Source: Octopus sinensis (Eukaryota). Taken from it: 38,312 nucleotides of DNA. How positions within the stretch are numbered: the first letter of the stretch is position 1; every line of letters begins with the position of its first letter. The position numbers were made by a program, and so were the translations under genes. Below the pieces are notes generated by a model. It saw only the letters and a list, made by a program, of their open reading frames with translations. It did no database searches and was not told where the DNA came from. Positions 1 through 38,312 of the stretch are shown one piece after another. The stretch is from NCBI RefSeq assembly GCF_006345805.1, contig NW_021835806.1, positions 1-38,312 on the forward strand, read 5' to 3'.

Positions 1-285
1 AGCAATCCCTCTCTTTACACTGTAATGATGGTGGGAAATGAAGTTGATGTATCGTCCGGTAAAGGTCGGCTTGCGGTATACGGATGTTCTGAATCCATAC
101 TTGGTGCGTGTTATTAATACCTCCAGGTTCGAAATTTCCCTAAGGCACCTGATGAAGGCTGGAGGGTATATCAGCCTAAACGTTGTGTTAACAACAAACA
201 AGATGAGTTCTCATCTCTTAAATATCGAACTAGGCTCTCTAAAATGTCTTGTATCCTTTCTTCCTTCAATACGTGTGTCATTTCT
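1..285 (-). mobile_element. Penelope-like element fragment, copy 1 (truncated by the window)
   Basis: Identical in structure to 7709-7995. Confidence 0.8.
145..188 (+). ncRNA. Minimal type-I hammerhead-like motif with an altered core, copy 1
   Basis: GCAC-CTGATGA-AGGCTG-loop-CAGCC-TAAA-CGTT-GTGT; TAAA replaces the canonical GAAA. Confidence 0.55.
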
Positions 286-330
286 TTGAATGCATTGGCT
301 TGCATTGCATCATACAGTCAGTATCTACTT

Positions 331-425
331 TTATGAATGGGAAAGTGGCAATGGTTGTCTGTGCAACAGACGAAAGGCTTCCACTTGGATAAAGACAATG
401 TTTAATGGATGTAGTGATAGATTTA
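331..425 (-). CDS. Candidate terminal exon, xNLSLHPLNIVFIQVEAFRLLHRQPLPLSHS*
   Basis: caagactag|TA acceptor in phase 1. An upstream ttcaagcag acceptor also exists. The homologous AG is altered in the copies near 8125 and 20095. Confidence 0.3.
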
Positions 426-812
426 CTAGTCTTGACGAAAGACAAGTGTTCAAACTAGGAATGCATTTCCTTGTAAGTGAACCAGATAATGAGTGGCACC
501 TGCTTGAATAACAACAACAATAACCAGTCAGTAAACGTAGTAAAATGTAAAACAAACAAAATCTTTTACTCACGTGATAAAGTATAACATATTATATATC
601 CCCGTTCAAAAAGAGAATATTCAATCTATTGTTTCTTCTAAATTATCCATTTTACCAACCATGTTAACTTGAGTGGATAATTTATGAAATGTCAATAATA
701 TCGATCCCTTTAATTTAATTAGTTTACAGTTAAAACGTGCAATTGGAATTTAGGAATAGAACATATTCTTAATAATTCCTACGAACAAAATAGCTCAGGT
801 AAACCTATTTAC

Positions 813-838
813 CTGCTTGTTCTGAGATTTGGGAAACA
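813..838 (-). CDS. Candidate 26-nt micro-exon, copy 1, (V)FPKSQNKQ, phase 1-0
   Basis: atttatttcag| acceptor, CAG|gtaaat donor. Confidence 0.45.
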
Positions 839-1124
839 CTGAAATAAATATTTCAAGGTTTTTCAAATTTATAATAAAATATTTTAAATCTAGATATTAA
901 TAATATATATTTTATTATTGTGGGACTTTCTGATCATCAATGGGCAGCCTGTGTATGGACAGCTGTGTATGCTACATAGTAGGGAAATGTATGTAGTGAA
1001 CACAGAGGACGTGTAAAGGCTTGAACAAAATGGAACCAGCATGCTCCACTGGATGGTGACTGTCAGTGTGCAGGTATAAAATGCTGACACGTTTTAAGAT
1101 AAAAGTCGAGAGTTATCACATGTA

Positions 1125-1290
1125 TGTAGTACGCAAGACAGACGACTGTGCTAGTATGACCATGTGATGTGTATGAATAAGATCAGCTGTATAAAGAGCA
1201 CCGATCTGTAAATGTGGAGAGAACCTCAAGAAAACTGGAAGGGAGTGTTGAGAAATGAGCTTCAGATCTTGAACCTGAGAGTCAATCGGT
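1125..1290 (+). mobile_element. Decayed RTE-clade LINE 3' fragment (copies near 8833-8995 and 20795-20955)
   Basis: Degenerate version of QERRLxWYGHVMRMDxDSCVKK...RKTW, compared with the RTE copy at 37693-37893. Confidence 0.6.
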
Positions 1291-1493
1291 AGAAAAGCGG
1301 GTATCTTTAAGAGACATATGTTCCTCGACCAATGGGGGTGGATAGTATCTCAGAATAGGACGTGTCTTGGGTAGAGACCGCCCATCAAATACATTTTAGA
1401 AAGAACATCAGACGATAAATGATGAGGATGTATTCGATTGTATTGTTATATGCAGCTAGTATTTATCTTGAAAGAGAAACAGACAATGGTTTC

Positions 1494-1567
1494 TCAGCAG
1501 AAAACCAAAGTCATTACTTCGATAAAGACAATGCTTAGTGGATGGAACGATAAATTTAATGTTGTAT
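1494..1567 (-). CDS. Candidate terminal exon, (D)TTLNLSFHPLSIVFIEVMTLVFC*, copy 1
   Basis: ttgtcttttcttag|AT acceptor, phase-1 entry. Confidence 0.4.
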
Positions 1568-2499
1568 CTAAGAAAAGACAACAGCAAAAATAAAAGTTTA
1601 AAACATTGTTAAAAGATATGAAGAGATAATATTTTTTAACTGCAACATCCGACATAATTCGTGATATAATAACTCAAATCTTCCTAATTTAACTAAAATA
1701 TTGCACACAGTTCCTACAACACCATTTCCAAAACGCTTCCGTCCCATTAATTGTCGATAAACACAGAAATAGCTACACCAGTCGTCTCGTTAGCTGAAAA
1801 CACTGATATACACCAGTTGAGCTTACTACTATAGAGAGAAATCCGTGATTATCTGGCAATGTTTAACTTGACCATTACAAAATTCGTTAACCCTAGAAGA
1901 AGTTCAGATGTACAATTACAAACTGCACGGTGGAGAGATATCATATTGTACCCTGACTGCTACCACAATCCGCCGTACACAACAAAACGCTGCATTTTAG
2001 CAGTTCCTTGTGTGATGATTAACAAAATGAAAGAATGGAATATCTGACGGGTTAGATCTGTATTTTTCACTGAGGCTATGACCAGCTACCTCTGGTTATA
2101 GATCTATTAAAGGGCTGAGTGGAAATTAAACTACACATGGTAAGATTTCTCTCTCCGACACATAATAGACATACAAAATTGAGATAAGCCCGCCCCAGCA
2201 CGAATTTTATCAGAGAATGAAGTAAATAACAATCGAATAAACAAAACAGAAACGACTTTTTACTATTTTAGATAAATCAATTAATTACTGCACACCAATT
2301 TCTAATTACTGGACAACTTCAAACAATCTGACACCGTGACAGCAGGTATCCTGAAACATTGTACACTTGCACAAAACCTTATTAACTACATTTAACTGGT
2401 CATCTACATACTATTGCATAAACATATCCGAAATGATACATAATAACTGACAATTAAGCATATATAAGCATGACGCAAATATAGATCAAACTGGAAGCA

Positions 2500-3600
2500 T
2501 TGAATCTTACGTTTGCCAAGAAGTTTCGAATACTCTCTTTCTTTTAACCCATTCCCATGTTTTCGTTTTCATCTTAATGTCCTTACAATGATTGGACAAA
2601 CAGGCAGCGCACCAGTGTCGAAACTTTTATAAGTTTTTCCCTAAACGTATGCATAGTTTCTCCTGCTACTTTGAACTTCACTTTGTTCTGCTGATCTTCC
2701 ACAAATAACAGATTGTATTATTTATTTGCTTCAAGTCAAATTCTTCACAAAGTAATCAGTCCACCCAGGCTATCCAGAAATATTTGCATAACATTTTGGT
2801 CTCTACATAGTATTTTTATGTCATCCATGAATGTCTTGTCTGGTGCTTTCACTTGGGTCATTTCTTTTGAGCAGACTACTGATCTAAGTAACATCTCGAA
2901 ACTGAAGGATTAATATTGTGCACCCTGCTCCAATTCCGATGACAGTCCCTGTAAAATGGTTTGTAATGAGCTGCCTTTTGAAATTGTTATAACAGCTCAT
3001 CATCAGACCTTAAAATTGCCCCAGTATGTAAAAGAAGTTCATTGATTTCATCAATAAATTGTATGGTCCACAACCATATGCTTTAGAGCGATCGAGCCAT
3101 ACAACATTCCAATTACTTCAATTCTTCTTTTTGTGTTGATCCCAGTTTGACATTTCATGTCCTACAAACCAAGAAAGTCAGGGATTTCCAGTCCTCTGCA
3201 CACTTTCCATCACATATCAATTATTTTGTAGGTGTATAGGTGATCTCTTAGCATGTACATCCACGTAAAGCTTGTCATTAAGGATTGAAACTAATTTCAA
3301 TTGGCCAATTGATTGTGATTCAGATTCCTTTCAAAAGTGAACTCTTTCTGCCTTATATCAGTCATAAATCCCTTCAATTTTATACCACAAACCCTTACTA
3401 TTATATAATGCTTATATAATGCAGTTTTTGCTCTTGCCTCCTTCTTGCTGCAATCTCTCAGTTAAAAGTTTAATTCCTGACTTTCTTTGAGAATTTATTA
3501 GAAAGACATCAACGTTTCTTTTGCTTGTACCACAATAAGATGCACCTAGGACACTTTATCAAGTGCTTTTAGGCAAGTATACCCTCATATAAAACCTAGA
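2500..3600 (-). mobile_element. Decayed Hero/R2-like non-LTR RT fragment
   Basis: Minus-strand frames give VVWLDRSKAYGCGPYNLLMKSMNFFYI and KTFMDDIKIL...KVKFKVAGETMHTFREK (FMDD-type RT) with many stops. Confidence 0.7.
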
Positions 3601-3678
3601 ATGGTTAATTGAGATGTGTCTTCTATCCGTTCATGACGTGGGAGCCTGGAAATCAGACGATATAGGATGAAGAGATTG

Positions 3679-3794
3679 TCAATTATTGTATAGTATCTTG
3701 CAACCAGTTTCTGTTTCGAAGTAAGAAATATAGACAACAACTATCACAGAAGTAAGTTGGATAAGGGCAATGTGTAGCGTATGTAATAAAATAT
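3679..3794 (-). CDS. Candidate terminal exon, (D)ILLHTLHIALIQLTSVIVVVYISYFETETGCKILYNN*
   Basis: ctgttttatttcacag|AT strong acceptor, phase-1 entry, hydrophobic stretch, TGA stop. Confidence 0.45.
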
Positions 3795-4288
3795 CTGTGA
3801 AATAAAACAGACTGCTTATACTTGAAATACCTTTCAAAGTACTTTTTTAGAAATATCAGCCAAAATAACAACATTAATCTATCAGCAAACATAATATAAA
3901 ATGTAAAACAAAGAGAAATGTCATTAACACGAATGTTTATCGCTAAACAACTACAAATATTAGTTTTCTCTTCCAAAGTAAAATATTAAATCTATTGTCT
4001 TCGAAGTTATCCCTTTTACAAACCATGCTCACCACATCGGATATTTTGTGAAATTACAATAATATCGATATGTTTTATTGGGTAAACTGGCAATATGACC
4101 ATTCCGAAATATAATAATATCTGTTTCAACACACGACTTCACATAAAAAATCTTGCACAACAAATATTTAATAGAATTATTATGCATCAAACTTTTCAAA
4201 TGCAAAATTTGGATTGGAAGATGTTGTCAGTCATTCAGTAAAGTTAAAATTTACAGTAATCGATAAGGTAATGATATTTTATACTCAT

Positions 4289-4351
4289 CATCAAATGATT
4301 CTGTTTCAAGCATAGGAAAGTTTGGAGACAGTGTTGTTTGCGACTATGTGT
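4289..4351 (-). pseudogene. Dead 63-nt cassette exon, copy 1
   Basis: ccg in place of the cag acceptor, atgagt in place of the gtgagt donor, in-frame TAG; length is still a multiple of 3. Confidence 0.55.
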
Positions 4352-5195
4352 CGGAAAAATATATTTTCAATCAAGTTTTACATTTTACACTATAATATGA
4401 TTATATCTATCAATCAAAAATATTCCATTACCGTAAGATATCTTTATTTTTAATGGTCAACGGCTGACCACTATGCTTTTGGTCAGCACGCTTTACAGAT
4501 TCAATATAACAAAACTCTTTATTAAGAGCCACCAAAATATTAACTAATTTCGTTCTGAAGAAGAACTGACTTGGACAGTGACAACTCATCTAGTCCATAG
4601 GAGCCTGGAAATCTGACGATAAATGTCGGGGTTGTTGCCTGTGATTCACTTGCATCGTGCAACCTGTATCTTTCATGAAGTAAGAAGGCAGATACCGATT
4701 ATCACAGTAGCAAAGAAATGTTTTCTATTCGGGAAAAGACAATGTGTAGTGGATGTAATAATAAAATCTACCAGTGTAACAAAACAGAGAGTTTACACTT
4801 GGAACGCATTTCATTGCAATTCTTCTAGATTATGAGAAGCATCCGTTTAAATAGCAACAATAACAATAATAACCTTGAAGTAAACATGATAAAAAGTGTG
4901 ACAAAAACAGCTGTCATTAACTCTAAATTTATATTCCTAAACAAATTAGCTTAGTTCTCTCTTTCTCAAAACTATACAAAATATATTCCCGTTTCAATTT
5001 TCCATTTTACAAACCACTCTAACCTCGTTGGATATTTTGTGAACTTTCAGTAATATCGATATATTGAATAGAATTATTATACAACATTTCGAATCTAATT
5101 AGGATAGAATCTGTACTCAGTCGTTCTAAAATACAAAAGCTCGGGAGAAGGTGAAATGTATAGAAATCGGTAAATTAATATCATTTCATACTTAC

Positions 5196-5282
5196 AATCA
5201 TTCTCTGATTGGTCTACTCCAGAATACGATTTAAAACCGGAATCGGTACTGGCTCCCGATACCATACTTCCTGTTGAATGTT
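5196..5282 (-). CDS. Candidate 87-nt cassette exon A, (E)HSTGSMVSGASTDSGFKSYSGVDQSEND, phase 1-1
   Basis: tattcatttcag| acceptor, T|gtaagt donor, open frame. Confidence 0.7.
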
Positions 5283-5734
5283 CTGAAATGAATATTTTCA
5301 AGATTTGCGTTGTATAGGATGATGTGCTTATCTTTGTTAATAATCTATATTTCACAATTGTGACATATTTCTATTTTCAATTGTCAGCGACTGACCACTA
5401 TGCTTTTGGTCAGCACGTTTTACAGTTTCAATATAACAAAACTCTATATTAAGAGCAACCAAAATATTAACTAATTTCCTATCTATACTCTTTGTATTCA
5501 GATATCAAATATAATTCAACAATATTGTAATTATTTAATTTCATTGTCTCTTTATAACAGAATTTTGCTTTTAGTTTTCTCTTTCCTTCCGTATTTCTCT
5601 GATTCTCAGGGTGTTTAAGGCACATGTATAAAGAGAAGATAACTCAACTACTGAAAAACACTGCTATAAAGAGATAATTACGTGAAGTAATTGCAATATT
5701 GTTAAATTATGTTGGATGTCACAATACATTGCGT

Positions 5735-6170
5735 TGATATATGAAGGTTGGTCTCAAAACGAAGCCGGATTGGACCAATCGCATAAACCTCTTCAACTAC
5801 ACCTATTTACCTGCAATTTACAACAGGTGTGAAAGCTGGTACACGACGAAGTGGGAGGGTGTGAGTCTGATAATGGCCCAAAACACAATCGAAAAATCGA
5901 GGTTTGGGAGTGTTGCTAAATTTGCACATCAAGAGTGAGGCGATCAGAGAGAAATCCGGTGTGAGAGACATCATCACTAAAAACTTATGCCAAAATTTCA
6001 GATAGGACAGGTAGCCAGCTCCCTGAAAATATTTAGAGATGCACAGTTGTTGAGAGTTATATACACGAGCAGAGGAGGTCACTGAGAGCGAATCCAAAAG
6101 TGAGTATTTGACGAAATACGACATCCTACGTAGGTGAGAAGGTCAAGATGAAGACAGAAGTGGAGGGTGC
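5735..6170 (+). mobile_element. Decayed RTE-clade LINE C-terminal fragment (copies near 12590-13020, 15835-16260, 17705-18135)
   Basis: LFNYTYLPAIYNRCESWYTTK...AQNTIEKSRFG and IREKSGVRDIIT resemble the RTE post-RT region. Confidence 0.6.
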
Positions 6171-6896
6171 ACTGTGATCTCTGGTGTCGTCAATACACTC
6201 AGTCAGTCGATCATGGTCAAGGTGGTATTTCTGTCACATCTATGACATAGCGTTTTCACCTCTACCATAGTAAACCTCACGAACCAAACTTCTCGTTTTC
6301 TGCTCAACTCAAATGCCAAGCAAGTGGATAACCATATATCGATCTTCAAAAACTGGTTGCACCACTTATAGTTAGAAAAAAAGCACCAGCTCTCTCTGTG
6401 AAACATTGATTCTGGAAATTTTTGATTTTAACTGCCCACATCAACCTGCGTAGTTGTGACGCATCTATGACATGGCGTTTTCACATCTACAGTAGAACTC
6501 ACTAATCAAACAATCTTATAATTTTCTGCTCACTTCCAGTGTCAACAAAGTTAATCATCAAATATCTATCTTCAAATTCATTTCACTTTAGACTACAAAC
6601 ACCTACTCTCTCTGTGAAACATTGCTGCTGGTAATCTTTAATTTTAACTGCCCACATCTACGTTCACCAGAATGTCATCTCATGTAGAAAATATTTGAAG
6701 ACCCCTGAATGAAATAGATTTCATCCCAAGTGAGTAATGATTAATTCTACACAGGCGTAGAGGAAAGAAATATCAGATGTCCCCCAAAACTGTGAACACC
6801 TAATGTACTTCATACAAGGTCATGGTAAATTTACTATCAGTGAAATATGACAGAATCTTTATGGAAATCGATGAGGTAATATAATTTTAAACTCAC

Positions 6897-6947
6897 CATA
6901 TTGTTTTGAACTGAGTTGGGTCCTTTTGGCAAAATCTCTTCCATAAT
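6897..6947 (-). CDS. Candidate 51-nt cassette exon, (D)YGRDFAKRTQLSSKQY, phase 1-1
   Basis: tattcatttcag| acceptor, G|gtgagt donor, open frame; paralog of 18857-18907. Confidence 0.7.
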
Positions 6948-7444
6948 CTGAAATGAATATTTTCACGTATTACATTTTATTGTATGATTTGGTTATATTT
7001 CTTAATCTGTATTTTGGTATTCTTCGACATTTATATCTTAAATGGTCAACGGATGATCACTATATCTTTGGTGAGTAACTCATACTGTTTAACACAATAT
7101 TTAGAGCCTTCAAAATATGCGCAAATTTCCTATCTATCCCCTCTGTATTCAGATATCCAGCATAATTTAACAAGATTGAAATTATTTAATTACCTCTTTA
7201 GAACAGTATTCTTCCTCTATGCCTTTCCTTTCATATCTCTCTGTATTTGAGCGAGTTTAATGTACAGATATAAGAGAGGAAAACTAAACTAATGAGAAAC
7301 AGTGTTATAAAGAGATAATTACGTGAAGTAATTACAATATTGTTAAATTATGTCGGATGTCACATTACAGTGCGGTGATATATATATATCAGTAATCAAG
7401 CGATCAGAGAGAATTCTGAGCGACATCATCACCAAATGCAGATG

Positions 7445-7995
7445 GAAGAAGTGTTGTATTACTCTTGAATAGTGTCCTGATGTCATATGGGCCGCATATC
7501 TTTTGTATCTTTTCGGAGAGGCCTTTCACATAAGGTAGACAGACTGTGGACAGTTTATTGGTTTCATCCTCTCTTTTCTTCATAATTGGAGTGGATAGTA
7601 TGTTTTTGGGTAGTTGTTGCTTAATAGATTGTTACTTAGCGTGATCATTTCTTCGTTGTGGGTTTCACGATCGCTACTTATATTCTTTACTCGATGTTTT
7701 AGGCACTGAGCAATCCCTCTCTTTACACTGTAAGGATGGTGGGAAATGAAGTTGATGTATCGTCCGGTAAAGGTCGGCTTGCGGTATACGGATGTTCTGA
7801 ATCCATACTTGGTGCGTGTTATTAATACCTCCAGGTTCGAAATTTCCTCAAGACACCTGATGAAGGCTGGAGGGTATATCAGCCTAAACGTTGTGTTAAC
7901 AACAAACAAGATGAGTTCTCATCTTTTAAATATCGAACTAGGCTCTCTAAAATGCCTTGTATCCTTTCTTCCTTCAATACGTGTGTCATTTCTTT
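7445..7995 (-). mobile_element. Penelope-like element fragment: RT C-terminus plus an inverted LTR-like piece
   Basis: LEVLITRTKYGFRTSVYRKPTFTGRYINFISHHPYSVKRGIAQCLKHR and LPYVKGLSEKIQKIC are typical of the PLE RT thumb/linker. Confidence 0.85.
7853..7896 (+). ncRNA. Minimal type-I hammerhead-like motif with an altered core, copy 2
   Basis: ACAC-CTGATGA-AGGCTG-gagggtatat-CAGCC-TAAA-CGTT-GTGT; stem I is ACAC/GTGT. Confidence 0.6.
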
Positions 7996-8520
7996 GAATG
8001 CATTGGCTTGCTTTGCATCATACAGTCAGTATCTATATTTATGAATGGGAAAGTGGCGATGGTAGTCTGTGCAACAGACGAAAATCTTCCACTTGGATAA
8101 AGACAATGTTTAATGGATGTAATGATAGATTTACAAGTCTTGAAGAAAGACAAGTATTCAAACTCGGAATGCATTTCCTTGTACGTGAACAAGATAATGA
8201 GTGGCACCTGCTTGAATAACAACAACAATAACCAGTCAGTAAACGTAGTAAAATGTAAAGCAAGCAAAATATTTAACTCACCTGAAAAAGAATAACATAT
8301 TATATATCCCCGTTCAAAAAGAGAATATTCAATCTATTGTTTCTTCTAAATTATCCATTTTACCAACCATGTTAACTTGAGTGGATAATTTATGAAATGT
8401 CAGTAATATCGATCCCTTTAATATAATCAGTTTACAGCTAAAACATGCAATTGAAATTTATGAATAGAACACATTCTTAATAATTGTGACAAACAAAATA
8501 GCTCAGGTAAACCTATTTAC

Positions 8521-8546
8521 CTGCTTGCTCTGAGACTTGGGAAACT
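8521..8546 (-). CDS. Candidate 26-nt micro-exon, copy 2, (E)FPKSQSKQ, phase 1-0
   Basis: atttatttcag| acceptor, CAG|gtaaat donor; 3 differences from copies 1 and 3. Confidence 0.45.
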
Positions 8547-9201
8547 CTGAAATAAATATTTCAAGGTTTTTAAAATTTATTATAAAATATTTTAAATCTA
8601 GATATTAATAATATATATTTTATTATTGTGGGACTTTCTGATCACCAATGGGCAGCCTGTGTATGAACAGCTGTGTAAGCTACATAGTAGTGAAATGTAT
8701 GTAGTGAACACAGAAGACGTTTAAAGGCGTGAACAAAATGGAACCAGCACGCTCCACTGGATGGTGACTGTCAGCGTGCAGGTATAAAATGCTGACACGT
8801 TTTAAGATAAAAGTCGAGAGTTATCACATGTATGTAGTACGCAAGACAGACGACTGTGCTAGTATGGCCATGTGATATGTATGAATAAGATCAGCTGTAT
8901 AAAGAGCACCGATCTGTAAATGTGGAGAGAACCTCAAGAAAAATGGAAGGAAGTGTTGAGAAATGAGCTTCAGATCTTGAACCTGAGAGTCAATCGGTAG
9001 AAAAGCGGGTATCTTTAAGAGACATATGTCCCTCAACCAATGGGGGTGGATAGTATCTCAGAATAGGACGTGTCTTGTGTAGAGACCGCCCATCCAATGC
9101 ATTTTAGACAGAAAATCAGACGATAAATGATGAGGATGTATTCGATTGTATTGTTATATGCAGCTAGTATTTATCTTCAAAGAGAAAGAGACAATGGTTT
9201 C

Positions 9202-9275
9202 TCAGCAGAAAACCAAAGTCATTACTTCGATAAAGACAATGCTTAGTGGATGGAACGATAAATTTAATGTTGTAT
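9202..9275 (-). CDS. Candidate terminal exon, (D)TTLNLSFHPLSIVFIEVMTLVFC*, copy 2
   Basis: ttgtcttttcttag|AT acceptor, phase-1 entry into the family frame. Confidence 0.4.
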
Positions 9276-10249
9276 CTAAGAAAAGACAACAGCAAAAATA
9301 AAAGTTTAAAACATTGTTAAAAGATATGAAGAGATAATATTTTTTAACAGCAACATCCGACATAATTCGTGATATAACAACTCAAATCTTCCTAATTTAA
9401 CTAAAATATTGCACACAGTTCCTACAACACCATTTCCAAAACGCTTCCGTCCCATTAATTGTCGATAAACACAGAAATAGCTACACCAGTCGTCCCGCAA
9501 GCTGAAAACACTGATATACACCAGTGGAGCTTAGTACTATAGAGAGAAATCCGTGATTATCTGGCAATGTTTAATTTGACCATTACAAAAGTCGTTAACA
9601 CTAGAAGGAGTTCAGATGTACAATTACAAACTGCACGGTGGAGAGATATCATATTCTACCCTGACTGCTACCACAATCCGCCGTACACAACAAAACGAGA
9701 CATTTTAGCAGTTCCTTGTGTGATGATTAACAAAATGAAAGAATGGAATATCTGACGGGTTAGATCTGTATTTTTCACTGAGGCTATGACCAGCTACCTC
9801 TGGTTATAGATCTATTAAAGGGCTGAGTAGAAATTAAACTACTTGTGGTAAGAATTCTCTCTCCGACACAAAATAGACATACAAAATTGAGATAAGCCCG
9901 CCCCAGCACCAATTTTATCAGAGAATTATGTAAATAACTATCGAATAAACAAAACAGAAACGACTTTTTACTATTTTAGATAAATCAATTTCTGCACACC
10001 AATTTCTAATTGCTGGACTAACTTCAAACAATCTGACACCGCGACATCAAGTATCCTGAAACATTGTACACTTGCACAAAACCTTATTAACTACATTTTA
10101 CTGGTCATCTACATACTATTGCATAAACATATCCGAAATGATACATAATAACTGACAATCAAGCATATATAAGCATGACGCAAATATAGATCAAACTGGA
10201 AGCATTGAATCTTACGTTTGCCAGCAAGTTTCGAATATTCTCTTTCTTT

Positions 10250-11370
10250 TAACCCATTCCCATGTTTTCGTTTTCATCTTAATGCCCTTACAATTATTGG
10301 ACAAAGAGGCAGCGCAACACTGTCTGAAACTTTTATAAGTTTTTCCCTGAATGTATGCATGTATGCGGTGCCTCAGCATGGCCACAGCTCATGAGCTGAA
10401 ACTAGAATCAATCAATCAATCAATCATAGTTTCTCCAGCTACTTTGAACTTCACTTTGTTCTGCTGATCTTCCACAAATAACAGATTGTATTATTTATTT
10501 GCTTCAAGTCAAATTCTTGACAAAGTAATCAGTCCACCCAGGCTATCCAGAAATATTTGCATAACATTTTGGTCTCTACATAGTATTTTTATGTCATCCA
10601 TGAATGTCTTGTCTTGTTCTTTCACTTGGGTCATTTCTTCTGAGCAGACTACTGATCTAGGTAACATCTCGAAACTGAAGGATTAATATTGTGCACCCTG
10701 CTCCAATTCCGATGACAGTCCCTGTAAAATGGTTTGTAATGAGCTGCCTTTTGAAATTGTTATACCAGCTCATCATCAGACCTTCACACTGCCCCAGTAT
10801 GTCAAAGAAGTTCATTGATTTCATCAATAAATTGTATGGTACCCAACCATATGCTTTAGAGCGATCAAGGCATACAACATTCCAATTACTTCAATTCTTC
10901 TTTGTGTGTTGATCCCAGTTTGACATCTCATGTCCTTCAAACCAAGAAAGTCAGCGGATTCCAGTCATCTGCACACTTTCCATCACATATCAATTATTTT
11001 GTAGTTGTATAGATGATCTCTTAGCATGTACATCCACGTAAAGCATGTCATTAAGGATTGAAACTAATTTCAATTGGCCAAATAATTGTGATTCAGATTC
11101 CTTTCATAAGTGAACTCTTTCTGCCTTATATCAGTCATAAATCCCTTCAATTTTATACTACAAACCCTTACTATTATATAATGCTTATATAATGCAGTTT
11201 TTGCTCTTGCCTCCTTCTTGCTGCAATCTCTCAGTTAAAAGTTTAATTCCTGACTTTCTTAGAGGTTTTATTAGAAAGACATCAACGTTTCTTTTGCTTG
11301 TACCACAATAAAATGCACCTAGGACACTTTATCAAATGGTTTGTTTTAGGAAATTATACCCTCATATAAA
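10250..11370 (-). mobile_element. Decayed Hero/R2-like RT fragment, recent duplicate
   Basis: Colinear with 2500-3600. Confidence 0.7.
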
Positions 11371-11455
11371 ACCTAGAATGGATAACTGAGATTCGTCTGC
11401 TATCCGATCAAGAGGTGGGAGCATGGAAATCAGACGTTAAAGGATGAAGAGATAG

Positions 11456-11571
11456 TCAATTATTGTATAGTATCTTGCAACCAGTATCTGTTTTGAAGTA
11501 AGAAATATAGACAACAACTATCACAGAAGTAAGTTGGATAAGGGCAATGTTTCGCGTATGTAATGAAATAT
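11456..11571 (-). CDS. Candidate terminal exon, (D)ISLHTRNIALIQLTSVIVVVYISYFKTDTGCKILYNN*
   Basis: atttatttcacag|AT acceptor, phase-1 entry, 18-residue hydrophobic stretch, TGA stop. Confidence 0.45.
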
Positions 11572-12066
11572 CTGTGAAATAAATCAGACTGCTTATACTT
11601 GAAATACATTTCAAAGTACTTTTTTAGAAATATCAGCCAAAATAACAATATTAATCTATCAGCAAACATAATATAAAATGTAAAACAAAGAGAAATGTCA
11701 TTAACACGAATGTTTATCGCTAAACAACTACAAATATTAGTTTTCTCTTCCAAAGTGAAATATAAAATCTATTGTCTTCCAAGTTATCCATTTTACAAAC
11801 CATGCTCACCACATCGGATATTTTGTGAAATTACAATAATATCGATATGTTTTATTGGCTAAACTGGCAAAATGACCATTCCGAAATATAATAATATCTG
11901 TTTCAACACACGACTTCACATAAAAAAATCTTGCACAACAAATATTTAATAGAATTATTATGCATCAAACTTTTCAAATGCAAAATGTGGATTGGAAGAT
12001 GTTGTCAGTCATTCAGTAAAGTTAAAATTTACAGTAATCGATAAGGTAATGATATTTTATACTCAT

Positions 12067-12129
12067 GATCAAATGATTCTGTTTCAAGCATAGGAAAGTT
12101 TGGAGACAGTATTGTTTGCGACTATGTGT
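12067..12129 (-). pseudogene. Dead 63-nt cassette exon, copy 2
   Basis: Acceptor reads ttttccg, donor reads atgagt, in-frame TAG; same module position as intact cassettes. Confidence 0.55.
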
Positions 12130-13559
12130 CGGAAAAATATATTTTCAAGTTTTACATTTTACACTATAATGTGATTATATCTATTAATCAAAAATATTCC
12201 ATTACCGTAAGATATCTTTATGTTCAATTGTCAACGGCTGACCACTATGCTTTTGGTCAGCACGCTTTACAGATTCATTACAACAAAACTCTATATTAAG
12301 ATCCACCAAAATATTAACTAATTTCCTATCTTTACTCTCTGTATTCAGACATCAAATATAATTTAACAATATTGTAATTATTTAATTTCATTGTCTCTTT
12401 ATAACAATATTTTGCTTTTAGTTTTCTCTTCCTTCCGTATTTCTCTGATTTTCAGGGAGTTTAAGGCACAGGTATAAAGAGAGGATAACTCAACTACTGA
12501 AAAACAGTGCTATAAAGAGATAATTACGTGAAGTATTTGCAATATTTTTCAATTATGTTGGATGTCACAGTACATTGCATAGATATGTGAAAGTTGGTCT
12601 CAAAACGAAGCTGGATTCGACCAATCGCATAAATCTCTTCAACGACACCTATTTACCTGCAATTTACAACAGGTGTGAAAGCTGGTACACAATGAAGAGG
12701 GAGGAAGTGAGTCTGATAATGGCCCAAAGCACATTCGAAAAATCGAGGTTATGGAATGTTGCTAAATTTGCACATCAGGAGTGAGGCGATCATAGAGAAA
12801 TCAGGTGTGAGAGACATCATCACTAAAAACTTATGCCAAAATTTCAGATGGGACAGGTAGCCAGCTCACTGAAATTATTTAGGGATGCACAGTTGTTGAG
12901 AGTTATATACGCGAGCAGAGGAGGTCACTGAGAGCGAATCCAAAAGTGAGTGTTTGATGAAATACGACATGCTACGTAGGTGAGAAGGTCAAGATGAAGA
13001 CAGAAGTGGAGGATGCACTGTGTTCTCTGGTGTCGTCAATACACTCAGTCAGTCGACCATGGTCAAGGTGGTATTTCTGTCACATCTATGACATAGCGTT
13101 TTCACATCTACAGTAGAACTCACTAATCAAACATTCTTATAATTTTCTGCTCACTTCCAATGTCAACAAGGTTAATCATCAAATATCGATCTTCAAATAC
13201 ATTTCACACCACTTCATTTTAGACAACTAGCACCTACTCTCTGCGTGAAACATTGCTGCTGGTAATCTTTAAGTTTAACCGCTCTCACCAACGTTCGCCA
13301 GAATGTCTTCTGATACAGAAGATGTGTGAAACCTCCTTACGGAAACAGTTTTCTTTCCAGATGAGTAATAATTTATTCTACTAAGTTGTTGGCGAAATTG
13401 GTATCAGGTACCCCAAAACAACACCGCCGTTTATCTACACATCATTGCATAAAATGCATCCGAAATGGTACATAATAGAACTGATTCTCAAAAATACATA
13501 CGCAAGCCATGCTAGAAACATCATATACTATATTTACTTTGAGGTTTTCACAATCTATT

Positions 13560-14620
13560 GCTTATAAACCATTATCGATTTTTACCATGATCTCAATATC
13601 TCTATTCTTACTAGACAATAGGGAAGCCTACCAGCATACGAAATACTTACAAATTTGTCATTAAAATATGTCATGGTTTCTCTTGATACGTTGTATATCA
13701 CTTGTTTCTGCTGCCCTTTGACAATTAAAAAACCGTATTATTTATTTGCATTAAGTCTTAATCTCGACCAAGGATTAAATCCATTCCGGTTGTCCAAAAC
13801 TATTAGCATATTCTTTTGATCTCTTTCCCTTATTTGTATGTCATCGATGATGTTTCTCTTCCAGCTATCTGCTGAGCAGTCTGCTGATCTGAGTAACATC
13901 TCATTAACAAAGACTGACATTTTGCATCCTACTCTAGTTTCACGCCAATCCTACTCTCTGTATAATATGTGTGTAACGAATAGCATTTGGAAATTGTTAA
14001 ACCAACTCTTCGTCATATTTTTAAAATCCTCCAGTATGTAAACGAAGGCCATTGCTTTTCTCGATGGCTTATGTTGTTCACATCCCTAAGCATTGGACTG
14101 ATCCAACGATACAACATTCAAATCACTTCTATTTTTCTATGTATGTTGGTCCCACTTTTACAAGGCATGTCCCAAACACTCAGGATGTCAACGGATTCTT
14201 TTGCAGTCACACTTTCAGTCTCATTAGAGTTATTTTGTCGATGTGTAGTTGATCTCTGACCATGGAAATCTTAGCAATCAGAATTGCAATCGGTGCCAAC
14301 TTGCGAATTAGTTTCGCTTTAGCTTAAATTGTACGCAAAATCTTTCTCTCTTCCTCCAGCCATCAATCACACCAACTTTATACCCGAAAGTTCCACCATT
14401 ATGTGATGCCTACAACAAAACCTTGTACAAGACTTGAAACTTTCTAATGTACAGCCTCACCTTGCCTTATACCCAAAGATAACTACTTCTTTCTTGCTGC
14501 AATCCTCAAGCTCAAATTCTTCGTTCCTGATTTTGTTGGACATTTTCTTAGAGAGACGATAATATTTCACATGCTTTGCAACAATAAAATGCACCTAGAA
14601 CCCTTTACAAGGTGGTTGGT
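13560..14620 (-). mobile_element. Decayed Hero/R2-like RT fragment, older paralog
   Basis: Recognisable but much more diverged homolog of 2500-3600, in the same module position. Confidence 0.55.
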
Positions 14621-14850
14621 GTCAGGAATGGCATAGCACTACATGAAAGCAGTGATGTTTAAGTGAGATATGTTCCTCTACGAATGAAGAAGGGAAGTAG
14701 TTCTGAAGAAGAACTGACTTGGACAGCGACAACTCATCTAGTCCATAGGAGCCTGGAAATCTGACGAGAAATGTCGGGGTTGTTGCCTGTGATTCACTTG
14801 CATCGTGCAACCTGTATCTTTCATGAAGTAAGAAAGGCAGATACCGATTA

Positions 14851-14918
14851 TCACAGTAGCAAAGAAATGTTTTCTATTCGGGAAAAGACAATGTGTAGTG
14901 GATGTAATAATGAAATTA
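14851..14918 (-). CDS. Candidate stop-containing terminal exon, xISLLHPLHIVFSRIENISLLL*
   Basis: gttacactggtag|TA acceptor entering, in phase 1, the frame shared by the terminal-exon family. The copy near 4767 is 2 nt shorter and frameshifted. Confidence 0.35.
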
Positions 14919-15351
14919 CTACCAGTGTAACATAACAGAGAGTTTACACTTGGAACGCATTTCATTGTAATTCTTCTAGATTATGAGAAGCATCCGTTTA
15001 AATAACAACAACAAACAATAATAACCTGAAGTAAACATGGTAAAAAATGTGACAAAAACAGCTGTCATTAACTCTAAATTTATATTCCTAAAAACAAATT
15101 AGCTTAGTTCTATCTTTCTCAAAACTATACAAAATATATTCCCGTTTCAATTTTCCATGTTAAAACCACTCTAACTTCGTTGGATATTTTGTGAAATTTC
15201 AATAATATCGATATATTGAATAGAATTATTATACAACAAACCTTTCGAATCTAATTAGGGATAGAATCTGTACTCAGTCGTTCTAACATACAAAGCTCGA
15301 GATAAATTGAAATGTATAGAAATCGGTAACTTAATATTATTTCATACTTAC

Positions 15352-15438
15352 ATCCTTCCTCTGATTCATCTACTCCAGAAGATGATTGTAAACCGGAATC
15401 GGTACTGGCTCCGGGTACTATACTTGCTGTTGAATGTT
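15352..15438 (-). CDS. Candidate 87-nt cassette exon B, (E)HSTASIVPGASTDSGLQSSSGVDESEEG, phase 1-1
   Basis: tattcatttcag| acceptor, T|gtaagt donor, open frame. Confidence 0.7.
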
Positions 15439-17161
15439 CTGAAATGAATATTTTCAAGATTTGCGTTGTATAGCATGATGTGCTTATCTTTGTTAATAAT
15501 CTATATTTCACTATTGTGACTTATTTCTATTGTCAATGGCTATATAAAGGGCCACCAAAATATTAACTAATTTCCTCTCTTTACTCTCTGTATTCAGATA
15601 TCAAATATAATTTAACAATATTGTAATTATTTAATTTCATTGTCTCTTTATAACAATATTTTGCTTTTAGTTTTCTCTTTCCTTCCGTATTTCTCTGATT
15701 TTCAGGGAGTTTAAGGCACAGGTATAAAAAGAGGATAACTCAACTACTGAAAAACATTGCTATAAATAGATAATTACGTGAAGTAATTGCAATATTGTTA
15801 ATTATGTTGGATGTCACAATACATTGCATTGATATATGAAAGTTGGTCTCAAAAAAGTCGGATTGAACCAATCACATAAACCTCTTCAACAACACCTATT
15901 TACCGCAATTTACAACAGGTGTGAAAGCTGGTACACAACGAAGATGGAGGATGTGAGTCTGATAATGGCCCAAAGCACAATCGAAAAATCGAGGTTTGGG
16001 AGTGTTGCTAAATTTGCACATCAAGAGTGAGGCGATCAGAGGGAAATCAGGTGTGAGAGACTCATCACAAAACTTATGACAAAATTTCAGATGGGACAGG
16101 TAACCAGCTCACTGAAAATATTTAGAGATGCACAGTTGTTGAGAGTTATATACACGAGCAGAGGAGGTCACTGAGAGCGAATCCAAAAGTGAGTGTTTGA
16201 CGAAATACGACATGCGACATAGGTGAGAAGGTCAAGATGAAGACAGAAGTGGAGGGTGCACTGTAAACTCTGGTGACTTCAATACACTCAGTCAGTCGAT
16301 CATGGTCAAGGTGGTATTTTGTCACATTTATGACATAACGTTTTCACCTCTACCGTAGTAAACCTCACAAACCAAACTTCTCGTTTTCTGCTCAACTCCA
16401 ATGTCAAGCAAGTGGATACCATATATCTATCTACAAAAACTGGTCACACCACTTACCGTTAGACAGAAAGTACCTGCTCTCTGTGAAATATTGCTTCTGG
16501 TAATCTTTGATTTTAACTGCCCACATCAACGTGCGTATTTGTGACGCATCTATGACATGGCGTTTTCACATCTACAGTAGAACTCACTAATCAAACAATC
16601 TTATAATTTTCTGCTCACTTCCAGTGTCAACAAGGTTAATCATCAAATATCTATCTTCAAATTCCTTTCACTTTAGATACAAACACCTACTCGCCGTGTG
16701 AAACATTGCTGCTGGTAATCTTTAATTTTAACTGCCCACATCTACGTTCACCAGAATGTCATCTCATGTAGAAAATATTTGAAGACACCTTAATGACATA
16801 GATTTCATCCTAAGTGAGTAATGATTAATTCTACACAGGTGTAGAGGAAAGAAATATCAGATGTCACATCAGATGTCATTAACTCTAAATTTATATTCCT
16901 AAACAAATTAGCTTAGTTCTCTTTCTTAAAACTATACTAAATATATTCCCGTTTCAATTTTTCATTTTACAAACCACGCTATCCTCGTTGTATATTTTGT
17001 GAAATTTCTGTAATATCGATATATTGAATAGAATTATTATACAACAAAACTTTCGAATCTAATTAAGGAATAGAATCTGTACTCAGTCGTTCTAACATAC
17101 AAAAGCTCGGGAGAAGGTGAAATGTATAGAAATCGGTAACTTGAAATTATTTCATACTTAC

Positions 17162-17248
17162 TATCTTCCTCTGATTCATCTTCTCCAGAAGGTAAACTTA
17201 AACGGTGACTGATACTGGCTCTTTGAAATATACTTCGTGTCAGAATAT
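17162..17248 (-). CDS. Candidate 87-nt cassette exon C, (D)ILTRSIFQRASISHRLSLPSGEDESEED, phase 1-1
   Basis: gtcatttcag| acceptor, A|gtaagt donor, open frame. Confidence 0.7.
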
Positions 17249-18856
17249 CTGAAATGACTATTTTCAAGAGTTGCGTTGTATAGCATGATGTGCTTATCTT
17301 TGTTAATAATCTATATTTCACTATTGTGACATATTCCTATTGTCAATGGTCAACGGCTGACCACTATGCTTTTGGTCAGCACGTTTTACAGTTTCAATAT
17401 AACAAAACTCTATATTAAGAGCCACCAAAATATTAACTAATTTCCTATCTATACTCTCTGTATTCAGACATCAAATATAATTCAACAATATTGTAATTAT
17501 TTAATTTCATTGTCTCTTTATAAGAATATTTTGCTTTTAGTTTTCTCTTTCCTTCCGTATTTCTCTGATTTTCAGGGAGTTTAAGGCACAGGTATAAAGA
17601 GAGGATAACTCAACTACTGAAAAACATTGCTATAAAGAGATAATTACGTGAAGTAATTGCAATATTGTTAAATTATGTTGGATGTCACAATACATTGCGT
17701 TGATATATGAAAGTTGGTCTCAAAACGAAGTCGGATTGGACCAACCACATAAACCTCTTCAACAACACCTATTTACCGGCAATTTACAACAGGTTTGAAA
17801 GCTGTACACAACGAAGATGGAGGATGTGAGTCTGATAATGGCCCAAAGCACATTCGAAAAATCGAGGTTTGGGAGTGTTGCTAAATTTGCACATCAAGAG
17901 TGAGGCGATCAGAGGGAAATCAGGTGTGAGAGACATCATCACTAAAAACTTATGACAAAATTTCAGATGGGACAGGTAACCAGCTCACTGAAAATATTAA
18001 GAGATGCTCAGTTGTTGAGAGTTATATACGCGAGCAGAGGAGGTCACTGAGAGCGAATCCAAAAGTGAGTGTTTGACGAAATACGACATGCTACGTAGGT
18101 GAGAAGGTCAAGATGAAGACAGAAGTGGAGGGTGCACTGTGATCTCTGGTGTCGTCAATACACTCAGTCAGTCGATCATGGTCAAGGTGGTATTTCTGTC
18201 ACATCTATGACATAGCGTTTTCACCTCTACCGTAGTAAACGTCACGAACCAAACTTCTCGTTTTCTGCTCAACTCCAATGTCAAGCAAGTGGATAACCAT
18301 ATATCTATCTACAAAAACTGGTCACACCACTTACCGTTAGACAGAAAGTACCTGCTCTCTGTGAAATATTGCTTCTGGTAATCTTTGATTTTAACTGCCC
18401 ACATCAACCTGCGTATTTGTGACGCATCTATGACATGGCGTTTTCACATCTACAGTAGAACTCACTAATCAAACAATCTTATAATTTTCTGCTCACTTCC
18501 AGTGTCAACAAGGTTAATCATCAAATATCTGTCTTCAAATTCCTTTCACTTTAGATACAAACACCTACTCGCTGTGTGAACATTGCTGCTGGTAATCTTT
18601 AATTCTAACTGCCCACATCTACGTTCACCAGAATGTCATCTCATGTAGAAAAATTTTGAAGACCCCTGAATGACATAGATTTCATCCCAAGTGAGGAATA
18701 ATTAATTCTACACAGGTCTAGGAGAAAGAAATATCAGATGTCCCCCAAACTGTTACCACCTAATTTACTTCATATAAGCTCATGGTAAATTTACTATCAG
18801 TGAAATATGACAGAATCTTTATGGAAATCGATGAGGTAATATAATTAAAAACTCAC

Positions 18857-18907
18857 CATAATGACTTAAACTGTGTTCGGTCCTTTTGGGGAAATCTCTT
18901 CCATAAT
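18857..18907 (-). CDS. Candidate 51-nt cassette exon, (D)YGRDFPKRTEHSLSHY, phase 1-1
   Basis: tattcatttcag| acceptor, G|gtgagt donor, open frame. Confidence 0.7.
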
Positions 18908-19404
18908 CTGAAATGAATATTTTCACGTATTACATTTTATTGTATGATTTGGTTATATTTCTTAATCTATATTTTGATATTCTTCGACATTTATATCTTA
19001 AATGGTCAACGGATGACCACTATATCTTTGGTGAGCAACTCATACTGTTTAACACATTAATTAGAGCCTTCAAAATATGCGCAGATTTCCTATCTATCCT
19101 CTCTGTATTCAGATATCCAGCATGTTTTAACAAGATTGAAATTATTTAATTACCTCTTTATAACAGTATTCTTCCTCTATGCCTTTCCTTTCGTATCTCT
19201 CTGCATTTGAGTGAGTTTAAGGTACAGATATAAGAGAGGAAAACTAAACTAATGAGAAACAGTGTTATAAAGAGATAATTACGTGAAGTAATTGCAATAT
19301 TGTTTAATTATGTCGGATGTCACATTACAGTGCGGTGATATATATCCGTAATCAAGCGATCAGAGAGAATTCTGGTGTGAGCGACATCATCACCAAATGC
19401 GGAA

Positions 19405-19955
19405 GGAAGAAGTGTGGTTTTACTCTTGAATAGTGTCCCGATGTCATATGGGCCGCATATCTTTTGTATCTTTTCGGAGAGGCCTTTCACATAAGGTAGA
19501 CAGACTGTGGACAGTTTATTGGTTTCATCCTCTCTTTTCTTCATAATTGGAGTGGATAGTATGTTTTTGGGTAGTTGTTGCTTAATAGATTGTTACTTAG
19601 CGTGATCATTTCTTCGTTGTGGGTTTCACGATCGCTACTTATATTCTTTACTCGATGTTTTAGGCACTGAGCAATCCCTCTCTTTACACTGTAAGGATGG
19701 TGGGAAATGAAGTTGATGTATCGTCCGGTAAAGGTCGGCTTGCGGTATACGGATGTTCTGAATCCATACTTGGTGCGTGTTATTAATACCTCCAGGTTCG
19801 AAATTTCCTCAAGACACCTGATGAAGGCTGGAGGGTATATCAGCCTAAACGTTGTGTTAACAACAAACAAGATGAGTTCTCGTCTCTTAAATATTGAACT
19901 AGGCTATCTAAAATGTTCAGTATCCTGTCTTCCTTCAATACGTGTGTCATTTCTT
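19405..19955 (-). mobile_element. Penelope-like element fragment, copy 3
   Basis: ORFs 19320-19544 and 19541-19870 carry the same PLE motifs. Confidence 0.85.
19814..19857 (+). ncRNA. Minimal type-I hammerhead-like motif with an altered core, copy 3
   Basis: Same sequence as copy 2. Confidence 0.6.
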
Positions 19956-20479
19956 TGAATGCATTGGCTTGCATTGCATCATACAGTCAGTATCTATATT
20001 TATGAATGGGAAAGTGGCATGGTAGTCTGTGCAACAGACGAAAATCTTCCACTTGGACAAAGACAATCTTTAATGGATGTAGTGATAGATTTCCTCGTCG
20101 TGAAGAAAGAAAAGTGTTCAAACTTGGAATGCATTTCCTTGTAAGTGAACCAGATAATGAGAGGCACCTGCTTGATATACAACAACAAAACCAGTCAGTA
20201 AACGTAGTAAAATGTAAAACAAACAAAATCTTTTACTCACGTGATAAAGTATAACATATTATATATCCCCGTTCAAAAAGAGAATATTCAATCTATTGTG
20301 TCTTCTAAATTATCCATTTTACCAAACATGTTAACTTGAGTGGGTAAATTATGAAATGTCAGTAATATCGATCCCTTTAATTTAATTAGTTTACAGTTAA
20401 AACGTGCAATTGGAATTTAGGAATAGAACATATTCTTAATAATTCCTACGAACAAAATAGCTCAGGTAAACCTATTTAC

Positions 20480-20505
20480 CTGCTTGTTCTGAGATTTGGG
20501 AAACA
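20480..20505 (-). CDS. Candidate 26-nt micro-exon, copy 3, (V)FPKSQNKQ, phase 1-0
   Basis: atttatttcag| acceptor, CAG|gtaaat donor. Confidence 0.45.
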
Positions 20506-21226
20506 CTGAAATAAATATTTCAAGGTTTTTCAAATTTATAATAAAATATTTTAAATCTAGATATTAATAATATATATTTTATTATTGTGGGACTTTCTGA
20601 TCACCAATGGGCAGCCTGTGTATGGACAGCTGTGTAAGCTACATAGTAGTGAAATGTATGTAGTGAACACAGAGGACGTGTAAAGGCTTGAACAAAATGG
20701 AACCAGCACGCTCCACTGGATGGTGACTGTCAGCGTGCAGGTATAAAATGCTGACACGTTTTAAGATAAAAGTCGAGAGTTATCACATGTATGTAGTACG
20801 CAAGACAGACGACTGTGCTAGTATGACCATGTGATGTGTATGAATAAGATCAGCTGTATAAAGAGCACCGATCTGTAAATGTGGAGAGAACCTCAAGAAA
20901 ACTGGAAGGAAGTGTTGAGAAATGAGCTTCAGATCTTGAACCTGAGAGTCAATCGGTATGTAAAAGAAGTTTATTGATTTCATCAATAATTTGTTTGGTA
21001 CACAAGACGTCCCTGAAACCTGACACCTCTGCTCCTCTTATTGACAGCGGGAAAAAAAAACCTTTGACAACTTCTTTAGTTTTGGCCACCAGCTCAACTT
21101 TGGTGTTGCAGTCAGAGCGAATGGTATATTTCTCAACCGTGTCCCATACAAACTAATCAATGAGATTTCAATCAGGGAAACTAGGAAGTTTACAAATGGG
21201 TCCACTAAAACTGCATAAGTACTCAG

Positions 21227-21293
21227 ACAACCACTTCAGATGTATGGTAAGGAGCCGAATCCTACTGCCACGCATAAGGCCTTGCAACTGTGT
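21227..21293 (-). pseudogene. Probable decayed cassette exon
   Basis: ttcctgtatttag|AC ACA acceptor at the same ~95-nt spacing from the palindromic motif as the other cassettes, but in-frame TAG and a ctgagt donor. Confidence 0.3.
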
Positions 21294-22099
21294 CTAAATA
21301 CAGGAAATTCCTTTCCAACCTGCAGTTCCCTTCCAATCCTCCATGTCAGCTAACGTGTTTATAATTGCCAGACTATCCTTTCGCCAATGGTCAACTGGTG
21401 ACCCCTAAGGGTTTGTTTAACATTTTTATACTTTCTACAGTGTTACTATACCCTAGCTCAATGTTTAGGTCTACAACGAAATAGACTAACAAACCTTATT
21501 CTACTCTGTTTATTGAGACATACTACATAATCTAACAATTCAACAATTATCTCATATAATTATCACTTGATAACGCTCTTCCTTTCTAAGTTGAGCATTT
21601 CTTTTCTTATATCTGTGCCAGTATTGATGAGATGGCATTTTCTCCCTCACATCTAGATATCGCTTTCTGGCATTCTTTTATTCATCCACTTAATTCCGTT
21701 ATCAACCAAGTCCGTCAACAAAACTCGAACCACAAACACATGATACCCCACTCCAAGTAGGATCTTACACCTGCTCTCTTTCTTAAACATTTATGCTGCA
21801 GTTAACCAGAATGTCATCTGATTAAGGAAATATTTGAAGACATTTGAATGTCATACGTCTTCCTTAATGAAGCAGTTTTCTTTCCGCATGAGTGAAGATA
21901 AATTCTACACAGTAGAGCAGAAAATTAATAACAACTGTTCTAAAAAAACTATACACTTGTAACACATGTTATTATCTATATACAACTTGTCATCGACATA
22001 TTATTATGATGAATATATCTGAAATGGTACATTGCAAATGATTCTCAAGTATATATAAGAAAGACGGAGACACAGATCAAACAGCAAGCTACAAATCTG

Positions 22100-23050
22100 T
22101 TATTTGCCCAGATATTTTGGTTTATCTCCCGCTTCAAACTCTTCCTTGGTTTGTGCCATGATCTCAATGCGTCTACTCTTCACAGACAACAAACTAGCGT
22201 ACCATCCTCTAAATTATTTTACAACTTTCTTTTTAATCCTTCACAAAGAATTCCCAGCTATTTTGAAATTTACTTCCTCCTGCTAAAATTTAAAAAATGA
22301 CAGATTGAATTATTTGCTTTATACCCGATTCTTGACCAAGAAATTAGTTTGTTCATACCATCCAGAAATATTTACGTAACGTTTTGGTCTCTTGTTAATA
22401 TTCTTAGGTAATCAATTAGTGCCTTCTTCGGTGATGTCAATACAGCCCTTTCTTCTGATCAATCTGCTGATCTAAGTAACATCCCCATAACAAGCACAAA
22501 CCAAATGAATGTTATGCAAAGTATAGCTATTCCATTTTCAAGACGAAGCCAGTCTCTTGTAAAACACTCTTGTAAAATGTCATTTTTGAGATTCCTATAG
22601 CAACTCCTCACCATATCTGTTATCTTCTCCCATATATAAAATAACTCTGTTGCTTCCTCAATTATTTGTGTGATACAGAATGTGAAGTATTAGCCAGATC
22701 AAGTCATACAACATGCAAATCCATTTTGTTGTTTTTGTGTTAAGTCCTATAGACAATATTTTGTAGATATATAGTTGGTCTCTCATTAAGTACACCTAAG
22801 CAAATCTTGGTATCTATACTCAAAGATTGAAATTGTTCTGAAGTGATCGATCAGCTTTGCATTAGCTTCCATTGGTAAGTAATCTCCTTCTGCCTTGAAC
22901 CAATCATCAACCGATCCACTTTTTTGCTACAACTCTCAAAGTAATAGGTAAAGATTGTGATATAATTGTGGATAAAACTTGTATACTTTGTATGGTAGTC
23001 CATCTCCTCGTTGGATGCCTTTTGCTCTCGTTTTCTTCATACAACTATCT
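22100..23050 (-). mobile_element. Decayed Hero/R2-like RT fragment, older paralog
   Basis: Shares blocks such as tctgctgatctaagtaacatc and ccagaaatattt with the other copies. Confidence 0.5.
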
Positions 23051-23099
23051 GCGTGATTCTTGCTGAAATCATTGTTGATTCCTAGTTTCATTCCGTGTT

Positions 23100-23275
23100 T
23101 GAAATCGTCCATCACTGGGAATTACTGATCTTACTCTGGGTGTAATTGTCGACAGTGGTTTGCGTTGGACAAAACACATCGCTAAAATTGTCAAGAAGGC
23201 TGAGGGTGTCTTGGCATCACTCACCAAGTCCTTTGTGAGCCGCTCTCCGGCTATCTATCTGCGGCTTTCCATGCT
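23100..23275 (+). mobile_element. CR1/L2-like LINE RT C-terminal fragment
   Basis: LGVIVDSGLRWTKHIAKIVKKAEGVLASLTKSFVSRSPAIYLRL. Confidence 0.65.
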
Positions 23276-24789
23276 TTCTGAGATTCGCCAACACTACACC
23301 TGATTTTCTCCCCTCCATACACACACAAGCATGTGTCTGACTCATGCATTGTCCGCTTTCCAGACATTTGTCCATTACAGCATGTACTTTATACGCACTC
23401 TCTGACAAGTTGTGGTGCACCTGAGCACTGTATACAATAATTTCATTATTATTCTTTTATTAGGTTTGTCTTTCCTTTCTTATATCTGCACTAAACATAT
23501 GACGTGAAATTGTGCCCTCACTTCTGCCCTTCTCTAACCAACGTTATTCTCATCTTTGCTTAATTCCAATGGCAACCAGTTTGGTTATCCATGATCTAAC
23601 CATTAACACATTAGACACACCACTTTAAGTTGTATAAACACTCACACCTGATCTCCTTCTTAAACATTGCTGCAGGTAATCATTAGTTTTCAACTTCCTG
23701 CATCACTGTTCACCAGAATGTCAGCTGATGCATGAAATGATTTAAAACACCTTAATAGATCAGTGTTTATAAAGGTGAGCGGAAAATGATAATAGGTGAC
23801 CTCAAAGAGGATACACTTGCACAAACTTCACCCTACTACAGGTAACTCTTAATCCTTACATTATAGCAGTGAAAAGATCTGAAATGGTAGAATGGAAGTG
23901 ATTCTGAAAACTCTAGGATATCTCTGACAACCCTCTTCTATATATCAACCAAAATTTCGTCTCTCCTTTGATGTCCCCTCAATCAATGCGGTGCCTCTGA
24001 ATGGGCTGAGAATTCAGTTCAATCAAATCTGAGGGGACGAAATGGACACCTTCTGTAGAAATATTCACCTGACAGAAAACCGTCTTCCTGTTGTTGTAGT
24101 TAACAACATTACAAGGAATATGAAACCCTGCTCATACCCCATTCCACCATCACTGTTTTACCACATTTGTCACTAATGATCATTGACGTCAACTAATTGA
24201 AAATGTTTCTAAAATGTTTTATAAAATACATCTAATTAGTGTCAAATACGTATACAGATATGTTCCACAACATAGTGTTTCCTATGAAATGAATCGAAAA
24301 CACAATACCATCAAAACATACTGAAACATAGGGACCATAATCACGGTTCGTATGGATGTGGTCTTGTAACCAAGGAAAATTGTAAAATTACAGAGAGTAA
24401 TAAGGTGTAGAATGTTACTCGAAAGTGCTAAGTTCTGTTGAGGTTCTACAATTTGAGAAATGATCTACCTATGATAAGAATATTCACAATATACAATATG
24501 ATATTTAGAGGCCTCTGAAACTCGTTCCGGGTGTAAAAATCGCGTTTTTGACAATTTTCAACTCGCCAGTAAACCATGTGTCGTATTCAACAATGGATCG
24601 AAACTCATTCTCCAAGATTGTATACATCTACACTTTATTCGTTCAAAATCTCAAAGTCTGTTCTTAACTTCTTCACAGTTAATTTTATTTTTCCAATATG
24701 TGCTTTTTAAAAATCTTGCACAGTTCTCTGACAAAACTTTTATCACACAAGGTTAATAAAAGTGACAGGACCAGCAAGTTCGGGGAGGG

Positions 24790-24950
24790 AGTACATTGAT
24801 TACATCGACCCCAGTGCACAACTGGTATTTTCCTTTTGACCCTGAAGGGGTGAAAAGGCGAAGTCAACCTCGGCAGAATTTGAAATTAGAACCTAAAGAC
24901 GGACGAAATGCAGTTAAGTGCATTAACGATTCTGCCAGGGGTCACCTTAT
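24790..24950. mobile_element. SINE-like repeat, orientation 1
   Basis: tcgaccccagtgcacaactggt...aacctcggcagaatttgaa; reverse complement of the neighbouring copy. Confidence 0.6.
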
Positions 24951-24984
24951 CTATTATTTAATAATATTAAAGCGGCGAACTAGC

Positions 24985-25160
24985 AGAATCGGTGGCGCGC
25001 CGAACAAAATGCCTAGTGGCGTTTCGTCCGTCTTCACGTTCTGAGTTTAAAATTCCACCGAGGTTGTCTTTGCCTTTCATCTTTTCAGGGTAAATAAAAT
25101 AAGTACCAGTTGTGTACTGGGGTCGATATACTCGCCTCATTTCCTCCCCAGAAAATGATC
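24985..25160. mobile_element. SINE-like repeat, opposite orientation
   Basis: ttccaccgaggttg...accagttgtgtactggggtcgat. Confidence 0.6.
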
Positions 25161-25589
25161 ACACAAGATCAATAAAAGGGCAGATATAAGCCGCCTATTT
25201 GGTGAAAAGGATCTTATTTTACATATAAAAATTTATATTTTAAATCATATTATTTTCATACTGAAATGCTTATGGTATTAAAGTAAAATTCCTAATTACA
25301 ATTTGAGATGTAATTGATTTACAATTCATTGATTACATATTAACAAACAATTATCTAATTAGATCATTATTATACGTTTTGTATTTTTGATTGTAAAAAT
25401 AACTAGATATAAACGATGACAATCTCTTCTGGATGAGAGCAGATCCTCAGGGGCCAGCTTATAAAACCTGGCTCTCTGTATCAGGTGCTCAAACCAATCA
25501 GATAATGTTTGGTTAGGGCACCCGACAAGCATTGCTACAGATCGAGGAACGCCATGACTGAAGTCATGCGTTTGATTGGTGCATGAAAT

Positions 25590-26690
25590 TAATAAATCTT
25601 GGTTTTCATCTGAGAGTTCAATGATACGACCAATGTACCAATCATTTTCATTCGTGTATCCAACATATTTTCAGGACTTTAACTTTGAAATATTTTGCTC
25701 AGATGCTGGCCTCTCCTCACCTAAAAGAGTGAAATTGTCATCAGCTGATATCTTCGTTAGAAGATCAGATCTTGAAGAAGGTACGAAGCGGTGATGGGAT
25801 CGTGTGCCAACTAATTTCACTGAGCTGCTGATTCGTGAAAGCAAATCGAAGCTGTTTTCATTTCGGATGACATCGGATGCCGACATGTCAAAGAACATTA
25901 TCTCTGGAATGCTTGCACATGCTCAGCCATACATCTTGCAACCTGTGAGAAAATGTCTTTCCTGGTTGCTTGTAGACTTGCTTTTTCAGCAACACATTTC
26001 ACCATCCTACTGATCCCCTCATATGTACTTTTTCCACATGACATGGCAAAGAAAAACGACTCCGCTTCAAGTCCTTGATCATTCTGATGATGACAGAGAT
26101 TTGTTTGGTGTCTCTAGTTCTTGTATTGGTCGGCTGCTCCGTCACTGAAGTACAGGAGATGGTTTATGAATGGAAGTTCTGTCTTTATATGCGATATCAC
26201 CCTCGTAATAAAAGCATGCACTATGGGGTTGTCATGTTTCAAACAATCAGATATGACACAGATTGAAGTGCATTGTGGGTTTGAACCAGTCTTATAACAA
26301 ATCACGAATGGATGAATATATTGGCCTGGGAGTTGTTCCGATGAAAACCTTGCTCCGAATCCTTCACTACAAAACTATAATTTTCTGCCAAGTCTGACAA
26401 TACTCTCGCATGATTTGATGTCAGATCATCTTTCTGATGAAAAAGGAGACTAGTTTGAGCCTTTGCTATGAAATAGGGTTGATGCAGAGTGTCAAATACA
26501 TTTTTAGCGGTTTGAAGGAAATCATTCACTGGGGAAGTTAGGCACATCAGGAAGGCCCAGTCCACATAAATCCTCGTTACTAAATCCTCTGAGTCAAAAT
26601 CACGTGATAAAAATATGTCCAACACTTCAGTCCACTCAGCTGGCGAAAATATGTAATTTTACAGCGGACTAAATCAAAATCAAAATCGAT
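25590..26690 (-). mobile_element. Decayed DNA-transposon-like transposase fragment, superfamily not assigned
   Basis: Broken frames containing DLAENYSFVVKDSEQGFH, CVISDCLKHD, YFSDGAADQYKN and GTRSHHRFVP. Confidence 0.5.
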
Positions 26691-26704
26691 CAACATCAAT
26701 GGAA

Positions 26705-27030
26705 ATTGTAGCTGTGATACCAGTGCCGGTGGTACGTAAAAGAACCATCCGAACGTGGCCGTTACCAGTGCCGCCCGACTGGCCTCTGTGCCGATGGCAC
26801 GTAAAAAGCACCTTCCAATCGTGACCGTTTGCCAGCCTCGTCTGGCACCTGTGCCGGTGGCACGTAAAAAGCACCCACTACATTCACGGAGTGGTTGGCG
26901 TTAGGAAGGGCATCCAGCCGTAGAAACTTTGCCAGATCAGACTGGGCCTGGTGCAGCCTTCTGGCTTGAAGACCCCAGTTGAACCGTCCAACCCATGCTA
27001 GCATGGAAAGCGGACACTAAATGATGATGA
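26705..27030 (+). mobile_element. SINE/RTE-tail-like repeat with three internal gtgccggtggcacgtaaaa units and a (TGA)n tail
   Basis: aggaagggcatccagccgtagaaac core; related copies near 33850-34040 and 38140-38312. Confidence 0.6.
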
Positions 27031-27144
27031 CTAGCGTCCTATTCATGGAAAAATATATAAGCCGGGGGAACCGGGAAACCAACCCTATGCTTTTTATGGT
27101 GTAATGTGGTCTAACATAATTAGGTACAGTTACTTTCTACTCAC

Positions 27145-27195
27145 CAGGTGGTTCTGCCAACATCTGGACTTCCGGTTTTGACGACTTTGGACCCT
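27145..27195 (-). CDS. 51-nt phase-1/phase-1 exon after the RING, (E)GPKSSKPEVQMLAEPP
   Basis: ttgtttatttcag| acceptor, G|gtgagt donor, no stop codon, continues the phase-1 end of the RING exon. Confidence 0.8.
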
Positions 27196-27657
27196 CTGAA
27201 ATAAACAATTTCATGTTTTAAAACACTGTAGAAAAATTCTTTATCATTATTAATAATCGATATTTTATTATTGTTAGACAATCCTATCATCATTGGTCAA
27301 CTGGTGACCATCATGCTTTTGGAGAGCATTTGTATAATTTCTTGAGTATTACTATGTAACGATTCAAAATTTAGGTCCACAACAGCCTAAACTACACTTA
27401 ACAACCCTTCTCTGTCTCTTAAGGCATCCAGCAATTCTAACAATTCTGAAATTATCTCATTTAATTATCACCTAATAACAACAGATTCTCTCTTAGTTTC
27501 GTTTTGGTTTTCTTATGTTTGTTCCAGATCTTTGACAAGACATCGTCATTTCACCTCCAGAGATCTCTAATCAATATTCGTCTCATCTTCTGCTAAATTC
27601 AAATGTCAACCAAGTTGCGCATCGAAGATCCAACCCCAAGCACGAAACACCACTTCA

Positions 27658-27724
<67 letters not shown>
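27658..27724. repeat. (TA)n microsatellite
   Basis: Directly visible. Confidence 0.95.
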
Positions 27725-27727
<3 letters not shown>

Positions 27728-28442
27728 GTTCTCTTTGTTATTGGTTACTACTAGTAATCTTTAATTTTAATTACCCACATCACAGTTCTCCAGAATGTAA
27801 TCAGATTTGGGGAAATATCTGAAGATATTTCAATGTCATTCATCCTCCTGAATAAAGCAGGTCGAACAGAAAGTGACATCAGGTCTAACAGGAGTGATAT
27901 CTCGTGTCCTAAATTAACACACTACATTCACACAAAACCTCATTAACGACATATAAACTTGTCGTCCACACATTATTGCTGTGAAATATTTGAAACGGTT
28001 CAGAAGAACTGATACTCGGGAATACTAATCTATACATCAATCAAAGTTTCCCACCCTTTTGATGTCCCTTCTCTAATGTTGGTCCCTAAACCCTCAGTTG
28101 AGATTTTCTTATTGAGTCTCCTATTTTATAAAAGCTCACTTTGATATTCATATAAATGCAGTTGTTTTTAATTATCAGCTTCCGAAGATATTGATAAATC
28201 ATTAATCACTCTAATCACACACAAGATGTCGGTATTTACTGATAGAACCTTGGTGATTTATTGGTATTTAGTCACCATTTATAATTCAGTATTCTTTATT
28301 ATTTTTATGTTGCAGAAAGTAACCATCTTGAAGTGTGACAAGTCTTCTAATTGGACAAGAACAATGTTTAGTGGGAGTAGTGAGAGACATAATATGACAG
28401 AGAAAAGACACCTGGAACATCTTTTATCAAAAGTGTGCTTGA

Positions 28443-28459
28443 TTAAGGCAGAACTGGAT
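28443..28459 (-). CDS. Candidate proximal stop exon (D)PVLP* after a 75-nt intron
   Basis: gttgtgtag|AT CCA GTT CTG CCT TAA is in phase 1 with the RING donor; an AATAAA lies downstream near 28290 on the minus strand. Confidence 0.3.
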
Positions 28460-28534
28460 CTACACAACATGAAATACAATATTCCACACCATAAAGCACA
28501 TGAGACAAACAGACAGATCATACAGTATTCTTAC

Positions 28535-28677
28535 CCAAACTATTTTTGCTCGTTATATTCTGTCTACACATAGGGCATCGTTTAGGTATCTTTGGGGGAC
28601 AGCATTTCTTACACAGCGAAAGATGTTTACATGGAAAGAACGTCTCTGTGGCCACTTCGTCTTCACAAAACACACAT
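28535..28677 (-). CDS. RING-HC (C3HC4) exon of the ANK+RING gene
   Basis: tcctcag|A TGT acceptor, TTG G|gtaaga donor, 143 nt, phase 2-1. Translates CVFCEDEVATETFFPCKHLSLCKKCCPPKIPKRCPMCRQNITSKNSL = C-x2-C-x11-C-x-H-x3-C-x2-C-x8-C-x2-C. Confidence 0.92.
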
Positions 28678-28829
28678 CTGAGGAACAAAAACATGAACAC
28701 ATCCCATTAATAACATTCATTTATAACAAATATTACATTGTGTGCGTATTTACAGTAGAGAATATTATGCGAGACCACAATTAAACAATTACATATGGGC
28801 GAATTTGTGAGTATATAAATGCAGACCCA

Positions 28830-28850
28830 GACACACAGACACAGACACAG

Positions 28851-28884
<34 letters not shown>

Positions 28885-29004
28885 ACATATATATATATAT
28901 ATAAATGGACACAAATATTAATAAGTATATGTCATGACATTGATACATCACAAAAACTGATTTACGCAAAGTGAACAACATATATTCCAGAAATATAATT
29001 CACT

Positions 29005-29043
<39 letters not shown>

Positions 29044-29222
29044 CCGAGTTAGTCGCCATGATAGATTTTTAGCCGCTACACACATTTTTTACTCTCCTTG
29101 TTTCTATCCTTGTTTTTTTTCCGTGTCCCTTTCTGTAGAAGAGCGAAGGCTCGAAACGTAAAAGACTTTTTCTATTCCTTCAACACCACCTGTCATCGTC
29201 TTTTGTTTTTTTCGTAAACTCT

Positions 29223-29270
<48 letters not shown>

Positions 29271-29345
29271 GTGTGTGTGTGTATGTGTGTGTGTGTGTGT
29301 GTGTTGTGTGTGTGTGTGTGCGTATATGTATATATATATATATAC
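28830..29345. repeat. Cluster of compound (CA)n/(TG)n/(TA)n microsatellites
   Basis: Tracts at about 28830-28905, 29005-29045 and 29225-29345. Confidence 0.9.
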
Positions 29346-30847
29346 ACGGGGGGAAATAAATATTCGTAATGTCAAAATTCTTTTATTTATTTAATTTCTA
29401 ATGAACATAAATGGGATATACCACTATTATATATTTGCATACAGATGCATAAACTAAGAATATGCAAAAGAAACTAATAAATTATAGTAACTAAGGAATT
29501 TATATACAATTATAAATATTTAGGGGTGAAAAAAGTATTCGTACAGAATATAAATAACTGATAATTCTGATTTAATACTTCGTAGCATAACCATTATTCA
29601 GTTCCACTTCAACCAATATCTTCTTGTAGTTCTTCACCAATGACTCGCATGTTTCTTTAGGAATTTTTTCCTATTCTTCTTGACAAATTTTCTTCAAATC
29701 TGCAATGAACGTTGGGGCTCTTGAATTTCAATTTTCAAATAACGCCACAAATTTTCAATGGGGTTCAAGTCAGGTGACAGGCTTGGCCATTACAATAATT
29801 TTATATTGTGATTGACAATCCATATTTGGTAGACTTCACCGTGTGCTTAGGGCCGTTACCCTGTTGTAAAACCCACCCTTCACAAAGCTGGAGCTTTTCA
29901 ACAGAGTCCCATAAATTATTGTTCAAAATATTTTGGTACATCTCTGCATTCATTCTACCATCTATCACATGTAAATTGCCAGTACCATTTGCAGAGAAAC
30001 ACCCCCACACCTCCAATCTTTACGGTAGGAATTGTGTTTTTACTCCAAACATGGGTAAGCGAATTTCGTCCAAACAATTCGATTTTCGTCTCGTCTGTCC
30101 ATAGAACATTTTCCCAGAATGTATCAGATTTATCTTTATGTTCATAACAAATTTTAAACGGGCATCTCTATGCCTTTTAGTCAACAGAGGAGTTTTTCTA
30201 GGAGAGCGTGACTTCAGTTCATTCCTATGAAAACTCCTTTCTGGTGATTATTGCATTTTTTTCCGATTCTTCGCTTCATTTTTCTTAAAGATCTTGGGGA
30301 AATCTTGCGTGGTGCTCCGGATCTTATTCTATTTTCAACAGTTCCCGATTCCTTATATCTTTGAATAAATGAAGATTTGGTAGTAAGCGGAATACAAAGT
30401 CTCTCTGATATTTTCCTGTAACTTTTACCTACTTTCTACAGTTCAGTAATTAAGTTTTTCACTGAATTTGTGAGTTCTTTACTTTTCGCCATTATTGCGA
30501 TATTACTTTATGTTGTCTCAGTGCTGAATGAAGAAGCTAGTGTTTTGACACTCAAAAATGAAAACTGATAAGATTATTGGAATAAACAAGAAATTTCTAG
30601 TAAAAAAATATTTTAACAGTATTTTGTGGCATAGAAAATCATACATTTATTCTTTACGAATACTTTTTTCACCCCTAAATATTTATAATTGTATATAAAT
30701 TCATTAGTTACCATAATTTATTAGTTTCTTTTGCATATTCTTAGTTGATGCATGTGTATGTGAATATAGTATTGGTATATCCCTTTTATGTTCATTAGAA
30801 ATTAAATAAAGAATTTTGACAGACGAATATTTATTTCCTCCCCACAG
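29345..30847 (-). mobile_element. Tc1-family DNA transposon with ~200-bp terminal inverted repeats and a disrupted transposase (30492-29572)
   Basis: TIRs at 29345-29545 and 30650-30847, flanked by TA. Translation gives MAKSKELTNSVKNLITEL*...RSGAPRKIS...VWGCFSANGTG...WVLQQGNGPKH...NGYATKY*. Confidence 0.92.
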
Positions 30848-30864
30848 TATATATATATATATAT

Positions 30865-30927
<63 letters not shown>

Positions 30928-30956
30928 ATATATATGTATATATATATATATATATG

Positions 30957-30995
<39 letters not shown>

Positions 30996-31070
30996 ATATA
31001 TATATATATACATGTATGTATCTATGTATGCATGTATAAATACGTATGTATGTATGTATCCATGTATGTA
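30848..31070. repeat. (TA)n / (TATG)n microsatellite
   Basis: Directly visible. Confidence 0.95.
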
Positions 31071-31507
31071 CACTAATTGTATGTGTTTGTAGGCGATTTT
31101 CTCAGGATAGCTCACATGGACATGACTGGCTGGGACAGAGAAGACAGAGGAACAATCTGTTGGTAGAGAGATAAATTCCATCACTTCACTATTTACTTCT
31201 ACATTTTCTCATTGGTCCCAAATCTTTAAAATAGGGAACTGAGAGAGGTGGGTTGGGATTTTAGGAGAGGTATAACAGTCAACACAACCAATCATTTGAA
31301 TGTAATCAAAATAGTGTTCTTTCTTTAATTAGCTTAACAACTGCATATCGTTTATTGTTCTTCTTACTGTTGTTGTGTAACCTTTCATTAAGCCTCTAAG
31401 ACAGTATAATGTATCAGTCGAATTAAAACAATAGAAACATATAAACACGGTTATATACAAAACAGAAAATGTAATGGTTTATCTTGTCATTGCCAGTGAA
31501 TACTTAC

Positions 31508-31686
31508 TGCGTTGGTGGGAATAACATATTTAACGTCTTTTTTAAATTTTCCTTTTCTATTAGGTCCAATGGTGTTCTACCACTTTTGTTTTTACAGTAA
31601 AAGTTGGCCCCGTGGTGGGCTAGGTAGCTGGCAACTACCACACCAGAGCACCTTTCTTCATTTCCCAGTTTCAGCTCTACGCAGAA
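31508..31686 (-). CDS. Last-ankyrin/linker exon of the ANK+RING gene (not in the ORF track)
   Basis: tttgtag|TTC acceptor, CA|gtaagt donor, 179 nt, phase 0-2. Translates FCVELKLGNEERCSGVVVASYLAHHGANFYCKNKSGRTPLDLIEKENLKKTLNMLFPPT(Q). Phases match both neighbouring exons. Confidence 0.9.
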
Positions 31687-33489
31687 CTACAAATGATGAA
31701 ATATAAAATGATGAGTTAAAGATTACACAAACATATACTAAGATGCCCAAATTACACAACAGTTCAACTACATTTACACATAGTTTTGTTTCTCCGTGAT
31801 TAAACTATTCACACAGCGTTGATTTCTTACATCATCTCTTAGTTGAGTCCACTTTTCATTATCATTTGTTTTACTTTACGTTCTACATTAAGACAAAAAT
31901 TATGATCATTATATTGAACAAAACGCACATTAGTGGTCAACGTTATTGCTTAACAATGATATTTAATGAGTAAATATTTACTTGCCAATCACAATGTCAC
32001 AAACTATTCAATAAAAACACAATATAAAGTTATTATAACATCAAGTCAAATATACAAAATATAAGGACAGAATGTCACAATAATGAAAGACAACAAACCA
32101 ACAAGACCTATCTCTACAACTGGCTTGATAAAGCCAAATGGCCACAGCAAGAGAATACTTACGGAAGAGTATTGTACATATAAGTACTAGCTTAAGGTGA
32201 CCCGCTCTACGCGTGGGTTGGGTGTGATTGTTACTTTCTGTTGCTTCCTTGTTTCTTATCGCCATATTCACCTCTTTGTTCCTCTCTCCTTTCTCTCTCG
32301 CATCCCCCCACTCTCTACTCTTCCTTTATCTCGGACTCTCCCTCACTTTCTCTTGCTTTTTATCTTTCTCTATCTATCTATCTCCCATTTATAAAAACTT
32401 AGATTTCCGTGCTTAAATTACAAATCTTCTACTTTACCATGTTGAAAATTTGATTGAAATCGGGCAAAAGGTGTCCAATCTAAACCCCCAATTGTCCCCC
32501 AAAATCAATAAAATCCCTATTTTCACACCAAACGACCACAGTAGCGCCCCAAAAGTCTCTCAAAACAATTTCTCACCGGCAAGTTACCCCCTCTTCTAAA
32601 TTGTAATCTCCTTCCAGGCCCAATTACCCATATTTTACATAAAAATCCAATTTGTATCATCGTTCGCCTTCTTCATTTGATAGATTAGAAATACATACCC
32701 GCCCTGTTCGGAATTAAAATAGTTTATTATTGTTTTACTCGTTTTGGTATTATAACCCGATTTCATTCGGTCTAAGCGGGCCACATTTTAAAAGATGAGG
32801 AATTTTGCCCTAGAGTCCATGCCTTTCAATTGAGCAAATTCGAAGTTCCAATACAAACTCGCTAGCACTTTTAACATAGGTGTGCATATTTTTAGCCAAA
32901 TCCAACCACATATGCACACAGTATATATATAAATTAACACAATATATCTGTTTAATAATATCTGTTATGACTGTGCGATGGAGGTGGGCGATATTAGTTC
33001 ACCATTCTAAAAGACCTGTGGCGAGAATATTTAAACTTTTGCGGTTGTCATCGCTTTCTGTCTATAGATACAGACAGGTGTACAGTGAGAGAGGTGGTGC
33101 AAGAAAGAGTGACAGAGAGACATCGTTATAGAGGGATCAAAAATCACTCTTTTTGCCATAGCAACCACATCTTATAGCTTGCGAATTTTAACCATCGCGG
33201 GTCTCATTCTCACCACGCATTTAGTATCCTTGCCTCGGTTTGGCTGCCATTAACCTCCAAAGCAAAATGTGCATAAAATTTTCGTCAAAGGACTGTCTTA
33301 TAGATATGAATAACACCACAAAATAATAAGTTATACCAGAAAAGAGAACAGCAACAACATAGCAAGGCCTTCAGACATAACAACTAAATCAACACCACAT
33401 AGACATATCCACGCAGATCAATAATGTTTCTTTAATTAAGTGGATTGGAGAGAAAAACAGGGTATATAAGGCATCGGATTTTGTGCGCA

Positions 33490-33720
33490 GAGAGAAGTCT
33501 ACCATGGTATGGTTATGTGATGCATATGGATGAAGATAGCTTCATCAAGAAGTGGTGATCTCTCATTGTGGAGGGAATGTGTGGAGGGGGTAGACCCAGA
33601 AAGACGTGCAATAATGTGGTGAGAAAGGACCGTCAGACGTTGGGCCTCACAGAGGGGATGAAATGGGAGCGATACTTTTGGCAGTCTGCTGTACTTGAGA
33701 TGATATGCCAAGCTAAGTCG
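33490..33720 (+). mobile_element. RTE-clade LINE 3' fragment
   Basis: VEGMCGGGRPRKTCNNVVRKDRQTLGLTE. Confidence 0.75.
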
Positions 33721-34319
33721 TCGTTGTCCTTGCATACTGTCATGACCCCTGTATCATTCTTCGTCTGAGATATCCTAATCTTTGGGATCATGGGTGCTGA
33801 TGCTTCGGAAAAATCACCCATGCTGGTGTCACATACAAATATCCGTGTCGGTGCTGCAGAAAAGCACGCAGTACATTATGTAAATTGGGTGGCATTAGGA
33901 AGGACGTCCAACTATCGAAACAATGCGTAAAGAGATATGGAGCCCAGGTAGCTTTTCATCAGCTGACAGCTTCTGTCAAAGCGTCGAACCCATGCCAGCT
34001 TTGAAAACAGTCGATACATGATTGATGATGATGATGAATTAATAAGGAAACATCTTTTGATGAAGAAAGTGAAGTAAGGGAAGTAAGAATCGGTGTCACA
34101 GTTGAAGCAGAACACCAACGCATAGTTGATAATTTGTTCAGTGTTAGTCTGATGGACTATTCCAGTAGGTGGGGAGGTCGCTGGCTGTCAGAGTAGGTTC
34201 CTCTCACCAATTAGACATTACAACAATACACAGATGACCATCAACTGCCTGAATAGTAGTCAGTCATCTGTAGTGAGCTTTATTCATATGGAAAGCCCCA
34301 TGTCATAATTCAAACTAAC

Positions 34320-34620
34320 GCAGCGAAAATTTTGAAAAGTTCCCCCAGTTCTGAAAAAATTCGATAAATTCGACATGGAGTCGAGAATCTAAACTTTTTA
34401 TATGCACACATCTTCTGTCTAGAGGATGCAACTCGACCTTTTTATCGCCCAAAGGGACAGCTAGGAACATCGTATACACAGAAGTATTCGAGTGAAGAGA
34501 AGATATTGCAACCTACACACGCACCTTCGTTCCCTAGAGGGAAAGGACTAGATTGGGATTAGTCGTTGCCTACTAGGGCTCTTACATACCCGGGCAATGC
34601 CGGGCTATGCTGCTAGTATT
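34320..34620 (-). repeat. Possible non-autonomous Helitron/HINE-like element
   Basis: Terminus actagcagcatagcccggcattgcccggg with a short subterminal palindrome; a similar tactagc...acccg start lies near 32185. Confidence 0.3.
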
Positions 34621-35054
34621 ATATAAAAGAAATGTGACAGAGAGCTGTTTCAGGCAGAATTCTTCCTGGAATGGACAAGATGTATTTATTATCATGGCCC
34701 CAGCACTATAAATGTTACTGTCTATCATATGAACCTCTCTTCTACCCAGTATCATTGTTAATTCAGAATAATATCTCCTGTCTTGAATAGATCATTTCTC
34801 CTTCAAATTTTGATGACCGTGTTTGTATGGCCAACATTCGAGATGGATCACCTTCTCTACCATGGAGAGGTCGTGCCTTTGAGGACGGAAGGGGACGGAA
34901 TAAAGAATAGTGTTTGTTACATAATAATATAACTAAGGGTTACCATTGTGACTGGATCAGGAAATGGTAATGGAGGATGGGGTTGGTAGGTGAGAATTGC
35001 GATATAAACAATGTCTGTTTCTGTCTGTCTTTCTCTGTCAGTTTGTCTATTTTA

Positions 35055-35085
35055 CACACACACAGACGCACAAATGCACACACAC

Positions 35086-35127
<42 letters not shown>

Positions 35128-35160
35128 GCACAAATGCACACACACACACACACACACATA
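35055..35160. repeat. (CA)n compound microsatellite next to the ankyrin exon donor
   Basis: Directly visible. Confidence 0.95.
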
Positions 35161-35184
35161 GTCACAAACAATGTGAAAACTTAC

Positions 35185-35397
35185 CTGATCTAACATGGTC
35201 ATGTGCTCCACCTCAGAATGAAAGTTGTTTTCTCTTTTTAACGCCAGATGCAGGCAATTATTTCCTCCATGTTCAACAACATTTACATTCGTGCCCCTGG
35301 CTATCAGCCGCTGCATTATTCCGAGGTGACCGTCCGAGACAGCTTCAAGCAATGGTGTCCTATATTTTTTGTTCACAATTTCTAAATTCACCGAATC
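35185..35397 (-). CDS. Ankyrin-repeat exon of a MIB-like ANK+RING E3 ligase (upstream exons lie outside the window or were not found)
   Basis: cacaaag|GAT acceptor, CAG|gtaagt donor, 213 nt, phase 0-0. Translates DSVNLEIVNKKYRTPLLEAVSDGHLGIMQRLIARGTNVNVVEHGGNNCLHLALKRENNFHSEVEHMTMLDQ, with TPLxxA/GH and GNxxLHLA ankyrin motifs. Confidence 0.9.
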
Positions 35398-36479
35398 CTT
35401 TGTGGAGGTAAAAATGGAAAATGAAAATTTACATGAAAATCAGGGTTGATATCAATGTCATTACAGTTTTCTACTGGGTACTAGATCAAACTGATCAAAT
35501 ACATTTGATGTTTGTCAGTGAAATAAATCTTCCATAAGGACCTCTATAACCTGATACATGTGTGTGTTAGAGACATGATAAACATATTAAGATGTCCTAC
35601 TTTGCCCCTCACTATAGTAAGTTGTAGGGCAACAGAACTAGAGTAAACACATGATTAGCAGATCAAGTCAAGTAAAGAAGAATTATAATTTCTAATGTTT
35701 ACTTTTGACGTTGCTACATTAATAAGGGGTTCATAAAACTGCTGAGCCGGTTAGCGTCCACATGCATAAAACTAATGCGCACGCACGCACACACACATAA
35801 ACATCAGTGTTACATATATAAATACATATAATGAATTGGGGAAACGGAGTTCATGAGAATATGCATCACAACGATCGTTTCGACCCATCTTGCATCGGTC
35901 GCTTGCGGGTGGGCTACTATACAACGTGTTGTGTTGCATCCCCCAGTGCAGATGCATCTCATCGGGTACCTTGTTTTAATGTAAAGATACCTCACTAAAT
36001 ATATTCAGTTTCACTTGACATGTTGTTGCTAGGAGCTTCTTGGATTACAACATGAGAGACAACAGCCTTCTGGCAACAACAACATTCCAAGCGAACCCGA
36101 ATATATTTACAGAGGTATCTTCTTTAAAAGAAGACACCCGATGACATGCATCTGCACCGGAGGATGTACCACAACCAGTTATACAATATCCTACCTGCAA
36201 GGGACCGATACAAGATGGATTGAAACAATCGTTGCGATGAATAAAAATTCTCATTAACTCCATTTTCTGCTTCCCTCATTCATTATAAACTGAACGAACA
36301 CTGCAGAATACATGAGGTAGATCCAGTGTCACTTATAGCTCAACTGTGGATGACATGAGGTAACCGAATCAGCGAAAGATCTTAAGCGGGATACTTCTAA
36401 ATGTATACCCACATTCCAAATAATTACAAATACATAACACGCACACACACTCACACACACACACCACACACACATACAG

Positions 36480-37900
36480 GGAAGATGATGCCTTGGACGG
36501 AAGAATTACAGAAGTATAATCTATTAGATGAAGCAATGAAAATTACTGAGAGGGTCACAGACAAAATAATTAGGATGTGTGTTAGACTAGAAGAGATGCA
36601 ATTTGGTTTTGTGCCACAGCGAAGAACCTCTGATGCTATATTCCTGATAAGGCAGCTGCAGGAGAAGTACAAAGCCAAAGATAAACCCTTGTACTGGGCC
36701 TTTGTTAAACACGGAGAAAGGCTTTGACAGGATTCCTCAATCCCTTATTTGCTGGTCACTGCAAAAGCTAGGGATGGACGAATGGTTGGTGAGAGCGTTA
36801 CAAGTCATGTACAGGGATGCTGTCAGTAAGGTGAGGTTTGGCATCGTGTATAGCAATCAATTAGGGTACAAGTAGGGGTTCATCATGGATTATTCCTCAG
36901 CGCCTTCCTGTTTATCAGAGTCCTCCAGGCAATAACAGAGGAATTTAAGATGAACTGCTTCTAGGAGATCCCCAATGCTGATGACCTTGTTATCATAGCC
37001 GAATAACTTTCAGAACTAGGTAAATTTTAGGTATATCAGTAAGGACTAGAACCAAAGGACCCTAAACTTAGTCTAACAAAAACCAGTCTTGGTAAGTAGG
37101 AAAGCGGACAATTCACAAATCCCCTTAGGAAGATGGCACTGTTCGATCTGTAGAAAAAGCGTAGGTAGGAAGTTCATAAGATGTGCCCAGTGTAAGGTAT
37201 GGACACATAAGTGTTGCAGCAATATCAGAGGAAGGTTAACAGGGATAATAGTTTTTTTCTGTTTGGAAGGTGCACAGGTACAATAAACAGCACAAATGTA
37301 GAGAAAATAGAGCCCATCAATTGCCAGGTAAGTAAGCTACTGGGAGTTGATAGTTTCCGCTATCTAGGTGGCCAAGTCAGGAGTGTGGTTTGTTCTTCCT
37401 TGAGTGTAGCTGCAAGAATAAGAATAAGACGTGCAAAGTTCAGAGTGATCTTAACTCTAATGGTAACAAAGAGCGTCTCCCTGAGATTGAAAGGCAGACT
37501 TTATGATGCCTGTGTGTAAACAACTATGTTACATGTCAGTGAAACATGGGATGTGACCTCTCTGAGGACTTCCATAGGCTTGAAAGAAATGAAGCCAGTA
37601 TGCCTCGCTGGATGTACAATCTCAGTGTGCATGTACGACAGAGTATAGGAGTCTTGAGAGAAAAGCTGAGCATTGAAGACATCAAATAGGGTGTGCAAGA
37701 GAGACGTCTGCTTTGGTATGGTCTTGCGATGTGTATGGACATGGACAGCTGTGTCAAAAAGTGCCGATCTCTAACTGTGGAAGGATCCTTTGGAAGATGG
37801 AGACCCAAGAAGACTTTCGATGAGTTGATGAAGAATGATCTCCAACCGTTGGACATCATAGAGGAGATGACAAGTGACCGAGAGCCCTGGTGATATTCTC
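36480..37900 (+). mobile_element. 5'-truncated, frameshifted RTE-clade LINE
   Basis: EMQFGFVPQRRTSDAIFLIRQLQEKY, ADDLVI, VDSFRYLG, LRLKGRLYDACV and QERRLLWYG motifs. Confidence 0.9.
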
Positions 37901-38312
37901 TGCGGGAGAGGACATGTCAGGCCAAGTGACGATAAGGATGTGGTCGTGCCAGTGTCCTATAAGTGGCAGCCGTGCATCATAGCCGTGGCTGTTCGCTTCC
38001 GGTGCATGTCAATGAAACCTGGGTATCATAGTTGTGGTCACCGATGGTGCCATGTAAATTGGCACCTGGGAATTATCGTCGTTGGTGGTGCCATTTAAAT
38101 GGCAACCATCCGTGAATCGTAGTCGTGGCATTGTCGGTGTCATGCAAGTGGCACCCGTGCCGTGGCATGTGAAACGCCAATTACACACCAGGGGTGGTTG
38201 GCATTAGGAAGGACATCAAGCTGTAAAAACTATGCCAAATCAGACAGGAACGTGGGGCAGCTCACCGACTCATAATCTCCTGTCAAACCAGCCGACACAT
38301 GCCAGTATGGTG

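Follow-up and report, generated by a model that had tools for sequence, protein, structure and literature searches.

Several genes are known in which short exons in series diversify a protein. In CD44, with its variable exons, and in PTPRC, with exons 4-6, consecutive cassettes can be joined in many combinations, the reading frame is kept and an unstructured stalk is altered. The exon array that we describe here, in an octopus gene, is alike in these respects, although the variant exons of CD44, unlike the octopus units, are not known to be recent tandem duplicates framed by conserved intron modules. With Dscam1 the octopus array shares tandemly duplicated alternative exons and conserved intronic elements; in Dscam1, however, strictly one exon is chosen and all of the alternatives encode the same half-domain, whereas the octopus cassettes appear additive, are unequal in length and encode sequence predicted to be disordered. 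Our main reading, to which we give a probability of about 0.6, is that the locus carries a tandem array of frame-neutral cassettes behind an ANK-RING ligase, which may be included or skipped and which would thereby lengthen or change a disordered tail.

The window, that is, the whole stretch of DNA analysed, is the entire unplaced Octopus sinensis scaffold VCDQ01005844.1 (38,312 nt), which is truncated at both ends, with its 3' boundary within the cassette array. All of the features described lie on the minus strand. The first coding exon on the scaffold encodes ankyrin repeats (35185..35397; DSVNLEIVNKKYRTPLLEAV...MTMLDQ, with an AG acceptor and a GTAAGT donor) and is 90-100% matched by P0001, P0002 and P0004 in tblastn searches; P0001 has an Ank_4 match in Pfam, and the N-terminal ANK exons fall outside the scaffold, past position 38312. 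A second ankyrin/linker exon (31508..31686; FCVELKLGNEERCSG...MLFPPT) ends in phase 2, and the RING exon (zf-C3HC4_3; 28535..28677, 143 nt) ends in phase 1, with one spare base, as had been predicted. The Ank and RING exons and the first cassette, of the EGPK type, are 90-100% identical to those of paralogues. The window is best explained as carrying the 3' portion of a gene from an ANK-RING-linker-Death family, a family that this analysis found only in Octopus. RefSeq names the gene 'MIB2-like' because its ankyrin repeats and zf-C3HC4_3 RING resemble Mind bomb, and the original prediction had likewise placed the ligase in that family. This assignment does not hold. MIB1 and MIB2 do share the arrangement of a zf-C3HC4_3 RING behind ankyrin repeats, but the octopus proteins have one RING, not two or three, and Pfam scans of the full-length paralogues P0057, P0049, P0033 and P0074 detected only Ank families, zf-C3HC4_3 and Death, and neither MIB/HERC2 nor ZZ domains. 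The full-length paralogues differ from Mind bomb, moreover, in carrying a C-terminal Death domain, and in these proteins the array is the linker that joins the RING to it. The 'C-terminal tail' of the original prediction is thus a RING-to-Death linker in the family at large; for the window it is unproven, because this scaffold and a second one (L002) both end inside the array, neither of them with a Death-domain exon.

Six phase-1/phase-1 exons with AG/GT sites had been predicted downstream of the RING exon, and all six are present, each after ...TTTCAG and before GT[AG]AGT. Three are of 51 nt (27195-27145, 18907-18857 and 6947-6897) and three of 87 nt (17248-17162, 15438-15352 and 5282-5196); all have lengths divisible by 3 and are open in the frame set by phase-1 entry. 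Since every cassette is symmetric, inclusion or skipping is possible without a change of frame. The EGPK cassette (27145..27195; (E)GPKSSKPEVQMLAEPP) is a conserved family cassette, identical or almost so in L002, L003 and L005, the canonical cassettes of which are also of 51 nt and phase 1/1. The next, YGR-a (18857..18907; (D)YGRDFPKRTEHSLSHY), is intact in the window; in L002 the donor of the corresponding exon is broken, reading AT for GT. Cassette ILT (17162..17248) has another AG 9 nt upstream, which the RefSeq model chooses, so that the exon begins at 17257 and is longer by 'VIS'; L002 lacks the 1.87-kb unit in which ILT lies. HST-a (15352..15438; HSTASIVPGASTDSGLQSSSGVDESEEG) is used by P0001 of the window and by P0003/P0049 of L002. 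Read-through of the donor of YGR-b (6897..6947; (Y)YGRDFAKRTQLSSKQY) gives GEFKIILPHRFP and a stop, and the RefSeq isoform X1 of L002 ends by a like read-through at another YGR copy. The last of the six is HST-b (5196..5282; HSTGSMVSGASTDSGFKSYSGVDQSEND). The 87-nt cassettes and the first Death-domain exon both start with DILT, and about 10 of their first 14 nt match by eye, a likeness that is gone beyond this point; that the former may have descended from the latter is a lead only.

An AG, a GT and an open phase-1 frame are worthless as a criterion when taken alone, because 509 segments of this kind (AG..GT, 45-99 nt, divisible by 3 and phase-1-open) occur by chance on the sense strand of the same 27 kb; the antisense strand has 403. 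Open frames are also weak evidence in themselves because the YGR exon has two of them. Both observations lend weight to a different reading, in which only 27195-27145 works, the distal YGR, ILT, HST and FPK exons are pseudo-exons with inherited splice signals that are rarely or never included, and the RefSeq exon chain is for the most part an artefact of ab initio prediction or cross-mapping. The flanks, on the other hand, single the cassettes out from such a background. The original prediction that the exons share intronic motifs was borne out: an 18-nt acceptor motif occurs nine times, always on the minus strand, compared with an expectation of 0.26, and nhmmer profiles of the 50-nt acceptor and donor flanks recover precisely the units of the array and nothing else. 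Between cassette types, flanks are 68-72% identical, as compared with 36-40% for exon bodies. Each unit consists of an acceptor module of some 30-50 nt with TTTCAG at its end, the exon and a donor module (GT[AG]AGT plus about 40 nt). The same modules flank the L005 cassettes and, in the canonical paralogue on chromosome CM016887.1, the exons EGPK, VNRTF and VRPK and the first exon of the Death domain. The cassettes are, as judged from these alignments, homologous units. Hosted non-coding RNAs were sought as an explanation for the conservation of the introns, and neither Rfam families nor tRNAs were found in the window.

Other units of the array would end the protein or are dead. The 26-nt exons at 20505-20480, 8546-8521 and 838-813 correspond to the stop-containing exons of the original prediction; in each of them the frame is shifted and a stop follows five codons past the donor. 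FPK copy 1 (20462..20505) has the family acceptor module and an asymmetric length. If its donor is read through, VNRFT is encoded before a stop at 20462, and ATTAAA follows 94 nt further on; it is probably an alternative terminal exon. An FPK-type exon ends the RefSeq isoform P0003 of L002 (...FPKSQNKQVNRFT). The first codon of copy 2 (8503..8546, stop at 8503) would read TAG if the preceding cassette ends in T, and copy 3 (795..838, stop at 795) closes the partial RefSeq model; judged by homology, a further YGR unit would fall past the end of the scaffold. Read-through of the RING donor likewise leads to a stop, after GKNTV, with AATAAA 235 and 273 nt downstream. This ending is annotated in a paralogue, P0007/P0079, and was rejected as proof that transcripts stop at GKNTV; P0079 says nothing on the matter because its scaffold ends about 850 nt after the RING exon. 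Two dead cassette units, also foreseen, are found at 12020..12178 and at about 4242..4404, the latter being the copy of the former in the next higher-order repeat. In both, the acceptor AG has become CG, the donor GT is lost (ATGAGT in the first) and there is an in-frame stop. These dead copies and the broken YGR-a donor of L002 also fit the view that the distal exons are pseudo-exons; against it, AG, GT and open frame are kept in six of the eight cassette copies.

Self-comparison of the window reveals two higher-order tandem repeats (839..20505), one of 11,959 bp (20505-8547) and one of 7,708 bp (8546-839), which are 94-97% identical and in each of which the units follow the order FPK, YGR, (ILT), HST and dead unit. 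That the array expanded by tandem duplication, as originally proposed, is upheld by the homologous units, their shared flanks and these 12.0-kb and 7.7-kb repeats. Its growth came at first from duplication of a unit of about 1.6-4 kb and later, at the locus in the window, from duplication of blocks of 7.7-12 kb, each with several units and a stop-bearing 26-nt exon. A transposon origin of the repeat unit was also sought, and the long ORFs within the units had no Pfam match. It is very improbable, in our view, that the repeats are an assembly artefact, made of stitched haplotypes or of collapsed or expanded repeats in an unplaced scaffold. The scaffold is indeed short, unplaced and ends inside a repeat, and many members of the family are on small scaffolds of 30-67 kb. 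Yet the copies differ by 3-6% plus indels, more than would be seen if reads from a single locus had been duplicated. The independent 64-kb scaffold L002, moreover, is 98.9% identical to the window over 16.9 kb and has its units organised in the same order; a 1.87-kb unit and a 3.5-kb deletion set the two scaffolds apart.

Public gene models suggest how a duplicated array of this kind may be spliced. The RefSeq model of the window, P0001, joins the RING exon to 27195, 17248, 15438, 6947, 5282 and 838 and skips 18907, so that, of the proposed use of all six exons, five cassettes plus a 26-nt exon are accounted for in this model and 18907 is not. The model is imperfect because its 'IIS' extension needs a non-canonical AT acceptor at 15449-15448, a point in favour of treating the distal exons as pseudo-exons. 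Weighing against that treatment, two separate RefSeq genes, that of the window and that of L002, use distal cassettes, and the two isoforms of L002 differ at their 3' ends. In at least five paralogous genes, predicted RefSeq isoforms differ by one, two or three whole 17-residue cassettes in numerous combinations, with sets such as E-V-V-R, E-V-R, E-R and R, or E-V-V, E-V, V-V, V and E. To our knowledge, NCBI Gnomon reports extra 'X' isoforms only with transcript or RNA-seq alignment support. The original prediction was aware of no such architecture among Mind bomb-family ligases. It is already present in these public predicted isoforms; as regards the literature on the octopus family, we found no paper describing the cassette array. 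Since related genes already have such annotated isoforms, the array is a case of a known splicing design and its novelty is only moderate.

The same gene models bear on the analogy with Dscam, in which exactly one alternative exon would enter each transcript by means of competing RNA pairings. We give almost no credence to this mode of splicing. It could be suggested by the conserved flanking intron modules and by the ability of the acceptor flank to pair with the donor flank in both HST copies. However, the predicted isoforms carry cassettes in series (0-4 of them in the paralogues; in the window model five, together with the FPK exon) rather than mutually exclusive ones; the cassettes, at 51, 87 and 26 nt, are of unequal size and have no sequence relationship to one another; and the flank-to-flank helix is absent from the ILT, YGR and EGPK units. 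When each exon was folded with its own flanks, which covers short-range pairings only, the predicted helices were no better than those of shuffled sequence (z -0.96 to +0.66). Within this short range, an exon-looping or selector-like RNA structure, seen in the HST copies only, was rejected. The comparison with Dscam made in the original prediction is thus not sustained by the gene models, which point instead to cassettes skipped independently of one another, as they are in CD44 or in the PEVK region of titin.

Proximal and distal cassettes differ in how they have diverged. In EGPK and VNRTF, 0-2 of 51 nt differ, as against about 1-13% in the flanks, and 1.4-13% in those of EGPK, the exon being the slower to change; these proximal cassettes are, by this measure, under purifying selection. 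In the distal cassettes YGR, HST and ILT, constraint at the level of the protein is not evident: exons diverge 2.5-3 times faster than their 400-nt flanks (Fisher p 5e-3 to 9e-9), and pN/pS is about 1-2. When 1.84 billion representative proteins were searched exhaustively with HMMER, no homologues of the distal tail emerged; the lone match, P0080 (E = 1.1e-5), is an Ala/Gly/acidic low-complexity sequence and was rejected as compositional. A word-indexed search of proteins, for which the query was the distal tail by itself, also gave nothing and was uninformative, as it missed the positive controls P0001 and P0003 too. The high pN/pS and the failure to find homologues elsewhere are what pseudo-exons would be expected to show. 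Neutral decay, however, predicts equal divergence of exons and introns, and the exons are markedly faster than their flanks. On balance, we regard the reading that the distal exons are pseudo-exons as doubtful, although a serious contender. The main reading, in which the cassettes of the array can be included or skipped, gains support from the structural predictions. AlphaFold2 gave a pLDDT above 90 for the ANK region of P0049 and about 70 for its RING, whereas the whole post-RING tail (335-489) was at 25-47 and almost without secondary structure. Each cassette would thus add 17 or 29 low-complexity residues, predicted to be disordered.

Under the main reading, the spliceosome would include or skip each symmetric cassette, leaving the frame unchanged, and alternative ends would be provided by donor read-through or by the FPK exon. 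We infer in vivo splicing of the distal cassettes, from 18907 to 5196, in varying combinations, and a functional role for the tails that this would produce. If these cassettes are in use, a signalling enzyme would gain an adjustable linker or tail by the copying of a splice-competent unit, and many isoforms would arise from a gene family that has itself been multiplied in octopuses. The ANK, RING and Death domains point to ubiquitin-dependent control over Death-domain complexes. A bolder and, we think, improbable proposal is that the distal cassettes form a diversity-generating tail, with the conserved splice modules as fixed 'sockets' and the exon bodies under diversifying selection. It draws on the rate at which the exons change, about three times that of their introns, on nonsynonymous changes at 2.6-3.6 times the intron rate, and on the number of units, which differs between the near-identical scaffolds of the window and L002. 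If the proposal were true, individuals and cells could differ in the tail repertoires of an E3 ligase whose Death-domain signalling family may act in innate immunity or cell death; this would be a cytoplasmic, splicing-based counterpart to the hypervariable immune genes of invertebrates. The conserved proximal and fast-changing distal cassettes constitute a natural experiment in the birth, testing and loss of exons. The locus also calls for caution in annotation, as its many repeats break assemblies and public gene models are partial.

Of the described systems, the PEVK region of vertebrate titin (TTN) offers an instructive comparison. The octopus array is much smaller, with 2-4 cassettes in the canonical paralogues and about six intact ones in the window; it belongs to an E3 ligase/Death-domain protein and not to a muscle spring; and its distal cassettes are without any common peptide motif. 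Some titin PEVK codons are under positive selection (PMC6469411). The proximal octopus cassettes (EGPKSSKPEVQMLAEPP, VRPKVEDKASQTEAQP) are, like PEVK, rich in P, E, V and K. In both systems many short repetitive exons encode a disordered segment, as predicted on the octopus side; both arose by tandem duplication, block duplications and triplications included; and differential skipping sets the length of the segment in titin, as gene models predict for the octopus.

It is homology that distinguishes the six exons downstream of the RING exon from chance segments. All six are as the original prediction described them, that is, phase-1/phase-1 exons with a TTTCAG acceptor and a GT[AG]AGT donor, 51 or 87 nt long and open at phase-1 entry. 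Named by their encoded residues, they are, on the minus strand and in sense order, EGPK (27195-27145), YGR-a (18907-18857), ILT (17248-17162), HST-a (15438-15352), YGR-b (6947-6897) and HST-b (5282-5196), or units 1, 3, 4, 5, 8 and 9 of an inventory that runs from EGPK (unit 1) to the last FPK exon (unit 11). By itself this description carries no weight, because the same 27 kb contain 509 sense and 403 antisense AG..GT segments of 45-99 nt whose length is a multiple of three and whose phase-1 frame is open. For an 18-nt acceptor motif there are nine matches where 0.26 are expected, each of them on the minus strand, and profile searches with the 50-nt flanks, upstream of the acceptor and downstream of the donor, retrieve these cassette units and nothing else. 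Between different cassette types, identity is 72% and 68% in the 30-nt flanks on the two sides; in the exon bodies it is only 36-40%, near random for their base composition. The predicted dead copies were also found: units 6 (12178-12020) and 10 (about 4404-4242), both on the minus strand, have neither an acceptor AG nor a donor GT any longer, and each contains a stop. Units 2, 7 and 11 (20505-20480, 8546-8521 and 838-813, minus strand) are the FPK exons, which at 26 nt are the exception to the phase rule; since read-through of their donor meets a stop after VNRFT, with ATTAAA about 95 nt downstream, they look like alternative terminal exons. An in-frame stop lies in the intron 3' of every cassette; it is reached within 2-12 codons of EGPK and YGR, and for the 87-nt cassettes the distance is 33-41 codons. 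The donor module common to all cassette units (for example, 27144-27098, 18856-18808 and 6896-6848) encodes, on read-through, a short peptide of the type GEYKITVPN-stop or GEFKIILPHRFP-stop. As this peptide is annotated as the C-terminus of several octopus proteins (P0008, P0010, P0018, P0031 and P0049), the module may owe its conservation to a second role, as an alternative coding end, besides that of splice signal.

The window spans the entire unplaced Octopus sinensis scaffold VCDQ01005844.1 (assembly GCA_006345805.1), with a single called gene on the minus strand, from 35316 to 813, whose 287-residue product, P0001, bears the RefSeq name 'E3 ubiquitin-protein ligase MIB2-like, partial'. 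Two ankyrin coding exons (35397-35185 and 31686-31508) and the RING exon (28677-28535, ending in phase 1) precede the first post-RING exon, 27195-27145, all four on the minus strand and forming the proximal coding part; the N-terminal ankyrin exons known from paralogues are absent from the scaffold. The intron before the RING exon holds a degraded Tc1/Sleeping-Beauty-like DNA transposon (29226-30970, minus-strand sense), with 82% identical TIRs (29226-29550 and 30970-30648) and remnants that match Pfam HTH_SB and DDE_3 in a frame interrupted by many stops. On the plus strand, a weak reverse-transcriptase fragment (about 36400-37800; RVT_1 at E = 4e-4, which does not reach the Pfam cut-off) probably represents a decayed LINE, antisense to the gene and upstream of the scaffold's first ANK exon. 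Directly after the donor of ANK exon 1 lies a long (GT)n microsatellite (35184-35060, minus); in the RefSeq paralogue models P0042 and P0043, translation continues past this donor into the microsatellite (…MLDQVSFHIVCDYVCVCVCV…), which looks like an annotation artefact. Short interspersed repeat copies in introns (about 38200, 33900 and 26910, minus), containing '...CCTTCCTAA(C/T)GCCA(A/C)CCA...', are likely, judged by eye, to be a SINE family.

Self-comparison revealed two higher-order repeats, 20505-8547 (11,959 bp) and 8546-839 (7,708 bp), whose copies are 94-97% identical and within which smaller units of 1.6-1.9 kb repeat at 76-96% identity. The near-twin scaffold VCDQ01005752.1 (L002; 63,978 bp) has the same unit order and is 98.9% identical to window 16865-1 across 16.9 kb; with the same organisation on two independent scaffolds, an array created by the assembly is unlikely. 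One 1.87-kb unit of the window (about 18742-16865), which carries the ILT cassette, has no counterpart in L002; conversely, the window lacks, at 23453-23141, a 3.5-kb piece of L002 (38316-41851) with VNRTF and VRPKF cassettes. Thus, unit copy number varies between two near-identical scaffolds. High identity (94-99%) sets in some 130 bp before the RING exon (window 28809-27671, L002 31597-32739); 7 of 48 RING-exon residues are different. Because the scaffolds are far more diverged upstream of the RING exon, they carry different ANK regions attached to nearly the same tail; the sequences suggest that recombination or gene conversion put different ANK halves on the same RING-plus-tail half.

The evidence that the cassettes are used is indirect and comes from gene models. 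RefSeq joins RING, EGPK, ILT, HST, YGR-b, HST-b and the FPK exon at 838 in the window, skipping 18907. For the ILT exon, the model uses a genuine AG located 9 nt upstream. To lengthen the HST exon by the corresponding 9 nt it would have to use AT as acceptor, and it is to that extent not clean: either the acceptor is non-canonical or the evidence was mapped across from another copy. The 'VIS' and 'IIS' of the RefSeq protein, before the ILT and HST exons, are the last 9 intron bases (TCATTTCAG) translated (17259-17249 and 15449-15439). The L002 gene has two predicted isoforms with the same cassettes and different 3' ends, one FPKSQNKQVNRFT, the other YGRDF...GEFKIILPHRFP. Other family members generally follow this pattern. 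At the canonical paralogue locus on chromosome CM016887.1 (L003) the order is RING, EGPK, VNRTF, VNRTF, VRPKV, Death exon 1, Death exon 2, with the four cassettes and Death exon 1 all between the same flank modules. Its six predicted isoforms, with lengths of 481, 478, 464, 447 and 430 residues, differ by exactly 17-residue cassettes (E-V-V-R, E-V-R, E-R, R). Another paralogue, LOC115232124, has predicted isoforms E-V-V, E-V, V-V, V and E, and single-cassette skipping is predicted in three further genes. NCBI is not known to report additional 'X' isoforms unless transcript or RNA-seq data back them. Cassette isoforms are already in the public annotation; a literature search for the array found no description of it.

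Close homologues, at E below about 1e-35, are confined to three species: O. sinensis, O. vulgaris and O. bimaculoides. In full-length members, the ankyrin repeats are accompanied by a single zf-C3HC4_3 RING and a Death domain; none has a MIB/HERC2 or ZZ domain. The family is not Mind bomb, contrary to the proposed assignment; the 'MIB2-like' name stems from partial similarity. Across the family zero to at least four 17-residue cassettes make up the RING-to-Death segment (four in P0033, an O. bimaculoides protein), so the array is normally a linker. The 'C-terminal tail' of the original prediction does not describe the family; neither the window nor L002 has a Death exon, but both scaffolds stop inside the array, so the gene may or may not end in a Death domain. 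AlphaFold2, run on the L002 product P0049 with a 20-sequence family alignment, gave pLDDT above 90 in the ankyrin region and about 70 in the RING; all 155 post-RING residues, for which the alignment is shallow, scored 25-47 with almost no secondary structure, consistent with a disordered tail. Death exon 1 (L003 42237-42308; 72 nt, phase 1/1, DILTLEVKHL...) is bounded by the acceptor and donor modules that also flank the linker cassettes, its start resembles the window ILT cassette (DILTRSIF...), and skipping it would likewise preserve the frame. Possibly, the 87-nt cassettes descend from this exon.

The proximal cassettes evolve more slowly than their own introns (EGPK, 0-2 of 51 nt differ against 1.4-13% in 400-nt flanks; VNRTF, 0-1 of 51 nt against 1-10%), the behaviour expected of real coding exons. 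The distal cassettes show the opposite pattern: exon and flank divergence are 15.7% and 4.9% for YGR-a and YGR-b (Fisher p 0.005), 16.1% and 6.4% for HST-a and HST-b (p 0.004), and 32-38% and 12% for ILT and HST (p 8e-6 to 9e-9). Even near-identical copies have exon-limited changes (one FPK pair, 2/44 exon nt against 0/800 flank nt). In the claimed frame, pN/pS of the distal cassettes is about 1-2, with pN 2.6-3.6 times intron divergence, and no homologues of them were detectable among 1.84 billion representative proteins. Plain pseudo-exon decay predicts equal exon and intron rates and therefore does not explain the distal cassettes. Diversifying selection would account for them, as would patchy gene conversion that homogenised introns and stalled at diverged exons; the counts are small. 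The main rival, in which only 27195-27145 works and the remaining units are unused copies, we consider unlikely; we think it likely that distal cassettes, at least some of them, are spliced.

In the mechanism that we consider most likely, an acceptor module, a symmetric short exon and a donor module form a splice-competent unit that has been copied in tandem, each copy being includable or skippable without a change of frame and adding 17 or 29 presumably disordered residues; donor read-through and the FPK exons would supply alternative stops. In canonical genes, cassette number would tune the RING-to-Death spacer; at the window locus, duplicated blocks have brought in new cassette types that change rapidly, together with repeated terminal exons, which would result in acidic, Ser/Thr-rich tails without a Death domain. 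We give this mechanism as a whole a probability of about 0.6. The anatomy and history of the array are close to certain, and free combinatorial use at the window locus is put forward tentatively, as somewhat doubtful.

The array is not Dscam-like, in contrast to what had been proposed. Its cassettes add to one another in the gene models, vary in length and have unrelated sequences, and folding of the exons with their flanks gave no significant RNA pairing of the selector type. The design would match series of frame-neutral cassette exons that are spliced independently and arose through tandem and block duplication. The variable exons of CD44 are one such parallel. The closest parallel to the octopus array is the PEVK region of titin (PMC6469411).

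Follow-up and report, generated by a model that had tools for sequence, protein, structure and literature searches.

Organization of the MIB2-like locus

The window analyzed here was the whole 38,312-nt stretch of Octopus sinensis contig VCDQ01005844.1. Its sole annotated gene was a partial one on the minus strand (813-35316), named "E3 ubiquitin-protein ligase MIB2-like" by NCBI and represented by protein model P0008. The gene order ran from ankyrin repeats through a RING finger to a linker of tandemly duplicated mini-exons (Table 1). The first ankyrin-repeat exon was 97% identical to the O. sinensis MIB2-like protein P0001, and the octopus MIB2-like family was spread over many paralogous contigs. 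The 5' end of the gene fell outside the contig. A tblastn search with the death-domain region of a paralogue found no death domain in the window; the contig stopped within the mini-exon array, and a death domain could lie beyond its end. The MIB/HERC2 and ZZ domains were absent from every retrieved paralogue model.

Table 1. Features of the MIB2-like gene and its mini-exon array in the window
Feature	Position	Strand	Basis and remarks
Tandem segmental repeat holding the array	1-20958	-	Self-BLAST blocks, 94-97% identity
26-nt exon 26a (FPKSQNKQ)	813-838	-	Copies 26b (8521-8546) and 26c (20480-20505)
87-nt mini-exon A	5196-5282	-	Phase 1-1; cag/gtaagt boundaries, open frame; encodes HSTGSMVSGASTDSGFKSYSGVDQSEND; P0008 residues 250-278
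Conserved 120-nt upstream intron flank (exon A example)	5283-5402	-	nhmmer profile
51-nt mini-exon 51a	6897-6947	-	Encodes YGRDFAKRTQLSSKQY; in P0008
59/67-nt unit 59b	12063-12129	-	CAG acceptor now CCG; copy 59a at ~4285-4351
87-nt mini-exon B	15352-15438	-	Splice boundaries, open frame, mapped to P0008; encodes HSTASIVPGASTDSGLQSSSGVDESEEG
87-nt mini-exon C, most divergent copy	17162-17248	-	Splice boundaries, open frame, mapped to P0008; encodes ILTRSIFQRASISHRLSLPSGEDESEED
51-nt mini-exon 51b	18857-18907	-	Encodes YGRDFPKRTEHSLSHY; unused by NCBI model
51-nt mini-exon 51c	27145-27195	-	Encodes GPKSSKPEVQMLAEPP; first linker exon past RING; conserved in paralogues
RING-finger exon (zf-C3HC4_3)	28536-28676	-	PF13920, E = 4.2e-9, P0008 residues 103-147
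Ankyrin-repeat exon 2	31507-31686	-	Mapped to P0008
Ankyrin-repeat exon 1	35185-35400	-	Pfam Ank, Ank_2, Ank_4; P0008 model begins at Met, 35316
Upstream-flank copies 1-6	839-958, 4352-4475, 5283-5402, 6948-7062, 8547-8664, 12130-12249	-	
Upstream-flank copies 7-11	15439-15557, 17249-17368, 18908-19022, 20506-20625, 27196-27315	-	

The array lay in three repeat units (1-7708, 7709-19669 and from 19670 onward), and the second of them held an extra 1.87-kb internal duplication that yielded both B and C. Since the array ran into the contig break, more copies probably exist. All mini-exons were preceded by a homologous upstream intron flank, with 11 minus-strand copies detected by the nhmmer profile (E = 1e-22 to 1e-31); the same flank also preceded the mini-exons of paralogous loci L003, L004, L006 and L007. 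The linker of this family was assembled from small cassette exons with homologous intron flanks, and in this contig the module had multiplied through unequal recombination and through recent tandem duplications, of 7.7-kb and 12-kb units and of the internal 1.87-kb segment.

Exons A, B and C were each flanked by ...tttcag and gtaagtatgaaa, and a single frame (offset 2, phase 1-1) was open in all three. In P0008 the three followed one another as phase 1-1 coding exons within a single mRNA instead of being alternatives; the model left out 26c, 51b, 59b, 26b and 59a. The NCBI model extended exon B by 9 nt upstream ('IISE'), which placed a non-canonical AT at the acceptor; the canonical CAG acceptor preserved the same frame. 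In C, a specific T-to-G change created a TAG acceptor 9 nt upstream of the exon, and NCBI used it (17163-17258, 'VISD'). The 87-nt copies are predicted to be serial symmetrical (phase 1-1) coding mini-exons in the linker past the RING finger of an Ank-RING(-death domain) 'MIB2-like' E3 ligase. Their peptides were rich in Ser, Asp and Glu and had no Cys, and from this composition alone we take the segment to be a disordered linker with no recognisable binding surface. Neither a word-indexed search of 5.8 billion proteins nor a full HMMER search of 1.84 billion representatives found a homologue of these peptides. The first-pass annotation, made from the letters of the window, had argued that the exons were translated; the canonical, frame-preserving exons and the use of the same frame by P0008 supported this, whereas the peptides without homologues did not.

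Paralogue isoforms differed in their linker mini-exons by cassette-type skipping (P0009 versus P0010 and P0023 versus P0024), and the equivalent of 51c was one such alternative cassette, carried by P0010 and missing from P0009. The linker mini-exons are therefore used and alternatively spliced in the paralogues. Exon 26a was a truncated homologue of the paralogues' 72-nt first death-domain exon, and 59b, judging from its acceptor, is probably a dead exon. The present gene copy may be decaying, given that the contig had no death domain and that the 26-nt exons are truncated phase-changing relics.

Exon and intron divergence after duplication

Gapless MAFFT alignment gave 14 (A-B), 28 (B-C) and 33 (A-C) mismatches per 87 nt, or 16.1%, 32.2% and 37.9% divergence, with 9 amino-acid differences between A and B; these values reproduced the manual counts of the first-pass annotation (14/87, 28/87 and about 33/87). 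The aligned flanks (~1,650 nt) differed by 5.6% (A-B), 4.2% (B-C) and 6.0% (A-C), so that the exons exceeded the pooled flanks 2.9-7.7-fold (Fisher P = 5e-4, 6e-16 and 7.5e-17, respectively). B and C, however, shared a more recent ancestry in their upstream flanks than in the exon. With the downstream intron, whose tree matched that of the exon, as the reference, the excess was 2.9-3.6-fold (P = 0.0025 to 1.6e-8) instead of 6-8-fold. Thus, after duplication the exons changed ~3-fold faster than introns of common genealogy and 6-8-fold faster than the pooled flanks, and the earlier claim that the exons outpaced their own introns several-fold held, with only the ~3-fold figure applying to the intron that shares the exon's tree.

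In 87-nt sliding windows over the homologous blocks, the flanks had 0-12 mismatches (usually 2-6) and the exon window was the maximum in each pair, if narrowly for A-B (14 vs 12). The near identity noted earlier for the upstream introns of B and C amounted to 3 differences in 87 nt, and the island of divergence ran from nt 2 to nt 87 of the exon. It also persisted on proper alignment: the gapped version introduced just a compensating -1/+1 indel pair at C nt 1 and 8 and left 29 (A-C) and 24 (B-C) mismatches. With the exception of this pair, the description of the exons as gapless, free of stops and bounded by intact splice sites was upheld. The net length change in the exons was zero, whereas 2.3-6.9 indels were expected from the indel-to-substitution ratio of the flanks. 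A second, independent exon pair of the array, 51a and 51b, showed a similar excess, with 8 differences in 51 nt (7 nonsynonymous) compared to 4.9% in the flanks (P = 0.005). The effect was absent from the remaining mini-exons of the gene family.

The upstream flank grouped B and C as sisters (specific sites: A 47, B 18, C 11 among 1,211), and the exon and the downstream flank grouped A with B (C-specific sites: 23/87 and 24/321, respectively). This discordance indicated that recombination or gene conversion had acted at the locus, and the flanks were recombinant mosaics. The block junctions (15539/15540, 16865/16870 and 4551/4552) were 100-350 nt away from the exons. Exon pairs A/C and 51a/51b were both contained in a collinear 4.1-kb block of 94% identity (4908-8999 matching 16870-20958). 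Unit 59b had an 87-type upstream flank (88% identical) that ended within ~5 nt of its acceptor, and its exon and downstream flank were ~66% alike.

Selection statistics and block-wise change in C

In the C lineage, pN was 0.29 compared to an intron rate of 0.075 (P = 3e-7), about 4 times that rate, and pS was 0.10, near the intron rate. The A lineage behaved similarly (pN 0.098 vs intron 0.028, P = 0.007). With only ~20 synonymous sites, no pairwise dN/dS value (0.94, 1.69 and 2.48) was significantly greater than 1, and the pN/pS of the C lineage was 2.9 (Fisher P = 0.067). Pairwise Nei-Gojobori pS was 0.17-0.27, above the intron rate, and derived mostly from codons with several changes. The differences between A and C were evenly spread over the codon positions (13/10/10). 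The diversifying selection proposed in the first-pass annotation was thus supported in part: it was favored by pN above the intron rate in the C and A lineages and by the like behavior of 51a/51b, but dN/dS never significantly exceeded 1 and the changes were clustered. The excess of non-synonymous change proposed there was hinted at by the pN/pS of C, short of significance, and did not show in the codon positions.

The 23 C-specific changes fell into 7 clusters (sizes 6, 1, 4, 6, 4, 1 and 1) where 12.9 were expected (P = 0.001), and four of the clusters were blocks of 4-6 nt that held most of the changes. Counted as events, the cluster density of the C exon was not significantly higher than that of the intron (P = 0.23). 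Blocks of at least 4 changes, by contrast, were enriched in the exon (4 in 87 nt, compared to 1 in 1,633 nt of flank; P = 3e-5). Between B and C, 13 codons were identical and no difference was purely synonymous: codons were either identical or multiply changed. At the protein level, replacement of four blocks of 2-4 codons in C made the N-terminal half basic (ILTRSIFQRASISHRLSLP), where it had been neutral to acidic and rich in Ser, Thr and Gly. The C-terminal acidic SGxDxSExx patch, the length, the frame and both splice sites were kept.

Possible causes of the exon divergence

Exon boundaries are 'visible' only to a force that acts through the product of splicing, which makes selection favoring or retaining amino-acid change the most likely cause. 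The fast exon divergence fits selection for new protein sequence, a reading that we favor tentatively because three 87-nt copies are too few to prove it. Under selection, amino-acid change in the mini-exon modules would be favored or retained after duplication, multi-nucleotide or patch-type mutations may have been the raw material, as suggested by the block-wise pattern, and recombination in the introns would inflate the exon/intron contrast for the B-C pair. The non-canonical acceptor of B in the NCBI model, the elevated pairwise pS, the even spread over codon positions, the unremarkable event density in C, the discordant flank trees, the possible decay of this gene copy and the peptides without homologues spoke against selection. 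The block-wise pattern could also have a non-adaptive origin, in which a few multi-nucleotide events restricted to the exon swapped 4-9-nt blocks of C, either by error-prone synthesis, by cDNA-templated repair or by short-tract conversion from diverged 87-type exons at other sites of this multi-copy family; the changes would show in the exon only since the donor flanks were near-identical or absent. We regard this as possible although rather doubtful. It would account for the strong clustering in the C lineage, the unremarkable event density and the all-or-none codons without a purely synonymous B/C difference, and the many paralogous contigs and the probable further copies past the contig break would offer donors. 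However, the search for a donor in the window and six related loci came up empty (11-mer and 9-mer matches were at chance level), protein database searches found 87-type peptides in no other protein, and the excess in the A lineage and in 51a/51b consisted mostly of dispersed changes. Moreover, blind mutation leaves it unexplained why the blocks stop at the splice sites and why length and frame were preserved.

The discordant trees, the elevated pairwise pS, the junctions outside the exons and the flank of 59b that stops just short of its acceptor would all suit a different history, in which the exon types diverged long ago and gene conversion or unequal crossing-over within the tandem array made the introns uniform afterwards, with selection or rejection of mismatched heteroduplexes halting conversion wherever a tract met a diverged exon; the primate red/green opsin genes are the well-known precedent. 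Yet A/C and 51a/51b sat inside one collinear block: their exons were identical at duplication, so that nothing would at first have shielded two small exons from homogenisation. A and B diverged more than the collinear flanks on either side, the pS of the C lineage was close to the intron rate and not to pN, and this history would require two separate conversion tracts whose ends coincide precisely with both splice sites; therefore, we consider old exons in young introns unlikely. More improbable still was that the mini-exons are non-functional relics, part of a gene copy that is truncated and degenerating at its 3' end, with the open frame of the NCBI model an annotation artefact and the divergence devoid of biological meaning. 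The missing death domain, the 26-nt exons as phase-changing deletion relics, the acceptor lost in the 59-nt units, the five omitted exons and the AT acceptor of B in the model, and the peptides without homologues were compatible with such decay, and a 28-codon open frame is by our estimate weak coding evidence. Nevertheless, neutral decay cannot outpace the adjacent neutral intron 3-8-fold, and it leaves unexplained that the splice sites are intact in 3/3 copies, that net indels are zero and that the island of divergence is bounded by splice sites.

Comparison with known systems

Snake-venom PLA2 genes are reportedly a case of 'accelerated evolution' (attributed to Nakashima et al. 1993/1995). 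Conotoxin mature-peptide exons and citrus SCAmpPs also represent hypervariable coding segments within near-identical paralogues (PMC4409773), and it is debated whether strong positive selection or targeted hypermutation causes them (PMC4409773, citing Conticello 2001). The octopus exons resembled all three systems: among recent duplicates, a short coding stretch diverged several-fold more than the intron or UTR next to it without losing its length or frame, dN was similar to or above dS, and the same debate applies. In contrast, those systems produce bioactive peptides that are secreted, Cys-framed or cyclic, and many copies have been sequenced, whereas the octopus exons were three copies only, in the predicted linker of an intracellular-type RING ligase; no signal peptide was evident in P0008 or the paralogue models, and there was no Cys framework. 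The host-pathogen or self/non-self role proposed in the first-pass annotation was a guess; the product was an intracellular-type Ank-RING ligase, and the exons encoded its presumed linker segment.

In schistosome micro-exon genes (MEGs; PMC4350168), the coding region consists of tiny symmetrical exons whose lengths are multiples of 3 nt, exon skipping generates variation, and fast evolution is reported. The octopus coding linker was likewise composed of short symmetrical exons (51 and 87 nt), with isoform variation seen in the paralogues only; MEGs are whole secreted-protein genes at the host-parasite interface, whereas the octopus mini-exons formed an internal linker of an Ank-RING-death-domain gene. 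In primate L/M (red/green) opsin genes, gene conversion is said to have homogenised the introns while the exons stayed different (attributed to Shyue et al. 1994 and Zhou and Li 1996). The octopus locus shared with them tandem paralogues, introns more alike than exons and a mosaic, discordant history. In opsins, a few tuning sites are held different by purifying selection on each paralogue; the octopus exons, however, differed at 16-38% and lay in a collinear young duplication block.

Vertebrate MIB2 (Mind bomb) ligases also place a C-terminal zf-C3HC4_3 RING after their ankyrin repeats, in line with the NCBI name 'MIB2-like', but the octopus paralogues ended in a death domain, carried the mini-exon linker and, in the retrieved models, showed neither of the N-terminal domains of canonical Mind bomb (MIB1/MIB2), MIB/HERC2 and ZZ. 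Three 87-nt copies of equal phase (1-1) with homologous flanks were reminiscent of Dscam-type clusters; however, the serial inclusion of all three in the NCBI model argued against mutual exclusion, and the paralogues showed cassette-type skipping.

Overall, exons A-C look like a new member of the known pattern of hypervariable exons within conserved introns. We can also imagine, as a long shot, that an exon-targeted block-wise process (patchwork conversion or hypermutation, then selection) diversifies the cassette mini-exons of octopus Ank-RING-death-domain ligases. If so, these ligases would form a family of signalling adaptors, each with a regulatory linker of its own, and would parallel conotoxin-type hypervariability inside the cell.

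Organization of the mini-exon array

The window, contig VCDQ01005844.1 of assembly GCA_006345805.1, was AT-rich (about 35% GC) and contained (TA)n, (CA)n and (GT)n microsatellites as well as transposon fragments. A minus-strand ankyrin-repeat exon was 97% identical to Octopus sinensis proteins annotated as 'E3 ubiquitin-protein ligase MIB2-like', and the sole gene called by NCBI, P0008, encoded 287 aa annotated as 'MIB2-like, partial'. Its exon order was obtained by exact mapping onto the window (see the table), and thus the three 87-nt mini-exons A, B and C were annotated coding exons, which NCBI placed in series within one mRNA, not as alternatives. A phase 0 reading of the array directly from the ankyrin exon was ruled out, since the RING exon intervened in the true model. 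The NCBI model made B and C 9 nt longer upstream. A C-specific T-to-G change created the TAG acceptor used by this model, whereas B had AT at the corresponding position, and the model therefore required a non-canonical acceptor for B; the evidence behind the model may stem from a different allele or a copy resembling C.

Eleven small exons, all on the minus strand, shared their intron flanks: a 120-nt segment upstream and a conserved segment downstream. B and C were both located in the second of the tandem repeat units because of its internal 1.87-kb duplication. The start of the contig coincided exactly with the register of the 7.7-kb/12-kb repeat. A break of the assembly inside the array is therefore probable, and further repeat units, possibly with the 3' end of the gene, probably lie outside the contig. 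A transposable-element or SINE origin of the exon-plus-flank unit was rejected, since 11 of 11 copies had one orientation and lay within collinear segmental duplications, and since genuine coding exons of paralogues were preceded by the same flanks.

Paralogues in O. sinensis, O. vulgaris and O. bimaculoides followed a common plan of ankyrin repeats, RING finger, variable mini-exon linker and death domain. The linker exon content varied among their isoforms (P0009 versus P0010, P0023 versus P0024), and the intron flanks of their linker exons were homologous to those in the window. No death domain was detectable anywhere in the window. The 26-nt exons corresponded to the first death-domain exon, 72 nt long in the paralogous locus L004, minus 46 nt, and this deletion moved the phase from 1-1 to 1-0. 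In the 59/67-nt units, the CAG acceptor had become CCG and a stop was present in the inherited frame. The 51-nt exons 51a and 51b (YGRDF.KRT...) weakly resembled the 3' half of the paralogues' first death-domain exon (local alignment with the LGRDWWQV segment, z = 3.1-3.8). Judging by such resemblance, the exons of the array may be what is left of that exon after rearrangement.

Features of the window and of the paralogous locus L004
Feature	Position	Strand	Remark
P0008	813-35316	-	sole called gene
Ankyrin exons of P0008	35185-35316, 31507-31686	-	first in exon order
RING exon of P0008	28536-28676	-	after ankyrin exons
51c	27145-27195	-	P0008, after RING exon
Exon C	17162-17248	-	P0008, after 51c; modelled as 17162-17258 (extension 17249-17258)
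Exon B	15352-15438	-	P0008, after C; modelled as 15352 to about 15447 (extension 15439-15447)
51a	6897-6947	-	P0008, after B
Exon A	5196-5282	-	P0008, after 51a
26a	813-838	-	P0008, last in exon order
51b	18857-18907	-	
Other 26-nt exons	8521-8546, 20480-20505	-	
59/67-nt units	about 4285-4351, 12063-12129	-	
Exons sharing flanks		-	26 nt, n=3; 51 nt, n=3; 59/67 nt, n=2; 87 nt, n=3
Tandem repeat unit 1	1-7708		units 94-97% identical
Tandem repeat unit 2	7709-19669		1.87-kb internal duplication
Tandem repeat unit 3	from 19670		
Segments in register	1-300, 7709-8008, 19670-19969		contig start and its equivalents
Deletion, 60 nt	15539/15540		B recombination junction
Inverted repeat arms	5476-5566/5655-5745, 17441-17532/17621-17712		
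Inverted repeat equivalents	near 7303-7369, 12508-12574, 15758-15823, 19263-19329		
Long (TA)n/(CA)n/(GT)n	27660-27730, 28840-28900, 29005-29045, 29226-29330, 30850-31060, 35060-35160		
Homology to L001 + L002	28748-38312		5' part of locus
Open frames in duplicated units	1-210, 7583-7918, 19544-19903	-	
Other open frames	25362-26658, 29804-30435	-	
Other open frame	36401-37516	+	
Candidate SINE	about 27040-27110	-	just downstream of 51c-type exon
First death-domain exon, L004	23399-23479		
Candidate SINE, L004	20140-20350		

Several other features accompanied the array. An inverted repeat, with arms of about 91 nt that were 75% complementary and a loop of 88 nt, was conserved 200-460 nt upstream of the 87-nt exons, the 51-nt exons and unit 59b, and may represent either a MITE-like insertion or a hairpin in the intronic RNA. 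By eye, the open frames looked like fragments of transposons, among them reverse-transcriptase-like and Tc1/mariner-like ones, and a Pfam scan of six of them gave no match; those inside duplicated units were copied together with the exons. A candidate tRNA-derived SINE, also judged by eye, was present both in the window and in L004. Two small O. sinensis contigs, L001 and L002, matched the 5' part of the locus at 95% identity, so the assembly holds several near-identical gene copies or uncollapsed haplotypes; homology to L002 ended at the (TA)n tract near 30854.

Exon divergence exceeds that of the flanking introns

Each 87-nt exon was preceded by ...tttcag and followed by gtaagtatgaaa, and phase 1-1 was the only frame open in all three. 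The first-pass annotation had described intact splice sites and the same frame. Its manual mismatch counts were reproduced by ungapped MAFFT alignment (14 for A-B, 33 for A-C and 28 for B-C per 87 nt). In 87-nt sliding windows, flanks within homologous blocks showed 0-12 mismatches, mostly 2-6, and the maximum was the exon window in every pair. Across the flanks (about 1,650 aligned positions), divergence was 5.6% (A-B), 6.0% (A-C) and 4.2% (B-C), compared with 16.1%, 37.9% and 32.2% in the exon (P = 5e-4, 7.5e-17 and 6e-16 against the pooled flanks). The claim that the exons outpaced their own introns was thus borne out. The island of divergence spanned exon nt 2 to nt 87.

Misalignment did not account for the peak: when gaps were allowed, the sole addition was a -1/+1 pair of mutually compensating indels at the 5' end of C, and no more than 4 mismatches disappeared, leaving 29 (A-C) and 24 (B-C). 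Exon transitions and transversions (6:8 for A-B, 17:16 for A-C, 12:16 for B-C) argued against RNA editing, another transition-biased footprint or GC-biased conversion; editing and GC-biased conversion were further ruled out by the lack of an A/G excess and the fall of GC content in C. CpG decay or compositional disequilibrium was too small an effect, with 2-4 CpGs per exon and a composition-related rate gain estimated at about 15%.

Recombinant origin of B

Lineage-specific changes in A, B and C numbered 47, 18 and 11 in the far upstream flank (1,211 sites), 9, 4 and 23 in the exon (87 sites), and 9, 8 and 24 in the downstream flank (321 sites). B and C were sisters in the far upstream flank, whereas A and B were sisters in the exon and the downstream flank. 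Therefore, B is recombinant, with the junction about 110-170 nt upstream of exon B, at a 60-nt deletion. The downstream intron was a fair neutral yardstick because it shared the tree of the exon. Against it, the exon excess was 2.9-fold for A-B (P = 0.0025), 3.6-fold for A-C (P = 1.6e-8) and 3.1-fold for B-C (P = 2.3e-6). Accordingly, the excess was real but somewhat overstated by the initial contrast, which used the ~70 nt of intron before B and C.

Selection tests and block pattern

Pairwise dN/dS values (Nei-Gojobori) were 0.94, 1.69 and 2.48, none significantly above 1, and differences were evenly distributed among codon positions. For lineage tests, the majority sequence of A, B and C was taken as the ancestor. 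In the C lineage, synonymous divergence (sd = 2.0, pS 0.10) stood beside an intron rate of 0.075, while nonsynonymous divergence (nd = 18, pN 0.29) exceeded the intron (P = 3e-7; pN/pS = 2.9, Fisher P = 0.067). In the A lineage, pN (0.098) exceeded the intron rate (0.028; P = 0.007), yet pN/pS was 0.96; the result for B was not significant. Thus, of the earlier proposal of mostly nonsynonymous change under diversifying selection, the nonsynonymous excess over introns held for C and A, but dN/dS never rose significantly above 1. The exon had no net indels, whereas 2.3-6.9 were predicted from the indel-to-substitution ratio of the flanks (Poisson P(0) = 0.10, 0.056 and 0.001), which argues for constraint on length or frame.

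The pair 51a/51b, an independent one located in the 4.1-kb collinear block that also contains A and C, differed at 8 of 51 positions, with 7 nonsynonymous differences, compared with 4.9% divergence in its flanks (P = 0.005). The 26-nt exons showed no significant excess (3/26 differences), and the probably dead 59/67-nt units, unlike the intact exons, showed none (2/63).

The 23 C-specific exon changes formed 7 clusters (sizes 6, 1, 4, 6, 4, 1 and 1), compared with 12.9 expected under random placement (P = 0.001). Cluster density was not higher in exon C than in its intron (7/87 versus 17/321, P = 0.23). Blocks of at least 4 changes occurred 4 times in 87 exon nt and once in 1,633 flank nt (P = 3e-5). 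This clustering indicated that much of the excess in exon C was wholesale swapping of 2-4 adjacent codons, between which the stretches AAGTAT, GAGCCAGTA and TTCTGGAG.AGA..AATCAGAG were perfectly conserved. No 11-mer donors for the C blocks were found in the window or six related contigs, and local template switching was rejected, as 9-mer donors within 1.5 kb on each side, on both strands, did not exceed chance (1 versus 1.9 expected).

Controls and search for relatives

A 51c-type cassette exon at three loci diverged by 7.8%, 19.6% and 23.5% (flanks 5.8%, 30.5% and 30.9%), and a tandem mini-exon pair at the paralogous locus L007 by 23% (flanks 40% and 18%). Neither was more divergent than its flanks. 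Acceleration was therefore not a general trait of the family's mini-exons, and the effect was specific to the array in the window.

A word-indexed search of 5.8 billion proteins found no relatives of the 87-type peptides. Alone, the negative concatenated-peptide search was weak evidence, because it also missed P0008, an exact container, which was recovered instead by a search seeded with the ankyrin part; the miss looks like a quirk of tool sensitivity, perhaps word sampling or a composition filter. When 1.84 billion representatives were scanned in full with HMMER, the single match was a low-complexity artefact. A pattern scan of metagenome DNA found no 87-type copies, and an nhmmer scan of six related octopus contigs found only other exon types. 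A literature search for the octopus Ank-RING-death-domain family returned nothing specific, and little appears to be published.

Possible explanations

Our preferred reading, held at less than even confidence, was selection on the spliced product, which would favor or retain amino acid replacements in newly duplicated linker modules, with multi-nucleotide or patch-type mutations as the raw material. It was favored because neutral decay cannot outrun the adjacent intron, and because nothing would make a blind mutational process halt at splice sites or keep length. The latter point also weighed against patchwork conversion or complex mutation confined to exons and free of adaptive meaning, a possible but more doubtful account. 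It was unlikely that the exons were old and their introns later homogenised by conversion, a rival modelled on the intron/exon contrast of the opsin type: the discordant flank trees agreed with this, but A/C and 51a/51b lay inside one young collinear block. That a gene predictor had strung relic exons together was quite improbable, since the acceleration would be left unexplained, even though such a history fitted the lack of a death domain and the non-canonical acceptor needed by the model for B.

The suggestion of a host-pathogen system was unsupported. The product had an intracellular-type RING-ligase architecture and the exons encoded a Ser/Asp/Glu-rich linker whose composition suggests disorder. 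Snake PLA2 genes carry hypervariable coding segments inside near-identical paralogues. Conotoxins and citrus SCAmpPs belong to the same class, for which selection versus targeted mutation is still debated (PMC4409773). The array matches this already known class in its coding hypervariability among near-identical paralogues, and it resembles schistosome micro-exon genes in its short symmetrical exons (PMC4350168). Unlike all of these systems and the opsins, it codes for a linker inside an Ank-RING ligase, and the comparison rests on only three copies.

If the pattern is not adaptive, it would be a clean example of recombination mosaics and multi-nucleotide changes mimicking diversifying selection in tandem arrays. 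If adaptive, it would be a compact natural case in which to weigh selection against targeted mutation, an old question for hypervariable exons, since the introns that serve as the neutral reference were duplicated in one block with the exons. It would then also show that a lineage-expanded octopus ubiquitin-ligase/death-domain signalling family had innovated very recently at the level of modules.

Follow-up and report, generated by a model that had tools for sequence, protein, structure and literature searches.

Two small exons of an octopus RING-ligase gene encode a six-residue sequence of the DSGxxS type, which raises the question of whether this sequence serves as a phosphodegron for β-TrCP or arose without selection. 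The window analysed here is a 38,312-nucleotide stretch of Octopus sinensis (scaffold VCDQ01005844.1), and it contains three homologous 87-nt minus-strand segments, exons A, B and C. On balance, comparison of the exons, their flanks and their relatives suggests that the motif is probably an unselected match in a fast-evolving, lineage-restricted tail of recent tandemly duplicated mini-exons. A working phosphodegron in A and B is possible but has a low prior.

A partial ankyrin-RING gene with a mini-exon tail

Exons A, B and C lie within the partial NCBI model XP_036355957.1 (P0002), labelled "MIB2-like", and this model bears out the earlier note in treating the segments as exons of a RING-ligase gene and in the frame of their translation. 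The domains assigned to the model by Pfam are Ank_4 and one zf-C3HC4_3 RING only, and no Pfam family was found in its tail. The nearest solved RINGs are those of cIAP2, cIAP1 and XIAP (IAP-type). The model runs through C, B and A in series, with exon E between B and A. The 5′ end of the gene is off the scaffold, and the donor of exon F also points off it. The gene is a member of a family expanded in octopus, whose proteins have ankyrin repeats, a single IAP-type RING, a mini-exon linker and, in most paralogues, a Death domain. The exons are as follows, in the order of transcription.

35185-35400, minus strand: ankyrin-repeat exon (model start Met 35316; open frame and paralogue match from ~35400)
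31508-31686, minus strand: second ankyrin-region exon (FCVELKLGNEERCSG...LFPPT)
28535-28677, minus strand: RING exon (C3HC4, zf-C3HC4_3)
27145-27195, minus strand: linker exon 4, 51 nt, EGPKSSKPEVQMLAEPP
17162-17248, minus strand: exon C, 87 nt with CAG acceptor, phase 1/1, ILTRSIFQRASISHRLSLPSGEDESEED
15352-15438, minus strand: exon B, 87 nt, phase 1/1, HSTASIVPGASTDSGLQSSSGVDESEEG, canonical CAG acceptor
6897-6947, minus strand: exon E, 51 nt, phase 1/1, (Y)YGRDFAKRTQLSSKQY, modelled between B and A
5196-5282, minus strand: exon A, 87 nt, phase 1/1, (E)HSTGSMVSGASTDSGFKSYSGVDQSEND, CAG acceptor and GTAAGT donor, in XP_036355957.1
813-838, minus strand: exon F, 26 nt, phase 1 to 0, (L)FPKSQNKQ, last exon of the partial model

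Read-through at the donor of the RING exon gives ...SKNSLGKNTV*, a short isoform ending at the RING, and the same ending occurs in the paralogue isoform P0001. The linker exon 4 peptide EGPKSSKPEVQMLAEPP recurs in the paralogue proteins P0008, P0009 and P0015. Each of the exons A, B and C is preceded by an acceptor ending in TTCATTTCAG and followed by a donor beginning with GTAAGTATGAAAT, and a single frame is open in all three, with phase 1 on both sides (2 nt, 28 codons and 1 nt). In the NCBI model, exon B begins 9 nt earlier (15447), behind a non-AG acceptor (..TAT), and exon C is 96 nt long and starts from 17257 at an upstream TAG acceptor. A direct junction of B to A would create a stop codon (T+AA, TAA), which exon E in between prevents. 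The acidic SG(V/E)D(Q/E)SE end that the earlier note had described is found in A, B and C. By charge-hydropathy, a sequence-based score, the three exons and the whole tail fall on the disordered side, and the tail contains 26% Ser+Thr with a net charge of −10. The exons probably encode a Ser/Gly/Asp/Glu-rich, disordered spacer after the RING.

The state of the model bears on a reading that is doubtful but deserves weight, namely that the 87-nt segments are pseudo-exons in a repeat array on a truncated, recently duplicated gene copy of an unplaced scaffold, that a partial model of low quality strung them together and that no protein with the motif is ever made. The model, a partial one, is without the Death domain that its paralogues have, and no Death-domain exon was found within the window. 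Two other scaffolds match the 5′ half of the gene at ~95.5% identity, and the 3′ half differs. Exon B is modelled with the non-AG acceptor. In the paralogue model P0029, the F-type exon has another reading frame, and XP_036355957.1 passes over copies of E and F that are equally good, including an intact paralogous copy of E with good splice sites:

18857-18907, minus strand: E2 (YGRDFPKRTEHSLSHY), unused by the NCBI model
8546-8521, minus strand: F2, copy of exon F
20505-20480, minus strand: F3, copy of exon F

An exhaustive search of 1.84 billion representative proteins, which returned no homologue of the tail, would also fit pseudo-exons. On the other side, six tiny exons over 27 kb with a non-consensus junction suggest transcript-guided modelling more than ab initio prediction, and further counter-evidence comes from the divergence of the exons.

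Occurrence and retention of the DSGxxS motif

Exon A encodes DSGFKS (5244-5227, minus strand), exon B encodes DSGLQS (15400-15383, minus strand) and exon C has SHRLSL (17210-17193, minus strand) at the same position, as the earlier note had read them. Between A and B, the D, S, G and final S residues are kept, the last Ser codon with a synonymous change (TCG in A, TCA in B), and both variable positions have changed. This pattern is the one expected of a real degron and speaks against an unselected match. A six-frame search of the window for DSGxxS (76,624 positions) returned just the two matches in A and B. The DSGF/LxS sequences fit the published DSGxxS β-TrCP consensus (PMC13097077, PMC6027159) in the form D-S-G-x(2-3)-[ST], including a hydrophobic residue after the glycine.

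Residue shuffles of each exon produced DSGxxS in 2-3% of cases and the looser ELM-type DSG.{2,3}[ST] in 4-6%; the strict form, in which the fourth residue is hydrophobic, came up in just 0.4-0.7%. The rarity of the strict form is a further point against an unselected match. A and B are identical at 19 of 28 residues, and the probability that all four fixed motif residues fall among the conserved ones is 0.19. The longest identical stretch of the two exons, the 23-nt block GGAGCCAGTACCGATTCCGGTTT, spans the motif, which also runs counter to an unselected match. Because A and B are duplicates that have the motif in common by descent, the two motifs count as one evolutionary event. The motif is real, but at a shuffle frequency of 2-3% and a P value of 0.19 its presence and retention are only weakly unusual.

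Conservation of the motif was not found in the relatives recovered. They comprise family proteins and paralogous loci, and the motif may yet be conserved in the true orthologue or in alleles. DSGxxS is absent from 31 of 31 other family proteins recovered and from the sister exon C, and the four paralogous loci that extend past the RING exon (L002, L003 and L006 of O. sinensis and L004 of O. vulgaris) contain no A/B/C-like exon. Within the gene itself, exon pN/pS values for the pairs A-B, A-C and B-C are 0.95, 1.47 and 2.08, not significantly above 1, and this level of ~1-2 gives no sign of purifying selection acting on the motif. Of the earlier degron proposal, the consensus match in a Ser/acidic, disorder-scoring context is supported.

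It is quite unlikely, given these data, that DSGF/LxS in A and B is a working SCF(β-TrCP/Slimb) phosphodegron or decoy and that inclusion of A/B versus C sets degron number, ligase turnover or SCF crosstalk. Such a role would agree with the exact match of both motifs, down to the hydrophobic fourth residue, with the CK2-like sites in the surrounding Ser/acidic, disorder-scoring sequence and with the position of the motif block in the best-conserved part of A versus B. A, B and C are also symmetric (87 nt, phase 1/1), each can be included or skipped without a frameshift and annotated paralogue isoforms skip other linker mini-exons (P0004 vs P0005; P0009 vs P0015). However, the sole model of the locus has C, B and A together, with no alternative isoform on record in the data examined, and a protein made from it would thus contain both motifs; the switching by exon choice that the earlier note envisaged gains nothing from it. 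The chance frequency per exon, the single evolutionary event, the pN/pS values, the loss of the motif in one of three copies and its absence from all 31 relatives and four loci likewise argue against a degron.

Divergence confined to the exons

Exons A, B and C are copies of a tandem exon-plus-intron unit of ~1.8 kb. Higher-order repeats enclose these units (1-4095 matches 7709-11872; 4958-8529 matches 16918-20488), and inverted repeats lie upstream of every unit.

4950-6800, minus strand: 1.8-kb repeat unit carrying exon A
15100-16880, minus strand: sister unit carrying exon B
16910-18760, minus strand: sister unit carrying exon C
11740-13430, minus strand: sister unit D
12067-12129, minus strand: D, dead copy of the exon unit, acceptor CAG changed to CCG, donor GT changed to AT, no matching ORF
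~4356-4294, minus strand: D′, sister copy of D

The introns of the A, B and C units are 94-99% identical, and the exons differ by 16-38%. The A-B pair differs at 14 of 87 nt in the exon versus 5.9% in the flanks (p=8e-4), the A-C pair at 33 of 87 versus 5.4% (p=5e-18) and the B-C pair at 28 of 87 versus 4.4% (p=1.5e-15). E and E2 behave likewise, with 8 of 51 nt different versus 5.2% in the flanks (p=0.006). D and D′, both dead, serve as the control for the hyperdivergence seen in live exons: with 2 of 63 nt different, they stay at flank level and show no excess. This exon-confined hyperdivergence is a more notable feature of the locus than the degron idea.

These comparisons cut both ways for pseudo-exons. 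The units D and D′ are already dead, and pN/pS is not below 1, both in favour of this reading. Against this, the excess of divergence ends sharply at intact splice sites and is missing from the dead copies, and the acidic C-terminal tract is kept at the protein level in A, B and C. The exons also have equal length and frame with no stops or indels despite their divergence of 16-38%; from the flank indel-to-substitution ratio, two to six indels were expected (P of zero = 0.11, 0.07 and 0.003), and the probability of keeping an open ORF in A, B and C is about 0.23-0.46.

An unlikely further account treats the exons as real variable cassettes under diversifying selection in an immune-type (ankyrin-RING-Death) family, with the 5′ two-thirds of each exon as a recognition or interaction surface and DSGxxS as incidental. 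The confinement of hyperdivergence to exons of constant frame and length, also seen for E and E2, is consistent with such selection. All tail mini-exons, moreover, have alignable intron flanks in common and unalignable exon bodies, and discrete variant blocks occur among the family members in every combination. On the other hand, pN/pS is not significantly greater than 1 and the sample consists of three copies from a single scaffold. In the exons, synonymous divergence is above the intron rate as well, a pattern that favours conversion or an older origin over positive selection alone.

Tandem duplication of the ~1.8-kb unit in the 3′ part of the gene generated mini-exons A, B and C. In the preferred reading of an unselected match, their ancestor was probably an exon of the A/B type with DSG-hydrophobic-x-S. 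The motif would have passed to A and B, and C would have lost it when a burst of change struck its first 60 nt; frame and length are kept, and the spacer sequence is free or driven to change. The product of the annotated transcript would then contain two DSGxxS copies and three acidic CK2-like tracts. The direction of loss is suggested by site patterns: the upstream flanks unite B with C, yet the exon state is common to A and B, so that loss in C is the more parsimonious course. Given the synonymous excess over the introns, sequence may also have been converted from unseen paralogues, and this direction would then be less secure.

A combined scheme appears highly improbable. The tail would be a cassette system in which a conserved intron frame (acceptor and donor contexts and the upstream palindrome) is re-duplicated and the mini-exon is driven to diversify. 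The A/B cassette would bear a working I-κB-like degron, and cassette content would tune ligase stability or SCF(β-TrCP) crosstalk in a Death-domain pathway.

Comparison with known systems

I-κBα, I-κBβ, I-κBε and NF-κB1 p105 combine DSGxxS with ankyrin repeats (I-κB architecture and degron consensus, PMC6027159), as does the octopus gene, and this likeness to I-κB and p105 of an ankyrin protein with DSGLxS is another observation against an unselected match. p105 also has a Death domain, as found at the end of the octopus gene's paralogues. In contrast to these proteins, the octopus gene has a RING between its ankyrin repeats and the motif, which lies in duplicated C-terminal mini-exons rather than in a conserved N-terminal regulatory region and lacks conservation among relatives; nor is the gene known to have a Rel-homology partner context. 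DSGLQS of exon B differs from the I-κBα motif at one variable position. The resemblance is best regarded as a lead.

β-Catenin, Bora and Emi1 are canonical DSGxxS/T β-TrCP substrates (PMC2287288, PMC13097077). The octopus sequence has the same pattern in a likewise Ser-rich, disorder-scoring context. In the canonical substrates, different species retain the motif, and assays of phosphorylation, binding and half-life have validated it, whereas the octopus motif is known from sequence and is lost in one of three copies.

Dscam-type arrays of cassette or mutually exclusive exons resemble exons A, B and C in their tandem arrangement with splice sites, symmetric phase and equal length, and the stop codon at a direct B-to-A junction is a further likeness. 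In such arrays, however, the exons are conserved and the introns diverge, the reverse of what is observed here, and the annotated octopus transcript includes all copies, with no sign of exclusive choice found.

Conotoxin and snake-venom PLA2 genes have conserved introns and hypervariable exons ("accelerated evolution"). In the octopus gene, too, the exon bodies have changed after duplication at a much higher rate than the introns beside them. Those genes encode secreted toxins, whereas the octopus variable part belongs to an intracellular, probably disordered tail, with pN/pS, from three copies, not clearly above 1.

MIB1 and MIB2, after which NCBI named the gene, also have ankyrin repeats followed by a C-terminal zf-C3HC4_3 RING. 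The match to MIB1 is marginal and runs through the ankyrin repeats, and the single octopus RING is closest to the IAP type. The Pfam lists of 32 family proteins and of P0002, many from partial models and the latter from a gene whose 5′ end is off the scaffold, contain no MIB/HERC2, ZZ or REP domains. Paralogues of the octopus gene, unlike MIB1 and MIB2, add a Death domain or a hydrophobic tail. The family is better described as octopus-expanded ANK-RING-(linker)-Death than as MIB.

Gene model and mini-exon array

The window is unplaced scaffold VCDQ01005844.1 (38,312 bp, assembly GCA_006345805.1) of Octopus sinensis; the DNA is eukaryotic and rich in AT, and contains microsatellites and remains of transposons. 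Its sole annotated gene lies on the minus strand and encodes the 287-residue protein XP_036355957.1 (P0002), recorded as 'E3 ubiquitin-protein ligase MIB2-like, partial'. Exon coordinates were obtained by mapping this protein back to the window, exon by exon.

Exons of the gene model (P0002 mapping)
35316-35185 (-): ankyrin exon
31686-31508 (-): second ankyrin-region exon
28677-28535 (-): RING exon
27195-27145 (-): linker exon 4
17257/17248-17162 (-): exon C, two starts
15447/15438-15352 (-): exon B, two starts
6947-6897 (-): exon E
5282-5196 (-): exon A
838-813 (-): exon F, donor pointing off the scaffold

All introns from the RING-exon donor through the exon F acceptor are phase 1, and exon F ends in phase 0. 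The F-type terminal exon (window 813-838; 16528-16601 in the paralogous locus L003) is read in another frame in the paralogue model P0029, owing to a 1-nt indel. Annotation of such terminal mini-exons is therefore unreliable. Read-through of the RING-exon donor (28521-28535) gives ...SKNSLGKNTV and a stop; this predicts a short isoform whose end falls right behind the RING, as in IAP-type RINGs; a paralogue isoform, P0001, is annotated with such an ending.

Two features of the model concern splicing. Exon B begins at a non-AG acceptor (..AAAATAT|TC), with a canonical CAG following 9 nt downstream (15439-15449), and intact copies of exons E and F (E2, F2 and F3) are left out. Both features suggest that transcripts may have guided the model, more than ab initio prediction. 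For exon C, a TAG and a CAG acceptor are available at a spacing of 9 nt (17249-17259); either keeps the frame, and the model takes the TAG.

The earlier note suggested that, through a DSGxxS motif of exons A and B, the choice of exon could turn the ligase's turnover or its beta-TrCP engagement on and off, or supply a decoy. Exon choice fits poorly with the locus, as the single model joins C, B, E and A one after another and its product would thus carry both copies of the motif. Exons A, B and C are symmetric and can be skipped without a frameshift, and other linker mini-exons are skipped in annotated paralogue isoforms (e.g. P0004 versus P0005 and P0009 versus P0015). A direct B-to-A junction would create a TAA stop, which is avoided via exon E.

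Exon-confined divergence of the duplicated units

Exons A, B and C lie in copies of a ~1.8-kb unit, which are nested inside higher-order repeats of 7.7 and 12 kb. The higher-order repeats also duplicated exons E and F.

Unit and exon copies (repeat comparison)
4950-6800 (-): unit copy carrying exon A
15100-16880 (-): unit copy carrying exon B
16910-18760 (-): unit copy carrying exon C
11740-13430 (-): dead unit copy D, with a sister, D', near 4300
18907-18857 (-): E2, copy of exon E
8546-8521 (-): F2, copy of exon F
20505-20480 (-): F3, copy of exon F

The introns of the A, B and C units are 94-99% identical, whereas the exon bodies are 16-38% divergent. The excess is bounded sharply by the splice sites, with its onset at the acceptor and its end at the donor. 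E and E2 show the same excess (8/51 versus 5.2% in the flank, p=0.006), and the dead pair D/D', used as a comparison, shows none (2/63).

Pairwise divergence of exons A, B and C
A-B: 14/87 exon differences; flank 5.9%; Fisher p=8e-4; pN/pS 0.95
A-C: 33/87 exon differences; flank 5.4%; Fisher p=5e-18; pN/pS 1.47
B-C: 28/87 exon differences; flank 4.4%; Fisher p=1.5e-15; pN/pS 2.08

Synonymous divergence of the three exons (0.17-0.27) likewise exceeds the intron level. No indel is observed in the exons, against 2-6 expected from the flank indel-to-substitution ratio, and the frame is still open. Site patterns are discordant: the upstream flanks place B with C, but over its first 60 nt the exon places A with B. 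In these 60 nt, exon C has 21 private changes (35%), compared with 1.4% in its upstream flank.

The divergence, indel and site-pattern data together suggest three points. First, A, B and C appear to be real coding exons, or to have been so until recently, with frame and length protected but sequence not. That they are pseudo-exons in a poor gene model, a reading that overlaps with the preferred one, is rather unlikely. Second, A and B, DSGxxS included, probably preserve the ancestral state that C lost. Third, the hyperdivergence could reflect diversifying selection, or else conversion of a short patch by a divergent paralogue outside the data. That the exons serve as diversifying cassettes is improbable. 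A search for Dscam-like docking/selector pairing turned up a unit-internal inverted repeat and its copies only, and no unique docking site.

A, B and C are each preceded, at a distance of 230-440 nt, by inverted repeats of 33-49 nt (17467-17499 / 17654-17686, 5688-5720, 15784-15815, 7303-7351 and 19263-19311), with complementarity to sequence preceding E and E2 as well. The repeats could represent either a MITE-like element or sites of RNA pairing.

The explanation modestly favoured here is that the exons form a rapidly diverging, duplicated and probably disordered tail in which DSGxxS would probably be incidental. Since the rival readings overlap with it, the probabilities assigned do not add up to one. 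Of all the features, the hyperdivergence confined to the exons most deserves follow-up: exon bodies that change four- to seven-fold faster than near-identical introns provide a clean local example, which could be followed genome-wide in cephalopods.

The DSGxxS motif of exons A and B

Rechecking bore out the placement, frame and peptides of the three exons in the earlier note. Exon A encodes DSGFKS (5244-5227) and exon B encodes DSGLQS (15400-15383) on the minus strand, and SHRLSL (17210-17193) occupies the equivalent position in exon C. The shared acidic ends (SGVDQSE, SGVDESE and SGEDESE) were also confirmed. The frame used is the single one open in all three exons, and the two motifs are the only DSGxxS matches in a six-frame translation of the window.

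The published beta-TrCP consensus is DSGxxS, and both motifs fit it exactly, including the hydrophobic fourth residue (PMC13097077, PMC2287288, PMC6027159). By charge and composition, the surroundings are acidic, score as disordered and contain CK2-like sites, and the motif lies within the longest stretch identical between A and B. An ankyrin protein bearing DSGLxS, as the window's gene encodes, is also reminiscent of I-kappa-B and p105. Nevertheless, a working beta-TrCP degron is quite improbable. The A and B motifs represent one event by descent, and DSGxxS arises in 2-3% of shuffles of the exon composition. With 19/28 residues identical between A and B, retention of all four fixed residues has P=0.19. 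The motif is lost in one of the three copies (exon C), and pN/pS reveals no purifying selection in the exons.

Comparison with relatives also weighs against the degron. The motif is absent from all 31 other family proteins. A/B/C-type exons were not found in the paralogous loci L002-L006, each of which either lacks them or ends before the tail, and they are missing from 4/4 loci extending beyond the RING exon. An exhaustive HMMER search with the 136-residue tail against 1.84 billion representative proteins, which covered cluster representatives only and is insensitive to 29-residue exons at less than ~70-80% identity, found no relative. Its one match, P0033, is a low-complexity Ala/Gly/Asp-rich protein and was rejected as spurious. 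Word-index searches with the exon peptides gave no tail match and were uninformative, as they also missed P0002, which contains the exact query.

Thus, the exons and their frame stand, as do the match to the consensus and the probable loss of the motif from C. For a working degron under the control of exon choice, nothing positive speaks, and several weak indications count against it. A six-residue motif is weak evidence within a Ser/Gly/Asp-rich, fast-evolving tail. A functional motif would make the gene an invertebrate example in which one E3 ligase is passed to another (SCF-beta-TrCP) by a degron on duplicable mini-exons. It would also parallel the regulation of I-kappa-B and p105, here in a lineage-specific ankyrin-RING-Death family with a possible role in octopus innate signalling.

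Origin of the tail and the gene family

The intron flanks of all tail mini-exons are mutually alignable, and so are those of two paralogue exon types, the linker exon and the first Death-domain exon (window exons 27145-27195, 6897-6947, 5196-5282 and 813-838; L002:23140-23590 from O. sinensis; L004:35260-35710 from O. vulgaris). These flanks share an acceptor context, TTGAAA(A)TATTyATTTCAG|, a donor context, |GTrAGTATrAAAT, and a palindrome, CTGACCA-N9-TGGTCAG, ~110 nt upstream of the acceptor. In unit B, a 60-nt deletion has removed the palindrome. Inside the shared flanks, the exon bodies (26, 51, 51, 72 and 87 nt) are unalignable; a single exon-plus-intron module, duplicated again and again, therefore gave rise to the tail. 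MAFFT aligned part of the tail with Death-domain exon 1, but an origin of exon C from that exon was rejected: the flanks are homologous, and the bodies are not convincingly alignable.

Relatives of the gene were found among Octopus proteins only, besides one weak metagenome (ENA) match. They combine ankyrin repeats with one C3HC4 RING and a linker assembled from mini-exons, and end in a Death domain in most members or a hydrophobic tail in some. Death-domain exons, a possible gene end before the 87-nt exons, were sought in the window and none was found. Among solved structures, the RING is nearest to those of cIAP and XIAP, and MIB1 matches marginally, via the ankyrin repeats alone; 'MIB2-like' is therefore a name of convenience.

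Two paralogous loci on other O. sinensis scaffolds, L005 (VCDQ01007966.1) and L006 (VCDQ01005868.1), are ~95.5% identical to window 26687-38312, the 5' half of the gene with the ankyrin and RING exons, and are either haplotigs or very recent segmental duplicates. Beyond this half, L006 switches to a different linker exon and then Death-domain exons, and L005 stops before the tail. The window gene thus consists of a young 5' half common to paralogues and its own 3' half, the mini-exon array. Divergence from L005 amounts to 9.6% in the ANK2 exon, against 3.6% in the flanks of this exon.

Family proteins (P0001-P0031) carry discrete variant blocks, FCVELKLGNEERC or YLKDLKLGKKERY, KRCPMCRQ or KQCLKCGQ, and EGPK or VGPN, located at 31640-31686 and 28560-28600 in the window. 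Many of the possible combinations are present among the paralogues, which suggests recombination or gene conversion among family copies.

An Rfam scan of the window gave 0 matches. Transposon debris lies at 29804-30435 (-), 1-210, 7407-7918 and 19323-19903 (-), 36401-36727 (+) and 25362-26658 (-). It includes a Tc1/mariner-like transposase remnant with weak Pfam HTH matches under the gathering cut-off, reverse-transcriptase-like ORF fragments repeated in the higher-order units (recognised by eye, without a Pfam match) and a decayed multi-frame ORF of unassigned family. Long (AT)n, (CA)n and (GT)n microsatellites occupy 27650-27720, 28840-28900, 29230-29320, 30850-31060 and 35060-35160; one (CA)n run begins ~30 nt past the ankyrin-exon donor and is translated in the tails of the family proteins P0016 and P0018.
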